Origin: Phallusia mammillata
Taxonomy: Eukaryota
Assembly: GCA_965637545.1 (NCBI GenBank)
Contig: OZ281494.1
Location: 27,218,001-27,282,000, forward strand
Reading direction: 5' to 3'
DNA: 64,000 bases
Shown here: in pieces, positions 1 through 64,000 of the stretch
Numbering within the stretch: the stretch's first letter is position 1
How the letters are laid out: each line of letters starts with the position of its first letter
Notes under the pieces: generated by a model
Seen by the model: only the letters and a program-made list of their open reading frames with translations
What the model was told of the DNA's origin: nothing
Database searches by the model: none
Position numbers and translations under genes: made by a program

Positions 1-271
1 ATACAACGATAAAAAACTGTCTTGAAATGCCGAGTCCTAAAAGGTTTGGTTTTCTGAGTTGGAGACCTTGTGGTTCTTAATTCCCGTGGCAGGTTAAAAT
101 ACAGAAGGTGGTACTGAATCTAGGTAAACAAATGAACACTATAGAACCAATGTAAAAAAACAGCACGAAACCACATGTAACCAAAGGTGCCGTGCCCTAA
201 TGGAAACTTCTGTTAACTACAGAAGTACTCCAGCCAATAAAAACATGAAAGAAACTATGTCATCGATACAG

Positions 272-566
272 CAGTGATTCTTAAACGGTGTGCAACACAC
301 TGGTGTACCCCGATAGATTTTTAAGTGCCGCCAATTTAATCAGTTCAAACATTTCCTGGTGTTGTAGCGTTTGATTACTAAATGCATGACAACGTATTGA
401 AGCTCATTGTTTTTGTGGTTTCCATAAAAAGTAATCTTAGACACCACAATGAAGTTGCAAAATAACCATTTTTAACAATTTTGTTATGTTTACCTTCAAA
501 GCGTGCCATGAAATAAACAATTAGTTCATTAATGCGGCGCATTTTTGAAAAGTTTGAGAACCACTG
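272..566. mobile_element. hAT/Charlie-like MITE (~295 bp)
   Basis: Termini CAGTGATTCTTAAAC / GTTTGAGAACCACTG; decayed 8-bp flanks cgaTAcag/gccTAcag. Copies at 10646-10940, 20693-20989 and ~52387-52679. Confidence 0.6.
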
Positions 567-1737
567 GCCTACAGCGCTTGACGTGAAAAGATTTTTGCTT
601 GAAATTTATTTGTTTTTTTTTGGCAGATTCTGGTCGATAAGGAATGGCTTTGACAATGCATGCTTTTTGATTTTATTGAGTTTAATTGCAAATAAAAACG
701 CACCATAAATTCTTGTTTATCTGTAACTATTCAACCGAAAGTTTTTTCTTGTGAACCGTTTAACGCAAGAGGACATATGTTGGCTTTATATTATTGCTGA
801 ATTTACATTAAAGTGGTTTTAGGTCGAATGCACAAAAAATTATGAATGAAAGTTTTAAATGCAGCAGTGGACAGAAACGTCAGTTACCCAAACGAATAAT
901 AATAACAAACTATACATTAACACTATCATAAAGCTATGTTGCAATGATGTTTGTATGTGTAAAAATTGACAAACGTTCTGTGCACGAATGAACTATTTTT
1001 CAACAAAGACGATGGACCTGAGGTATGGAAAAGTATGGAAAAATGTAGCACTCTACCTGCGGCAGGGCGTTGATATTGATTGCTAAGTGTGTGTTGTGTT
1101 CAATCGTCAGTCATCTTTATAACTCCGCAGGCAAAGTGTGCTGTAACTACACAAGGCGTTTTGTGTTCGTCTTGCCAAATCTGTTGGATGTTTGGCAGCA
1201 AGCAAGTTTAGCTTGGTACTATGTTAGCCCACAAGTAGTTTAGGATATGTTTGAGTAGCCTTTTTGGATGGTGTCGATTGGAGCTGTTGCAAAACAAGCA
1301 CTTGTAAAAGTAATTGAGAAACATGCGACGATCAGAGCCAAATTGAGTAGACTCAATAAACTGCAAGTTGAAGTTAAGGTTGTATGAGCCATCATGAACC
1401 GCAACAACATAAATATCAACGACGACTTTGGTAAGTACAATAATTGTCAAACATTCCCCCAAATGCTCCCCAATGACAAAAACTTTTCCCGCCATTGCAA
1501 CTGTTGCGCCATTGTATCATTATTACGACATAACTGCAAATCTTCTATATGTCTCAATTTCAAGGTTTGTGTCTAAACGTGTAGTAAGGTTGTTGTTTGT
1601 GGTAGTTAGTTGTGTCAGTTTTAAGTTGTGCTGTAGTGGTATAATTTACAATTATAAGTTAGGTTATTTGACTGTTTGTAGTGCAATGTACTTTATTCTA
1701 TTTGGTTTAGGTTGTCGAAAACCAACGTTCTCATTCT

Positions 1738-1799
1738 AGAGACTGAACGGTAGAACTAGCAAAAGTCAAGAGACTTAACGGTAGAACTAGCAAAAAACT
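1738..1799. repeat. 31-bp minisatellite (agagactgaacggtagaactagcaaaagtca), 2 units
   Basis: Two units here, one at ~12124, about two at ~22174, three at 53893-53985. Confidence 0.8.
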
Positions 1800-2471
1800 T
1801 GTACGTTACTGTTAGATGAAAACGAATGACTGAAAGCGCCTTATTGTCATAATAACCATTGCGACTTCAACTCAAGAGTGGCATGTGGTGGCTGCCTTCT
1901 TAAAACCATGATCAGGATCTCCAGGTTAGAAGTTTAGAAAATGTCTTTTGTTTTTGATTTTTCCTAAAATAGAAAGTCGTAGTCAATTTACTGCAGATCC
2001 GCTTGCTTTGCATGTTATATTGCTGCGGACAATTGTTTTTCTACTGCCACGACTACAAATCGTCAAGATATCGAACGGTGTTTTTATAGATTATTCTTAT
2101 TGAGATTTCAGGTCAGCCGTTTTTTGATTGTTTGATAAACTATTTATCATAGTGCACCAGAGTCAAATTCATTTTGTGTCATCAATCACGATTTAACTGT
2201 TTCGATCATGATGTGATTGCAACATATCATACCCATGTTTACTCTGAAACGTTGTTTGACCATTAGAAGCTTTAAAATATTACTGTTGAAAATAAACCTA
2301 AATCATGAATACCAAAATATAGTTTGTGAAACCACGACGTATAGATATTGCGAAACAATTATGTAAGCAAGTGCAATTTGTCTTGTATTTTTGTTAACTG
2401 ATAATTTTTGGCAATTATCTTGCTTATTTAAGTACAGTCTTTGCGTATTTTGCGTGACTAACGTTTGCATG

Positions 2472-2479
2472 TGACGTCA
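2472..2479. promoter_or_regulatory. Palindromic CRE/ATF site (TGACGTCA) upstream of IL17a copy 1
   Basis: GTGACGTCAC lies ~770 bp upstream of the ATG. Retained at 12820, variant TGACGTCG at 54769, deleted in unit 3. Confidence 0.45.
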
Positions 2480-3247
2480 CACACTTTGTACTGACGTATA
2501 CCAACGCCAAGGCTAACCAAAAGAGATGAAGAATATTATCATTCGCTTTCGCCACGACTTTAGATTGAGAAAGCAACAATTTGAACAAAACTGAAAAACA
2601 TAATTATATAGCTGTAAGAAGTTTGAGTATATAATGGAATATTGTGTTCACATATGTATTTTCAAGAAAAATATCCGTTTGGCGAAATGGACGAACATAA
2701 TGGCAGCATATTATCAAATCTAACGTCATGTTTTGAAATGTAAACACTATCGTGCTTAAAGCATTGCAATTACTCCCAATTTTTTCCTACGATTGAAGAA
2801 AAAACGCAAAAGCTGTTCTCGAACCTTCATGACCTTTGTTTGCCGCGTTTTGTTTGTTTTCTTGTGTTAAAAATGAACAGGTCTGTTTCTCTAACTCGAC
2901 TCTATCGGTATTTACGTGCGGATATGACAAAAACACGACGCAACAAACTAAACTATTATTGCACTTGCGTTTTTCCTATCATGGACGCATCGTATGACTG
3001 CAAACACGACGTGGACGAACTTACTCATTTTACGCCGCGTTATTTAAACAACGTGCCGCTCAGGGCGTGTCACAAATATTCACCAGATATGCTATGACAA
3101 ACTCTTGAAAAAACATGGAACAAGTTTTACCGGAATGAAGTCAGTTTCCTAGACTTCCGTCAGTCGTATGAAAAGACTAGACAGCACATCTGATAATCTG
3201 AAACTAGTTTGTAAGAGCAAGATACTTTGTTACAAATACATTCGAGT

Positions 3248-4552
3248 ATGAGATTTCTCGTTTTTATGTCTTGGTTAGTGTTCATCGGTATTCGCTTTTC
3301 TTTCGGACAAGTGTAAGTTAAATAACATTGATTTTATAGGCTACTAGTACAATACTTTGCAGTAGTGTTTTGATTCCGTGTTGTAAGTACTTTAGGCTAC
3401 CCGACTTTGTAAGCTATCATAGCTAAAATTAATTCAAAAACGTTCATGTTTCGAAATCGTTCGCATTATTGAGTTAAAATACGATTTGCAACATCATTTA
3501 ATCTAAATTGGGTTCACAAGGCTATCTCGAAACAAATCCGGCTAAGATTAAAACGCCGTGTACCCAATACGTTATGCAACATGATGACAAAACACAAACA
3601 TTAGCGATTTATTTTTAGTCTCGATTTTGACGAATATGTGAAATTGGATGAAAAACTTCACAAGGATGCAGATTTTCGCAGCAGCCTCGAGACAATAAAT
3701 AATGAAACTGTTGGTCAACATGCCATGCATAATGTTGATTCGAAATGCCTTAGAATATTTCGGGACCTTGTGCAAGGGACGGACCAGTCTATGGGAGCCA
3801 GATCCCTTTCTCCCTGGCGATATGTGAAAAATTACGACAGTCGAAGGTAGACAGAAGTTAATAATTGTTGATGTTTGTACATTTTGCAGTAATTGCTTGA
3901 AATCTAAAGTAGCCTGACTGCTTTACACAACTATATCACTTGAATATGAATTCTGAAAGCATTTTTCTGTTGAATTTGTACCTAAAACAGATTTAAGAAA
4001 TCCTTTCCGTAATCGAATCAAATATTTTGCAATATGTTTATCCCCGCTGCTGCTAAGTTTAAATTAAAATTTTTCACCAAACACTTTTTGCAAGGAGAAA
4101 TTCCCTAAATGTTTCCAAAATGACCAAAATAGTTTACAGTTCGCTTTCAAAACTGTGGAAATGCAAAAATAACTGGAAATCGTGCAAAGTGCTTTTTGCC
4201 ATTGCCTAAGCGTGCGAACTATTTGCATAATTTCCTTATTTGGACTCTCTTGTCCAACCACACTTCTGTAAAAATCAGACACCTTTGCATATTTCCGGAC
4301 AGAGCGCCGGAAGACCGTTACATACTGGACACAGCTTGCGTCTGTCGCGGATGCTTTGTTAAAAACGGGGCATCATCTTTTGTCTACACTGAGAGTCTGA
4401 TCAGCAGACCTATCCCCTTCAGTCGCAACGTACGAGCAATGGATTACACATCTGTACCAGTCAAAGTCAACCTGGGCTGCCATTGCGTGTTTCCAACCAC
4501 GAGAAGTTCACCCAACATTGTGGATGACTCTGAAATATTATTGTTTTCGTAA
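3248..4552 (+). CDS. IL17: IL-17 family cytokine, class a, copy 1 (~180 aa)
   Basis: Exons 3248-3312 (signal peptide MRFLVFMSWLVFIGIRFSFGQ), 3619-3846 (...ARSLSPWRYVKNYDSRR) and 4303-4552 (APEDRYILDTACVCRGC...VKVNLGCHCVFPT...). GT-AG introns, both phase 2; the frame closes. Confidence 0.9.
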
Positions 4553-4591
4553 AACAATATGCTTATAATTTGTTTCGTTAACTTTATAAAG

Positions 4592-4608
4592 TTCGTTCTA
4601 CGAAGGAA
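4592..4608 (+). promoter_or_regulatory. CDE-like (Roquin-type) tri-loop stem-loop in IL17a 3'UTR
   Basis: TTCG-TTC-TAC-GAA-GGAA; the core TTCTACGAA (4596-4604) fits UUCYRYGAA. Also at 14971, 25643 and 56869. Confidence 0.5.
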
Positions 4609-5376
4609 ATCCTTATGTCAGTTTGAAATTCAAATTAAATACTTTTGTCAAAAATATTACCGACTGCTGATTCAGTGCGCCAATTATTTTTAGAACGGTG
4701 TTATAAAGTTTGGTATTGTACACCTTAGTATAAGCATAGCGAAAATAAATCCATCAAAATTAAACAACCAGTGATATCAGGGTATGACTTTTGGGTGATT
4801 TTCTTTTCTACACCCTGGTACAGAAAACTTTCGAGGGTGGTCATACATTACATCGCTTCAGTAACTATAAACTTACCTCAAATCTAAAGAAATACAGCTA
4901 GTTAAACTTGGATTAAATTAGGTTTTTGAACGACCGCAGTGTGTTTAAGATTTTATTTATCGTTGTCAAACAAATGTGAGAAATGCACAGGCCATGTAGG
5001 TCCAGTGTTGAAACCGGGTATTCTTGCTTTGCTGGTTGTTGTGACAAAGTAGCATGTTTGTGTATTTTGGTTTATGACTGATGTCATAGCCTGCTGTAAG
5101 TTGGCAAAACAATTATAAAAGCCCCGAAGTAATTTGCGTACAATTTTGCACGTTGAGTTTGAGTTGTGCCAGTTTCGTTTATTTTCAGCTGTCTTTGGGA
5201 TTTTGACATCAATCAAGTTAAGGGTAGTGTTTTTCTGTTTTTTAGAAAGTAGAAATTGAACTTGAAGGTAGAGCTACTAACATAAGAACTCACAATAGCC
5301 CGGTTTTCTAATATCCGGTAGATGACGCACGCAAATTTGTAAAAGAAATTTGTGTAAAAAATGCTCACAGGTAGGG

Positions 5377-5487
5377 GACAGGACCTTGGCCGAATGGTCA
5401 GGCACGCCTGACCCATGTATACAGACATAAAAAACCTTGATCGGGAACCCCGTGAAAAAAATAAATAAATAAATGAATAAATAAAAT
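5377..5487 (+). mobile_element. tRNA(Leu)-like short SINE, copy 1
   Basis: Head GACAGGACCTTGGCCGAATGGTCAGGC (box-A-like), (TAAA)n tail, and a 15-bp TSD TGCTCACAGGTAGGG at 5362-5376 and 5488-5502. Confidence 0.7.
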
Positions 5488-6263
5488 TGCTCACAGGTAG
5501 GGCTATTAGGGTTGGTCTGAGGTTCCATAATAATTATAACAATAAAATCAACACAAAGACCTAGTTCTTTATGCTCTTTACGCCATCTACCGGAAATTAG
5601 TAAACCTGGTTACTGTGCGTTCTTACGTTAGTAGCTCTTCCGGGTTTAAACCATAACTCCATGCGACGTTTTGTTCCTTGTCACGTTACTATGCTTATAG
5701 CACACGTTCATGTTTTGAAAACGGTTGATCCTTTAATGAGTCGAACTAAAGTACAATTTAAAACATTAGTTAGTCGAAATTAAAATAAACTGACTGCACA
5801 AGGCAACCTCATAAAACTCCGGTTAAGTTTGGAACGCGGTGTAAATCGTTTCCATACCTGATTCCTGCGTATTGTAGTCCTCTATGTTTGTTTTTTTAAC
5901 GCGTGTAAGATTTTGAATTATCCGCAATTTTTTGCGCTAAATTAATCGCAGCAATTTTATTATAGCAGATTTTTTTATCTTGGAAATTTTATTGCATAGT
6001 GTTTACGTCGCATCAATTTCATAGTGTTAACGTCAGTTCAGCAGGAGCGTGTTTTGTTCACGTTTTGCTAAACAAGCTTTTTGGGAGATTTTTTTACTTC
6101 TTGCATAAAACTCTTTCTTGTAATTTTGGGTTTCCCAAGTTCTTTTTCTGTCGTACAGGTTGCGTCGTACAGGTTTCATGTGCTGCTCTAACCAGAGTTA
6201 CCAGATATGACTTTAAAGTACAATTCTATAACTTTCATCCAGTGGCCTTGTGATACCGCGTGA

Positions 6264-6521
6264 TTGGAAATGTATATCGGGAAGACTGGAAGGTCACTCA
6301 ACACCCGCCGAAAAGAACATCAACGGGATGTTGCCAACAACGATGCGAAGAAGTCGGCTCTTTCCAATCACGCGATATCACAAGGCTACCGTATTGAGTT
6401 CAATGCAGCGTCTGTTGTGGCCCGACAGCCTGACTACAGGAAAAGACTATTTCTTGAGTCATGGAATATTTACCAACAGGGCAACATAATGAACATTAAA
6501 ACAGACGTGATGCTTTCGTGA
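6264..6521 (+). mobile_element. Penelope-like element relic, GIY-YIG endonuclease C-terminal fragment (copy 1)
   Basis: YIGKTGRSLNTRRKEH...SALSNH...RLFLESWNI, preceded by a degraded PCD motif with a stop. No reverse transcriptase is seen. Confidence 0.8.
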
Positions 6522-6690
6522 TGCTACAGGCACATGCTTAAAGATTAGAGTTGGGCGCTTTTATTTTATTTGTAACATCATCCGATTAAATACACAGTGA
6601 AAAAAAATAACACAAAAGAAACAGTTATGGTGAGTATAAAGTGGCGAATGTAAAAACAAGACACAATCGAAAAATTTTGATTCATTTAAT

Positions 6691-7939
6691 TTAAATCTTG
6701 GGAGGAAAGTCATTTTTCCACCTCAGCCAGTTTTTACTTTTGCGTTTTCGACCGCGTTTAGATTTTGGACGCGTAAAACAAACAGGTTTAGGGGCAGTTT
6801 TGTTTGATGGGGGTTCGTTGCCTGGAAATTGACAAGTACATGCAAATGGGACCTGGACTGTTTCAATACAGCGACGGCGTTTGCCATACTTTTTTACCAC
6901 CGTCATGGGCAAATACATTGGCACACTTCTCATACTCTTGTTTTCCCTTCCGGTGTCATAGTCGATGCAGCCGTCGCAAAGGCACTGGGCTTTTGATATG
7001 TACTTTGGTTTTCTAAAATAAAATGTTAAAAGTGAGCATTTGTTAACTTTTTAGGTTTTAATTTTGTTTTAAAATAGCATGAATATGAAAAAAATCGTAT
7101 CTTCTACCTCTTTAGGGCAGAAAAACTCCTACTTTGCAAAAAGTAATTTGTAAAAGCATGAATCATTACCTTCTCGCATCAAATTCGCGCACAAATTTCC
7201 AGGGTGACAAACTGCGTTGTCTAACAGCTTTGGCTTTTTGTTTATATCGTTTATTGAAACGTGGGCAGCTTTTACTTTGGACTGATCTCTTCTCGCGACC
7301 AACATAGTCCAAGTCATCGCTAGTGACGTTCACCACTTCCACTGTTTCCATGAGTTTCGGATCTTGGAGTAGAAGTTCTTCAAACTGATAGTATTCGTTT
7401 AACGGTTCTGCCAAAACCCTGTAATGAATAAATAGCTGTTTGTATAACAAGTTGGAGGTTGTAATTGACAATTCACGCGTGTATATTCTGTGTTCCCAGC
7501 AAGGGGGGAGTTTTTTTGGCATAAAGTAACACAAACGAGGATATAGTGCTTGGTAGCAGCTTTCAATATTATATAGCTTAAACCGTAAGAACACCGTTTA
7601 TTATCATCTCAAATAGTATGACAGTGATTCGAATTTGGTCAATACACAAACACTGCATTGCATCCAAACTATTGTTTATTGTTGGACGAACTTATACCTA
7701 ACTACACTGTTCGGAATAAGATAAACCTTCTCACGAAAGTGTAAAGTACACATGCAATGAATTAAAATCATATTTATGCCGATTTGCAGACACGACGATT
7801 TGGTAGCTTGAGTTAGATGGTATGATAAAGGGTAATTTACATTTCAATATACTTACCTTTCGTTGTTGAACATTTCAACTTCGCTTCCGGTCGCCAATCC
7901 CGCAATAAAAATCATCAACGTCGGCAAGATCAATGTCAT
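6691..7939 (-). CDS. IL17: IL-17 family cytokine, class b, copy 1 (~217 aa; REKR furin site, basic C-tail)
   Basis: Exons 7939-7857 (MTLILPTLMIFIAGLATGSEVEMFNNE), 7418-7170 (...GREKRSV...RSLSPWKFVREFDARR) and 7012-6691 (KPKYISKAQCLCDGC...VPFACTC...RPKSKRGRKRKSKNWLRWK...). Phase 2/2 introns. Confidence 0.9.
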
Positions 7940-8018
7940 GTCTTTATATGCTCACTTCTCTGCTTAAACTGTTGTCAAACTGCATCTGCAAACTGAATTG
8001 TTGACACGACGCGGCAAG

Positions 8019-8026
8019 CTTTTATA
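8019..8026 (-). promoter_or_regulatory. TATA box of IL17b (TATAAAAG)
   Basis: 80 bp upstream of the ATG on the minus strand; the same motif is at 18422-18429 and 29021-29028. Confidence 0.6.
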
Positions 8027-8756
8027 TCAGAAAGAGGAAAACTAACCCAAGGCGCAGCGAAAATGTCAAACAGTTGGCTGTGACAGTTGGCTTGGACGTA
8101 TTTCAACGCAACACATGAGTATACACGCTCGGCGCCAAACTTGACATCAAATCATTGCCATCAGAACTCCCAAAGGTATTTTGGCACAATGTTAAAACAT
8201 GCTTAACAACATGTTTGCAATGTATTTATAACACACATTCTCCTGGGCATTATTAATCTTAAAGGCTAGGTGGATCGCGAGAGTGGTTGGTAGATTTTTA
8301 GTCAAGTTGGCATTTGAGCAAATGCGCAGTTGTTTTGTTAGAGGTAGGAGTGGGTGCGAACAGCGTACTTTGGTGTATTAGAGAATCTGCGATCTATAGC
8401 AAATAGAAACCAAAAAATATATTCCTAGGTGTTTGTTTACTGCAGTACAAAAATTTAAGAGATTAAAACAAATTTAAATGTTGGAGCTTTTACCAAAGGA
8501 CTGTGCGACATAGAACATACATTGGTAGAAACTGTAGCAAAGAAAGTAGAAAGTGTAGAAAGAAGATAAACCTGAAGAAATAAAACGACTTTATATATCC
8601 TTTAGAATATTCATCCTTTAGAATATTTGGGTAATATTCAAAACACATAACACACTGATGTCAAATTAAAACTAAATTAAAATTGGGTAAATTAAACTAA
8701 CAGTGTTTATTTTGTTTGCCAGTGTTACTAGGCAGTATAAAAAAATAGTTCCAAAA

Positions 8757-10212
8757 ATGTTGCGGTTTGCAAATCATCTGTTTCTTTTTACCGTTTTGGC
8801 AGCTTTGGCACATTCATCATATGTTCCACCACCAACATGTGGGTATCATTTTTCCAGTTACTTTTTGTTAATAATGTTAGCGCATAACAATGACTCCAAA
8901 CTTATATTGGCTTATATCAGATATTTCGGATTTTACATTTAGAAAAAAAATAACATTATAAAATTTGGGAGGAATAAAATTCGCAGCGTTATTTAATTAC
9001 TGAACAATATCTAGCGCTCCAACAGACAGTTTGTTTATTATTAACAGTCGTCAATTTTAAAATAATTTTCTTTTTGTGTCAATCCCCTTTTTCATGAGCA
9101 TATCCTCTTTAAAAACATGTGACCACATTTCACTTATTCAATTTATCTAACTAACTGCATCAAAAAATTTTAGGCACCAAGCAAAACGAAATTATTGGTA
9201 GGCCGTTTCCTTGTGACGCGACATGTGCGAACCCGACTTCGTATGACGCGTGCTCCACAAGCACACCAACCTTCGTGCAAATGTCCCTGCGGATTTTTCA
9301 GAACCGAGGAAGGGAACTGTGTTTTTCTTCGCGATTGCCCTCCTAATAAGGGCCATCCTTGTAAGTATCTTCAGATTTAACCACTTAAGCGAGTTTGCAA
9401 AACGATCAATAACCAGCAACTTTAACGTCATTGTGGTTCAGTTACAACTATAGTGATGCATCGAAGTTTCGCTTGGGGAAAACATATCGGCTGAATATGC
9501 CGATTTGGCAATGTTGGTCATTTCTTTTGACAAATTGTTTTGTCTAGAAAACTAAAAAATAATAAAAACAGGAAAATATATTTTTAATATTTTCCATTCG
9601 AAGTCATTTATTATATGATCGTCAATGATCGTACTATCTGTTGGTTAGGGTCTGATACTGTTAAGTATAATCACGTTTAGCTTGGTAAAATATAATAAAT
9701 TGGGTTTACCTCGATTTCAGAAAACACAGTCATTCATTCTCGGTTTTCTTCTTAAAATACGGTTTAAAATTACTGAATTGAACTTTCTTAAAAACATCTT
9801 GATTTTAGAAAACATCATCACCCACTTTTTTAATTTCGTTTTAAAACACAGTCTACTTAAGTAGAGTTTTTACTGTATAAATTTTCTCTCAAACTGCGTG
9901 TTAAATCAACGGGTTTTTAGTGCAAATTACCATGAGGATTTTCAAAAATTTAAAACGAAGCACCCTGCAGCAGTTTGCAATTGTAACTCGCAGTTTATTA
10001 TTTTTTCAGGGACGCAGTGTGAGGAAGAACAGGTGATGTCTGCTAATCCGATGATTGCCGACGTCCCGACCCCTGACTGCGACCCAGTAACTGGAAACTT
10101 CATGCCCACGCAATGTGTTTACATGAGCCAGACTTGTTTCTGTGTTAATGTGTTAACTGGAAAGCAGTTAGATGGAACATCCACAACACTGCCTAAAAAG
10201 CCGAATTGCTAA
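8757..10212 (+). pseudogene. Secreted TIL (trypsin-inhibitor-like) + thyroglobulin type-1 domain gene, copy 1, +1 frameshift in exon 2
   Basis: Exon 8757-8838 is a signal peptide (MLRFANHLFLFTVLAALAHS). Exon 9174-9360 is the TIL domain (CDATCANP...C / CKCPCGFFRTEEGNCVFLRDC) and is 187 nt although phase 1/1 needs 3n. Exon 10010-10212 is the TY domain (QC...CDPVTGNFMPTQC...CFCVNVLTGKQLDGT...PNC). A splice-acceptor-like site precedes the ATG (8710-8722). Confidence 0.8.
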
Positions 10213-13200
10213 GGTTAGATTGTCGACTTGGTATTATAGACTAGTGGTTCTCAAACGTCAAGAATGCGGCGCATGAACAACTGAGATTGCTTTTTATGAC
10301 ATATAAGTAAAAAATGAGCTTTTAAACGTTGTAAATATGTAAGACACATCGCCATCAAATCTAAAAAAACACGAATACAACGATAAAAAACTGTCTTGAA
10401 ATGCCGAGTCCTAAAAGGTTTGGTTTTCTGAGTTGGAGACCTTGTGGTTCTTAATTCCCGTGGCAGGTTAAAATACAGAAGGTGGTACTGAATCTAGGTA
10501 AACAAATGAACACTATAGAACCAATGTAAAAAAACAGCACGAAACCACATGTAACCAAAGGTGCCGTGCCCTAATGGAAACTTCTGTTAACTACAGAAGT
10601 ACTCCAGCCAATAAAAACATGAAAGAAACTATGTCATCGATACAGCAGTGATTCTTAAACGGTGTGCAACACACTGGTGTACCCCGATAGATTTTTAAGT
10701 GCCGCCAATTTAATCAGTTCAAACATTTCCTGGTGTTGTAGCATTTGATTACTAAATGCATGACAACGTATTGAAGCTCATTGTTTTTGTGGTTTCCATA
10801 AAAAGTAATCTTAGACACCACAATGAAGTTGCAAAATAACCATTTTTAACAATTTTGTTATGTTTGCCTTCAAAGCATGCCATGAAATAAACAATTAGGT
10901 CATTAATGGGGCGCATTTTTGAAAAGTTTGAGAACCAATGGCCTACAGCGCTTGACGTGAAAACATTTTTGCTTGAAATTTATTTGTTTGTTTTTTGCAG
11001 ATTCTGGTCGATAAGGAATGGTAAAAAAGAGCTTTGACAATGCATGCTTTTTGATTTTATTGAGTTTAATTGCAAATAAAAACGCACCGTAAATTCTTGC
11101 ATATCTGTAACTATTCAACCGAAAGTTTTTTCTTGTGAACCGTTTAACGCAAGAGGACATATGTTGGCTTTATGTTATTGCTGAATTTACATTAAAGTGG
11201 TTTTAGGTCGAATGCACAAAAAATTATGAATGAAAGTTTTAAATGCAGCAGTGGACAGAAACGTCAGTTACCCAAACGAATAATAATAACAAACTATACA
11301 TTAACACTATCATAAAGCTATGTTGCAATGATGTTTGTATGTGTAAAAATTGACAAACGTTCTGTGCACGAATGAACTATTTTTCAACAAAGACGATGGA
11401 CCTGAGGTAAAGTATGGAAAAATGTAGCACTCTACCTGCGGCAGGGCGTTGATATTGTTTGCTAAGTGTGTGTTGTGTTCAATCGCCAGTCATCTTTATA
11501 ACTCCGCAGGCAAAGTGTGCTGTAACTACACAAGGCGTTTTGTGTTCGTCTTGCCAAATCTGTTGGATGTTTGGCAGCAAGCAAGTTTAGGCTTTAGCTT
11601 GGTACTATGTTAGCCCACAAGTAGTTTAGGATATGTTTGAGTAGCCTTTTTGGATGGTGTCGATTGGAGCTGTTGCAAAACAAGCACTTGTAAAAGTAAT
11701 TGAGAAACATGCGACGATCAGAGCCAAATTGAGTAGACTCAATAAACTGCAAGTTGAAGTTAAGGTTGTATGAGCCATCATGAACCGCAACAACATAAAT
11801 ATCAACGACGACTTTGGTAAGTACAATAATTGTCAAACATTCCCCCAAATGCTCCCCAATGACAAAAACTTTTCCCGCCGTTGCAACTGTTGCGCCATTG
11901 TATCATTATTACGACATAACTGCAAATCTTCTATATGTCTCAATTTCAAGGTTTTTGTCTAAACGTGTAGTAAGGTTGTTGTTTGCGGTAGTTAGTTGTG
12001 TCAGTTTTAAGTTGTGCTGTAGTGGTATAATTTACAATTATAAGTTAGGTTATTTGACTGTTTGTAGTGCAATGTACTTTATTCTATTTGGTTTAGGTTG
12101 TCGAAAACCAACGTTCTCATTCTAGAGACTGAACGGTAGAACTAGCAAAAAACTTGTACGTTACTGTTAGATGAAAACGAATGACTGAAAGCGCCTTATT
12201 GTCATAATAACCATTGCGACTACAACTCAAGAGTGGCATGTGGTGGCTGCCTTCTTAAAACCATGATCAGGATCTCCAGGTTAGAAGTTTAGAAAATGTC
12301 TTTTGTTTTTGATTTTTCCTAAAATAGAAAGTCGTAGTCAATTTACTGCAGATCCGCTTGCTTTGCATGTTATATTGCTGCGGACAATTGTTTTTCTACT
12401 GCCACGACTACAAATTGTCAAGATATCGAACGGTGTTTTTATAGATTATTGGGATTTCAGGTCAGCCGTTTTTTGATTGTTTGATAAACTATTTATCATA
12501 GTGCACCAGAGTCAAATTCATTTTGTGTCATCAATCACGATTTAACTGTTTCGATCATGATGTGATTGCAACATATCATACCCATGTTTACTCTGAAACG
12601 TTGTTTGACCATTAGAAGCTTTAAAATATTACTGTTGAAAATAAACCTAAATCATGAATACCAAAATATAGTTTGTGAAACCACGACGTATAGATATTGC
12701 GAAACAATTATGTAAGCAAGTGCAATTTGTCTTGTATTTTTGTTAACTGGTAATTTTTGGCAATTATTTTGCTTATTTAAGTACAGTCTTTGCGTATTTG
12801 CGTGACTAACGTTTGTATGTGACGTCACACACTTTGTACTGACGTATACCAACGCCAAGGCTAACCAAAAGAGATGAAGAATATTATCATTCGCTTTCGC
12901 CACGACTTTCGATTGAGAAAGCAACAATTTGAACAAAACTGAAAAACATAATTATATAGCTGTAAGAAGTTTGAGTATATAATGGAATATTGTGTTCACA
13001 TATGTATTTTCAAGAAAAATATCCGTTTGGCGAAATGGACGAACATAATGACAGCATATTATCAAATCTAACGTCATGTTTTGAAATGTAAACACTATCG
13101 TGCTTAAAGCATTGCAATTACTCCCAATTTTTTCCTACGATTGAAGAAAAAACGCAAAACCTGTGCTCGAACTTCCATGACCTTTGTTTGCGCGTTTTGT

Positions 13201-13594
13201 TTGTTTTCTTGTGTTAAAAATGAACAGGTCTGTTTTTCTAACTCGACTCTATCGGTATTTACGTGCGGATATGACAAAAACACGACGCAACAAACTAAAC
13301 TATTATTGCACTTGCGTTTTTCCTATCATGGACGCATCCTATGACTGCAAACACGACGTGGACGAACTTACTCATTTTACGCCGCGTTATTTGAGCAACG
13401 TGCCGCTCAGGGCGTGTCACAAATATTCACCAGATATGCTGTGACAAACTCTTGAAAAAACATGGAACAAGTTTTACCGGAATGAAGTCAGTTTCCTAGA
13501 CTTCCGTCAGTCGTATGAAAAGACTAGACAGCACATCTGATAATCAGAAACTAGTTTGTAAGAGCAAGATACTTTGTTACAAATACATTCGAGT

Positions 13595-14879
13595 ATGAAA
13601 TTTCTCGTTTTTATGTCTTGGTTAGTGTTCATCGGTATTCGCTTTTCTTTCGGACAAGTGTAAGTTAAATAACATTGATTTTATAGGCTACTAGTACAAT
13701 ACTTTGCAGTAGTGTTTTGATTCCGTGTTGTAAGTACTTTAGGCTACCCGACTTTGTAAGCTATCATAGCATGCCTTGCAGTTGTAGCATTTCCTTGCTT
13801 AATTTAATTCAAAAACGTTCATGTTTCGAAATCGTTTGCATTATTGAGTTAAAATACGATTTGCAACATCATTTAATCTCAATTGGGTTCACAAGGCTAT
13901 CTCGAAACAAATCCGGCTAAGATTAAAACGCCGTGTACCCAATACGTTATGCAACATGATGACAAAACACAAACATTAGCGATTTATTTTTAGTCTCGAT
14001 TTTGACGAATATGTGAAATTGGATGAAAAACTTCACAAGGATGCAGATTTTCGCAGCAGCCTCGAGACAATAAATAATGAAACTGTTGGTCAACATGCCA
14101 TGCATAATGTTGATTCGAAATGCCTTAGAATATTTCGGGACCTTGTGCAAGGGACGGACCAGTCTATGGGAGCCAGATCCCTTTCTCCCTGGCGATATGT
14201 GAAAAATTACGACAGTCGAAGGTAGACAGAAGTTAATAATTGTTGATGTTTGTACATTTTGCAGTAATTGCTTGAAATCTAAAGTAGCCTGACTGCTTTA
14301 CACAACTATATCACTTGAATATGAATTCTGAAAGCATTTTTCTGTTGAATTTGTACCTAAAACAGATTTAAGAAATCCTTTCCGTAATCGAATAAAATAT
14401 TTTGCAATATGTTTATCCCCGCTGCTGCTAAGTTTAAATTAAAATTTTTCACCAAACACTTTTTGCAAGAAGAAATTCCCTAAATGTTTCCAAAATGACC
14501 AAAATAGTTTACAGTTCGCTTTCAAAACTGTGGAAATGCAAAAATAACTGGAAATCGTGCAAAGTGCTTTTTGCCATTGCCTAAGCGTGCGAACTATTTG
14601 CATAATTTCCTTATTTGGACTCTCTTGTCCAACCACACTTCTGTAAAAATCAGACACCTTTGCATATTTCCGGACAGAGCGCCGGAAGACCGTTACATAC
14701 TGGACACAGCTTGCGTCTGTCGCGGATGCTTTGTTAAAAACGGGGCATCATCTTTTGTCTACACTGAGAGTCTGATCAGCAGACCTATCCCCTTCAGTCG
14801 CAACGTACGAGCAATGGATTACACATCTGTACCAGTCAAAGTCAACCTGGGCTGCCATTGCGTGTTTCCAACCACGTGA
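13595..14879 (+). CDS. IL17: IL-17 class a, copy 2 (~164 aa; C-terminal 16 aa lost to AGA>TGA)
   Basis: Exons 13595-13659, 13994-14221 and 14678-14879. Cystine-knot cysteines intact; ends ...GCHCVFPTT*. Confidence 0.88.
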
Positions 14880-15752
14880 AGTTCACCCAACATTGTGGAT
14901 GACTCTGAAATATTATTGTTTTCGTAAAACAATATGCTTATAATTTGCTTCGTTAACTTTATGAAGTTCGTTCTACGAAGGAAATCCTTATGTTAGTTTT
15001 GAAATTCAAATTAAATACTTTTGTCAAAAATATTACCGACTGCTGATTCAGTGCGCCAATTATTTTTAGAACGGTGTTATAAAGTTTGGTATTGGGCACC
15101 TTAGTATAAGCATAGCGAAAATAAATCCATCAAAATTAAACAACCAGTGATATCAGGGTATGACTTTTGGGTGATTTTCTTTTCTACGCTTTGGTACAGA
15201 AAACTTTTGAGGGTGGTCATACATTACATCGCTTCAGTAACTATAAACTTACCTCAAATCTAAAGAAATACAGCTAGTTAAACTTGGATTAAATTAGGTT
15301 TTTGAACGACCGCAGTGTGTTTAAGATTTTATTTATCGTTGTCAAACAAATGTGAGAAATGCACAGGCCATGTAGGTCCAGTGTTGAAACCGGGTATTCT
15401 TGCTTTGCTGGTTGTTGTGACAAAGTAGCATGTTTGTGTATTTTGGTTTATGACTGATGTCATAGCCTGCTGTAAGTTGGCAAAACAATTATAAAAGCCC
15501 CGAAGTAATTTGCGTACAATTTTGCACGTTGAGTTTGAGTTGTGCCAGTTTCGTTTATTTTCAGCTGTCTTTGGGATTTTGACATCAATCAAGTTAAGGG
15601 TAGTGTTTTTCTGTTTTTTAGAAAGTAGAAATTGAACTTGAAGGTAGAGCTACTAACATAAGAACTCACAATAGCCCGGTTTGCTAATATCCGGTAGATG
15701 ACGCACGCAAATTTGTAAAAGAAATTTGTGTAAAAAATGCTCACAGGTAGGG

Positions 15753-15863
15753 GACAGGACCTTGGCCGAATGGTCAGGCACGCCTGACCCATGTATACAG
15801 ACATAAAAAACCTTGATCGGGAACCCCGTGAAAAAAATAAATAAATAAATGAATAAATAAAAT
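15753..15863 (+). mobile_element. tRNA(Leu)-like short SINE, copy 2
   Basis: Same sequence and 15-bp TSD as 5377-5487. Confidence 0.7.
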
Positions 15864-16673
15864 TGCTCACAGGTAGGGCTATTAGGGTTGGTCTGAGGTT
15901 CCATAATAATTATAACAATAAAATCAACACAAAGACCTAGTTATTTATGCTCTTTACGCCATCGACCGGAAATTAGTAAACCTGGTTACTGTGCGTTCTT
16001 ACGTTAGTAGCTCTTCCGGGTTTAAACCATAACTCCATGCGACGGTTTGTTCCTTGTCACGTTACTATGCTTATAGCACACGTTCATGTTTTGAAAACGG
16101 TTGATCCTTTAATGAGTCGAACTAAAGTACAATTTAAAACATTAGTTAGCCGAAATTAAAATAAACTGACTGCACAAGGCAACCTCATAAAACTCCGGTT
16201 AAGTTTGGAACGCGGTGTAAATCGTTTCCATACCTGATTCCTACGTATTGTAGTCCTCTATGTTTGTTTTTTTAACGCGTGTAACATTTTGAATTATCCG
16301 CAATTTTTTGCGCTAAATTAATCGCAGCAATTTTATGATAGCAGATTTTTTTATCTTGGAAATTTTATTGCATAGTGTTTACGTCGCATCAATTTCATAG
16401 TGTTAACGTCAGTTCAGCAGGAGCGTGTTTTGTACACGTTTTGCTAAACAAGCTTTTTGGGAGATTTTTTTACTTCTTGCATAAAACTCTTTCTTGTAAT
16501 TTTGGGTTTCCCAAGTTCTTTTTCTGTCGTACAGGTTGCGAAGCATAATTCAAAATGTACCTAAAATCGTCCATAACTGTAATTTTCATGTGCTGCTGTA
16601 ACCAGAGTTACCAGATATGACTTTAAAGTACAATTCTATAACTTTCATCCAGTGGCCTTGTGATACCGCGTGA

Positions 16674-16940
16674 TTGGAAATGTATATCGGGAAGACTGGA
16701 AGGTCACTCAACACCCGCCGAAAAGAACATCAACGGGATGTTGCCAACAACGATGCGAAGAAGTCGGCTCTTTCCAATCACGCGATATCACAAGGCTACC
16801 GTATTGAGTTCAATGCGGCGTCTGTTGTGGCCCGACAGCCTGACTACAGGAAAAGACTATTTCTTGAGTCATGGAATATTTACCAACGGGGCAACACAAT
16901 GAACATTAAAACAGACGTGATGCTACAGGCACATGCTTAA
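16674..16940 (+). mobile_element. Penelope-like GIY-YIG relic (copy 2)
   Basis: Same ORF as 6264-6521, with a small deletion near the C-terminus. Confidence 0.8.
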
Positions 16941-17093
16941 AGATTAGAGTTGGGCGCTTTTATTTTATTTGTAACATCATCCGATTAAATACACAGTGAA
17001 AAAAAATGTTTAACGCAAAAGAAACAGTTATGGTGAGTATAAAGTGGCGAATGTAAAAACAAGACACAATCGAAAAATTTTGATTCATTTAAT

Positions 17094-18342
17094 TTAAATC
17101 TTTGGAGGAAAGTCATTTTTCCACCTCAGCCAGTTTTTACTTTTGCGTTTTCGACCGCGTTTAGATTTTGGACGCGTAAAACAAACAGGTTTAGGGGCAG
17201 TTTTGTTTGATGGGGGTTCGTTGCCTGGAAATTGACAAGTACATGCAAATGGGACCTGGACTGTTTCAATACAGCGACGGCGTTTGCCATACTTTTTTAC
17301 CACCGTCATGGGCAAATACATTGGGACACTTCTCATACTCTTGTTTTCCCTTCCGGTGTCATAGTCGATGCAGCCGTCGCAAAGGCACTGGGCTTTTGAT
17401 ATGTACTTTGGTTTTCTAAAATAAAATGTTAAAAGTGAGCATTTGTTAACTTTTTAGGTTTTAATTTTGTTTTAAAATAGCATGAATATGAAAAAAATCG
17501 TATCTTCTACCTCTTTAGGGCAGAAAAACTCCTACTTTACAAAAAGTAATTTGTAAAAGCATGAATCATTACCTTCTCGCATCAAATTCGCGCACAAATT
17601 TCCAGGGTGACAAACTGCGTTGTCTAACAGCTTTGGCTTTTTGTTTATATCGTTTATTGAAACGTGGGCAGCTTTTACTTTGGACTGATCTCTTCTCGCG
17701 ACCAACATAGTCCAAGTCATCGCTAGTGACGTTCACCACTTCCACTGTTTCCATGAGTTTCGGATCTTGGAGTAGAAGTTCTTCAAACTGATAGTATTCG
17801 TTTAACGGTTCAGCCAAAACCCTGTAATTAATAGATAGCTGTTTGTATAACAAGTTGGAGGTTGTAATTGACAATTCACGCGTGTATATTCTGTGTTCCC
17901 AGCAAGGGGGGAGTTTTTTTGGCATAAAGTAACACAAACGAGGATATAGTGCTTGGTAGCAGCTTTCAATATTATATAGCTTAAACCGTAAGAACACCGT
18001 TTATTATCATCTCAAATAGTATGACAGTGATTCGAATTTGGTCAATACACAAACACTGCATTGCATCCAAACTATTGTTTATTGTTGGACGAACTTATAC
18101 CTAACTACACTGTTCGGAATAAGATAAACCTTCTCACGAAAGTGTAACGTACACATGCAATGAATTAAAATCATATTTATGCCGATTTGCAGACACGACG
18201 ATTTGGTAGCTTGAGTTAGATGGTATGATAAAGGGTAATTTACATTTCAATATACTTACATTTCGTTGTTGAACATTTCAACTTCGCTTCCGGTCGCCAA
18301 TCCCGCAATAAAAATCATCAACGTCGGCAAGATCAATGTCAT
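17094..18342 (-). CDS. IL17: IL-17 class b, copy 2 (~217 aa)
   Basis: Exons 18342-18260, 17821-17573 and 17415-17094; open frame and canonical splice sites. Confidence 0.9.
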
Positions 18343-19160
18343 GTCTTTATATGCTCACTTCTCTGCTTAAACTGTTGTCAAACTGCATCTGCAAACTGAA
18401 TTGTTGACACGACGCGGCAAGCTTTTATATCAGAAAGAGGAAAACTAACCCAAGGCGCAGCGAAAATGTCAAACAGTTGGCTGTGACAGTTGGCTTGGAC
18501 GTATTTCAACGCAACACATGAGTATACACGCTCGGCGCCAAACTTGACATCAAATCATTGCCATCAGAACTCCCAAAGGTATTTTGGCACAATGTTAAAA
18601 CATGCTTAACAACATGTTTGCAATGTATTTATAACACACATTCTCCTGGGCATTATTAATCTTAAAGGCTAGGTGGATCGCGAGAGTGGTTGGTAGATTT
18701 TTAGTCAAGTTGGCATTTGAGCAAATGCGCAGTTGTTTTGTTAGAGGTAGGAGTGGGTGCGAACAGCGTACTTTGGTGTATTAGAGAATCTGCGATCTAT
18801 AGCAAATAGAAACCAAAAAATATATTCCTAGGTGTTTGTTTACTGCAGTACAAAAATTTAAGAGATTAAAACAAATTTAAATGTTGGAGCTTTTACCAAA
18901 GGACTGTGCGACATAGAACATACATTGGTAGAAACTGTAGCAAAGAAAGTAGAAAGTGTAGAAAGAAGATAAACCTGAAGAAATAAAACGACTTTATATA
19001 TCCTTTAGAATATTCATCCTTTAGAATATTTGGGTAATATTCAAAACACATAACACACTGATGTCAAATTAAAACTAAATTAAAATTGGGTAAATTAAAC
19101 TAACAGTGTTTATTTTGTTTGCCAGTGTTACTAGGCAGTATAAAAAAAATAGTTCCAAAA

Positions 19161-20271
19161 ATGTTGCGGTTTGCAAATCATCTGTTGCTTTTTACCGTTT
19201 TGGCAGCTTTGGCACATTCATCATATGTTCCACCACCAACATGTGGGTATCATTTTTCCAGTTACTTTTTGTTAATAATGTTAGCGCATAACAATGACTC
19301 CAAACTTATATTGGCTTATATCAGATATTTCGGATTTTACATTTAGAAAAAAAATAACATTATAAAATTTGGGAGGAATAAAATTCGCAGCGTTATTTAA
19401 TTACTGAACAATATCTAGCGCTCCAATAGACAGTTTGTTTATTATTAACAGTCGTCAATTTTAAAATAATTTTCTTTTTGTGTCAATCCCCTTTTTCATG
19501 AGCATATCCTCTTTAAAAACATGTGACCACATTTCACTTATTCAATTTATCTAACTAACTGCATCAAAAAATTTTAGGCACCAAGCAAAACGAAATTATT
19601 GGTAGGCCGTTTCCTTGTGACGCGACATGTGCGAACCCGACTTCGTATGACGCGTGCTCCACAAGCACACCAACCTTCGTGCAAATGTCCCTGCGGATTT
19701 TTCAGAACCGAGGAAGGGAACTGTGTTTTTCTTCGCGATTGCCCTCCTAATAAGGGTCATCCTTGTAAGTATCTTCAGATTTAACCACTTAAGCGAGTTT
19801 GCAAAACGATCAATAACCAGCAACTTTAACGTCATTGTGGTTCAGTTACAACTATAGTGATGCATCGAAGTTTCGCTTGGGGAAAACATATCGGCTGAAT
19901 ATGCCGATTTGGCAATGTTGGACATTTCTTTTGACAAATTGTTTTGTCTAGAAAACTAAAAAATAATAAAAACAGGAAAATATATTTTTAATATTTTCCA
20001 TTCCAAGTTATTTATTTTCAAAAACAGTGATCGTCAATGATCGTACTATCTGTTGGTTAGGGTCTGATACTGTTAAGTATAATCACGTTTAGCTTGGTAA
20101 AATATAATAAATTGGGTTTACCTCGATTTCAGAAAACACCGTCATTCATTCTCGGTTTTCTTCTTAAAATACGGTTTAAAATTACTGAATTCTTGTTTCT
20201 GTGTTTATGTGTTAACTGGAAAGCAGTTAGATGGAACATCCACAACACTGCCTAAAAAGCCGAATTGCTAA
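19161..20271 (+). pseudogene. TIL + thyroglobulin gene, copy 2, disrupted
   Basis: Exons 19161-19242 and 19578-19764 (same +1 frameshift). A 353-bp deletion at 20191/20192 (equivalent to 9780-10132) removes the acceptor and 5' part of the TY exon. Confidence 0.8.
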
Positions 20272-22910
20272 GGTTAGATTGTCGACTTGGTATTATAGAC
20301 TAGTGGTTCTCAAACGTCAAGAATGCGGCGCATGAACAACTGAGATTGCTTTTTATGACATATAAGTAAAAAATGAGCTTTTAAACGTTGTAAATATGTA
20401 AGACACATCGCCATCAAATCTAAAAAAACACGAATACAACGATAAAAAACTGTCTTGAAATGCCGAGTCCTAAAAGGTTTGGTTTTCTGAGTTGGAGACC
20501 TAATTCCCGTGGCAGGTTAAAATACAGAAGGTGGTACTGAATCTAGGTAAACAAATGAACACTATAGAACCAATGTAAAAAAACAGCACGAAACCACATG
20601 TAACCAAAGGTGCCGTGCCCTAATGGAAACTTCTGTTAACTACAGAATTCTCCAGCCAATAAAACATGAAAGAAACTATGTCATCGATACAGCAGTGATT
20701 CTTAAACGGTGTGCAACACATTAGTGTACCCGGATAGATTTTTGAGTGCCGCCAATTTAATCAGTTCAAACATTTTCTTGTTGTTTTAGCATTTGATTAC
20801 TAAATGCATGACAACGTATTGAAGCTCATTGTTTTTGTGGTTTCCATAAAAAGTAATCTTAGCCACCACAATGAAGTTGCAAAATACCCATTTTTAACAA
20901 GTTTTGTTATGTTTATCTGGAAAGCGTGCCATGAAATAAAAATTTAGTTCATTAATGCGGCGCATTTTTGAAAAGTTTGAGAACCACTGGCCTACAGCGC
21001 TTGACGTGAAAAGATTTTTGCTTGAAATTTATTTGTTTTTTTGCAGATTCTGGTCGATAAGGAATGGTAAAAAAGAGCTTTGACAATGCATGCTTTTTGA
21101 TTTTATTGAGTTTAATTGCAAATAAAAACGCACCATAAATTCTTGGATATCTGTAACTATTCAACCGAAAGTTTTTTCTTGTGAACCGTTTAACGCAAGA
21201 GGACATATGTTGGCTTTATGGTATTGCTGAATTTACATTAAAGTGGTTTTAGGTCGAATGCACAAAAAATTATGAATGAAAGTTTTAAATGCAGCAGTGG
21301 ACAGAAACGTCAGTTACCCAAACGAATAATAATAACAAACTATACATTAACACTATCATAAAGCTATGTTGCAATGATGCTTGCTGTGTAAAAAATGACA
21401 AACGTTCTGTGCACGAATGAACTATTTTTCAACAAAGACGATGGACCTGAGGTAAAGTATGGAAAAATGTAGCACTCTACCTGCGGCAGGGCGTTGATAT
21501 TGATTGCTAAGTGTGTGTTGTGTTCAATCGTCAGTCATCTTTGTAACTCCGCAGGCAAAGTGTGCTGTAACTACACAAGGCGTTTTGTGTTCGTCTTGCC
21601 AAATGTGTTGGATGTTTGGCAGCAAACAAGTTTAGGCTTTAGCATGGTACTATGTTAGCCCACAAGTACAGTATGTTAGGATATGTTTGAGTAGCCTTTT
21701 TGGATGGTGACGATTGGAGCGGTTGCAAAACACGCACTTGTAAATGCAATTGAGAAACATGCGACTATCAGAGCCAAATTGAGTAGACTCAATAAACTGC
21801 AAGTTGAAATTCAGGTTGTATGAGCCATCATGAACCGCCACAACATAAATATCAACGACGACTTTGGTAAGTACAATAACGTCAAACATTCCCAAAAATG
21901 CTCCCCAATGACAAAAACTTTTCCCGCCGTTGCAACCGTTGCGCCATTGTATCATTATTACGACATAACTGCAAATCTTCTGTGTGTCTCAATTTCAAGG
22001 TTTGTGTCTAAACGTGTAGTAAGGTTGTTGTTTGTGCCAGTTAGTTGTGACAGTGTAAGGTTGTGCTGTAGTGGTTTAATTTACATATTATAAGTTAGAT
22101 TATTTTGACTGTTTGTAGTGCAATGTACTTTATTCTATTTGGTTTAGGTTGTCGAAAGCCAACGTTCTCATTCTGAACGGTAGAACTAGCAAAAGTCAAG
22201 AGACTGAACGGTTGAACTATAGTTAGCAAAAAGTGCTATAGCAAAAAGCTTGTAGGTTACGGTTAGATTATAACGAATGACTCGCAGCGTCTTATTATCA
22301 TTATAACCATTGCGACTACAACTCAACAGCGGTACTGTGGTGGCTGCCTTCTCAAAACCATGACAGGATCTCCAAGTTAAAAGTTTAGAACAGGTCTTTT
22401 GTTTTGGATTTTTCCAAAAGTCGTGGTTGATTTACTACACATCCGATTGCTTTGGCCCATTTCATTTTAATAAGGTGACATAAACGATCACCAAACTGTT
22501 CCCGATTAAACCTATTGAATGGTTGCTTGTAACAAATATGTGCGAACATGTCATTGTAAACATGATATATTGCTACGGCAATTGTTTTCTATTGCCACGT
22601 CTACAAGTCGTCGAGATATCGAACTGCATTTTTATAGTTTATTCTTATTGAGATTTCAGGTCAGACGTTTTTTAATTGTTTGATAAACTAATCATCATAG
22701 TGCACCATCATAGAGTCAAATTCATTTTGTGCCATTAAATCACGATTTAAACACGATTTAACTGTTTCGATCATGATGTGATTGCAACATATCATACCCA
22801 TGTTTACTCTGAAACGTTGTTTGACCATTAGAAGCTTTAAAATATTACTGTTGAAAATAAACCTTATGAATACCAAAAATATATATTATGAATACCAAAA
22901 TATATATATA

Positions 22911-23506
22911 TTTAGACTGTTTCATGAAGAACAGGTACAAAGCATAAATCATTTCTTTAAAAACAGAAATATATATTTCGCCTTGAATACACAGGCATCA
23001 TCAGTTTCTGTAAAAAAGCAGACACGTGGTGGACTGTCAGTATAAAGTGGTAAAAAATAAAATATGTAAAACACCTGAAAAGTTGTAACTCTACAATTTA
23101 AACACCTGCGAAGCACAGAGGCAAACCATGACTGGCGGGTACCAACAAGCGACACGAGAAAAAACAAAAAAAGGAGACGTAACCCAACTGATAAGCCAAG
23201 AAAAAACACATGCGGAGGGAAGTAATCAACCCCAAGTGCGAGAAAACAATACAAACAAAATAAAAGGCGTAGAAACAAACAAAGGACAATTTACCTCACG
23301 CGCGGTAGGATCATTTTTTGGATGTTGATTTCGGCCTTGATCTTATTAAGCCATTTATCCTCATAAATATCCAAAAGATTGATAGGAGGCATTTCAACGA
23401 AAACGACATAAAAACACAGGTGGATTTGAGGTTTGCGCTTTAGTATGGCATTATGGTTATCCGCATAGTGGCGCAGTAGCGCAGCTCGGTCGTTGTTTGC
23501 AGAGCA
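22911..23506 (-). mobile_element. 3' end of a Penelope-like element inserted upstream of IL17a copy 3
   Basis: Absent in units 1, 2 and 4. The minus-strand ORF tail ...AALLRHY...FVEMPPINLLDIYEDKWLNKIKAEINIQKMILPRVR* resembles PLE endonuclease C-termini (my recall, not a search). A hammerhead motif lies downstream. The insert replaces ~174 bp of target. Confidence 0.65.
22963..23011 (-). ncRNA. Minimal type I hammerhead ribozyme
   Basis: Minus strand reads ACAGAAA-CUGAUGA-U-GCCU(GUGUAUUCA)AGGC-GAAA-UAUAUA-UUUCUGU: 7-bp stem I, conserved core, 4-bp stem II, palindromic AUAUAU stem III, AUA cleavage triplet. Confidence 0.75.
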
Positions 23507-24258
23507 GTATACCAACGCCAGGGCTAACCAAAAGAGAGGAAGAATATTATCAGTCGCTTTCGCCACGACTTTCGATTGAGAAAGCAACAATTTGAACAAA
23601 ACTAAAAAAACACAATTATATAGCTGTAAGAAGTTTGGGTATATAATGGAATATTGTGTTCACATAAGTATTTTCAAGAAAAATATCCGTTTGGCGAAAT
23701 GGACGAACATAATGACAGCATATTATCAAATCTAACGTCATGTTTTGAAATGTAAACACTATCGTGCTTAAAGCATTGCAATTACTCCCATTTTTTTCCT
23801 ACGATTGAAGAAAAAACGCGAAAGCTGTGCTCGAACATTCATGACCTTTGTTTGCCGCGTTTTGTTCGTTTTCTTGTGTTAAAAATGAACAGGTCAGTAT
23901 CTCTAACTCGACTCTATCGGTATTTACGTGCGGATATGACAAAAAAACGACGCAAAAAACTAAACTATAATTGCACTTGCGTTTTTCTGTCATGGACGCA
24001 TCCTATGACTGCAAACACGGCGTGGACGAACTTACTCATTTTACGTCGCGTTATTTGAGCAACGTGCCGCTCAGGGCGTGTCACAAATATTCACCAGATA
24101 TGCTATGACAAACTCTTGAAAAAACATGGAACAAGTTTTACCGGAATGAAGTCAGTTTCCTAGACTTCCGTCAGTCGTATGAAAAGACTAGACAGCATAT
24201 CTGATCATCTGAAACTAGTTTGTAAGACCAAGATACTTTGTTACAAATACATTCGAGT

Positions 24259-25551
24259 ATGAGATTTCTCGTTTTTATGTCTTGGTTAGTGTTCATCGGT
24301 ATTCGCTTTTCTATCGGACAAGTGTAAGTTAAATAACATTGATTTTATAGGCTACTAGTACAATACTTTGCAGTAGTGTTTTGATTCCGTGTTGTAAGTA
24401 CTTTAGGCTACCCGACTTTGTAAGCTATCATAGCATGCCTTGCAGTTGTAGCATTTCCTTGCTTAATTTAATTCAAAAACGTTCATGTTTCGAAATCGTT
24501 TGCATTATTGAGTTAAAATACGATTTGCAACATCATTTAATCTCAATTGGGTTCACAAGGCTATCTCGAAACAAATCCGGCTAAGATTAAAACGCCGTGT
24601 AGGCGTGTACCCAATACGTTATGCAACATGATGACAAAACACAAACATTAGCGATTTATTTTTAGTCTCGATTTTGACGAATATGTGAAATTGGATGAAA
24701 AACTTCACAAGGATGCAGATTTTCGCAGCAGCCTCGAGACAATAAATAATGAAACTGTTGGTCAACATGCCATGCATAATGTTGATTCGAAATGCCTTAG
24801 AATATTTCGGGACCTTGTGCAAGGGACGGACCAGTCTATGGGAGCCAGATCCCTTTCTCCCTGGCGATATGTGAAAAATTACGACAGTCGAAGGTACACA
24901 GAAGTTAATAATTGTTGATGTTTGTACATTTTGCAGTAATTGCTTGAAATCTAAAGTAGCCTGACTGCTTTACACAACTATATCACTTGAATATGAATTC
25001 TGAAAGCATTTTTCTGTTGAATTTGTACCTAAAACAGATTTAAGAAATCCTTTCCGTAATCGAATCAAATATTTTGCAATATGTTTATCCCCGCTGCTGC
25101 TAAGTTTAAATTAAAATTTTTCACCAAACACTTTTTGCAAGGAGAAATTCCCTAAATGTTTCCAAAATGACCAAAATAGTTTACAGTTCGCTTTCAAAAC
25201 TGTGGAAATGCAAAAATAACTCGAAATCGTGCAAAGTGCTTTTTGCCATTGCCTAAGAGTGCGAACTATTTGCATAATTTCCTTATTTGGACTCTCTTGT
25301 CCAACCACACTTCTGTAAAAATCAGACACCTTTGCATATTTCCGGACAGAGCGCCGGAAGACCGTTACATACTGGACACAGCTTGCGTCTGTCGCGGATG
25401 CTTTGTTAAAAACGGGGCATCATCTTTTGTCTACACTGAGAGTCTGATCAGCAGACCTATCCCCTTCAGTCGCAACGTACGAGCAATGGATTACACATCT
25501 GTACCAGTCAAAGTCAACCTGGGCTGCCATTGCGTGTTTCCAACCACGTGA
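24259..25551 (+). CDS. IL17: IL-17 class a, copy 3 (~164 aa; early TGA as in copy 2)
   Basis: Exons 24259-24323, 24666-24893 and 25350-25551. Confidence 0.88.
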
Positions 25552-26424
25552 AGTTCACCCAACATTGTGGATGACTCTGAAATATTATTGTTTTCGTAAA
25601 ACAATATGCTTATAATTTGCTTCGTTAACTTTATGAAGTTCGTTCTACGAAGGAAATCCTTATGTCAGTTTGAAATTCCAAATAAAATACTTTTGTCAAA
25701 AATATTACCGACTGCTGATTCAGTGCGCCAATTATTTTTAGAACGGTGTTATAAAGTTTGGTATTGTACACCTTAGTATAAGCATAGCGAAAATAAATCC
25801 ATCAAAATTAAACAACCAGTGATATCAGGGTATGACTTTTGGGTGATTTTCTTTTCTACACCCTGGTACAGAAAACTTTCGAGGGTGGTCATACATTACA
25901 TCGCTTCAGTAACTATAAACTTACCTCAAATCTAAAGAAATACAGCTAGTTAAACTTGGATTAAATTAGGTTTTTGAACGACCGCAGTGTGTTTAAGATT
26001 TTATTTATCGTTGTCAAACAAATGTGAGAAATGCACAGGCCATGTAGGTCCAGTGTTGAAACCGGGTATTCTTGCTTTGCTGGTTGTTGTGACAAAGTAG
26101 CATGTTTGTGTATTTTGGTTTATGACTGATGTCATAGCCTGCTGTAAGTTGGCAAAACAATTATAAAAGCCCCGAAGTAATTTGAGTAAAATTTTGCACG
26201 TTGAGTTTGAGTTGTGCCAGTTTCGTTTATTTTTAGCTGTCTTTGGGATTTTGACATCAATCAAGTTAAGGGTAGTGTTTTTCTGTTTTTTAGAAAGTAG
26301 AAATTAAACTTGAAGGTAGAGCTACTAACATAAGAACTCACAATAGCCCGGTTTTCTAATATCCGGTAGATGACGCACGCAAATTTGTAAAAGAAATTTG
26401 TGTAAAAAATGCTCACAGGTAGGG

Positions 26425-26523
26425 GACAGGACCTTGGCCGAATGGTCAGGCACGCCTGACCCATGTATACAGACATAAAAAACCTTGATCGGGAACCCCG
26501 TGAAAAAAATAAATAAATAAAAT
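26425..26523 (+). mobile_element. tRNA(Leu)-like short SINE, copy 3 (shorter TAAA tail)
   Basis: Same head and TSD as 5377-5487. Confidence 0.7.
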
Positions 26524-27333
26524 TGCTCACAGGTAGGGCTATTAGGGTTGGTCTGAGGTTCCATAATAATTATAACAATAAAATCAACACAAAGACCTAG
26601 TTATTTATGCTCTTTACGCCATCTACCGGAAATTAGTAAACCTGGTTACTGTGCGTTCTTACGTTAGTAGCTCTTCCGGGTTTAAACCATAACTCCATGC
26701 GACGTTTTGTTCCTTGTCACGTTACTATGCTTATAGCACACGTTCATGTTTTGAAAACGGTTGATCCTTTAATGAGTCGAACTAAAGTACAATTTGAAAC
26801 ATTAGTTAGTCGAAATTAAAATAAACTGACTGCACAAGGCAACCTCATAAAACTCCGGTTAAGTTTGGAACGCGGTGTAAATCGTTTCCATACCTGATTC
26901 CTGCGTATTGTAGTCCTCTATGTTTGTTTTTTTAACGCGTGTAACATTTTGAATTTTTCGCAATTTTTTGTGCTAAATTAATCGCAGCAATTTTATGATA
27001 GCAGATTTTTTATCTTGGAAATTTTATTGCATAGTGTTTACGTCGCATCAATTTCATAGTGTTAACGTCAATTCAGCAGGAGCGTGTTTTGTACACGTTT
27101 TGCTAAACAAGCTTTTTGGGGAGATTTTTTTACTTCTTGCATAAAACTCTTTCTTGTAATTTTGGGTTTTCCAAGTTCTTTTTCTGTCCTGCAGGTTGCG
27201 AAGCATAATTCAAAATGTCCCTAAAATCGTCCATAACTGTAATTTTTATGTGCTGCTGTAACCAGAGTTACCAGATATGACTTTAAAGTGCAATTCTATA
27301 ACTTTCATCCAGTGGCCTTGTGATACCGCGTGA

Positions 27334-27618
27334 TTGGAAATGTATATCGGGAAGACTGGAAGGTCACTCAACACCCGCCGAAAAGAACATCAACGGGATG
27401 TTGCCAACAGCGATGCGAAGAAGTCGGCTCTTTCCAATCACGCGGTATCACAAGGCCACCGTATTGATTTTAATGCAGCGTCTGTTGTGGCCCGTGAGCC
27501 CGACTACAGGAAAAGACTATTTCTTGAGTCATGGAATATTTACCAACAGGGCAACACAATGAACATCAAAACAGACGTGATGCTTTCAGCGTGCTACAGG
27601 CACATGCTTAAAGATTAG
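27334..27618 (+). mobile_element. Penelope-like GIY-YIG relic (copy 3, 94-aa open frame)
   Basis: YIGKTGRSLNTRRKEH...TDVMLSACYRHMLKD*. Confidence 0.8.
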
Positions 27619-27762
27619 AGTTGGGCGCTTTTATTTTATTTATAACATCGTCCGATTAAATACACAGTAAAAAGAAAAATAGCTTAACACAAAAGAAACA
27701 GTTATGGCGAGTATAAAGTGGCGAATGTAAAAGCAAGACACAATCGAAAACTTTTGATTCAT

Positions 27763-28941
27763 TTAATTTAAATCTTGGGAGGAAAAGTCATTTTTCCACC
27801 TCAGCCAGTTTTTACTTTTGCGTTTTCGACCGCGTTTAGATTTTGGACGCGTAAAACAAACAGGTTTAGGGGCAGTTTTGTTTGATGGAGGTTCGATGCC
27901 TAGAAATTGACAAGTACATGCAAATGGGACCTGGACTGTTTCAATACAGCGACGGCGTTTGCCATACTCTTTTACCACCGTCATGGGCAAATACATTGGC
28001 ACACTTCTCATATTCTTTTTTTCCCTTCCGGTGTCATAGTCGATGCAGCCGTCGCAAAGGCACTGGGCTTTTGATATGTACCTTGGTTTTCTAAAATGAA
28101 ATGTTGAAAGTGACCATTTCTTAACTTTTTAGGTTTTAATTTTGTTTGAAACCAGCACTAAAAGGAAAAAAATCGTATCTTCTACCTCTTTTGGGCAGAA
28201 ACAAATCATACTTTACACAAAAGTAGATTGTAAAAATATTAACCATTACCTTCTCGCATCAAATTCGCGTACAAATTTCCAGGGTGACAAACTTCGTTGT
28301 CTAACAGCTTTGGCTTTTCGTTTATATCGTTTATTGAAACGTGGGCAGCTTTTACTTTGGACCGATCTCTTTTCGCGACCAACAGAGTCCACGTCATCGC
28401 TAGTGACGTTCACCACTTCTACTGTTTCCATGAGTTTCGGATCTTGGAGTAGAAGTTCTTCAAAATGATAGTATTCATTTAACGGTCCAGCCAAAACCCT
28501 GTAATTAATAGATAGCTGTTTGTATAACAAGTTGGAGGTTGTATTTGACAATTCACGCGTGTATATTCTGTGTTCCCAGCAAAGTGAAGTTTTTTTGGTA
28601 TAAAGTAACACAAACGAGGATATAGCAAGTGCTTGTTAGCAGCTTTCAATATTATATAGTCATAAACCGTAAGAACACTGTTCATTATCATCTCAAATAG
28701 TATGACAGTGGTTCGGAATAAAATAAACCTTCTCACAAAAGTGTAAAGTACACATGCAAGGAATTAAAATCATATTTATGCCGATTTGCAGACACGACGG
28801 TTTGGTAGCTTGAGTTAGATGGTATGATAAAGGATAATTTACATTTCTTTACACTTACATTTCGTTGTTGAACATTTCAACTTCGCTTCCTGTCGCCAAT
28901 CCCGCAATAAAAATCATCAACGTCGGCAAGATCAATGTCAT
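27763..28941 (-). CDS. IL17: IL-17 class b, copy 3 (~219 aa; native promoter)
   Basis: Exons 28941-28859, 28498-28250 and 28090-27763. A 1-nt indel changes only the last residues (FSSQDLN vs FPPKI). Confidence 0.9.
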
Positions 28942-29311
28942 ATCTTTATATGTTAACTTCTCTGCTTAAACTGTTGTAAAACTGCATCTGCAAACTGAAT
29001 TGTTGACACGACGCGGCAAGCTTTTATATCTGAAACAGGAAAACATCCAAAATTCAATAGAGCTTTTGTTGATACTGAAGTCCTTTGTTAATAGCCTACT
29101 GCATGAGTTTCTGAAAAGTTAAATCGGGAAGGTCTATTGTTAATGGTTGCGCCATGACGCGTCTTAGGTACGATTTTTTAATCAGTTGTTTTTTTTTATT
29201 GCCAGAAACTCTTTCTTGTAGTTTCGAGTTGAATTTTTCTTGCGTCTTAGCAGTTGCGAGCAATAAATTGACATCCATTTAACCTTACTATGAAATATTG
29301 TATTTGTTGTT

Positions 29312-29357
29312 TGACGTCAAAGTCCATAAATACTCTGAACGCAACGTGAGTGACGTC
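29312..29357. promoter_or_regulatory. Two CRE/ATF motifs in native IL17b upstream region
   Basis: TTGACGTCAA (core 29312-29319) and TGACGTC (29351-29357), ~370-410 bp upstream of the IL17b-3 ATG. Confidence 0.45.
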
Positions 29358-29898
29358 TGAATTTTTCACCTTATTATGCAAGACATATACGCTTGCATGT
29401 ATAAATTTTCAAAATTTCAGCTTATTTGTTTCCATTGAGTTTAAACAGGCAGAAATAACGGGAAATGTATTATTATTGTTTTTCTTACATTTTTGATCAA
29501 ACGGTTTTGCAAAACTATCTGTATTGCTTTATCTACGTGACCAATTAATATTACCATCACCAATTCAAACAAAATCGTGTATATAGTGTTCAAATATTCA
29601 AAAAAACAGTTGTCTATATAACCATAAAATTTGATAAAAAAGAATGTAGTATTCAAGTTTTTACATGTATACGCCTATTGGGTTGAATGTTGCACAGTTC
29701 GTTTTACGTGAATGATAACTTTTAATTTTAAAGTATAAACTAGACAATTTGTTTGCTGCTTCTAATATTTTATTAACGTTGTTTTTCTGTATTTTATATT
29801 ATACTTAACGCAACCTAGTTCCAATTGTCATTCTGGATAAACCAAGTACAGTAACAGAAAAATGTAAAACATTCAATCGACAATGTCACCACCTTCAG

Positions 29899-30236
29899 TA
29901 GTGTTTTTTTTAACCTTTTTAGCGCTCGTACCCTTCGAGCTTTCATAAAATGTTCCCGTGTCTAAAATAGCCGACGGAAGTTAATAAACTCGTAATAATA
30001 GCAAGTAACATAATTTTAATGATAGCTATTTATAACTTGCGTGTTGGATGCATGCATTAAAGCAGTATTGTAAGTAGTACAAAACCAACCCGTTTTAGAC
30101 ATATAACAAAGTAACTTGTTACGCATTGTTTACAAATATGCCCAAATACGGTATGATTTCACCCTGCATGTCGTACCCCCTGCTTTAGTGCTTCGTACCC
30201 CCAAGGGGCACACGTGCCCCTGGTTAAGAACCCCTG
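29899..30236. mobile_element. hAT-like MITE
   Basis: Right terminus GGTTAAGAACCCCTG, degenerate left terminus; flanks accttcag/acctacag (7/8 TSD match). Confidence 0.6.
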
Positions 30237-31179
30237 ACCTACAGTCTCCATCGACGTGATTTTTGTTAACCTGTGGTAACAATACAACAAACATTTATTC
30301 CGCTAGGTGCTGCTATTGCACAAAGTTTTATCTGAGTGGACGAGGGCAGGGTGTTAAAGCACGCAGCATTGACACAAAAACATGCATAAACCGTTTATTT
30401 CAACATATGAGCAGCACCAGCCATTAAAGGCAACATGTATATGCACAACGCATTGATTGGAACTTTTAGTCGAGCAAACGCGCTGGGTGAAGTACACGGT
30501 CTTTTAAACAGTTCAGGTTAAATATTAGTGAGAAGAGTTGTAAGAGATTTTTTCACAATACCGTACATTAGCTGTGTGCAGGTTTACAATAAACGTAATA
30601 TTGTATGAACACGGTTATATAGAATATACAAACAACCCAATAGAACGTACTCGCCTAGTTAAAAAAGCTACATGAAATGATGGTCATGCTTGTTTGTGCA
30701 AGAAAATTGTAAGTTTGTTTATGACCACGATGGAGCCAAGACGTCTCTAAAACAACAGAAGCGAATTTAACTTACAGAATGCCTAAACGCGGCAGTCCAA
30801 CGCACAAATCATAAGAAAAAACAAAACAAAAAACAGATAAATAGTTAAGAGAGACCATCTCTGTACAACAAGAATACCATTTTGCACAATAAATAAAATA
30901 TGTAATACGGTCAACGATACTATTTTTGTACATTGCCTATTATATTTTTGCATTTTTGCTTTCGAGCACTAAGAGCCAGAACTAGACCAAGTGCCTAGGA
31001 TTTTTTAAAGAGCTAGCTTCAAATGGCGGTCAGTAGTCAAGCTGTTGAAAATAATACTCATCAGAAAAACGACAAGGCAAATACAGCTTCTTGTATTGCC
31101 ACTGACAGATTGCAATACCCGTTTCAAGTTTACATGTACAATTGTAAGTTCCTATGTTTATCCAGCAATGGATTTACTT

Positions 31180-31526
31180 CAGTGGTTCCCAACCAGGGCC
31201 CATGGCCCCCCCAGGGGGGCACGAGCTGTGTTCCGGGGGGCCACGGGCGTACATTCACAAGAAACACCCACCAAAAGTCATTTTCACTTTAACTGTATTC
31301 CCGAATTTAATGGACTATTTCACATACTATTTGTTTATAGTGCGGTTTATCACACTCATTTACTCTTTTAGACCTGTTTAAGGCCAAAATTAATACCGCA
31401 TTCCAACGCGAGATTGCTATGTACATTTTAAGGGGGCCACAGGTCCTACATGGTAACTTGAAGGGGCCACGAGGCCAAAAAGTTACGTTAAGGGGGCCAT
31501 GGTCCACGAAAGGTTGGGAACCACTG
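31180..31526. mobile_element. hAT/Charlie-like MITE just 3' of the IPO4 stop
   Basis: 15-bp TIRs CAGTGGTTCCCAACC / GGTTGGGAACCACTG; TSD atttactt/atttacat; empty paralogous site ATTTACAT at 60319-60326. Confidence 0.9.
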
Positions 31527-34500
31527 ATTTACATTGTGGCTAAATGTAGTATATGCAAGCGGAATGGAGCCCTTTAAAGCTACATGCATGACGAAAAAAA
31601 GTCATTCAGGAGCATGTTATTATGAAGAGACAATACGCTCAATAATCCCGCGCGTGTTCTGGTCCAACGCCTCGCAGATACGGTTCATCGCCTTCATATC
31701 ACGTGATCCCATTTCGCGCAACTCTCTACCGACTGACGTGCGAACATCTAAACACAAAACAAGTTTCTAATCAACAAAATGTTAAAATATGATAAGTAAA
31801 TTTCTCTTGACCTTACTTAACATACACTTATTTGGCAAAAACCATTGTGTTATTACTCTACACAATTTGTTTCAGGTACTTTTGCATTACACATGACAAA
31901 ACACCGGCAACCGTTATACAACGGTATTTAGCTACCGACACATGGCGCTCTACAAACCACCCGTAGAGATAATATTTATGACAGGTTTCAAAATTTGGTC
32001 TTAAATGCCTCGCACCACCCAAAGAGAAGTGTTTAACTAACATACCAGAACTAGAGTTACCATCTATCCTCACTTTATTGAAACAAACAGCGACCAAAAA
32101 CCCACATCCACAAGACACATTAAACAAAGTTTTGATCGTGGGTTCGAATTGCACTTCTGACATAATTTATTATGAGAAACAGCGACACAACACTTACCGT
32201 TTTCGATCTCTACGTTCGCGCACACCTGCGCAAAAATGTCCACGATGCGCGTAACGTTGGCTACGTCACTGCCGATTTGTGGATGACGTAGAAGTCGTGC
32301 CAGGCAGCCATAGACTGTAGCATCTTCGGCATGATCTTCCACAATGGGCAGTTTTGATAATAACACCGGCAAAACCTAATAGATACGAAACAAGGTTTTA
32401 GTTAATACACATCACACTTATAGAAATCTTCGCTTTACTGGGCTAAGCCTTTTTTAGAAAGGGTTTGCGCAAACAACTATTACAGTTGGTCACAATTGAC
32501 ACAAGAATGATTTATTTTTTACGTTGTAAAATATTTATAAGTTTGTAGTGTCATAACACAAAACGTACAAATTACAATTTTTTTTTTAGTTGATATCGTT
32601 TTCACACAAAAAACAGGATTATTTTTAGTTTGTCTCAGTAGCTTTGTAATACATGCTCGACCGAAAGATCGACCATTTCTGATAGCTAAAGACTACTGCG
32701 TAAAGTTCTTATACATGGAACGGCGTGCAAATAACCTTTAACACGACGGTGCTTTTTTACCTGGTCAAGAGGCACGACTTCCTGATTGGCGACAATCATG
32801 CGACAAACCGCACCCAGAATGTTGTCAGTGACCCTTCGATTCTTCTCACGTGTCAGTGCAGCCGACATACAACCGAGCACTGACGGGTAATGTTCCACCG
32901 CTGCGCTGCCTCCGTTTTTCAATACCAAGCCCAGACCGTAAATGGTGTTGTTCCGAACTTCGGCTTCTGAATCCCTGCAAGGATTCATTCAATTTGCTTA
33001 TGAAAGTTGTAAGGCTGCCAGAACCAAACGTTCCGCATAATCATTTACTTAACAGATCAAAAATAAAAACAGATAATTCAAGGAGTAGGACACCTTCGAC
33101 ACTTAGTTGTAGTTTTTGTGAATTACAAATAGTTAATATCTTGACCTATATACCAAAACAACACACAATTAATGAGACTACTTAAAATAACAGTTGTTTA
33201 AACTCTAGTAATCCAATCTTGAAGAGTTTTGAGTAAAAAGTATTTGCAGTGTCTTTAAAAAACAAAATCAAACACGATTTGACAAGCTGATGGAGAAACA
33301 TTGATATTGATTATACCTTGTGAGAGGAATTAGTCTTGGAACAATGTGCGAAAGTATTTGAACACTTGATCCATCTCCTAACTTGTCCACGACCTCAGCT
33401 ATTGTCCCAGCACCGAACGAACGCTCAGCTACAGTATTGGTGACTTTCTACAGAAAATGTTTAAACTTTATGATAAATGCTGACACAAATGTTTCGCAAA
33501 CATTAGTTGAACGAATGTGTTTTATTGCTACAACAGCATATCACCCATAAGATAACTTTAATGCACTTACCAGTTTGTTGAGGAAAGTGGGAAGACATGA
33601 GATGAAGTATGGAAGAAAGGCTGCGCCCAGTTTATCTGCCAGAGTAGGAAAAATCTCACCACAATATTCGACCAACATCTCGTCGTATTCCGCCTACAAT
33701 AATATATAATTTCAGACACGAAATTTGAATGCAAAACATTTGTGCGAATTCTAAGTTTGTTTTCGGACATATACGCATTTATGATGCTCATTTATGTACA
33801 AATGAAGCATTGAACTCAACATTGATCATTACTAAAAGCAGGTTAACAATAAATCTTTTCAATTACGTCAAAGTAATGAACATAAACTTATAGTCCGACT
33901 GTAATATTTATTTACAACAAAATATACTATACCTCGTTAAAAACAGTAACAGTACACAAAAACATGCCTTGATTCTTTAAGCTTAGGATGTCATGTAAAC
34001 GAACAATTAATCACTTTAAATGTACAAAGAACAACTTTTCTCACAACTAACTTTTGTCTTTTTACAGATTTAAGACCTCGGTGGTAAAACTCGCCTGGTA
34101 AATAGTTTTGTGGTCTTGCACTGCTGCTTTATCTAGCCTACTTACCAAAAATCCATGAACCAGATCATAAAATATAAACTGCACTGACCTGACACTCGAT
34201 CTGCAAGCAACCATAAAGTTGTCAACTCAACACTACATTTCCCGGTACCGTAATATCTTGAAATAGATAATGCTGGATTGCATCACTGCTAATATGGTCA
34301 TTGGTGTTATTAAACTGAAAAATACACGTGACAAACAGAGAAGAGCAGAACAAAACCATTTACAATAGTATTAAGTTTTGAATCTTGTCCAACACGTTCT
34401 AATTAGTGTTCATCCACAAGGCAGTGGCCTGAACTATAGCGAGTTTTAATTCATTTCTCCATAATGTATGAACACAAAATTTTTATAAGGGGGGGAGTCA

Positions 34501-35942
34501 TGTACACAATCACTAGGAGGTAGCACAGAGATCAGCTAATTTGAAGTATGTCAATACCCATTATGTTAATCACCTGTTGTTCGTCCTCTTCATCTGTCTC
34601 GTCGTCTTGGCATGCCGCTTTTTGCTGGAGAACTTGCACCAAGGAGTTCATCAACATCTGCCGGGTAAATACAAATTACAATAGCTGGATGAAAAATTGC
34701 GGTAAAAGTCATCGTACACAAGTTAGTAACAGTTTGTGATAGGAATTCGTCGACAACCTTTTGTATGTAACGGATCAAAACTAAGATCAGCCAAGTCGGT
34801 GTGAACCGGAAATTATTTTATTTTAAATTCTCTTTCCATTACTGTTAACCATGTTTTTTATCCTCTCAATTTTGACGTATTTTCATCACATTTTCTCATT
34901 GTTAGGCTACTAATGGGCAAAAATTTGATCAATTATAAAAACTTCCTTGGACGATTTTAACGATTATCATGCAACAAAAACTATTGTCCACTAGCGAACA
35001 GATAAAACATAATAAATGTAAGGTGTTCCATCAACAACAAAAAATTGGACGCTCAAGTTTGATAGCTTTGAGGGAAACAAAATGTCGTCAAGTCTTTTAG
35101 GTTTTGCTAGGGTCGCTAGTCGCTACAACGTTTTCTTATTAGGCCAAATTATTAGGGAGCATCTCTGGTTGACTTAAAAATTAAACAAAACTATCTAATA
35201 CCAGCAGCATTTGCGATCGTGAAAGCAGTCAAACAAATTTTACCGCAAAGAAACGTAGCAAATATTTAGTGACAACATCAGTATCAGTTTTAAATGAAAT
35301 TTTGTTTTCCTCGATGAGTCGACACATTACGTTGTAAAAAATTTCGCAACAAATCGACCTATCGGACAAAATCCCATTACTAGTTTGTCGTTTCGGTTAT
35401 TACCCAAACGGATTACACGTAATTATACTGATGACCATTCAATTAAAAGAGAAACAAATATTCCGGAAAACAACATCCCATCGCGAAAGCAATTGGCACA
35501 AAAACAAACGATTGGTGTTTCTCAGCACATCCACGGAAATGTTTAGCGAGAAAGTGACGGGTGATAAAAACAATGGTAAGGGGGCGAAATGCCCCCTTTC
35601 AATCACGTGATGCAGATGACACAATTCGTACACTGTTGCTGGAGGCAACAAACAAATCAAAGATTTAACTCCCTTGTATCTAGTGAGAGTAAGCAAAAAG
35701 TGCTATCGCTATAGCTAAATACGTCATTTTATGCTAGTTTAAATGTAAACACAATAGAAACTTTTGTTTTTGTAGTTTCTTGTTTCCAAAACGTGCGCTG
35801 CAATGGTGGAATCACGGATTATGAGTAATAGTGAAAATTATTTCATTTGGTTTCGGAAGCGTTCTGTTATACATAAAAGACAGAAGGGATTGCAGAAAGT
35901 CAAAACTCAATCTTAAGATAAAAAGAATTAAAAATACAAAGA

Positions 35943-37332
35943 ATGTGGACAAGAGGTTTGATTTTAGGTATATTTGTGACCTGTGTCTGTTTGTTTCAAC
36001 TGATGCCCTACTGCACAGCAAAAAGGTGAGTGTAACAGAATGTCAAGATAATACTGCATTGATACTGTTTCCATTTTTTAACACTTATGAAGTGGAAATA
36101 CAGAAAAAAAATTTCCACTGGCAATAAATTTGTATAGCAAGATGTTTTGTAGACCTCATAGTTTTGTATTTTTTCTGCATACTTGCAATTTATTTTGCAA
36201 TATGTTGCAGTGAAGTGGATTGACGAAGATGTACAAAAATCCATACTGATACAGTCTATTAAGTTATTTAAATGTTTAATCCTGTTCACATTTATTTAAC
36301 TGATAGTTTTTATTAACAAGGCTGCGTTTTCAAGATTGACGCTTGGGCTTGTGTGACGTAACAATTCATAGTGTTGATTTTAGAATTAATACGTTTGTGC
36401 GGCAGAAAGAGAGAGAAAGAGTGGCAAAAACCAACACTAAAACTTATATTTCCACAGTGGAGCGTTAGTGGAGTACTGGGAGATGGCAAGGGTGTTGGGA
36501 ACACAACCAATGGGGGACAAGCAATTGCCAACGATCAATGTGACTGGACTAAGTGCGGATGAGATAGTGGAACACAAACGCCAGGCGGCCACCACGATTG
36601 GGTGCCCCACTTTTACAGAAGAGTACAAGGAGAACGCGCGTCAACAAAGACAGCGCAGTATATCCCCGTGGAAGTATGTTCAAAACTATGACAGCCGAAG
36701 GTGGGTTGAATTGATCAATACTGTTTTGGCGCAAATTTGTGCAAAATTACACAAACGAACCATGCTAACTTTTTAAAGTTGGACGAACACTACAAAATAT
36801 TGTTGATCACATTTTTTATAAGCATGTGCAATACTTTTTATTACCTCCCAAAACATATTTACTCGAAACCAAGATTTTTCAGGTACTTTTTAGACATCAG
36901 CAAGCTCTCGGTCACATTGGCAACTCTTAACTTTTGGACCATAACTATTGGATCGAAAAGGGTTTCGGGATTGCATAAAAGCATTTTATTCGTAAAAACA
37001 TTTAATTCGGTCCTATTAAACCTTTCGCTCACCCTGGCAAAAATGGCACTCACCCAGTTAAAGGACAGGCATAGACAAGATTGAACGCCTAAAAACTAAA
37101 CAATAAGTTTTGTTTCAGACCGCCCGGACAACGTTTATTCCTGGATAGCGTTTGTCTGTGCGATGGCTGCATTGACCCGATTTCTGGCTTGGAGGTTAGA
37201 ACCGGTTTAAAAAGCGTCGGATTAAAACTACCCAGAAACGTTAGTGTGCTCAATGCTACTGGCCAATACGAAATGTCGGAAATCAACGTACAATTTGGCT
37301 GCCACTGTGTTGTGCAAAACACGGAATCTTAA
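35943..37332 (+). CDS. IL17: IL-17 class c (~179 aa), nested antisense in IPO4 intron
   Basis: Exons 35943-36025 (MWTRGLILGIFVTCVCLFQLMPYCTAK), 36458-36700 (...EHKRQ...RSISPWKYVQNYDSRR) and 37119-37332 (...VCLCDGC...QFGCHCVV...). Confidence 0.9.
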
Positions 37333-38397
37333 ATCTACCAAGCAGTAGAATGTTTTTTATACAACATGTGGATTACAATATTGTTGTTATTATTGTTTTT
37401 GCCTTTTCCAAATTATACGCACCAACAAATATTTTTACTATGTTTCAACCGAATTTTATACATCTGCTTTAGTGTCTTAAGCGTTAAGACTGTTGCCAAC
37501 AAACTAAAATGTAGGTTAAGCAATTTTAGCTGGAATTTTTCAATTAACTGATGGGTTGCGACAGCCTAGTCTGAAGTATCATAAAAGATTATTCAAAATT
37601 CAGAGAACAGAACACTTGACTCGATAACCCAATGTTTTTAGGTGTCATTGCTGTTTACTTAACCGTTCAACAAAGGAACTGTGATGATGCTTATGAAATT
37701 TTAACTTTGATTAAAAAAGAAATAGTAAAGCTTATAAAACCATTATTCCCTACCGAAACACCTCGAAACCATACAAATTAACAGCGACATCCAACGGCCA
37801 AAAGTGTTTTTAACTTCTTTAACAATTTAAGCTAAGTTTCGAAAATGCATCATGACGAAAACTAAATCCATAGATTCTGTTGCGAAATTAGCCTATTGGT
37901 AAATGCGGACAACGAAACTTTGTAGCAACTGAAAAAACGTGGTGTTTTTAGCAAGCTTGTTGGAACTGAAGATTTTAAAACAATCAAATATTTTCCATCA
38001 TAGCCAAATAGTTTCGTGGAAGCAGGCATGTCAAAGAAACTGTCCTCCAAAAAGTTTTCCTGAAATTTGTCAATACAGTTTAATCGTCAAAAGCAACCAG
38101 TTAAAAGAATACTTTGTTTTCGGGACTAAAACAAACAGTTTCTTGCATGAAAATGGTATTACCCAAATCAAATTTCAATGGGAAAAATCTGACTTTATGA
38201 CGTCGCACTGACACCGGCGCAACCATGTGAACAATGGTCAATACAAAATAGCTTAAACAGCACCCGGCCTTTGCGAAAAACGTGCGTAATTCTATTTCTT
38301 CCTTCTTCCTACTTCCTACTTCAAGCGATATAAACTGGCACCAACAATAACGTTCGCAAATAAAGTTTCACCACAGACAGCTCCAAGTATTCAAAAC

Positions 38398-39482
38398 ATG
38401 AAGTTGATCTTGAAGACGATTATGATTTTTATAGTGGGGTTGACGAATGGAATTGAAGTTCATCCATTCAGTAAAGAAACGTGAGAATATTTGCACGTAT
38501 ATTATAATACTGTATTGTTATGAACATATTGCCGATCTGAAGTATATTCAGAAACTTTAGGCATAATCACAAAATGACCGATTGTAATTATTTGCCATTT
38601 TTATGCAAGGCGACCAATTTTGTCAACATAATCCCTTAAGGGCATTTTTTTCTCTCGCTAACACTTTTGTCCTAATGGGCGCAAACGTTGTAATTATAGA
38701 GCTTTGGCTGATGGACTGTTGGAAGAATATTATCAGTTTGAAGAACTTCTACTCAAGGATCCAAAACTCATGGACACATTGGAAGTGGTCAACGTCACTA
38801 GCGATGACGTGGAGACTTCAAGTCGTGGAAAGAGATCAGTCAAAATTCAAAGCTGCCCAGTTTTTACTGAAAGTTACAAAGAAAATGCAAGGTTCCTGAA
38901 AGAACGCAGTCTATCACCGTGGAATTTTGTGCTCGATTATGATGCAAGAAGGTGAGTAATAGGAAAATAAAATCTAATTGTTTAGTCACAAAGTCAAACA
39001 TATTTAATTAAATAAAGAGCATTATTGTTAACGTACGGCACAAAGCATCATCATAAAAATGACAGTGGGGAAATTTGAACTTGACGATCGATTTTAGTGG
39101 GAAACTTCACCAAAAAAGGTTAAGAACCACTGTAATAGGTAATATTTTACAACCTTCTTCTGTACATAACATATTCGTTCCACGGTGGTGTTTTGACAAA
39201 AAACTGAAACGTCTAATCGACTGACCATTTATCAACATTTTTAGACGAAAAAAGTACATAGCAAAAGCCCAGTGCCTTTGCGACGGCTGCATCGACATTG
39301 AAACTGGAATGGAAAACAAAAATATGAGAAGTGTGCCAATGTTTTTGCCCGTTACGATGGAAAACATGTATGGTAGATGCAGTCATTGTATTGAAACGAT
39401 TCAAGTTCCTTTTGCATGCACTTGTCAATTTCCAGTCACCGAACCTCAATTAACGAAAACTGCTCCTAAAGCTGTTGTTTGA
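38398..39482 (+). CDS. IL17: IL-17 class d (~190 aa; RGKR furin site; close paralog of class b), nested in IPO4 intron
   Basis: Exons 38398-38480, 38700-38951 and 39245-39482 (KAQCLCDGC...VPFACTC). TATAAA at 38329-38334. Confidence 0.9.
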
Positions 39483-42400
39483 TCCCAAACATCAAAACTG
39501 ATTCTTGGCCTAAACCTTGCATAAGTTGACACATTTTACATCGCAACGTGTTTATTTCTCTGTATTTGCTCTCAAATAAAAGAGTTGTTTATTTTCGAGT
39601 TTCGACTGCTCTCTGTTGACCGTTGACTTCACTTTTACTTCCGTTGATTGCTTAAAAATCTGTTGCTAATGTAAAAGTCGTAAAAGACAACAGTGAATCG
39701 TTTGTGCAAATATGCAACATTCAGACACAGGCAAAGTTTTTCAAGAAATCACGACAGCAGAACAGACGATTAGATAAAAACCGATTGCAAAAACAATACA
39801 AAACCAATAAAGGTGACGATCTCTAAGGCAAGTATTACATTGTAGGGTCAAAAATGACGCTGATGCAAAATATGGTAACTAACAGACAAACAAATATTTA
39901 AGTAAAACATGACGATCTTGTATACTTTTAGAATTACGAATGTTTTTAAAAACGCAGTGACCATGGAGATCGTACATCTATAATAATTTATCTGGTTTCC
40001 AACCTTTATCGACAAAATGCTGACTTATCACGTCAATTATTCCTCCCCAATACACTACATAGTAGATTCAAAACCATACAAACATCATTTAAAATTGGGT
40101 TCTTTATCAACTTCACAGGTCATATTTCCAGAGCTAAAGTGTCTATTTTCAAACCACATGTACAAAATATAGGAAATTTTTCCATCCGGTTTTGAAATAC
40201 CTTCGTTGGGAGGTATTACTGCGCTTGACTGGGAACCACTGATCTATCTCATTATGCGTTCTGGCGCAAAGAGCATCAATTCAATTCTACTTTTTAAGTC
40301 GCAAAAATCCGGGAATGCAGAAACCATAAAAGTACGTTCAAGTTGAGGGCAAGTAAATTTAATACAAAAAGTTTGCGTAACACATCAATAACGAAATGAG
40401 AAATTCGAACGCCGGTCGAAAGTTGTAAGTGATGGCGGAAAGCAAAAACCACGATGGAAACCTCCTTTTATTTAATCACACGGAAGAGTGACTGGTGATA
40501 CGCATATACCTGTTTTTAAATACTTTTTGATGCAAGCAGTAAGGTTGTGATTTTGTATTTGCCAGTTCATATGTCCCATTTCAGGTTAAGTATGCACACA
40601 CAATCAAAAGTTTAGCCAACTGACTGCAAGTCATAAAATGTTGAAAAATGAAAAAAAATCTACATGTCGCAGCATGACCACAAGCAAATTGTTTTTTCTA
40701 AACAAAATCCAAACCCGATTCAACTGATATCAGATATCTATGTTTTCTGCTTTATATTACATTTTTGGAATAAAAAAGAAATTTCTAATAGACCTAAAGG
40801 GGCAACTGGGATTATAAAATCACTTATGCCCTAAACTTTCCAACAAAAATATGCACTAATAAACTTTCCAAATATTACGTAATAGTACTCTTCTTTACTC
40901 TTAAAGAAACATCATAAACGATCATCAAAACATGCCAGATCAAATTTAACTATATTTTCTATTTTTATTTGGCACATAAATAGACTGTACTTTTTCGCCC
41001 TTGCTTTTAGTGCGTCGTGTCAATACAATGGTCACGAAAATGCGTCGTTACGCAAATGACGTTGCACGCTCCTTGTATTGAATGCTGACTCAGCGGTATT
41101 TTAGGCACAGCGAATATGACATGACAATAAAAATAACGGTATCGGTCTCGGTCGGAAAGGAAACGTGTTTTCCGTTTTGGCATTGGCATTTTAAAAATAA
41201 ATACTTATTATATTGGTTCTATTTAAAACTAGGGACTTGAAAATAAACTTTCAACCAAAGAATACCACAAAATCTAATCTCACAAACGGGTAAACTTGAG
41301 TATACACTTCACTTTTGCAGCGCGTAAGTTTTCACCGAGCTTGCGTATTGCAAAACAAAGTCTAAACAAAGGACAACTATTAAAGACACATTTCAAGTAA
41401 TTTTAAGCGATTAAATTACAGAACAAAATTTCTTTAAATTTTTTGTATCCTACGCCTCTAACAGATTATTGATTTCAAAATGTCCTTTTAATCTCTGGTC
41501 ATGGTTAAGGACTTTTTTATTCTGTAAAAAAACTGTTACGACCTCGCGATATGGTTGTCAACCGCGATCAAACAGAAAAAAAACATTCCAACTATTAAAA
41601 TTCACAGCGACACCCCACGGCAAAAAGGATTTTTTACATCCGTCCTACATTCTAGAGACAAAGCGTTGAAAATCCGTTACGACGATAAACAAGTCTGTAA
41701 ATTCTGTTGCAAAATGAGCTAATTGTTAAATGCGGACCACGCAACGAAATCTCAAAGTGATACTTGTAGCAACTTAAAAAAACGTATCACTTTCAGCAAG
41801 CTTATTAAATATAAAGATTTTAAACAACCAAATATTGTCCATCATAGACAAACAGTTTCTCAAAAGCAACAAATGAACGGTGGTTCTAAAACAAGATGTC
41901 AAATAAGGGATAAAAGTTGCACCGAAAATTTCCCTAAAATCCAACTTTTGAAAGCAACCACTTAAAACAATACTTTCACCGAGCGAAATAAACTCAACTC
42001 AACTCAACTTTATTTTCGGGACTAAAGCAAATAGTTTCTTGTGTAGAAAAGGAATTACCCTAATTAAATTTCATTCAGAAAAACCTGATTGTATGACGTC
42101 GCACTGAAACCGGCGCAACCATGTGAACAACGCTCAATACAAAATAGCTTAAACAGCATCCGGCCTTCGCGGAATAACTACGCAATTTAAAACTAAGGGT
42201 GTGCAAAATCAATGAAAACGTCCACCACTAGTGTAGAGGTTCAATGACTAGTGTAACGGTTTTTTGGTTACGTAACCAACATAAAGAAGATTGGTGATTT
42301 GACTCATTTGCTATGATTGAGTGGCCTGCGCATGGCCTTGCTGGCAGATACCTAAAATACATTCATGTACGGCTAAAAATGAGTGGTTTCCGCTGCAGGA

Positions 42401-42531
42401 AAGAAGTTTAGTTTCTGATGGGCAGGATAAAAAGGGAAGAATTATGCTAAAAAGTATTGTAACAGTTTACAGTAGTTGGCAACGTACAGAAACGTTTAAA
42501 GAAGACATTAAAAAATTACCAAAGAAGAGAA

Positions 42532-43859
42532 ATGTTTAAGCTGATTATTGTTCTGGTGATTTTGGTCGCAGTTAAACCAGATTTTATGCAGGTGGACGCC
42601 TGTAGTTTTGAAAGGTACGTTAAAATATTGCTAAATCCAAATGGTGTAACGTTTTTTGTCGACAATCTGCTTTCCAAACATAATACTAATTATTAAATAA
42701 AAATAATTGTTGTGGTTATTTTGTAGAACAGGTTTTGCAGGTTGTCATTCTAACTACTCTAACTATAAGAAAAAAAAGTTTAGTAACTATTTTTTAATTC
42801 TGGTACATTATAACAAACGTCATATTTTATAACGGGGGTGCATTAAAATTGTTTGAGCTGTTTAAATAAAGAATTCTTTTTTAACATGGTTAACCGTACT
42901 TTGGCGTATATGGAAACAAACGGCATATAAGCTCATATCTTTCCACAACCTTTAGCATCAATACGGAAGAATACTGGACCCGAGAAAAGGCGATGCGAGA
43001 AAATAAAGCGATACTAAACAACATGGAGACTTTTCAGAATCAAACAGGGAATATGGATCATGTTTCACCGGACAAGAAAAAGTGTTTGAAGCATGTGGAG
43101 ATGTTGGAAAAGAAAACATACGACGGTCTTTGTAACCGCGTAATGTCACCGTGGAAATACGTGAAAAACTATGACAGCCGAAGGTTCGTTTGACTGGCAA
43201 AATTACTAGATCGAAGATAGTTCTTGATGAAATCATATGGCTAATAAAAGGTTAATACCAAAATATAAAGCAATACACAAAACCAAACTTATTGTTCACG
43301 GTATATTGTAATACAACCAGTTTCCATGTAAACTGCAGCGTGTTAAAAATAAAATCCTTATTTTAACTTTCTAACAACAATTTCCTTGATTTCTTTCGGC
43401 ACATCATTCCTGTAGACTGGATACCAAAAAAGAAAACATGTCAAATTCATCCAAAAACGCGCAAATGTTATAGCACACCATCAATCGTTCTAAAATAAAT
43501 AAAAATGTTTGCCGCTAACCAAATCATACATGTAAAATAACGGAGCAGTATTGCAACAATTTAATATTGAATCATTAAACCATCAACATTGCTTCAGGTC
43601 CGATGACGATCGTGACATTGTAGACGTGGAATGTTTATGCCGGGGCTGCATGGCAAAAATCGGCAGTGGTGAAAATCCGAAATATATTTACACCGAGCAG
43701 TTGGAAAGTAGGCCGTTGAAAATGCAACGAACAGTGACTATGATGAACGGTGAAAAACGAACAGTGTTAGTGAGGGTTGGATGCCATTGTGTGTTTCCTA
43801 CAGGCTACCGGCCGTCTAGATACGGATTATCAAACGACAAGTTGCTTTTGACTTCTTAA
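42532..43859 (+). CDS. IL17: IL-17 class e (~190 aa; related to class a), nested in IPO4 intron
   Basis: Exons 42532-42614 (MFKLIIVLVILVAV...), 42956-43183 (...NRVMSPWKYVKNYDSRR) and 43598-43859 (ECLCRGC...VRVGCHCVFPT...). Confidence 0.9.
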
Positions 43860-46800
43860 TTTCTACTCGAAGAGCGTCAAATTTGGATTTGGAACGTGTG
43901 TTGTTGAAACGAACTGCTTTTTCCGTTTTTGGTGATTTTAAAGTGCTACAAAGTTAATTAATTATATTTTTGTTTCGCCGAATTGTGATATTACAGCTAT
44001 TTATGTATGGACAATTATTTGTGTGTATATGTAAGGACAAGAAAAAGATATAGATTTCACACAACATTTCAATACAGTGGCAATATTTTCTGACAAGTAT
44101 ATGTCACCCGGGATCAGCAATTCAACCGGGTTGCCATATACCAGTGGTTCCCAAACTATGGGCCATGGCCCAGTACTAGGCCACCAAGACATTTTCAATG
44201 GGCCACAGATTCATTTGAACAGATTCTACTGTTTTGTTCTACTGTAGATATTATGCGCTTTGTTTTGAAAAACATAGAATTTGCAAAGAATTCCGAATCT
44301 TGTAGCCAAATTTCAGGAGCATGTATCTCATTAAAAATAAATTGCTAGAAACCATTTCGCCTGTTTTTGAGTTATTTTTTGTGCCCAATGATTTCATACA
44401 CCGTACTACAAGTCGAATAGTTTTGATTAATAAACAAGTTTTGTATTCGTTAGTAACCAAACGTAACACAGCCGGGGCACAAAACACAGACTGGAAATAC
44501 TACGCTAATTTTACTACAAGAATTCAAATTGCAATTTATCTTTGAGTCTTGCCTTTCAATTCGAAACTACGTGTGTTTGTCATGTATTGCCTTTTGTGGT
44601 TAGTTTGGACGCAAGGAAAGCTAATGGTGAATTGGCATTTTAAAACAAAAAATAACATGCACCGCCTGCAGACAATTACAACATTTATCAACGTCATTGT
44701 CAAATCTTTACTTACGCCAAACAAAGCGTTTTTTCCAAAAAAGGAGCAATAAAAAAATGTTTGCCACGTTACCGAGAAGAAAATGGAATTATTTACTACC
44801 GGTCACAGAGACTAGCTATGATGGCAACTATGACACACGCTCAAGCCAGCTCACTTACACGTACATGTATTTTGGCAACCAGGCGTCATTGTGACAGACA
44901 ATAAACAAGGGTCCTGCACTATACAGCTTGTCATAAAACCTGAACAACCGTATTTTGTCCTTTCTAGGAGGCAACAGAATGGAACAACTGTTGCGGAAAG
45001 TAAAAAGGCTATTTGTTTATCGTTCTAAAAAGCAACGTGCAGTGTATAGCACAATTTGGCTGATATTTTCAGTTTTCATTGCTAAAGGACGTCGAAACAT
45101 GGGTACAAGGAATACATTTTCCGCCCAACATTTTAACAACAACTGGATTATTATCACATTATAATACCAAACATGTGTAGTGTTGAAACACCACATCTAT
45201 GAGCTACGCGAGTTAAAGGAACATAAAGAATCAAAACAAAATACCAATCAAATAGTCTTCATTGTAATAAATACAAAAAAACATATCTATAATAGTTTCA
45301 CTAAAGGTAAAATCCATAAATATTATCTTGAAGACAAAAATTAAAACAAGAGTTCATATAGCAAACTTATGTGTTACAAAATAACCTTTACAAGTGATTC
45401 AACCAAGTATTCTTAAATTGCTTCTAACCTGAAGATCCTGTTCTTGATTCGCGAACGTTTTGACACCAGCGGCGCTGACGAGCTCCTGTGTGGTGGCGAT
45501 GGTTGTCATGACGACAAGCCGCTCCGGGTCGTCGGTGATTGTCGTGCAGAGGAGTGGAAACAGTTGCAAGAGAAAACTGGCATCTGAAAAAAATGTCACA
45601 ACCAGATTAGTTGCTAAATTATACGTCGATTTTTCATAGACATCTGTCCTAATTCTCCACGTACCCATTTCCGTGATATATATTCTACAAGCTTAAATCT
45701 AAAACCGAATTTATAAAAATCTTTAGTGCAAGTAAAAAAAAAAAACTTAAAGTGGTGTACTTTTGTGTTTGATTTTTTTAAACCAGAAAATTTCCAGAAA
45801 AACAAAATTGATGACAATTCAGAATACAAAACAACAACCTACAGTTCATATTCTGTTCCTGATAAGCAGTGACAGTAAACTGGCCACAGGAAGCGATCGC
45901 AGATTTACGCACATCATGAATGTGGGAATTCGATCTGCTTGAAAACCTGTTTGAACCGGTTTTAACTGGTTAGCGCGGTAATGAAAACATTACATAACGA
46001 AACAGTTAATTGAAAGAATACCTCGTTGAAACAATCGCATAGATACACTGCAAACGACTTTGGACAATACTTAGCGAGATCGCCCAACGTTTCACAGGCG
46101 TCCGCCTTTTTGTCCATGTACGAGTTTTCAACAGAGAACGCTTCGACGAGGTCTGCATCTAAGGTACAACACACAAACAAAATCTTAGATTAGCTTCCGA
46201 TCGCATTAATCGCTGCAGCTAGGCAAGACTTCTTTTCTTGTTAACAATCTAAAATCGGAAAGGCACGACAAGAAAATGAAAGTCAAAATTGCCTTTTTTG
46301 AAAGTCTCTACGTAGGACTCTTATCTGTTCCACAGGTGTTATGCGAACCCACCCACAGTAGGGAGTTTAAACGACGTCTATACTGCAAGTCCATTGCTCA
46401 TACTGGCGCTAAACGGCGAGCGTTAATGGTTGAAATAGAAGCCACTGGACTCGAAATACAAAACTAAGTTAGGATCATTGTCTCAAAATTTACTGCTGAT
46501 AAAAATAATTCGCTGCCTACATATCTTACCATCATCGTCTTCATCCTGTCCGTTTTCGAGGTCAGTTTCCGTGGAATCGTCCAGAAACGAAAAATCAGCT
46601 TGCCCTGGAGTGTCACTGTCCTCAGAGAAATGGGCCTAATAAATAAAAATAGGTTCTCTTACACTTAAGAGTCTGAAGAGTTTTAGCCGTTTGGGATCTA
46701 GAACTTGGGCAAATTTGCTGCAATTGAAGAAATTGACAATACACTTAATAAATCGTTTCCTAAGCTTATTAACTTCCTGGTGTACTTCTTTGTTTTAAAG

Positions 46801-47105
46801 TATACATTACTGCAACATTGTGCTATTGGTTATCCGAGGGTCTTCTTGCACTATTAGGAAATATATTTAGAGTATTATCATACTACCGGGGACTTTCGCA
46901 TACTTACAATAACACCGTCCGTCGATTGAGCAGATGAAACGAGATTTTTGACAATCACTTCAAGAAATGGGGCCATGTTTTCACCTACGATACTGGCCAA
47001 GGCAGAAAACAAACCGAATCTGGACAAAAGAAAACACGAACAAGTTTACAATTTTTTTAACCATGATCTAGTTCGGGCTATAGTCAAGCTGTTTATGCGT
47101 TAGAA

Positions 47106-47384
47106 CAGTGGTTCTCAACCAAGTTTGTGTTGCAAATAACTTTATTCCTAATTTAATCGACTTTTTCACACACTATTTGCCTATATTGAGGTTTTTCACG
47201 ATTACGGATTCTTGTTTACTCTATTCGACCTATTTAAAGCCGAAATTAGTACCAAATTCCAACACGAGTTTGCCATTTCCTTTTTTAAGGGGGCCACAGG
47301 TCCTACAGGGTTAGTTGAGGGGGGCCACAAGGCCAAAAAGTTATTTTTAGGGGGCCACGGTCCACAAAAGGTTGAGAACCACTG
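47106..47384. mobile_element. hAT/Charlie-like MITE in IPO4 intron
   Basis: TIRs CAGTGGTTCTCAACC / GGTTGAGAACCACTG; TSD cgttagaa/cgttagag. The right end resembles that of 31180-31526. Confidence 0.85.
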
Positions 47385-47898
47385 CGTTAGAGGGTAATGA
47401 AGCGGATATTTTATTAAATTTTAAAGTCATTTAATAAAAAAAAGTTTATTATAAAGTTTTATTGTTTCAGTCTAGAAAAAAACAAACATAATATTGATAG
47501 CAATATGCAACCGTTTTTTACAACTAATATTGATTAAACTAAAAATTAGCTCAAAAAATTGCACTGACGCTGCTCTCCTTAGGTCCGGATCAGAGTTGTC
47601 GGTTGTGACAAGATTCATACTTAGTTTCAGGCAATGTTCAGCTAGTTGCATGTTTGATTTTCCTACTGTGCGCATCAGCACTCCTAAAGTGTCTAAAACA
47701 CGAAAGTGGGATTTTTTTTAAACAACATCTTTTTATCGTTATAAATCTGTTTCGGAGACATCGTACAAAAAGTTGAATGTCATTTAACATAAGATAATTT
47801 TTTTTAAGCTTTCACACCTTTTTTTCTGACAGGTTTGTTAATTTTCAAGCTGGAACTACAAGCAAAAAGTCCTCAATTCAAGAAACAATCATTTAAAC

Positions 47899-48134
47899 CA
47901 GCGGTCGGCAACCTTTTTTGCACTGCGGACCGTTTTTGAAACTAAAATTTTATCGCGGACCGGTCTTCAAAAAACTACAAATGTTTAGCAATAAAAACGC
48001 CTAAATTAGTTTATCATGCCCGGGATACACGGGCAAAACGTTTTATAGCATTTAACCTAAAAAAATTCAACGGCCCGGTAACGAATTCCTCGCGGACCGG
48101 TACCGGGCCGCGGACCGGCGGTTGCCGACCACTG
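47899..48134. mobile_element. hAT-like MITE (first of tandem pair)
   Basis: TIRs CAGCGGTCGGCAACC / GGTTGCCGACCACTG; exact TSD ATTTAAAC at 47891 and 48135. Confidence 0.9.
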
Positions 48135-48142
48135 ATTTAAAC

Positions 48143-48587
48143 CAGTGGTCTTCAACCTTTTTTAACCGAGACCCCAATTTATGAGAAAATTAAATTAGCA
48201 TTAACATGCGACCCCATTTTTTTAATTTATCCAATCTAATTCGCGTTAAAGCTCACCAGTTTGTAGAAATCAGTTAATTTATGTATTTTTCCCAGTACCC
48301 GCTGCATTATTTTGGACACAATATGGCACTCGTGGGGCTCTATCGCGTAACAATGGGTTGGACTATGTTTACATAGAGTTTTACATAGATTATTGCACCA
48401 CAATGATTAGATTGTGACACGAGGTACCAAGCTGTACTGCAAAACATAAGCAAAGGTTGCGAACTAGAACAAAAACGCATGCTTTTTTATGCTAAATTTA
48501 AAAGCCAATAAATTTAATTTATAGCGACCCCGAACAAAGTTTTGGCGACCCCACTTGGGGTCGCGACCCACAGGTTGAAGACCACTG
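48143..48587. mobile_element. hAT-like MITE (second of tandem pair)
   Basis: TIRs CAGTGGTCTTCAACC / GGTTGAAGACCACTG; exact TSD ATTTAAAC at 48135 and 48588. Confidence 0.9.
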
Positions 48588-50887
48588 ATTTAAACTATGG
48601 GTTGAAACTTTATGTCGACATCCAGGAGACTTTGGCTTGCAGCATATTTTTCTTAGAAAATGGAACGATTTTGTGTAAAAATAGATTTATAAAAACTCTA
48701 AAAAACAACCTATAACACAAAACAATAATCCGAAAGTTTTCTTCAGCACAATTAGACACACTGTTACTCATACAAAACACACGCGCAACACAAAACTGTT
48801 AAACAACCTTCAATGATTATTTCACTCACTGAGATCCAGTGAGTAACTTACCTAGTGCTTGCGTGTGAATGGTGGAAAGGCATTCCTGCAGAAGTTGAAG
48901 AATCTCTCCAAGATACGGCTGTATGTTCTCCTTTGCTGCATTTGCTTTAAGTAAAGACCGCGTAATTTACGAGAGCAAAATTTAAACATTTTCTAGCATT
49001 TTAGTTCTACACATATTTTCCTTTTTTTACTTCGTGCTTCTAATACGCCATTGTTTTTTATTTATGGCTTAAACGCTTACTGTCCTTTCATAGATATCTC
49101 TCGTAACAAAATTTCAGTCTGTTTTACTCTTTGTAAATAGGAAACTACGAACGAATTAGGCTAAATGCATAACCCAAGCTTTTTATGCAATGACCAGGGT
49201 TATGTGATAATCCAGATGTTTTTTTTGGTAATAAACGGCTACGATTAGGATTTGCAATCTCTATGCCATTAAACGGATTCATATGTGTTTATATGAAATT
49301 CAACATTAAAATCCAATATAAATTTAGTTGATTGGGGAACTTCGAGTTTTTTTTTCTAGGCATATTTATTGTTCGTCCCCGCGCAAATTGAAAAACATAA
49401 CAAAGCATTGAAGCCAAAATACGTATTTTCCATGTTTACCGAATACTAACCTACTGCCCCGATGGCGCTTACAGCCAACTCCTTGGAGTGAATATCATTT
49501 GACGATCGAAGTGATGCAAGAAGATTCTGCGTGAGTTGGTCCAGGTACGGAAGAATGCCTGATTCTGTTACAGTTACAGGGAACAAAATGAAACTACTTG
49601 ACTGACTTTTTAACGGTTATGTTGCTATAAGTTATAAATAAGTTTATTGCTTATGTATGTTTACCTATTACCAAATGCTAGATAAACTTATTTTTCGGGA
49701 AAAAATGCGCAGGACCTTGAATGCACGGACAGACCAGAAAAAAATAGGGGTAATATTACTATTTCGTGACAACAAATTATTTTACCTTACTGCGATATGC
49801 TTTATGTTTAGATTAGATTATCGTCTTTCAAAGTTACTGCAATACAGAATACTATGAAAACTCAATTAATCCTTTCAGGGACGCCTCAAAGCATGCACCC
49901 CCAACAACTATTTGCAAATAAGGCGTTACATGTCGTTATACGCATGTCGTTATAGATCGTTTAAGGACTATGAAAAGGTCAAAAAATTCCAGAGCTGTTG
50001 AGGTTTTGAATCTTTTTATTTTTTTGCTTTGTACCTAGGTCTTCAACAAAATTTTCCAAAGCATAGTAAGCCCTTGTGATTCCTGAATCTTTGCCTCCAC
50101 CACTGAGTTGTTCAAGGAGTGAGAAAAGAATTGGCATGACTTGTGGTGCATACTTGCTTATGTCCGGCTAAAATTAAAGACAGAAACACGTTGAGAAAAT
50201 TTTTCTGCAGGATCAGCTTTGAAAACGGTATCGCAAAAAAGCTTCATGGTAACATTTTATCAAATAAGTTTCACTTACTGCAACATTCACAGCTTATATA
50301 AATGGTGAAACACTGTTTTGTCACATTATTTTATTGTGGTAGTTACCTGTAAATGCTCTGAAAACTGTCCCATGGCAAACATTGCAGCGTTTCTCACTTT
50401 TGGATGAGGATCTGTTGCACCTCGACAGACTGTCTCCACAAATGAATTTAAATGACTAGAAAATACACAAATAAATATTTTGAAGTTCTTATAAATTCTG
50501 AATCCCAACACAAATAACCACATAAATCGTTAAAAATACTGAGTCTTATCAATAGAAAGGAATTTTGAGAAAGATTTTACCAGCTTTGGCAAATGCAAAC
50601 AAGTATAATGTAACATGTTTTACTTGTTTTTGATAAATTCAGAAGTGCCCTCAGCAAGACAAGCAAGTGTGAGTAATAATCCTCTCTTATGTTCATCATT
50701 GCCTTGTGACAAGCAAGTTGCAACAAAAGGAAGCTGTGATAGAATGCATTGCTTAGTATTGAGGTAAATTTTATTCAGCATTACTTCATGGTTTTGCATA
50801 AGTTAGATTGCATAGGAACATCCACAACACTGCCTAAAAAGCCGAATTGCTAAGGTTAGATTGTCGACTTGGTATTATAGACTAGTG

Positions 50888-51147
50888 CAGGGGTGGGCAA
50901 ACTTTTCAGTGCAAGGGCCGCATTAAAAAGTTCTTAATCTTATGGGGCCGCATAGTATTTCACCAACGGCCGCCAATTGCTTGCTTGTTTTGTTTTAAAA
51001 TAACTGGTGTAAAGAATCAGGTTTATATCATATATATATATATATGTACTATTTAAAGCTGCCTAAAATGCTCATATTAATAATTTCTAACTTGGTGCAT
51101 AAATTCAGCTGAACGGAGCTCTTTCGTCTGCCTACGCCGCTGCCCTG
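50888..51147. mobile_element. hAT-like MITE inserted into the terminus of an older MITE
   Basis: Left TIR CAGGGGTGGGCAAAC, degenerate right end, exact 8-bp TSD GACTAGTG. Empty site at 10240-10247. Confidence 0.75.
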
Positions 51148-51482
51148 GACTAGTGGTTCCCAAACGTCAAGAATGCGGCGCATGAACACCTGAGATTGCT
51201 TTTTATGACATATAACTTAAGTAAAAAATGAGCTTTTAAACGATTTAGTGCATGGCGCATTGCCACCGATCTGAAAACACTTGAATACAATGATGTAAAA
51301 CTGCCTTGAAATGCCGAGTCCTAAAAGGTTTGGTTTTCTGAGTTCTTGTGGTTGGTACCTTGTGGTTCTAAATCTCCGTGGCAGGTTAAAACACAGAAGG
51401 TGGTACTGACTCTAGGTAAACAAATAAACACTATAGAACCAATGTAAAAAACATGCACGGAACCACATGTAACCAAAGGTAA

Positions 51483-52300
51483 TGTAACGTCCCGTGAACG
51501 CGCCCCGGAACGTCACACGAGGGGGGATTGAAACGCGATTCCTAAAGGTCTCCAACAAGCAGTCCACACAGATAGGGTGTTTTGTAGATCTTATATTCAA
51601 ACACTTTCAATGAAGAATGAAGAGGACGGTGGGAGGCGATAGAAACGAATAGGAAACGGTTTCTACAAAGACATGCATTAGCACTGCGCTTTAAATGTAG
51701 GAATGTAACTTTAAGCTCACCAACTGTTATGGGAACCGGAAGAAAACAAATAACATGGGCGATTCCAGAAATCACTGGCACACGCCTAAATACACAATAA
51801 AACATGAGACCACAATATGCCATTATGACGTCATACACAATGCTTACCAAGCTATGTAGAGCAACAGTGTAGAAAGTCACGCTTCACGTGAGTATCGTAC
51901 AAGAACGCTGCGTAAACAATTACAACTTTAGCAACTTGAATGAACCCAACTACACGTACAGTACGACTATAAAAAAGGGAAATGACATTTTAGGTCAAGT
52001 CAACAGAGGTTAGCATTCATTATGGTAATTCACAATATTGAGTCATTAAACACATATATACAAAGTGACTCACCAATAATCGTCAACACGACAATATACA
52101 GCTTTTCTACAACAACCGACGCAGCACCGTGCTCCACGGAAGTCAGCAACGAAAAGAACTAAACCACGTTGCGTTATCACACAAATCTGGTAGTCGATTG
52201 TTACGTCACACAACGCACTAGGCTACAAAACAAGTTGTATATAGTGAAGAAAAGCGGAAATCAATAGAAATCGGCAATTACTGGCAAATAAGATGTAACA
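51483..52300. mobile_element. Probable solo LTR (818 bp)
   Basis: Present only in unit 4; TGTAAC...ACA termini; 5-bp flanks GGTAA/GGTAC where the other copies have a single GGTGC. Confidence 0.65.
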
Positions 52301-55300
52301 GGTACCGTGCCCCAATGGAAACTTCTGTTAACTACAGAAGTACTCCAGCCAATAAAAACATGAAAGAAACTATGTCATCGATACAGCATGAGTGATTCTT
52401 AAACGGTGTGCAAAACACTAGTGTACCCCGATAGATTTTTAAGTGCCGCAAATTTAATCAGTTCAAACATTTCCTGGTGTTTTAGCATTTGATTACTAAA
52501 TGCATGACAACGTATTGAAGCTCATTGTTTTTGTGGTTTCCATAAAAGTAATCTTAGCCATCACAATAAAGTTGCAAAATAACCATTTTTAACAAGTTAT
52601 GTTCACCTACAAAGCGTGCCATGCAATAAAATATTAGTTCATTAATGCGGCGCATTTTTCAAAAGTTTGAGAACCACTGGCCTACAGCGCTTGACGTGAA
52701 AAGATTTTTGCTTGAAATTTATTTGTTTTTTTGCAGATTCTGGTCGATAAGGAATGGTAAAAAAGAGCTTTGACAATGCATGCTTTTTGATTTTATTGAG
52801 TTTAATTGCAAATAAAAACGCACCATAAATTCGTGTATATCTGTAACTATTCAACCGAAAGTTTTTTCTTGTGAACCGTTTAACGCAAGAGGACATATGT
52901 TGGCTTTATGTTATTGCTGAATTTACATTAAAGTGGTTTTAGGTCGAATGCACAAAAAATTATGAATGAAAGTTTTAAATGCAGCAGTGGACAGAAACGT
53001 CAGTTACCCAAACGAATAATAATAACAAACTATACATTAACACTATCATAAAGCTATGTTGCAATGATGCTTGCTGTGTAAAAAATGACAAACGTTCTGT
53101 GCACGAATGAACTATTTTTCAACAAAAACGATGGACCTGAAGTATGGAAAAATGTAGCACTCTACCTGCGGCAGGGCGTTGATATTGATTGCTAAGTGTG
53201 TGTTGTGTTCAATCGTCAGTCATCTTTGTAACTCCGCAGGCAAAGTGTGCTGTAACTACACAAGGCGTTTTGTGTTCGTCTTGCCAAATGTGTTGGATGT
53301 TTGGCAGCAAACAAGTTTAGGCTTTAGCATGGTACTATGTTAGCCCACAAGTACAGTATGTTAGGATATGTTTGAGTAGCCTTTTTGGATGGTGTCGATT
53401 GGAGCGGTTGCAAAACACGCACTTGTAAATGCAATTGAGAAACATGCGACTATCAGAGCCAAATTGAGTAGACTCAATAAACTGCAAGTTGAAATTCAGG
53501 TTGTATGAGCCATCATGAACCGCCACAACATAAATATCAACGACGACTTTGGTAAGTACAATAACGTCAAACATTCCCCAAAATGCTCCCCAATGACAAA
53601 AACTTTTCCCGCCGTTGCAACCGTTGCGCCATTGTATCATTGTTACGACATAACTGCAAATCTTCTATATGTCTCAATTTTAAGGTTTTTGTCTAAACGT
53701 GTAGTAAGGTTGTTGTTTGTGGTAGTTAGTTGTGACAGTTTAAAGTTGTGCTGTAGTGGTTTAAATTACATATTATACTTATAATTTATGAGTTAGTTTA
53801 TTTTGACTGTGTGTAGTGCAAGGTACTTTATTCTATTTGGTTTAGGACCCAAACCTAAACTTTAGGTTGTCGAAAACCAACGTCCTCATTCTAGAGACTG
53901 AAGGGTAGAACTAGTAAAAGTCAAGTGACTGAACAGTAGAACTAGCAAAAGTCAAGAGACTGAACGGTAGAACTAGCAAAAAGCTTGTAGGTTACGGTTA
54001 GATTATAACGAATGATTCGCAGCGTCTTATTATCATAATAACCATTGCGACTACAACTCAAGAGCCGCACTGTGGTGGCTGCCTTCTCAAAACGATGACA
54101 GGATCTCCAGGTTAGAAGTTTAGAACAGGTCTTTTGTTTTGGATTTTTCGAAAGGTCGTGGTTGATTTACTACACATCCGATTGCTTTGGCCCATTTCAT
54201 TTTAATAAGGTGACATATACGATCACCAAACTGTTCCCGATTAAACCTATTGAATGGTTGCTTGTAACAAATATGTGCGAACATGTCATTGTAAACATGA
54301 TATATTGCTACGGCAATTGTTTTCTATTGCCACGTCTACAAGTCGTCACGATATCGAACTGTACTTTTATAGTTTATTTTTTATTGGGATTTCAGGTCAG
54401 ACGTTTTTTAATTGTTTGATAAACTAGTCATCATAGTGCACCATCAGAGAGTCAAATTCATTTTGTGTCATTAATCACGATTTAAACACGATTTAACTGT
54501 TTCGATCATGATGTGATTGCAACATATCATACCCATGTTTACTCTGAAACGTTGTTTAACTATTAGAAGCTTTAAAATATTACTGTTGAAAATAAACCTA
54601 AATTATGAATACCAAAATATAGTCTGTGAATCCACGACGTATAGATATTGCGAAACAATGTAAGCAAGTGCAATTTGTCTTGTATTTTTGTTAACTGATA
54701 GTTTTTGGCAATTATCTTGCTTATTTAAGTACAGTCTTTGCATATTTTGCGTGACTAACGTTTGCATGTGACGTCGCACATTCTGTACTGACGTAACTCA
54801 ACGCTAAGGCCAACCAAAAAAGATGTAAAAGCATCATTCGCTTTCGCCACCACTTTAGATTAAGAAAGCAACAATTTAAACAAAACCGAAAAATTTAGTT
54901 ATACAGCTGTAAGAGGTTTTAGTAACTAAAAATATTGTGTTCACATATGTATTTTTCAAGAAAAATATCCGTTTAGCGAAATTTACGAACATAATGACGG
55001 CATATTGTCAAATCTAACGTCTTGTTTTGAAATGTAAACACGATCGTGCTTAGAGCATTGTAATGACTCCCAATTTTCTCATACGATTGAAGAAAAACGC
55101 GAAAGCTGTGCTCCAACCTTTATGACCTTTGTTTGCCGTAAATGGACAGGTATGTTTCTCTAACTCGACACCATCGGTATTTACGTGCGGATATGACGAA
55201 AAAACGACGCAAAATACTAAACTATTATTGCACTTGCGTTTTTTTCTATCCTGCACGCTTTCTGTGACTCCAGACACGACGTGGACGAACTTACTCATTT

Positions 55301-55508
55301 TACGTCGCGTTATTTGAGCAACGTGCCGCTCAGGGCGTGTCACAATTGACAAACTCTTGAAAAAACATGGAACAAGTCTTACCGGAATGAACTCAGTTTC
55401 CTAGACTTCCGTCAGTCGTACAAAAAGACTAGACAGCATATCTGAATATCAGAAACTAGTTTGCAAGACCAAACAACTTTGACTTCTGCCAAAATATCAA
55501 GTTCGAGT

Positions 55509-56825
55509 ATGGTGAAATGTCTTGTTTTTATGGCTTGGTTAGTGTTCACCGGTGTTGGCTTCTCCATCGGACAAGTGTAAGTTAAATAAGATTGATTTTA
55601 CAGGCTACTAGTGCTATGCTTTGCAATTGTGTTTTTATTCTGTGTTGTAATTAAGTGCTTTAGGCTACACGACTTTGTACGCTTTCAAAACATGCATTGT
55701 AGAATTATCTGGGTTAATTAATTAAATATCCGTTCATGTTTCGAAATCGTTTGATGAGAGGTAAAGTACGATTTAAAACATGGTTAAGTCTCAAATGACT
55801 GCACAGTCTAGCTCGTTAAGTGTTGAACGCCGTGTACCCAACACGTTCTACTATGATAGCAAAACACAAACATTAGCAATTTATTTTTAGTCTTGATTTC
55901 GACGAATATGTGAAATTGGATGAAAAACTTCACAAGGATGCAGATTTTCGCAGCAGCCTCGAGACAATAAATAATGAAACTGCTGGTCAACATGCCATGC
56001 ATAATGTTGATTCGAAATGCCTTAGAATATTTCGGGACCTACTGCAAGGGACGGACCAGTCTATGGGAGCCAGATCCCTTTCTCCCTGTCGATATGTGAA
56101 AAATTACGACAGTCGAAGGTACACAGAAGTTAATAATTGTTGATGTTTGTACATTTTGCAGTAATTGCTTGAAATCTAAAGTAGCCTGACTGCTTTACAC
56201 AACTATATCACTTGAATATGAATTCTGAAAGCATTTTTCTGTTGAATTTGTACCTAAAACAGATTTAAGAAATCCTTTCCGTAATCGAATAAAAATATTT
56301 TGCAATATGTTTATCCCCGCTGCTGCTAAGTTTAAATTAAAATTTTTCACCAAACACTTTTTGCAAGGAGAAATTCCCTAAATGTTTCCAAAATGACCAA
56401 AATAGTTTACAGTTCGCTTTCAAAACTGTGGAAATGCAAAAATAACTGGAAATCGTGCAAAGTGCTTTTTGCCATTGCCTAAGCGTGCGAACTATTTGCA
56501 TAATTTCCTTATTTGGACTTTCTTGTCCAACCACACTTCTGTAAAAATCAGACACCTTTGCATATTTCCGGACAGAGCGCCGGAAAACCGTTACATACTG
56601 GACACAGCTTGCGTCTGTCGCGGATGCTTTGTTGAAAACGGGGCATCATCTTTTGTCTACACTGAGAGTCTGATCAGCAGACCTATCCCCTTCAGTCGCA
56701 ACGTACGAGCAATGGATTACACATCTGTACCAGTCAAAGTCAACCTGGGCTGCCATTGCGTGTTTCCAACCACGAGAAGTTCACCCAACATTGTGGATGA
56801 CTCTGAAATATTATTGTTTTCGTAA
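55509..56825 (+). CDS. IL17: IL-17 class a, copy 4 (~181 aa; divergent signal exon; SPW>SPC)
   Basis: Exons 55509-55576 (MVKCLVFMAWLVFTGVGFSIGQ), 55891-56118 and 56576-56825; full-length C-terminus. Confidence 0.85.
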
Positions 56826-58112
56826 AACAATATGCTTATAATTTGCTTCGTTAACTTTATAAAGTTCGTTCTACGAAGGAAATCCTTATGTCAGTTTGAA
56901 ATTCCAAATAAAATACTTTTGTCAAAAATATTACCGACTGCTGATTCAGTGCGCCAATTATTTTTAGAACGGTGTTATAAAGTTTAGTATTGGGCACCTT
57001 AGTATAAGCATAGCGAAAATAAATCCATCAAAATCAAACGACCAGTGATATCAGGGTATGACTTTTGGGTGATTTTCTTTTCTACGCTCTGGTACAGAAA
57101 ACTTTCGAGGGTGGTCATACATTACATCCCTTCAGTAACTATAAACTTACCTCAAATCTAAAGAAATACAGCTAGTTAGACTTGGATTAAATTAGGTTTT
57201 TGAACGACCGCAGTGTGTTTTAAGAATTTATTTTTCGTTGTCAAACAAATGTGAGAAATGCACAGGCCATGTAGGTCCGGTGTTGAAACCGGGTAGCCTA
57301 TTGTAAAAAATGCTCACGGGTAGGTCGTCTGAGGTTTCATAATAATTATAACAATAAAATCAACACAAAGACCTAGTTGTTTATGCTCTTTGCGCCTTCT
57401 ACCGGAAATTAGTAATCCTGGTTACTGTGCGTTCTTACGTTAGTAGCTCTTCCGGGTTTGAACCATAACTCCATGCGACGTTTTGTTCCTTGTCACGTTA
57501 CTATGCTTATAGCACACGTTCATGTTTTGAAAACGGTTGATCCTTTAATGAGTCGAACTAAAGTACAATTTAAAACATTAGTTAGTCAAAATTAAAATAA
57601 ACTGACTGCACAAGGCAACCTCATAAAACTCCGGTTAAGTTTGGAACGCGGTGTAAATCGTTTCCATACCTGATTCCTGCGTATTGTAGTCCTCTATGTT
57701 TGTTTTTTTAACGCGTGTAACATTTTGAATTTTTCGCAATTTTTTGTGCTAAATTAATCGCAGCAATTTTATTATAGCAGATTTTTTTTATCTTGGAAAT
57801 TTTATTGCATAGTGTTTACGTCGCATCAATTTCATAGTGTTAACGTCAATTCAGCAGGAGCGTGTTTTGTTCACGTTTTGCTAAACAAGCTTTTTGGGGA
57901 GATTTTTTTTACTTCTTGCATAAAACTCTTTCTTGTAATTTTGGGTTTCCCAAGTTCTTTTTCTGTCCTGCAGGTTGCGAAGCATAATTCAAAATGTCCC
58001 TAAAATCGTCCATAACTGTAATTTTTATGTGCTGCTGTAACCAGAGTTACCAGATATGACTTTAAAGTGCAATTCTATAACTTTCATCCAGTGGCCTTGT
58101 GATTACGCGTGA

Positions 58113-58397
58113 TTGGAAATGTATATCGGGAAGACTGGAAGGTCACTCAACACCCGCCGAAAAGAACATCAACGGGATGTTGCCAACAGCGATGCGAAGA
58201 AGTCGGCTCTTTCCAATCACGCGGTATCACAAGGCCACCGTATTGATTTTAATGCAGCGTCTGTTGTGGCCCGTGAGCCCGACTACAGGAAAAGACTATT
58301 TCTTGAGTCATGGAATATTTACCAACAGGGCAACACAATGAACATCAAAACAGACGTGATGCTTTCAGCGTGCTACAGGCACATGCTTAAAGATTAG
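58113..58397 (+). mobile_element. Penelope-like GIY-YIG relic (copy 4)
   Basis: Same 94-aa frame as 27334-27618. Confidence 0.8.
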
Positions 58398-58541
58398 AGT
58401 TGGGCGCTTTTATTTTATTTATAACATCGTCCGATTAAATACACAGTAAAAAGAAAAATAGCTTAACACAAAAGAAACAGTTATGGCGAGTATAAAGTGG
58501 CGAATGTAAAAGCAAGACACAATCGAAAACTTTTGATTCAT

Positions 58542-59265
58542 TTAATTTAAATCTTTGTAGGAAAAGTCATTTTTCCACCTCAGCCAGTTTTTACTTTTGC
58601 GTTTTCGACCGCGTTTAGATTTTGGACGCGTAAAACAAACAGGTTTAGGGGCAGTTTTGTTTGATGGAGGTTCGATGCCTAGAAATTGACAAGTACATGC
58701 AAATGGGACCTGGACTGTTTCAATACAGCGACGGCGTTTGCCATACTCTTTTACCACCGTCATGGGCAAATACATTGGCACACTTCTCATACTCTTGTTT
58801 TCCCTTCCGGTGTCATAGTCGATGCAGCCGTCGCAAAGGCACTGGGCTTTTGATATGTACCTTGGTTTTCTAAAATGAAATGTTGAAAGTGACCATTTCT
58901 TAACTTTTTAGGTTTTAATTTTGTTTGAAACCAGCACTAAAAGGAAAAAAATCGTATCTTCTACCTCTTTTGGGCAGAAAAAAATCATACTTTACACAAA
59001 AGAAGATTGTAAAAATATTAACCATTACCTTCTCGCATCAAATTTCCAGGGTGACAAACTTCGTTGTCTAACATCTTTGGCTTTTCGTTTATATCGTTTA
59101 TTGAAACGTGGGCAGCTTTTACTTTGGACCGATCTCTTTTCGCGACCAACAGAGTCCACGTCATCGCTAGTGACGTTCACCACTTCTACTGTTTCCATGA
59201 GTTTCGGATCTTTGAGTAGAAGTTCTTCAAACTGATAGTATTCGTTTAACGGTCCAGCCAAAACC
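58542..59265 (-). pseudogene. IL17: IL-17 class b, copy 4, lacking exon 1 and promoter
   Basis: Exon 2 (59265-59029) has a 12-nt deletion (SPWKFDARR); exon 3 is 58869-58542. At 59380 the sequence jumps to the equivalent of ~30207, deleting ~1.6 kb including the signal-peptide exon. Confidence 0.85.
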
Positions 59266-60415
59266 CTGTAATTAATAGATAGCTGTTTGTATAACAAGTT
59301 GGAGGTTGTAATTGACAATTCACGCGTGTATATTCTGTGTTCCCAGCAAAGTGAAGTTTTTTTGGCATAAAGTAACACAAGGCACGCGTGCCCCTGGTTA
59401 AGAACCCCTGACCTACAGTCTCCATCGACGTGATTTTCGTTAACCTGTGGTAACAATACAACGAACATTTATACCGCTAGGTGTCGCTATTGCACAAAGT
59501 TTTATCTGCGTAGACGAGGGCAGGGAGTTAAAGCACGCAGCATTGACACAAAAACATGCATAAACCGTTTATTTCAACATATGAACAGCACCAACCATTA
59601 AAGGCAACATGTATATGCACAACGCATTGATTGGAACTTTTAGTCGAGCAAACGCGCTGGGTGAAGTACACGGTCTTTTAAGCAATTCAGGTTAAATATT
59701 AGTAACAAGAGTTGTAAGAGATTTTTTCACAATACCGTACATTAGCTGTGTGCAGGTTTACAATAAACGTAATATTGTATGAACACGGTCATAGAGAAAT
59801 ACAAACAACCCAATAGAACGTCCTCGCCTAGTTAAAAAAGCTACATGAAAGGATGGTCATGCTTGTTTGTGCAAGAAAATTGTAAGTTTGTTTATGACCA
59901 CGATGGAGACGTCTCTAAAACAACAGAAACGAATTTAACTTACAGAATGTCCAACGCACAAATCATAAGAAAACAAAAAACAGATAAATAATTAGGAGAG
60001 ACCATCTTTGTACAAGAAGAATAACATTTTGCACAATAAATAAACTATGTAATGCGGTCAATGATAACATTTTTGTACATTGCCTATTATATTCTTGCTA
60101 TTTTGCTATTTGAACATTTATAGCCAGGACATGACTAAGTGCCTAGGATTTTTTAATGGGCCAGCTTGAAATGGCAGTCAGTGGTCAATCTGTTGAAAAT
60201 AATACTCATTAGAAAAACGACAAGGCAAATACAGCTTTTTGTATTACCACTGACAGATTGCAATACCCGTTTCAAGTTTACATGTACAATTGTAAGTCCC
60301 ATGTTTATCCAGCAATGGATTTACATTGTGGCTAAATGTAATATATGCAAGCGGTATGGAGCCCCTTAACGCTACATGCATGACGAAGAAAAAAGTCATT
60401 CTCACGAGCATGTTA

Positions 60416-63400
60416 TTATGAAGAGACAATACGCTCGATAATTCCGCGCGTGTTCTGGTCCAACGCCTCGCAGATACGGTTCATCGCCTTCATATCACGT
60501 GATCCCATTTCGCGCAACTCTCTACCGACTGACGTGCGAACATCTAAACACAAAACAAGTTTCTAATCAATAAACTGTTAAAATATGATAAGTAAATTAA
60601 ATTTCTCTTGACTTTGCTTAACATACACTTATTTAGCAAACACCATTGTGTTATTACTCTACACAATTTGTTTCAGGTATTTTTGCATTCCACGTGACAA
60701 AACACCGGCAACCGTTTGTAATATACAACGGTATTTAGCTACCGACACGTAGCGGTCTACAAACCACCCGTAGAGATAATATTTATGACAGGTTTTAAAA
60801 TTTGGTCTTAAATGCCTCGTACCACCCAAAGAGAAGTGTTTAACCAACATACCAGAACTAGAGTTACCATCTATCCTCACTTTATTGAAACAAACAGCGA
60901 CCAAAAACCCACATCCACGAGACACATTAAACAAAGTTTTGTTCGTGGGTTCGAATTTCAATTCTGACATCATTTATTGTGACAAACGACGACACAACAC
61001 TTACCGTTTTCGATCTCTGTGTTCGCGCACACCTGCGCAAAAATGTCCACGATGCGCGTAACGTTGGCTACGTCACTGCCGATTTGTGGGTGACGTAAAA
61101 GTCGTGCCAAGCAGCCGTAGACTGTAGCATCTTCGGCGTGATCTTCAACAATGGGCAGTTTTGATAATAACACCGGCAAAACCTAATATATAAGGAAACA
61201 AGGTTTTAGTTAATACACATCACAGTTATAGAAATCTTCGTTTTACTGGGCTAAGCCTTTTTTATAACACGTTTGCGCAAACAACTATTACAGTTGGTCA
61301 CAATTGACACAAGAATGATTTATTTTTTACGTTGTAAAATATTGATAAGTTTGTAGTGTCATAACACAAAACGTACAAATTACAATTTTTTTTTAGTTGA
61401 TATCGTTTTCACACAAAAAACAGGATTATTTTTAGTTTGTCTCAGTAGCTTTGTAATACATGCTCGACCGAAAGATCGACCATTTCTGATATCTAACGAA
61501 TACTGTGTAAAGTTCTTATACATGGAACGGCGTGCAAATAACCTTTAACACGACGGTGCTTTTTTACCTGGTCAAGAGGCACGACTTCCTGATTGGCGAC
61601 AATCATGCGACAAACCGCACCCAGAATGTTGTCAGTGACCCTTCGATTCTTCTCACGTGTCAGTGCAGCCGACATACAACCGAGCACAGACGGGTAATGT
61701 TCCACCGCTGCGCTGCCTCCGTTTTTCAATACCACGCCCAGACCGTAAATGGCGTTGTTCCGAACTTCGGCTTCTGAATCCCTGCAAGAATTCATTTAAT
61801 TTGCTGATGAAAGTTGTAAGGCTGCCAGAATCAAACGTTCCGCATAATCATTTACTTAACAGATCAAAAATGAAAACAGATAATTCAAGGAGTAGGACAC
61901 CTTCGACACTTAGTTGTAGTTTTTGTGAATTACAAATAGTTAATATCTTGACCTATATACCAAAACAACACACAATTAATGAGACTACTTAAAATAACAG
62001 TTGTTTAAACTCTAGTAATCCAATCTTGAAGAGTTTTGAGTAAAAAGTATTTGCAGTGTCTTTAAAAAACAAAATCAAACACGATTTGACAAGCTGATGG
62101 AAAAACATTGATATTGATTATACCTTGTGAGAGGAATTAGTCTTGGAACAATGTGCGAAAGTATTTGAACACTTGATCCATCTCCTAACTTGTCCACGAC
62201 CTCAGCTATTGTACCAGCACCGAACGAACGCTCAGCTACAGTATTGGTGACTTTCTACAGAAAATGTTTAAACTTTATGATAAATGCTGACACAAATGTT
62301 TCGCAAACATTAGTTGAACGAATGTGTTTTATTGCTACAACAGCATATCACCCATAAGATAACTTTAATGCACTTACCAGTTTGTTGAGGAAGGTGGGCA
62401 GACATGAGATGAAGTAAGGGAGAAAGGCTGCGCCCAGTTTATCTGCCAGAGTGGGAAAAATCTCACCACAATATTCGACCAACATCTCGTCGTATTCCGC
62501 CTACAATAATATATAATTTCAAACACGAAATTTGAATGCAAAACATTTGTGCGAATTCTAAGTTTGTTATCGGACATATACGCATTTATGATGCTCATTT
62601 ATGTACAAATGAAGCATTGAACTCAACATTGATCTTTACTAAAAGCAGGTTAACAATAAATCTTTTCAATCATGTCAAAGTAACGAACATAAACTTATAG
62701 CCCGACCGTACTCTTTGCAACAAAATATACTATACCTCGTTAAAGACCATGTTAATGTAACAGTACACAAAAACCTGCCTTGATTCTTTAAGCTTAGGAT
62801 GTCATGTAAACGAACAATTAATCACTTTAAATGTACAAAGAACAACTTTTCCCACAACTACCTTTTGTCTTTTTACAGATTTAAGACCTCGGTGGTAAAA
62901 CTCGCCTGGTAAATAGTTTTGTGGTCTTGCACTGCTGCTTTATCTAGCCTACTTACCAAAAATCCATGAACCAGATCATGAAATATAAACTGCACTGACC
63001 TGACACTCGATCTGCAAGCAACCATAAAGTTGTCAACTCAACACTACATTTCCCGGTACAGTAATATCTTGAAATAGATAATGCTGGATTGCATCACTGC
63101 TAATATGGTCATTGGTGTTATTAAACTGAAAAAATACACGTGACAAACAGAGAAGAGCAGAACAAAACCATTTACAATAGTATTGTTTTGAATCTTGTCC
63201 AACACGTTCTAATTAGTGTTCATCCACAAGGCAGTGGCCTGAACTATAGCGAGTTTTAATTCATTTCTCCATAATGTAATAATGTATGAACACAAAATTT
63301 TTATAAGGGGGGGGGGGGGGGGGGGGGGTCATGTACACAATCACTAGGAGGTAGCACAGAGATTGGCTAATTTGAAGTATGTCAATACCCATTATGTTAA

Positions 63401-63488
63401 TCACCTGTTGTTCGTCCTCTTCATCTGTCTCGTCGTCTTGGCATGCCGCTTTTTGCTGGAGAACTTGCACCAAGGAGTTCATCAACAT
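60416..63488 (-). CDS. IPO4: Importin-4, six 3' exons of second copy (gene continues beyond the right edge)
   Basis: Exons 63488-63405, 62500-62378, 62254-62124, 61781-61568, 61182-61005 and 60543-60416; frames open, splice sites intact. Confidence 0.85.
63307..63328. repeat. Poly-G tract (G22)
   Basis: The paralogous site 34489-34495 has only G7. Confidence 0.9.
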
Positions 63489-64000
63489 CTGTCGGATAAA
63501 TACAAATCACAATAGCTGGATGAAAAATTGCGGTAAAAGTCATCGTACACAAGTTAGTAACAGTTTGTGATAAGAATTCGTCGACAACCTTTTGTATGTA
63601 ACGAATCAAAACTAAGATCAGCCAAGTCGGTGTGAACCGGAAATTATTTTATTTTAAATTCTCTTTCCATTACTGTTAACCATGTTTTTTATCCTCTCAA
63701 TTTTGACGTATTTTCATCACATTTTCTCATTGTTAGGCTACTAATGGGCAACATTGCAAAAAATGGGCAAAAATTTGATCAATTATAAAAACTTCCTTGG
63801 ACGATTTTAACGATTATCATGCAACAAAAACTATTGTCCACTAGCGAACAGATAAAACATAGTAAATGTTAGGTGTTCCATCAACAACAAAAAATTGGAC
63901 GCTCAAGTTTGATAGCTTTCAGGGAAACAAAATGTCGTCAAGTCTTTTAGGTTTTGCTAGGGTCGCTAGTCGCTACAACGTTCTCTTATTAGGCCAAATT

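What the first reader, a model, noticed from the sequence alone, without database searches (positions are those of the whole stretch)
3248..59265. Eleven-locus IL-17 cytokine array in birth-and-death evolution
Five deeply diverged classes: a x4, b x4, c, d, e. All complete loci share the 3-exon phase 2/2 architecture with intron 2 splitting the last Arg of DxRR; exon 1 is 83 nt in b-e, and exon 2 is 228 nt in both a and e. Old paralogs are overlaid by young tandem amplification, truncation, promoter change and pseudogenisation. IL-17 expansions are known in invertebrates, but this two-tier structure with graded functional variants looks like an active immune-cytokine diversification locus.
Basis: partly seen in the sequence, partly recalled or inferred. 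Interest (0 to 1): 0.8.

Follow-up and report, generated by a model that had tools for sequence, protein, structure and literature searches.

The report
Sea-squirt IL-17 cytokine gene array
This stretch of a sea-squirt chromosome really holds eleven copies (ten readable, one broken) of genes for IL-17-type immune messenger proteins, multiplied by recent block duplications; this adds an example to a pattern already known from other marine animals and is not a new kind of system.

Summary
Pfam IL17 (PF06083) hits exactly eleven last exons in the window, out of 24 hits in the 240-Mb genome. Three more lie just past the right edge, giving a 14-locus array.

All intact genes have three GT-AG exons in phase 2/2. 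Intron 2 splits the last Arg of D-x-R-R. Exon 1 is 83 nt in b, c, d and e. Exon 2 is 228 nt in a and e.

"Five deeply diverged classes" is overstated. Classes b and d are 64% identical and a and e 38%, so there are three old lineages (a/e, c, b/d).

Three age tiers are visible:
- the old classes;
- a paralogous a'-b'-b''-c' cluster about 0.9 Mb away, with dN/dS of 0.15-0.34 against the window genes (purifying selection);
- young copies from a 30.6-kb tandem duplication, which also copied the 3' part of importin-4, and from 10.4-kb [a b] repeats with mosaic divergence that suggests gene conversion.

Only b4 is clearly dead: it has no exon 1 and a 12-nt deletion. a2 and a3 lose a 16-residue tail. 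a4 has SPW changed to SPC.

No positive selection and no transcripts were found. Read depth could not be tested. No earlier scan note reports this array on other DNA.

Verdict: new member of a known kind.

The parts
3248..4552 (+). IL17-a1, intact, 180 aa. Exons 3248-3312 (65 nt), 3619-3846 (228 nt), 4303-4552.
   Evidence: GT-AG, open frame. Pfam IL17 26.6 bits on exon 3.
6691..7939 (-). IL17-b1, intact, 217 aa, with a basic C-terminal tail. Exons 7939-7857 (83 nt), 7418-7170 (249 nt), 7012-6691.
   Evidence: Pfam IL17 55.6 bits. phmmer to IL-17F 3jvf, E 0.002.
13595..14927 (+). IL17-a2. Same plan as a1, but a TGA at 14877-14879 ends the protein after ..CHCVFPTT. The tail is 16 aa shorter and all knot cysteines are kept.
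17094..18342 (-). IL17-b2, intact, 217 aa. One amino-acid difference from b1.
24259..25599 (+). IL17-a3. Same early TGA as a2, at 25549-25551.
27763..28941 (-). IL17-b3, intact, 219 aa. A 1-nt indel changes the last few residues. 17 nonsynonymous and 11 synonymous differences from b1.
35943..37332 (+). IL17-c1, intact, 179 aa. Exons 35943-36025 (83 nt), 36458-36700 (243 nt), 37119-37332.
   Evidence: Pfam IL17 34.5 bits.
38398..39482 (+). IL17-d1, intact, 190 aa, a close paralog of b. Exons 38398-38480 (83 nt), 38700-38951 (252 nt), 39245-39482.
   Evidence: Pfam IL17 43.8 bits.
42532..43859 (+). IL17-e1, intact, 190 aa, 38% identical to a. Exons 42532-42614 (83 nt), 42956-43183 (228 nt), 43598-43859.
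   Evidence: Pfam IL17 23.1 bits on exon 3 alone, just under the cut-off. Its group matches the b/d group by hhalign at 98.5%.
55509..56825 (+). IL17-a4, open, 181 aa. Exon 1 is 68 nt (one extra codon, 84% identical to a1-a3). The conserved SPW reads SPC. 11-12 nonsynonymous and 6 synonymous differences from a1-a3.
58542..59265 (-). IL17-b4, a 5'-truncated remnant. It has exon 2 (59265-59029, with a 12-nt in-frame deletion of V-R-E-F) and exon 3 (58869-58542). Exon 1 and the promoter are missing.
   Evidence: The block homologous to 28720-30206 is absent at 59380|59381.
1..29044 (.). Three tandem [a b] units of about 10.4 kb: u1 (starts 518 nt left of the window) to 9779, u2 9857-20191, u3 20192-29044.
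   Evidence: Self-BLAST. Substitution divergence u1-u2 is about 0.9%; u2-u3 is 0.3-10% and mosaic.
20192..50800 (.). Copy 1 of a 30.6-kb tandem segmental duplication. It holds u3 (a3, b3), the 3' part of importin-4 (minus strand) and c1, d1, e1.
50815..64000 (.). Copy 2 of the segmental duplication. It runs to window-equivalent 82234 and holds a4, b4 and, beyond the window, c2, d2, e2. A repeat element is inserted at 51482-52300.
   Evidence: Divergence from copy 1 ranges from 0% to 15% per 500 nt.
32686..32988 (-). Exon of an importin-4 gene copy (host gene, antisense to c/d/e).
   Evidence: phmmer to human importin-4 7unk residues 908-990, E 2e-15. The only nearby IBN_N exon is at window-equivalent 84323-84454.

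Best explanation
The window carries 11 of the 14 loci of an IL-17 ligand gene cluster in a tunicate-type genome.

Gene plan. Each intact gene has three parts:
- exon 1 encodes a hydrophobic signal peptide;
- exon 2 encodes an N-terminal region with one conserved N-x-T site and the chordate-type S-P-W...D-x-R-R motif;
- exon 3 encodes the strands that carry the four knot cysteines (C-x-C ... C-x-C).

Inferred function (from the family). The proteins are secreted as disulfide-stabilised dimers and signal through SEFIR-domain IL-17 receptors to NF-kB. The genome has at least 15 SEFIR loci.

How the copy number arose (shown):
1. Old splits produced three lineages: a/e, c and b/d.
2. An intermediate duplication produced a second a'-b'-b''-c' cluster about 0.9 Mb away. 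Since then the genes have been under purifying selection.
3. A recent 30.6-kb head-to-tail duplication copied [a b + 3' importin-4 with c d e], and two rounds of 10.4-kb [a b] duplication followed. After that came patchy gene conversion, a repeat-element insertion and a 1.5-kb deletion that killed b4.

The young copies look like dosage or neutral copy-number variants, not selected new specificities.
For: - Family: Pfam IL17 hits on 11 last exons. The profile of b/d-type exon 3 finds only IL-17F/IL-17A among solved structures (E 9e-11 to 5e-9). The a/e/c profile matches the b/d profile at hhalign probability 98.5%, E 3e-15.
- Gene models: canonical splice sites and open frames in 10 of 11 loci, with conserved intron positions and phases. 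The same intron positions occur in the 28.2-Mb cluster.
- Constraint: dN/dS is 0.15 for a-a', 0.25 for c-c', 0.28-0.34 for b-b'/b'', and 0.43 for b-d.
- Architecture: self-alignments with three distinct left breakpoints and a defined 50800|50815 junction, and no N in the 124 kb examined.
[quoted passage not shown] The 3-exon plan matches 29 of 34 vertebrate genes (PMC4517768).
- Receptors: SEFIR clusters on C5 and C8.
Against: - No RNA contig from four RNA-type runs lies on the a1 or b1 exons. The tool flags these runs as RNA only by guess, and the stretch held no control gene.
- Exon 3 of e alone is 0.9 bit under the Pfam cut-off.
- dN/dS among the young copies rests on 1-28 changes.
- Copy 2 of the 30.6-kb duplication could still be an uncollapsed haplotype, because read depth was not available.
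- Signal peptides were judged by eye only.
Confidence: 0.85

Rival explanations
1. One reading: an actively diversifying immune locus. The young copies (tail-less a2/a3, SPC a4, b3 with a changed tail, b1/b2 with a swapped upstream region) would be selected, functionally graded variants.
For: The variants exist. b1/b2 and b3 differ upstream of position 8042 = 29044. IL-17 and SEFIR genes are both expanded in this genome. Lineage-specific tandem IL-17 expansions are reported in filter-feeding marine invertebrates (PMC8353272).
Against: All measurable dN/dS values are below 1. a1-a3 differ by 1-2 amino acids plus one nonsense change, and d1 = d2. Mosaic 0-15% divergence points to homogenisation by gene conversion. 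No expression data were found.
Confidence: 0.2
2. Part of the array is an assembly artefact. Copy 2 of the 30.6-kb block (a4, b4, c2, d2, e2) would be the other haplotype of copy 1 laid in tandem, so the true count in the window would be nine loci.
For: Divergence between the two copies is patchy, 0-15% with many indels, as between haplotypes of highly polymorphic sea squirts. d1 and d2 are identical.
Against: There is no N in 124 kb. The junction 50800|50815 joins an importin-4 intron to the start of an [a b] unit with 14 filler bases. It lies within about 300 nt of the other two units' left breakpoints but is not identical to them. Units u1-u3 cannot be explained by two haplotypes. The a4 5' region is 8-15% diverged and carries a repeat insertion.
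Confidence: 0.13
3. Some classes (a, e, c: the 'GCHC' group, which matches Pfam only weakly) are IL-17-fold ligands used for non-immune signalling such as development or hormone-like roles, as shown for arthropod IL-17-domain hormones.
For: The a/e/c types are 24-32% identical to b/d and score only 23-35 bits. Their profile finds IL-17A only at E 0.05-0.2. PMC11087794 reports arthropod CFSH and PTTH ligands binding IL-17 receptors.
Against: They sit in one cluster with the b/d types, share their gene plan, and are clearly homologous. There are no data on expression or function either way.
Confidence: 0.12

Closest known systems
Ciona intestinalis/robusta IL-17 genes (Il17-1, -2, -3; 7 sequences in 6 clusters in the survey of PMC8353272)
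   Same: Tunicate IL-17 ligands of the chordate S-P-W, four-cysteine type. In Ciona they are reported as LPS-inducible in haemocytes and pharynx (PMC6707023, PMC8353272).
   Different: This genome has about 22 credible IL-17 loci, 14 of them in one array built by recent block duplications. Orthology to the Ciona genes could not be tested because no Ciona sequences were within reach of the tools.
Tandem IL-17 expansions of marine invertebrates (sea urchin about 30-35 genes, mussel 33, scallop, octopus, acorn worm)
   Same: Many IL-17 genes lie in tandem on one scaffold, mixing different isoform classes, and the expansions are lineage-specific (PMC8353272, PMC4517768).
   Different: Those ligands are mostly of the six-cysteine C-P-W type with variable exon numbers. 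Here all are the chordate type with a uniform vertebrate-like 3-exon plan. The young tier is a segmental duplication that also carries part of a housekeeping gene.
Vertebrate IL-17A/IL-17F
   Same: The b/d-type exon 3 profile matches only IL-17F/A among solved structures (E 1e-10). They share three exons. In addition to the four knot cysteines, b/d have a Cys in exon 2 ('CP') and another before the last strand pair, and the latter aligns with a Cys of IL-17F.
   Different: b/d carry an extra segment of about 45 residues between the signal peptide and a conserved R-x-K-R site. b also has a 35-residue polybasic tail. Identity to IL-17F is only about 30% over 65 residues.

Membership tests
IL-17 cytokine family (Pfam PF06083) | Match to the IL17 HMM at or above the gathering score (24 bits) | tested here: met
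Exon 3 alone scores a 26.6, b 55.6, c 34.5, d 43.8 bits. e scores 23.1 bits (21.4 in the genome scan), just under the cut-off.
IL-17 cytokine family (Pfam PF06083) | Four conserved knot cysteines in two C-x-C motifs on the C-terminal strands | tested here: met
   C-x-C-x-G-C ... G/A-C-H/T-C is invariant in all 11 loci and in the 28.2-Mb and C3 paralogs.
IL-17 cytokine family (Pfam PF06083) | Chordate ('T2') type: Ser in place of the extra Cys pair, S-P-W motif | tested here: met
   R-S-[LIM]-S-P-W is present in a1-a3, b1-b4, c, d (M-S-P-W in e). a4 reads S-P-C. The type definition comes from PMC11087794 and PMC8353272.
IL-17 cytokine family (Pfam PF06083) | Secreted: N-terminal signal peptide | tested here: inconclusive
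   Exon 1 of all 10 complete genes encodes a hydrophobic N-terminus. No signal-peptide predictor was available. b4 has no exon 1.
IL-17 cytokine family (Pfam PF06083) | Sequence relationship to solved IL-17 structures | tested here: met
   The b/d-type profile hits IL-17F at 9e-11 and IL-17A at 1e-9, and all 24 hits are IL-17A/F. The a/e/c profile is only weak against PDB (E 0.05-0.2) but reaches 98.5% hhalign probability against the b/d profile.
IL-17 cytokine family (Pfam PF06083) | Cystine-knot dimer fold | not tested
IL-17 cytokine family (Pfam PF06083) | Binds an IL-17 receptor and signals through SEFIR/CIKS | not testable with these tools
   Only the presence of 15 SEFIR-domain loci in the genome was shown.
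Birth-and-death multigene family | Duplicates of different ages, with some copies kept and some decaying | tested here: met
   Three age tiers are visible. b4 is truncated.
Birth-and-death multigene family | Copies evolve independently, with no homogenisation | tested here: not met
   Divergence between copies is mosaic: 0% over 1.5 kb around d, and 10-15% elsewhere in the same duplication. The grouping of units differs between the a part and the b part. This indicates gene conversion or unequal exchange.

The most novel reading that the evidence does not exclude
The b/c/d-type ligands may be made as pro-proteins and matured at a conserved R-x-K-R site. The site lies 6-8 residues before the first Cys and is kept in b, d, b', b'' and, as R-K-R-R, in c'. 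That would be a neurotrophin-like activation step not described for IL-17s. In this reading the ligand array and the two SEFIR receptor arrays form a co-expanded, copy-number-variable cytokine-receptor system specific to this sea-squirt lineage.
Probability: 0.2. Interest if true: 0.6.

Novelty: new member of a known kind. Interest (0 to 1): 0.4.

Why it matters
[quoted passage not shown] Ciona, the only well-studied tunicate, has few IL-17 genes.

A 14-gene array (about 22 loci genome-wide) together with tandem SEFIR receptor clusters shows that the large, lineage-specific IL-17 expansions seen in molluscs and echinoderms also occur inside the chordates. It also provides a dated series of duplicates for studying how cytokine repertoires grow.

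The finding does not change how IL-17 biology is understood. It is a useful annotation and comparative-immunology resource. The conserved dibasic site and the polybasic tail of the b type are cheap, testable leads.

Tried and rejected
- Word-index protein search with the b exon-3 frame: no relatives of 65-208 aa, so no named orthologs. This says nothing about absence. The large HMMER search was not used, because Pfam already names the family.
- RNA evidence: the four RNA-type contig runs laid on 3000-8999 gave no contig on a1 or b1 exons. They gave only short repeat-like pieces at 5267-5641 and 6269-6515. The stretch had no control gene, so this is not evidence of silence.
- Read depth and copy number: not obtainable.
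- Rfam: no family reaches its gathering score in the window. Nothing hammerhead-like appears at 22700-23300 even at E <= 1.
- Alternative exon 1 for c (68 nt, 36142-36209): rejected in favour of 35943-36025 (83 nt, GTGAGT donor, better hydrophobic core, same length as b, d, e). No RNA confirms this choice.
- Alternative exon 1 for b4: only weak candidates exist, for example 59468-59386 with a poor donor and no real hydrophobic core.
- Mapping importin-4 exons with Pfam importin-repeat families: these hit only an importin-5-like gene on C5. Two further exon queries against PDB were uninformative.
- Joined spliced proteins were built only inside scripts, for frame checks, alignment, the tree and dN/dS.
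Full report
**What is there**

The window is C1:27218001-27282000 of a 240-Mb, 312-contig assembly with about 37% G+C and no N. Earlier notes of this scan call it a sea squirt, and one names Phallusia mammillata. I did not verify the species. The chordate-type IL-17s found here fit a tunicate.

A six-frame scan of the whole assembly with Pfam IL17 (PF06083) gives 24 hits. Eleven are in the window:
- four on the + strand at 4298, 14673, 25345 and 56571 (type a);
- four on the - strand at 6829, 17232, 27907 and 58686 (type b);
- one each at 37141 (c), 39252 (d) and 43614 (e).

Scanned by reference, exon by exon, the last exons score 26.6 (a), 55.6 (b), 34.5 (c), 43.8 (d) and 23.1 bits (e) against a cut-off of 24. 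The exon-2 pieces alone give nothing.

**Gene models**

Reading the DNA shows the same plan for every complete locus.
- Exon 1 runs from an ATG through a hydrophobic stretch to a GT donor in phase 2.
- Exon 2 ends ...S-P-W-x-[YF]-V-x-x-[YF]-D-[SA]-R-R, with the last Arg codon cut after its second base.
- Exon 3 begins with the third base of that codon and carries C-x-C-x-G-C ... C-[HT]-C.

Exon 1 is 83 nt in b1-b3, c, d and e. It is 65 nt in a1-a3 and 68 nt in a4. Exon 2 is 228 nt in a and e, 249 in b, 243 in c and 252 in d.

The joined frames were made only inside scripts. They are open in ten loci and give these protein lengths:

| Locus | Length (aa) |
|---|---|
| a1 | 180 |
| a4 | 181 |
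| b1, b2 | 217 |
| b3 | 219 |
| c1 | 179 |
| d1 | 190 |
| e1 | 190 |

a2 and a3 carry a TGA that removes only the 16-residue tail after the last knot cysteine.

**Family membership**

- A profile of b/d-type last exons (with paralogs from elsewhere in the genome) finds only IL-17F and IL-17A among all solved structures, at E 9e-11 to 5e-9.
- The a/e/c profile is weak against PDB on its own (IL-17A at E 0.05-0.2).
- The a/e/c profile matches the b/d profile at hhalign probability 98.5%, E 3e-15.
- All proteins have Ser-Pro-Trp and four knot cysteines. This is the type reported as the only one in tunicates and vertebrates (PMC11087794; PMC8353272).
- The three-exon plan is that of 29 of 34 vertebrate IL-17 genes (PMC4517768).

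**How different are the classes**

Full-length identities are:

| Pair | Identity |
|---|---|
| b-d | 64% |
| a-e | 38% |
| c vs all others | 29-32% |
| a or e vs b or d | 24-27% |

The exon-3 tree of 22 loci recovers (a,a',e) with 90/92 support, (c,c') with 87/83 and (b,d) with 93/99. The first two join in one 'GCHC' group with 82/92. The other 'GCTC' genes are unresolved. None of the 15 inner branches reached the tool's strict support threshold, and 5 were drawn open. The domain is short, so this tree is only a grouping aid.

There are therefore three old lineages, not five equally deep classes.

**Age tiers**

1. The old lineages described above.
2. A second cluster at C1:28.198-28.213 Mb has a'(+), b'(-), b''(-) and c'(-). 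It has the same intron positions, and only its exons are conserved with the window array, at 70-86% nucleotide identity. Against it, dN/dS is 0.15 for a (dS 0.68), 0.25 for c, and 0.28-0.34 for b. For b-d it is 0.43. This long-term purifying selection is the best evidence here that a, b, c and d are working protein genes. Type e has no such partner.
3. The young tier is described in the next section.

**Architecture of the young tier**

- Three [a b] units of about 10.4 kb lie head to tail: u1 to 9779, u2 9857-20191, u3 20192-29044.
- A 30.6-kb block (20192-50800) is repeated head to tail as 50815-82234, so c2, d2 and e2 lie beyond the window at 64793-72701.
- The block also contains the 3' part of an importin-4 gene on the minus strand. 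Exon 32686-32988 matches human importin-4 residues 908-990 at E 2e-15.
- The only nearby importin N-terminal exon is at window-equivalent 84323-84454. The complete importin-4 is therefore probably the right-hand copy, and the window holds a 5'-truncated duplicate with c1, d1 and e1 inside it.
- The three duplication junctions have different left breakpoints within about 300 nt of each other.
- Copy 2 has a repeat insertion at 51482-52300.
- Copy 2 lacks the counterpart of 28720-30206. That removed exon 1 and the promoter of b4. b4 also has a 12-nt in-frame deletion (V-R-E-F), and no credible substitute first exon was found.
- Homology between b1/b2 and b3 upstream of the gene stops at 8042/18445 = 29044, so the upstream regions differ.

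**Divergence pattern**

- u1 and u2 differ by about 0.9%.
- u2 and u3 differ by 0.3-10% per 500 nt.
- The two 30.6-kb copies differ by 0% over 1.5 kb around d, about 1% over most of 33-46 kb, and 10-15% in the a4 5' region and at 46.5-50 kb.
- The a-part groups (u1,u2,u3) against u4, but the b-part groups (u1,u2) against (u3,u4).

This is what gene conversion or unequal exchange between repeats produces. It would also fit mosaic haplotypes.

**Selection among young copies**

| Comparison | Result |
|---|---|
| a1-a3 | 1-2 nonsynonymous differences, no synonymous ones |
| a1-3 vs a4 | dN/dS 0.51-0.56 (11-12 N, 6 S) |
| b1 vs b2 | dN/dS 0.09 (1 N, 3 S) |
| b1/2 vs b3 | dN/dS 0.34-0.39 |
| c1-c2 | dN/dS 0.41 (3 N, 2 S) |
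| d1 vs d2 | identical |

Nothing suggests positive selection, but the counts are small.

**Expression**

No listed run is on record as RNA. Four runs guessed to be RNA gave no contig on a1 or b1 exons. The stretch laid had no control gene. Expression is open.

**Is it real or an assembly artefact?**

There is no N in the 124 kb examined. Three units cannot come from two haplotypes, and the junctions are specific. However, the second 30.6-kb copy could still be an uncollapsed haplotype. I put that at about 13%.

**Mechanism**

Shown: family, gene plan, constraint and duplication history.

Inferred from the family: secreted dimeric ligands acting on SEFIR-domain receptors. The genome has 15 SEFIR hits, mostly in two tandem clusters (C5:27.636-27.662 Mb and C8:12.876-12.915 Mb).

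Two leads:
- A conserved R-x-K-R lies 6-8 residues before the first Cys in b, d, b' and b'' (R-K-R-R in c', K-R in c). It is absent in a and e. It could be a proprotein-convertase site. A search of the held paper library for IL-17 with furin-cleavage, propeptide, cystine-knot and invertebrate terms returned no relevant paper.
- The b type has a polybasic tail.

**Comparison and verdict**

Tandem, lineage-specific IL-17 expansions are well documented in molluscs, sea urchin and acorn worm. Ciona has 3 characterised genes, and 7 sequences in one survey. This array is a larger tunicate example with a clear duplication history: a new member of a known kind. The 'active diversification' reading is possible but not supported by the tests that could be run.

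Noticed in passing
window 30207-50800 (- strand) and window-equivalent 59381-84454: The 30.6-kb duplication copies the 3' part of importin-4. The only importin N-terminal (IBN_N) exon nearby lies right of copy 2. The window's copy is therefore probably a 5'-truncated duplicate that hosts c1, d1 and e1 in an intron.
   Followed up: partly
G000 C1:28198310-28213473 (loci L031-L033, L008, L009, L013, L023): A second IL-17 cluster, a'(+) b'(-) b''(-) c'(-), has the same intron positions and the same convergent a/b arrangement. Only the exons are conserved with the window array.
   Followed up: yes
G000 C5:27635824-27661685 and C8:12875771-12915551: SEFIR-domain (IL-17 receptor/adaptor type) genes also stand in tandem clusters (6 and 7-8 hits), several as long single open frames. 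The receptor side seems expanded as well.
   Followed up: no
window 7250-7290 (b1), 38815-38850 (d1), 36560-36600 (c1): A conserved dibasic R-x-K-R motif lies 6-8 residues before the first Cys of the b, d, b', b'' (and c') proteins. It is a candidate proprotein-convertase cleavage site. It is absent in a and e.
   Followed up: partly
window 6691-6790 and its copies in b2-b4: The b type ends in a tail of about 35 residues, rich in Lys/Arg, that d lacks. The b' and b'' paralogs have a shorter basic extension.
   Followed up: partly
window 22963-23011: Rfam gives no support for the hammerhead ribozyme noted earlier on this window. There is no hit at gathering score in the window, and none at E <= 1 in 22700-23300.
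   Followed up: partly
window 51482-52300: An 0.8-kb repeat element is inserted in copy 2. It has about 79% identical inverted copies 4.2-5.0 kb and 9.7-10.5 kb left of the window.
   Followed up: partly
window 5267-5641 and 6269-6515: Short pieces of contigs from the RNA-type runs (93-97% alike) lie between the 3' ends of a1 and b1. They are probably transcribed repeats and not part of either gene.
   Followed up: no
G000 C1:26184831-26185046 (L010): A solitary, very divergent IL-17 gene has its intron directly after S-P-W-K-Y-V and not inside D-x-R-R. The D-x-R-R intron is therefore not universal in this genome.
   Followed up: partly
G000 C1:4085938-4086165 and C1:4306303-4306530: Two importin N-terminal exons with identical scores lie 220 kb apart. 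This is another large duplication (or false duplication) on the same chromosome.
   Followed up: no

What the first reader, a model, noticed from the sequence alone, without database searches (positions are those of the whole stretch)
7170..43183. IL-17s with a conserved glycosylated pro-region and proprotein-convertase sites: a possible processed IL-17 subfamily
All five classes have an N-terminal extension after the signal peptide with an aligned EY motif and N-x-T sequon (a NET, b NVT, c NVT, d NVT, e NQT). In b (REKR|SV), d (RGKR|SV) and c (HKR|Q), a furin/dibasic site lies 6-8 aa before the first mature-domain Cys; a and e lack it. Vertebrate IL-17s are not generally described as furin-matured, whereas other cystine-knot factors (NGF, TGF-beta, PDGF) are. 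This suggests activation by proteolysis for b/c/d and an uncleaved form for a/e, possibly as heterodimers.
Basis: partly seen in the sequence, partly recalled or inferred. Interest (0 to 1): 0.8.

Follow-up and report, generated by a model that had tools for sequence, protein, structure and literature searches.

The report
Sea-squirt IL-17 genes with convertase sites
A tandem cluster of sea-squirt IL-17 cytokine genes encodes an extra acidic N-terminal segment, and in some classes a furin-type cutting site conserved in other sea squirts, so these chordate IL-17s are probably made as precursors that are cut before use, though no cutting has been shown.

Summary
The window holds 11 three-exon IL-17 genes: a and b four copies each, and c, d and e once each. 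Each has a signal peptide, then a 38-55 residue acidic segment with an invariant [E/D]-Y and an N-x-T sequon. The first cysteine lies a fixed 20-21 residues before the RSxSPW motif.

Classes b (REKR|SV) and d (RGKR|SV) carry a minimal furin motif 6 residues before that cysteine. Class c has only a dibasic KR, with Glu at P4. Classes a and e lack exactly this 5-6 residue cassette.

The motif is kept in a diverged paralogous cluster 0.9 Mb away, with synonymous codon changes. It is also kept in 10 of 11 homologues found among 1.84 billion proteins; the only named ones are Styela clava. The sequon is less conserved (13 of 20).

Cleavage itself is inferred only. No RNA or protein data exist, and the structure model is poor.

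Dibasic processing is already known for an IL-17-domain protein (crustacean CFSH) and for related cystine-knot ligands (Trunk). I found no description of it for chordate IL-17s. The verdict is a plausible new variant of a known kind. The heterodimer idea is untested.

The parts
3248..4552 (+). IL-17 gene a1 (exons 3248-3312, 3619-3846, 4279-4552; 188 aa). It has EY and NET but no basic site.
6691..7939 (-). IL-17 gene b1 (exons 7939-7857, 7418-7170, 7012-6691; 217 aa), with a basic C-terminal tail.
7286..7297 (-). b1 R-E-K-R codons, a proposed convertase site followed by Ser-Val. The same motif is at 17689-17700 (b2) and 28366-28377 (b3).
7322..7330 (-). b1 N-V-T sequon in the pro-region.
7391..7396 (-). 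b1 E-Y motif. The Tyr is invariant in all 16 relatives that cover this column.
13595..14879 (+). IL-17 gene a2 (172 aa).
17094..18342 (-). IL-17 gene b2 (217 aa).
24259..25551 (+). IL-17 gene a3 (172 aa).
27763..28941 (-). IL-17 gene b3 (219 aa).
35943..37332 (+). IL-17 gene c (exons 35943-36025, 36458-36700, 37119-37332; 179 aa).
36573..36581 (+). c H-K-R. This is a dibasic site only (Glu at P4), 7 residues before the first Cys.
38398..39482 (+). IL-17 gene d (exons 38398-38480, 38700-38951, 39245-39482; 190 aa).
38824..38835 (+). d R-G-K-R codons, a proposed convertase site followed by Ser-Val, 6 residues before the first Cys.
42532..43859 (+). IL-17 gene e (exons 42532-42614, 42956-43183, 43598-43859; 190 aa). 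It has EY and NQT but no convertase motif.
55509..56777 (+). IL-17 gene a4, a diverged copy. Exon 1 is about 80% identical to a1 and SPW has changed to SPC. The outer coordinates are approximate.
58683..59264 (-). IL-17 gene b4, probably defective. Exon 2 (59264-59028) keeps REKR but has a 4-residue deletion after SPWK, and no exon 1 was found. The lower coordinate is approximate.

Best explanation
The region is a tandem array of IL-17 family cytokine genes in an ascidian (sea-squirt) genome. I infer the host group from the only named homologues, which are Styela clava proteins; the species was not determined.

Each gene encodes a prepro-type protein with these parts, in order:
- a signal peptide (exon 1);
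- an acidic segment of 38-55 residues (pI 4.1-5.0), predicted helical, with an invariant [E/D]-Y and usually one N-glycosylation sequon;
- a linker;
- a basic IL-17 core starting at a Cys-Pro, a fixed 20-21 residues before RSxSPW.

In classes b and d, and in their paralogues and orthologues, the linker holds R-x-K-R followed by Ser, 5-9 (mostly 6) residues before that Cys. My inference is that a furin-like proprotein convertase cuts there in the secretory pathway. The cut would release the glycosylated acidic propeptide and leave a mature chain whose N-terminus lies about where mature vertebrate IL-17A begins. Class c has a weaker KR site that may be cut by a prohormone-convertase-type enzyme or less efficiently. 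Classes a and e lack the cassette and would be secreted with the segment attached.

Shown: gene structure, motifs, their conservation, and the presence of convertase genes in the genome. Inferred: signal-peptide cleavage, glycosylation, proteolysis, and any effect on activity.
For: - IL-17 identity: Pfam PF06083 hits on exon 3, the RSxSPW motif, and PDB matches to IL-17F, IL-25 and IL-17A for the Styela homologue.
- Coherent three-exon models with GT-AG, phase-2 introns and hydrophobic N-termini.
- The exon-2 alignment shows EY, the sequon and the basic site.
- Own-genome search finds 18 such exons. A second cluster 0.9 Mb away has b-like copies with RREKR|SA and GREKR|ST and a c-like copy with RKRR|AA, at only 50-68% identity to the window copies.
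- Codons differ synonymously at the site: P4 is CGC, CGT or CGG; P1 is AGA or AGG; P1' is TCA or TCG.
- A profile search of 1.84 billion representatives gave 11 relatives. Ten have R/K-x-K/R-R 5-9 residues before Cys-Pro. Three are Styela clava RefSeq proteins.
- The R, K, R and S columns rank among the best-conserved columns, while their flanks vary.
- Classes a and e differ by a gap of exactly the cassette.
- The pro part is as conserved as the mature part between paralogues, 50-66% against 54-80%.
- The pro part is acidic and the mature part basic.
- In the AF2 model of the Styela homologue, a helix spans 49-80 and the sequon and RPKR lie in a low-confidence coil at 81-114.
- The genome has at least 4 loci with the convertase P-domain.
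- One homologue sits as an uninterrupted 164-aa ORF on a 1.3-kb contig, which looks like mRNA.
Against: - There is no direct evidence of cleavage, secretion or glycosylation.
- No RNA run holds these genes, so the gene models rest on splice logic and homology.
- Classes a and e keep the same segment without a site, so the segment can evidently function uncleaved.
- b is very rich in Lys and Arg and has other R-x-x-R strings (KRRR in the core, RGRKR in the tail), so motif matching alone is weak for b.
- c has Glu at P4.
- The AF2 model is poor (pLDDT 59, 16-row alignment), so site exposure is not established.
- Taxon sampling is narrow: this genome, Styela, and unidentified contigs.
Confidence: 0.6

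Rival explanations
1. The N-terminal segment is a permanent part of the secreted cytokine, like the long N-terminal extensions of vertebrate IL-17B, C, D and E. On this reading the conserved basic motif serves another role, such as glycosaminoglycan or receptor contact or a structural turn, and is not cut.
For: - Classes a and e, and a-like L015, keep the segment with no site.
- The pro part is as conserved as the mature part.
- The knot motif C-L-C-x-G-C is of the IL-17B/C/D/E type, and NCBI names a Styela homologue 'IL-17C-like'.
- From memory only, not tested: human IL-17B has an E-E-Y, a sequon and R-K before its first Cys.
Against: - The conserved pattern is specifically R-x-K/R-R followed by Ser, at a fixed distance from the Cys, within otherwise variable flanks.
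- The acidic pro part and basic core resemble known propeptide systems.
- No tool result links the segment to vertebrate extensions: Pfam and PDB searches gave nothing.
Confidence: 0.25
2. The site is cut, but outside the cell by a regulated trypsin-like protease as an activation switch, as with Spaetzle or coagulogen, rather than constitutively by furin in the secretory pathway.
For: - Related cystine-knot ligands use extracellular cascades (established knowledge; the Toll-Spaetzle analogy is discussed in PMC6303783).
- c has only KR.
Against: - The full R-x-K/R-R|S consensus in most members is the signature of intracellular furin-type convertases.
- Trunk, the closest relative of IL-17, is reported to be furin-cleaved intracellularly.
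Confidence: 0.1
3. The finding is an artefact. On this reading the motifs are chance products of basic-rich composition, or the N-terminal segment is not translated because the gene models are wrong or the genes are pseudogenes.
For: - There is no RNA support.
- b4 and a4 look defective.
- b is Lys/Arg-rich.
Against: - The segment lies in the same exon and frame as the first Cys and RSxSPW.
- The frame stays open across paralogues of 25-66% identity and in Styela RefSeq proteins.
- Synonymous change occurs at the site.
- There is an mRNA-like contig of a homologue.
Confidence: 0.03

Closest known systems
Vertebrate IL-17A/IL-17F (e.g. PDB 3jvf, 4hr9)
   Same: - IL17 domain (PF06083).
- RSxSPW motif.
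- Four knot cysteines of the two-disulfide type reported for tunicates and vertebrates (PMC11087794).
- An N-terminal Cys-Pro ahead of the core.
   Different: From established knowledge, the vertebrate mature chain starts directly after the signal peptide, with no pro-region or dibasic site described. Here 38-55 extra residues precede the Cys. The Cys-to-SPW spacing is shorter here, at 20-21 residues.
Crustacean female sex hormone (CFSH), an IL-17-domain prohormone
   Same: The layout is the same: signal peptide, short precursor-related peptide (33 aa), dibasic KR, then a mature chain with an IL-17 domain (PMC6056722). It also signals through IL-17 receptors (PMC10604874, PMC11087794).
   Different: - It is an arthropod neurohormone, not a chordate cytokine array.
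- It has eight cysteines.
- Its conserved sequon lies in the mature peptide (PMC10604874).
- It was not among the hits of the profile search, so no sequence similarity of the pro-peptides was detected.
Trunk/PTTH and neurotrophins (NGF, BDNF, NT-3)
   Same: - Cystine-knot ligands made as proproteins and cut at basic sites.
- Trunk is reported as the closest relative of IL-17 and as furin-cleaved (PMC11087794, PMC6303783).
- A language-model look-up of the Styela pro-region listed Spaetzle, NGF and NT-3 clusters first, but at 0.80, which is chance level.
   Different: - Different receptor classes.
- No Pfam NGF, NTF3_N or Spaetzle hit on the segment.
- Any resemblance of the EY, sequon and RxKR order to neurotrophin prodomains is recalled from memory and untested.
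Styela clava predicted proteins XP_039270229, XP_039260030 ('IL-17C-like') and XP_039270092 ('IL-17F-like')
   Same: They share the architecture: [E/D]-Y helix, variable linker, RPKR|SA, RQKR|SA or REKR|SI, Cys-Pro-x-Phe, and RSISPW.
   Different: - They are 31-40% identical to b over exon 2, 38-43% to one another.
- They have a longer N-terminal part with two extra cysteines.
- The sequon is present in one of the three.

Membership tests
IL-17 cytokine family (Pfam PF06083) | Profile match above the curated cut-off of 24 bits | tested here: met
   exon 3 alone: b 55.6, d 44.3, c 34.2 and a 25.6 bits. e scores 22.1, just under the cut-off on exon 3 alone. The Styela homologues score 55-71 bits.
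IL-17 cytokine family (Pfam PF06083) | Conserved RSxSPW motif and the paired C-x-C cysteines of the knot | tested here: met
   S-P-W is invariant in 20 of 20 sequences. C-L-C-x-G-C and C-x-C are visible in every model. Exception: a4 reads SPC.
IL-17 cytokine family (Pfam PF06083) | Secreted dimer that signals through an IL-17 receptor | not testable with these tools
   Hydrophobic N-termini fit signal peptides by my own rule of thumb. No SignalP, receptor or dimer test was run.
Proprotein-convertase-processed precursors | R-x-K/R-R motif after a signal peptide | tested here: met
   Met in b (REKR) and d (RGKR). c has KR only. Absent in a and e.
Proprotein-convertase-processed precursors | Site conserved in paralogues and orthologues while the flanks vary | tested here: met
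   15 of 17 occupied columns, synonymous codon variation, and 10 of 11 external homologues.
Proprotein-convertase-processed precursors | Site in an exposed, flexible segment | tested here: inconclusive
   In the AF2 model of the Styela homologue the site lies in a coil with pLDDT below 50. The whole model is poor, with mean pLDDT 59 and pTM 0.27.
Proprotein-convertase-processed precursors | A convertase is present in the organism | tested here: met
   PF01483 P-domain at 4 or more loci of the genome.
Proprotein-convertase-processed precursors | Cleavage actually occurs | not testable with these tools
   No proteomic or expression data are available, and no RNA run holds the genes.

The most novel reading that the evidence does not exclude
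The layout of signal peptide, acidic helical propeptide with [E/D]-Y, sequon, R-x-K-R, and then a short stretch before the first Cys is the ancestral precursor form of the IL-17 lineage. On this reading it is shared by descent with Trunk/PTTH and CFSH, and perhaps with neurotrophin precursors. It would be kept in tunicates and lost in vertebrate IL-17A/F, while classes a and e here, and vertebrate IL-17B/C/D, would be stages in the loss of cleavage. Chordate IL-17 signalling would then originally have been gated by convertase processing, with cut and uncut paralogues giving distinct or latent ligands.
Probability: 0.2. Interest if true: 0.7.

Novelty: new variant of a known kind. Interest (0 to 1): 0.5.

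Why it matters
IL-17 cytokines of vertebrates are treated as ready to act once the signal peptide is removed. Tunicates are the sister group of vertebrates. A conserved convertase site there would mean that some chordate IL-17s are made as pro-cytokines, which adds a control step (processing, latency, a released glycopeptide) absent from current models of the pathway. It would also tie IL-17 more closely to its cystine-knot relatives (Trunk, PTTH, CFSH, neurotrophins), all of which are cut from precursors. The natural contrast within one locus, between cut classes b and d and cassette-less classes a and e, gives a ready experimental system. If cleavage does not occur, the cluster is simply an ordinary lineage-specific IL-17 expansion.

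Tried and rejected
- **Word-based protein searches.** Searches with b exon 2, b exon 3 and a 16-row alignment found nothing new. The tool's length and word limits mean this says little.
- **RNA support.** No run on record as RNA holds the genes. Laying four RNA-labelled runs on 3200-8000 gave no contig on any a or b exon, only matches of 90-99% to dispersed repeats at about 5350-5550 and 6270-6515. IL-17s are usually induced, so silence in these small runs is not evidence against expression.
- **Metagenome scan.** It recovered only the contigs of one already known fragment cluster.
- **Pfam and PDB on the N-terminal segment.** No family and no solved relative was found.
- **ESM Atlas look-up of the Styela pro-region.** Spaetzle, NGF and NT-3 clusters ranked first at 0.80, a level that shuffled proteins reach a third of the time. 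I kept this as a lead only.
- **AF2 model.** Confidence is too low for a fold search or for claims about propeptide packing.
- **Exon 1 of gene c.** I first took 36128-36220 as exon 1 and suspected a frameshift. I rejected this when the true signal-peptide exon was found at 35943-36025 by comparison with the c-like paralogue.
- **Mussel IL-17 supplement.** The one sequence I translated by eye has no R-x-K-R before its Cys-Pro. I did not pursue this.
- **Spliced proteins.** I did not submit the window's spliced proteins to folding or complex prediction, because they have no reference and would have had to be typed. The a/b heterodimer idea was therefore not tested.
- **Ciona IL-17 sequences and Vizzini 2015.** Neither could be retrieved.
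Full report
**What is in the window**

The window is AT-rich eukaryotic DNA (GC about 36%, no N). A tblastn of ORF-derived peptides against the window, plus reading of splice sites, shows eleven IL-17-like genes in five classes.

- a (+ strand) and b (- strand) lie tail to tail in a repeat unit of about 10.4-10.7 kb that occurs three times in tandem. Starts are a1 3248, b1 7939, a2 13595, b2 18342, a3 24259 and b3 28941.
- The unit occurs once more in degraded form. a4 starts near 55509 and reads SPC instead of SPW. b4 has exon 2 at 59264-59028 with a 4-residue deletion, and no exon 1 was found.
- c (35943-37332), d (38398-39482) and e (42532-43859) are single copies on the + strand.
- Every intact copy has three exons with GT-AG introns, both in phase 2.
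- Exon 3 alone matches Pfam IL17: b 55.6, d 44.3, c 34.2, a 25.6 and e 22.1 bits, against a cut-off of 24.

The window lies at C1:27218001-27282000 of a 240-Mb assembly.

After a hydrophobic N-terminus, every class has a segment with E-Y and one N-x-T sequon (a NET, b/c/d NVT, e NQT). The first Cys follows, always 20-21 residues before S-P-W.

- b reads G-R-E-K-R|S-V and d reads S-R-G-K-R|S-V, each with 6 residues to the Cys.
- c reads E-H-K-R|Q-A with 7 residues to the Cys. This is only a dibasic site, because P4 is Glu.
- a and e have no such motif and are shorter by exactly the 5-6 residues that carry it in the others. For the same reason their sequon sits 15 rather than 21-22 residues from the Cys.

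**Is the site more than chance?**

*Paralogues.* An own-genome search with the exon-2 profile finds 18 such exons.
- Fourteen are in this cluster, including c', d' and e' just past the window end.
- Four are in a second cluster 0.9 Mb away. There the a-like copy again lacks the site. The two b-like copies read R-R-E-K-R|S-A and G-R-E-K-R|S-T. The c-like copy reads R-K-R-R|A-A, a full furin consensus, and has lost the sequon (D-I-T).
- These copies are only 50-68% identical to the window copies over exon 2.
- The site codons differ synonymously: P4 is CGC, CGT or CGG; P1 is AGA or AGG; P1' is TCA or TCG. That is what purifying selection leaves.
- A third group on contig C3 (S-P-Y instead of S-P-W) has one member with K-A-Q-K-R|S 8 residues before Cys-Pro and one without.

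*Other species.* A profile search of 1.84 billion representative proteins returned only 11 relatives.
- Ten carry R/K-x-K/R-R 5-9 residues before Cys-Pro-x-Phe: RPKR|SA, RNKR|SL, RQKR|SI, RPKRR, RHKR|GT, RRKR|SA, RQKR|SA, REKR|SI, RTKR|SV and KEKR|DL.
- The eleventh has R-R-R a little further upstream.
- The three with names are Styela clava RefSeq proteins, labelled uncharacterized, 'IL-17C-like' and 'IL-17F-like'. This places the window in another ascidian, but I did not determine the species.
- The other eight come from unlabelled SRA assemblies and marine metagenomes. One sits as an uninterrupted 164-aa ORF with an IL17 domain on a 1.3-kb contig, which looks like mRNA.

*Column conservation.* In a 20-sequence non-redundant alignment, the R, K, R and S columns (15 of 17 occupied) rank with the best-conserved positions, just below the Cys, S-P-W and the Tyr of [E/D]-Y. 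The flanking linker varies in both sequence and length.

*The sequon is less constant.* A sequon lies between the helix and the site in 13 of 20 sequences. The aligned position alternates between N and D.

**Properties of the two halves**

| Property | Pro part | Mature part |
|---|---|---|
| Isoelectric point | 4.1-5.0 (net -2 to -9) | 7.8-10.5 |
| Identity between paralogues | 50-66% | 54-80% |

- b is extreme: its mature part has net charge +30, owing to a Lys/Arg-rich C-terminal tail.
- Because the pro part is about as conserved as the mature part, it is not a mere spacer.
- An AF2 model of the Styela homologue is poor overall (pLDDT 59, pTM 0.27). It does predict a helix over the [E/D]-Y region (residues 49-80, pLDDT about 80). 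It places the sequon and RPKR (100-103) in a low-confidence coil before the Cys-Pro. This is compatible with an accessible site but does not prove it.
- The genome encodes convertases: the P-domain PF01483 is found at four or more loci.

**Most likely mechanism**

The proteins enter the ER and the signal peptide is removed. The acidic segment is glycosylated where a sequon exists. In b, d and their relatives a furin-type convertase then cuts after R-x-K-R. This releases the propeptide and leaves a basic IL-17 chain that starts 6 residues before the first Cys. From established knowledge, mature human IL-17A likewise starts 9 residues before its equivalent Cys-Pro.

- c would be cut less efficiently, or by a prohormone-type convertase.
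- a and e would keep the segment.
- Every step after the gene models is inference. I put the cleavage hypothesis at about 0.6.

**Rival explanations**

- The segment is a permanent N-terminal extension, as in vertebrate IL-17B/C/D/E, and the motif has another role (0.25).
- The cut is made extracellularly by a regulated protease (0.1).
- The finding is an artefact (0.03).

**Comparison with what is known**

- None of the IL-17 evolution papers I could read mentions furin, propeptides or dibasic sites: PMC8353272, PMC5457136, PMC4517768 and PMC11087794. Targeted searches found none for IL-17 cytokines. The Ciona IL-17 paper (Vizzini 2015) is not in the library, so prior description for tunicates cannot be excluded.
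- The principle itself is not new. Crustacean CFSH is an IL-17-domain protein described as signal peptide, 33-aa precursor-related peptide, KR, then mature hormone (PMC6056722).
- Trunk is reported as the closest relative of IL-17 (PMC11087794) and is reported to be furin-cleaved (PMC6303783).
- No Pfam or PDB relative of the pro-segment was found.
- A language-model look-up pointed to Spaetzle, NGF and NT-3 precursors, but at chance level.

**Verdict**

The site is real and under selection in ascidian IL-17s, but processing is unproven. It is best filed as a new variant of a known kind, of moderate interest.

Noticed in passing
G000:C1:28198313-28213473 (L015-L018) and C1:27283324-27290021 (L005, L008, L014): A second, diverged IL-17 cluster (a-like, two b-like, c-like) lies 0.9 Mb downstream. 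Near-identical copies c', d' and e' lie just past the window end, so the c-d-e block is duplicated too.
   Followed up: partly
G000:C3:22252216-22259354 (L019) and C1:26184831-26185046 (L020): Four more IL-17 genes have a different N-terminal exon. The two C3 copies I read carry S-P-Y instead of S-P-W. One of them has K-A-Q-K-R|S 8 residues before Cys-Pro and one has none. The C1 gene has neither the EY nor a convertase motif.
   Followed up: partly
window 6691-6790 (b1), also b2 and b3: b has a very basic C-terminal tail holding R-G-R-K-R, and a K-R-R-R inside the core. These are further convertase-like strings. The mature b has net charge about +30. d lacks the tail.
   Followed up: partly
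window 4498-4552 compared with 14877-14879 and 25549-25551: a1 reads 16 residues past the point where a2 and a3 stop (188 against 172 aa), so the stop codon differs between otherwise near-identical copies.
   Followed up: no
window 55509-56777 and 58683-59264: The fourth a/b unit looks degraded. a4 has SPW changed to SPC and an exon 1 only about 80% identical to a1. b4 has a 4-residue deletion after SPWK and no detectable exon 1.
   Followed up: partly
window about 5350-5550 and 6270-6515: Between a1 and b1, short contigs from RNA-labelled runs of the same species match at mostly 90-99% identity and run on into unrelated sequence. These are probably dispersed repeats that are transcribed or abundant elsewhere.
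   Followed up: no
window 9898-10212 (+): An ORF here matches the thyroglobulin type-1 repeat (PF00086, 37 bits), probably an exon of an unrelated gene within the repeat unit.
   Followed up: no
window 27334-27618 (+): By eye, a 94-aa ORF resembles a GIY-YIG nuclease module such as those carried by Penelope-like retroelements. Pfam gave no hit, so this is unconfirmed.
   Followed up: partly
pro-region, e.g. window 7391-7396 and 38725-38730: The invariant Tyr sits in an acidic context (N-E-Y-Y-Q-F-E-E, E-E-Y-Y-Q-F-E-E, D-E-Y-V-K-L-D-E). This resembles tyrosine-sulfation sites. It is speculative and untested.
   Followed up: no

What the first reader, a model, noticed from the sequence alone, without database searches (positions are those of the whole stretch)
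34658..45428. Three IL-17 genes nested antisense in one 10.8-kb intron of importin-4
All other IPO4 introns here are under ~1.2 kb, while this one holds IL17c, d and e on the opposite strand, and IL17a/b lie just past the IPO4 3' end. Inducible cytokines inside a housekeeping nuclear-import gene raise transcriptional interference or open-chromatin hitch-hiking. It also explains why amplifying IL-17s drags along a truncated IPO4. Prediction: paralogs of c/d/e start just beyond the window (IL17c' near 64.8 kb).
Basis: partly seen in the sequence, partly recalled or inferred. Interest (0 to 1): 0.7.

Follow-up and report, generated by a model that had tools for sequence, protein, structure and literature searches.

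The report
IL-17 genes nested inside importin-4
Three complete IL-17 cytokine genes really do sit backwards inside one intron of a sea squirt's importin-4 gene, and Ciona has one IL-17 gene in the same intron, so this is an old example of the well-known "gene within a gene" layout.

Summary
The stretch 34658-45428 is a canonical GT..AG, phase-0 gap between two importin-4 (IPO4) exons on the minus strand, and those exons are consecutive in the protein. It holds three intact three-exon IL-17 genes on the plus strand.

The IPO4 copy in the window is a relic. It lacks exons 1-9, including the importin-beta N-terminal domain, and a 1-nt insertion at 45916 creates a stop codon.

The intact gene runs from window coordinates 84709 to 60416, mostly beyond the window. 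Its homologous intron is 12.3 kb and holds near-identical IL17c', d' and e'.

A public Phallusia mammillata importin-4 protein is encoded exactly by that intact copy (1090 of 1093 residues). It reads straight across the junction.

In Ciona intestinalis the same IPO4 intron (4.9 kb) holds one antisense IL-17 gene. The nesting is therefore probably ancestral to both ascidians, and Phallusia expanded it from one gene to three. A ~31-kb tandem duplication then copied the module.

Transcriptional interference and chromatin hitch-hiking remain untested. This is a new member of a known kind, nested paralog clusters. The scan had not found it before on other DNA.

The parts
34658..45428 (-). The 10,771-nt IPO4 intron 20 in copy 1, the truncated copy. 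It is GT..AG, phase 0, and holds the three IL-17 genes.
45429..45583 (-). IPO4 exon 20 in copy 1. It matches profile positions 747-793 and residues 758-808 of the public protein, and ends ...QEQDLQ.
34574..34657 (-). IPO4 exon 21 in copy 1. It reads MLMNSLVQ...EEDEQQ, matches profile positions 794-822 and residues 809-836.
31620..50733 (-). IPO4 copy 1, a 5'-truncated relic. It keeps exons 10-26 only (residues 361-1093), with intact splice sites. It has one 48-nt in-frame indel and one frameshift.
45916..45916 (-). 1-nt insertion in exon 19 of copy 1, between KQIEFPHS and DVRK. It creates an in-frame TGA. It is absent from copy 2 and from the public protein.
35943..37332 (+). IL17c. Exons are 35943-36025, 36458-36700 and 37119-37332, encoding 179 aa. 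A TATA-like ATAAAAG lies 70 nt upstream of the ATG.
38398..39482 (+). IL17d. Exons are 38398-38480, 38700-38951 and 39245-39482, encoding 190 aa. TATAAA lies 69 nt upstream of the ATG. The CDS is 100% identical to IL17d'.
42532..43859 (+). IL17e. Exons are 42532-42614, 42956-43183 and 43598-43859, encoding 190 aa. It is the most divergent of the three.
44137..44388 (.). Dispersed ~250-bp repeat (SINE-like by my reading) inside the intron. The genome search gave more than 2000 first-look candidates.
50800..50815 (.). Junction where similarity to the intact IPO4 copy stops. This is inside the intron upstream of exon 10. Sequence from the start of the IL17a/b repeat unit begins here.
60416..63488 (-). 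3' end of the intact IPO4 (copy 2), exons 21-26. The gene continues to its ATG at window coordinate 84709, beyond the window.
63489..64000 (-). Start of the 12,317-nt nest intron of the intact IPO4 (63489-75805). It holds IL17c' (64793-66193), d' (67238-68322) and e' (71368-72701).
27859..28941 (-). IL17b3, the nearest IL-17 gene past the 3' end of IPO4 copy 1. It is a paralog of IL17d, 63-68% identical in amino acids.

Best explanation
This is a host/nested gene arrangement that ascidians have probably kept for a long time. It is most likely structural rather than regulatory.

Shown:
- The genome is Phallusia mammillata or something very close to it.
- Its importin-4 gene has 26 coding exons. 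Intron 20 lies between the codons for residues 808 and 809.
- Intron 20 holds three IL-17 cytokine genes on the opposite strand. Each has its own first exon with a signal-peptide-like leader. Two have a TATA-like box about 70 nt upstream of the ATG. All three have the same three-exon layout.
- Ciona intestinalis has one antisense IL-17 gene in the same intron.
- The module in the window has a host copy that lost exons 1-9 and carries a frameshift. The downstream module keeps the working IPO4.

Inferred:
- An IL-17 gene entered this intron in or before the common ancestor of Ciona and Phallusia.
- In the Phallusia lineage local DNA-level duplication raised the number from one to three and swelled the intron to 11-12 kb.
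- More IL-17 copies (a and b) accumulated just past the IPO4 3' end.
- Unequal crossing-over then duplicated a ~31-kb module: the a/b genes, the 3' two thirds of IPO4 and the c/d/e genes.
- The two modules exchange sequence by gene conversion.
- The nested IL-17 genes are transcribed from their own promoters, independently of IPO4.
- The nesting persists because it is hard to undo without damaging the host gene, not because it regulates anything.
For: - Anatomy: canonical splice sites and phase; consecutive profile positions 793|794; complete IL-17 gene models; Pfam IL17 hits.
- IPO4 identity: one exon hits PDB 7unk importin-4 at E 2e-15. Named importin-4 relatives were found. IBN_N scores 30.5 bits in copy 2 exon 2 only.
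- Intact versus relic copy: the profile covers positions 24-1041 in copy 2 but only 338-1041 in copy 1. The frameshift is shown. Only two IPO4 places exist in the genome.
- Public protein: P0165 (UniRef A0A6F9DF91, Phallusia mammillata, 1093 aa) is encoded exactly by copy 2 at 1090 of 1093 residues in 26 exon blocks, including the junction DLQ|MLMN. It carries every residue that distinguishes copy 2 from copy 1.
- Nest in the intact copy: c', d' and e' are intact, with 5, 0 and 2 nucleotide differences from c, d and e.
- Conservation: in Ciona locus L011 the exon for profile 747-793 ends at 22431 and the exon for 794-821 starts at 27365. A called 199-aa gene lies on the opposite strand at 23267-25777. 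Its exon 3 scores 35.7 bits for IL17.
- Outgroups: L008 has the same intron position but only ~400 bp and no IL-17. The Holothuria gene has no intron there. The IPO4 tree puts L008 outside the Ciona + Phallusia clade, with support 90/96.
- Duplication and conversion. The nest intron differs at 1.1% of aligned positions, is 100% identical over 38.0-39.5 kb, and the flanking IPO4 introns differ at 3-14%.
- Known behaviour of nested clusters: PMC3240667 and PMC11694760.
Against: - No transcript data for IL17c, d or e, or for either IPO4 copy, could be reached, so independent transcription is inferred from promoter-like features only.
- IL17e has no TATA-like motif under the patterns I scanned.
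- Sequence similarity cannot show that the Ciona nested IL-17 is orthologous to c, d or e. Its best matches in this genome are other IL-17 loci. Common origin rests on position and orientation alone.
- The tool does not say whether P0165 comes from cDNA or from a gene model.
- The exons of the relic copy are much more conserved than its introns, and pN/pS between the copies is 0.11. That does not fit a long-dead pseudogene, so the order of events may be more complex.
Confidence: 0.8

Rival explanations
1. Host and nested genes are functionally coupled. Constitutive antisense IPO4 transcription through the nest holds IL17c', d' and e' down in resting cells, or open host chromatin poises them. 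That coupling would be why the arrangement is conserved.
For: - Same intron and same antisense orientation in Ciona and Phallusia.
- The nest intron is the most homogenised part of the duplicated module, at 1.1% mismatch.
- Interference between host and nested genes is documented in other systems (PMC3192792, PMC11694760).
Against: - No expression data.
- PMC3240667, citing Assis 2008 and Kumar 2009, reports that nested structures are gained more often than lost and that expression of host and nested genes usually shows inverse or no significant correlation. Conservation therefore does not require function.
- IL17c, d and e stay intact in the module whose host copy is broken.
Confidence: 0.15
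2. IPO4 copy 1 is not dead. It might be a functional 5'-truncated paralog, or a transcribed antisense unit kept for the sake of the IL-17 genes inside it.
For: - Its exons differ from copy 2 at 1.1-3.0% of positions, while the adjacent introns differ at 3.9-14.3% (Fisher p from 0.02 down to 4e-10).
- pN/pS between the copies is 0.11.
- All checked splice sites are intact, and the only large indel is in frame.
Against: - It lacks exons 1-9, and no substitute first exon was seen.
- The 1-nt insertion at 45916 gives an immediate stop, and no alternative acceptor rescues the frame.
- Four of the five polarisable amino-acid changes are on the copy 1 side.
- The identity mosaic suggests that gene conversion from copy 2 could keep the exons similar.
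Confidence: 0.15
3. The second module is an assembly artefact: two divergent haplotypes laid end to end. On this view there is only one IPO4 with one IL-17 trio.
For: - Marine invertebrates are highly heterozygous (general knowledge).
- The copies are 94-100% identical over most of their length.
- Low pN/pS would fit allelic variation.
Against: - There are no N runs anywhere in the 134 kb examined.
- Copy 1 ends at a clean junction with repeat-unit sequence instead of continuing into exons 1-9.
- Some intron segments are only 65-80% identical, and the two copies differ by several stretches with no counterpart in the other.
- IL17b4 lost its first exon at a second specific junction at 59381.
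- No further IPO4 copies sit on unplaced contigs.
Confidence: 0.08
4. IL-17 genes entered IPO4 intron 20 independently in the Ciona and Phallusia lineages.
For: - The Ciona nested IL-17 is no closer in sequence to c, d or e than to other Phallusia IL-17 loci.
- L008 has an empty 400-bp intron.
Against: - The gene, the intron (1 of 25), the strand and the polarity all match. In both species the IL-17 5' end faces exon 21.
- IL-17 sequences diverge too fast for orthology to be read from about 60-80 residues.
Confidence: 0.07

Closest known systems
[quoted passage not shown]
   Same: Several paralogs of one family sit together in a single intron of an unrelated, widely conserved host gene. The nest is kept across distant species and is absent from an outgroup. 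In the TipE case the nested genes are expressed on their own programme.
   Different: The family differs (secreted cytokines) and so does the host (a nuclear import receptor). Here the copy number changed from 1 to 3 between species. The nest was also re-duplicated together with a fragment of the host gene, leaving a second nest inside a broken host copy.
Ciona intestinalis IPO4 locus with one antisense IL-17 gene in the same intron (L011, GCA_018327825.2)
   Same: The host gene, the intron position (profile 793|794), the opposite strand and the polarity all match. In both species it is the largest intron of the gene.
   Different: Ciona has one IL-17 gene in a 4.9-kb intron. There are no flanking IL-17 genes within 10 kb and no duplicated module in the 43-kb locus fetched. 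Sequence orthology to c, d or e could not be shown.
Mammalian host/nested gene pairs (PMC11694760) and interference by nested genes (PMC3192792)
   Same: A gene lies wholly inside a long intron of another gene. The catalogue reports no strong orientation bias and says crosstalk is possible.
   Different: Those are mostly single nested genes. No expression data exist here.
Tandem IL-17 arrays of marine invertebrates: sea urchin with 35 genes (PMC5457136), molluscs (PMC8353272)
   Same: Lineage-specific IL-17 expansion by local tandem duplication. This locus has 11 IL-17 loci in the window and 14 in all.
   Different: Those papers do not mention importin or nesting (0 occurrences). These genes have the chordate-type SPW motif and the two-intron structure common in vertebrates.

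Membership tests
IL-17 cytokine family (Pfam PF06083) | Match to the IL17 domain model above its curated cut-off of 24 bits | tested here: met
   On exon 3 alone, c scores 34.6 bits and d scores 44.0 bits. e scores 23.1 bits (E 1e-4), just under the cut-off. Exon 3 covers only model positions ~19-81, because the rest lies in exon 2.
IL-17 cytokine family (Pfam PF06083) | Cystine-knot cysteines (C-x-C ... C-x-C) and the SPW motif | tested here: met
   Read from the translations. c has CLCDGC...GCHC and SISPW. d has CLCDGC...ACTC and SLSPW. e has CLCRGC...GCHC and VMSPW. SPW is the chordate form according to PMC8353272.
IL-17 cytokine family (Pfam PF06083) | Secreted protein with an N-terminal signal peptide | tested here: inconclusive
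   Each 83-nt first exon encodes a hydrophobic leader: MWTRGLILGIFVTCVCLF, MKLILKTIMIFIVGLTNG and MFKLIIVLVILVAV. No signal-peptide predictor was available.
IL-17 cytokine family (Pfam PF06083) | Binds an IL-17 receptor, and is induced by immune challenge | not testable with these tools
   No expression or binding data.
Importin-4 (IPO4, importin-beta superfamily) | Collinear similarity to IPO4 over the full length, including the importin-beta N-terminal domain | tested here: met
   This holds for copy 2 (60.4-84.7 kb). Profile positions 24-1041 appear in order. IBN_N PF03810 scores 30.5 bits against a cut-off of 21. PDB 7unk importin-4 is hit at E 2e-15. Residues 1090 of 1093 of the named Phallusia importin-4-like protein are encoded exactly.
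Importin-4 (IPO4, importin-beta superfamily) | The same criteria applied to the copy inside the finding (copy 1, 31.6-50.7 kb) | tested here: not met
   Only residues 361-1093 are present. There is no IBN_N domain. A frameshift with a stop lies at 45916. It is an IPO4-derived relic, not a complete IPO4 gene.
Host/nested (intronic) gene pair | Nested genes lie wholly between two consecutive exons of the host | tested here: met
   Exons 20 and 21 are consecutive in the profile and in the public protein. IL17c, d and e span 35943-43859 inside 34658-45428. c', d' and e' span 64793-72701 inside 63489-75805.
Host/nested (intronic) gene pair | The host transcript is actually spliced across the nest | tested here: inconclusive
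   The public protein P0165 reads ...QEQDLQMLMNSL... and matches copy 2 exactly. The tool does not say whether it derives from cDNA or from a gene model.
Retrocopy / processed gene insertion | Intronless copy with a poly(A) tail | tested here: not met
   All three nested genes keep two introns in the same phases as their paralogs outside the intron. They arose by DNA-level duplication.

The most novel reading that the evidence does not exclude
The IPO4/IL-17 nest is a conserved regulatory unit in ascidians. Antisense transcription of the housekeeping host across the nest would set the resting level or the inducibility of the nested cytokines. Phallusia would then carry a built-in natural experiment: near-identical IL-17 trios, one inside a live host gene and one inside a broken one. 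The unusually conserved exons of the broken copy could mean that it is kept as an antisense transcription unit.
Probability: 0.1. Interest if true: 0.65.

Novelty: new member of a known kind. Interest (0 to 1): 0.35.

Why it matters
- **Annotation.** The result fixes the annotation of a complicated immune locus. It says which IPO4 copy is the gene, which is a relic, and gives exact models for six IL-17 genes.
- **Evolution.** One IL-17 position has probably been stable since the Ciona-Phallusia ancestor, even though IL-17 sequences diverge too fast for orthology to be called from sequence. Position inside IPO4 intron 20 may serve as an anchor for IL-17 orthology among ascidians.
- **A possible experiment.** The two near-identical trios, one in a live host and one in a broken host, offer a clean test of whether host transcription affects nested genes. 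Both Ciona and Phallusia are experimentally tractable (general knowledge).
- **Limits.** Nesting of paralog clusters in introns, and tandem IL-17 expansion, are both already well documented.

Tried and rejected
- **Word-index protein search with the ORF holding IL17b4 exon 3.** No hits, so it gave no public IL-17 protein of this species.
- **Pfam on single IPO4 exons.** Almost blank, because HEAT repeats are too weak exon by exon. I replaced it with a profile of 30 full-length IPO4 proteins.
- **Rfam over the whole window at gathering thresholds.** No hits. This includes the hammerhead ribozyme proposed at 22963-23011 in another note.
- **Canonical NF-kB motif GGGRNNYYCC.** None in the 64 kb.
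- **Pfam on ten other ORFs inside the intron.** Nothing, so I found no further protein genes or transposase there.
- **Alignment.** It used wrong locus coordinates and was redone.
- **Orthology of the Ciona nested IL-17 to c, d or e by sequence.** Inconclusive.
- **The look-up of encoding contigs for the public Phallusia protein.** Not on record.
- **An early inference I abandoned.** After L008 showed a 400-bp empty intron I took the nest to be Phallusia-specific. The Ciona locus overturned that.
- The spliced (joined) IL-17 and IPO4 models were never sent to search, fold or look-up tools; exons were searched one by one by reference. Exons were joined only inside local scripts, to check reading frames and to build one tree row.
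- **Third large protein search.** Not spent on looking for IL-17 expression evidence.
- **Human sequence.** No contig that I take for human was met.


Full report
**Where this is.** The window is C1:27218001-27282000 of a 240-Mb assembly with eight large pieces. GC content is about 36%. No N runs occur in the window or in 70 kb of flanks that I fetched.

**The host gene is importin-4.** Minus-strand open frames between 31.6 and 50.8 kb look like importin-4. One exon (32689-32988) hits human importin-4 structure 7unk at residues 908-990, E 2e-15. A whole-library HMMER search with that exon returned importin-4 proteins named as such from Pogona, Holothuria, Mizuhopecten, Octopus and others. I built a profile from 30 full-length hits and scanned all minus-strand open frames of a 134-kb extended region.

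**There are two copies.**
- Copy 1 (50763 down to 32199) covers profile positions 338-1041 only.
- Copy 2 (84454 down to 61006, mostly past the window) covers positions 24-1041 in order.
- Two exon queries against the whole genome each found exactly these two places.

The exon matching positions 747-793 ends at 45429 and is followed by GT. The exon matching 794-822 starts at 34657 and is preceded by a pyrimidine tract and AG. The intron is phase 0 and 10,771 nt long. Every other intron of copy 1 is at most about 1.16 kb.

Inside this intron, on the plus strand, are three complete genes:
- IL17c: 35943-36025, 36458-36700, 37119-37332; 179 aa.
- IL17d: 38398-38480, 38700-38951, 39245-39482; 190 aa.
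- IL17e: 42532-42614, 42956-43183, 43598-43859; 190 aa.

Each has an 83-nt first exon encoding a hydrophobic leader, two phase-2 GT-AG introns, an SPW motif and the C-x-C...C-x-C knot cysteines. c and d have a TATA-like box 69-70 nt upstream of the ATG. Pfam IL17 on exon 3 alone scores 34.6, 44.0 and 23.1 bits against a cut-off of 24. Ten other ORFs in the intron match no Pfam family. A 250-bp dispersed repeat lies at 44137-44388.

**Which copy is the real gene.** Copy 1 is a relic, by three lines of evidence.
- It starts at exon 10.
- The importin-beta N-terminal domain (PF03810, 30.5 bits) is found only in copy 2.
- Exon 19 of copy 1 carries a 1-nt insertion at 45916 that turns ...FPHS DVRK... 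into an immediate TGA.

A profile search seeded with exon-by-exon references returned UniRef A0A6F9DF91, "Importin-4-like, Phallusia mammillata", 1093 aa. Copy 2 encodes 1090 of its 1093 residues exactly, in 26 exon blocks from the ATG at 84709 to the stop codon at 60418-60416. Two of the three exceptions are split codons and one is a K/Q difference. The protein carries every residue that distinguishes copy 2 from copy 1, and it includes the 16 residues that copy 1 lacks.

Three things follow:
- The genome is P. mammillata or something very close to it, in agreement with earlier scan notes that call it a sea squirt.
- The annotated product comes from copy 2.
- Its sequence runs ...FANQEQDLQ|MLMNSLVQ... 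across the homologous intron. This is intron 20, at 63489-75805, 12,317 nt long. The next largest intron is 1,808 nt.

I could not learn from the tools whether that record is cDNA or a gene model.

**The nest in the intact gene, and the prediction.** IL17c' (ATG at 64793), d' (67238) and e' (71368) lie in copy 2's intron. All have intact frames and splice sites. They differ from c, d and e by 5, 0 and 2 coding nucleotides.

**The duplication.** Self-comparison shows a ~31-kb tandem module, about 20.2-50.8 kb against 50.8-82.2 kb. Each module holds one IL17a gene (plus strand, e-like), one IL17b gene (minus strand, d-like), the 3' part of IPO4 and the c/d/e trio. One boundary lies in the IPO4 intron upstream of exon 10, which explains the truncated copy.

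Identity between the modules is a mosaic:
- 100% over 38.0-39.5 kb, which contains IL17d;
- 98-99.8% up to 44.4 kb;
- about 94-95% on either side;
- only 65-80% in introns at 47.7-50.0 kb.

Over the whole nest intron the mismatch rate is 1.1%, against 3-14% in the other IPO4 introns. I read this as gene conversion on top of an older duplication. That is an inference.

**An unexplained point.** The exons of the relic are much more similar to copy 2 than its introns are. Examples are 3.0% versus 14.3% mismatches (p 4e-10) and 1.4% versus 6.4% (p 5e-7). pN/pS between the copies is 0.11. Splice sites are intact. Yet the copy has no 5' end and does have a frameshift. Possible explanations are recent death of a once-functional paralog, exon-biased conversion, or some residual function. 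I cannot tell them apart. Four of the five polarisable amino-acid changes fall on copy 1.

**Relatives.**
- *Ciona intestinalis* (L011, GCA_018327825.2). IPO4 shares the exon layout. The exon for profile 747-793 ends at 22431 and the next starts at 27365. This 4.9-kb intron, the largest in that gene, holds a called 199-aa gene on the opposite strand at 23267-25777. Its exon 3 scores 35.7 bits for IL17. Its 5' end faces exon 21, as in Phallusia.
- *L008*, an unnamed ENA contig. Its IPO4 is 53-56% identical to both ascidians. It has the same intron position but only ~400 bp, and no IL-17 within the 20-kb locus.
- *Holothuria*. There is no intron at this position.
- *Tree.* An IPO4 tree places L008 outside a clade containing Phallusia and Ciona, with support 90/96.

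The simplest reading is a single insertion in or before the Ciona-Phallusia ancestor. The alternative is an earlier insertion that was lost in L008. Sequence cannot confirm orthology, because the Ciona gene's best matches in this genome are other IL-17 loci at 35-37% identity.

**What is known.** Clusters of paralogs nested in one intron of a conserved host are documented. Examples are TipE/Teh in CG18675, and GMC oxidoreductases in Flo-2 (PMC3240667). In the TipE case, expression of the nested genes is poorly correlated with the host. More than a tenth of mammalian genes host a nested gene (PMC11694760). Nested genes can interfere with host transcripts (PMC3192792). IL-17 tandem expansion is documented in sea urchins and molluscs (PMC5457136, PMC8353272, PMC4517768). 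None of those three IL-17 papers mentions importin. A search for Phallusia with IL-17 found nothing relevant. The IPO4/IL-17 nest itself therefore seems undescribed in the open literature I could search, but it is visible in Ciona's public annotation.

**Verdict.** Two additions matter. The host copy in the window is a broken duplicate. The nest is probably ancient, because Ciona shares it. The regulatory ideas remain hypotheses.

Noticed in passing
window 45429-50733 versus window coordinates 75806-82168 (loci L002, L010): Exons of the truncated IPO4 copy are far more similar to the intact copy than the introns between them (for example 3.0% versus 14.3% mismatches). pN/pS is 0.11, despite the missing 5' end and the frameshift. 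This is unexplained. It could be recent death, exon-biased gene conversion or residual function.
   Followed up: partly
window 38000-39500 versus window coordinates 66850-68350: A 1.5-kb tract containing IL17d is 100% identical between the two modules, while flanking sequence is 94-99% identical. It looks like a recent gene-conversion tract.
   Followed up: partly
window 58638-59468, junction at 59381: IL17b4 has exons 2 and 3 but no MTLILPT signal-peptide exon. Similarity to the b-gene unit stops at 59380, and sequence like 30207-31177 follows. This copy probably lost its first exon and promoter.
   Followed up: partly
window 38111-38291 and 42007-42187: IL17d and IL17e share a 180-bp segment (86% identity) upstream of their ATG codons, by 107-287 nt and 345-525 nt respectively. 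It could be a shared regulatory element or a remnant of the duplication.
   Followed up: no
window 48869-48946 versus window coordinates 78947-79087: IPO4 exon 14 differs by a 48-nt in-frame indel. The intact copy and the public protein carry an acidic block of about 16 residues (MGGSKEEEGDEGQLNVL) where the truncated copy has a single I.
   Followed up: yes
window 44137-44388; similar pieces at 31133-31528, 40088-40243, 47205-47420, 48017-48136 and 48467-48589: A ~250-bp dispersed repeat (SINE-like by my reading) with more than 2000 first-look candidates genome-wide at 92-97% identity. Similar-looking frames elsewhere in the window were judged by eye only. Copy 2 has an extra ~1.5 kb next to this element (73.18-74.74 kb), which accounts for the longer intron.
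   Followed up: partly
window 22963-23011: Another note proposes a minimal hammerhead ribozyme here. Rfam at gathering thresholds found no RNA family anywhere in the window.
   Followed up: partly
L011 27780-43167 (Ciona intestinalis): A TANGO6-like gene on the opposite strand is annotated as overlapping the last exons of Ciona IPO4, and a zona-pellucida-domain gene (35569-37986) lies inside it. Nesting and overlap seem common at this compact locus.
   Followed up: no
window 31662-31658 and 60458-60454: The public Phallusia protein has K where both genomic copies encode Q (...CEALD[K/Q]NTRG...). This is the only real residue difference, so the record comes from another individual or assembly.
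   Followed up: yes
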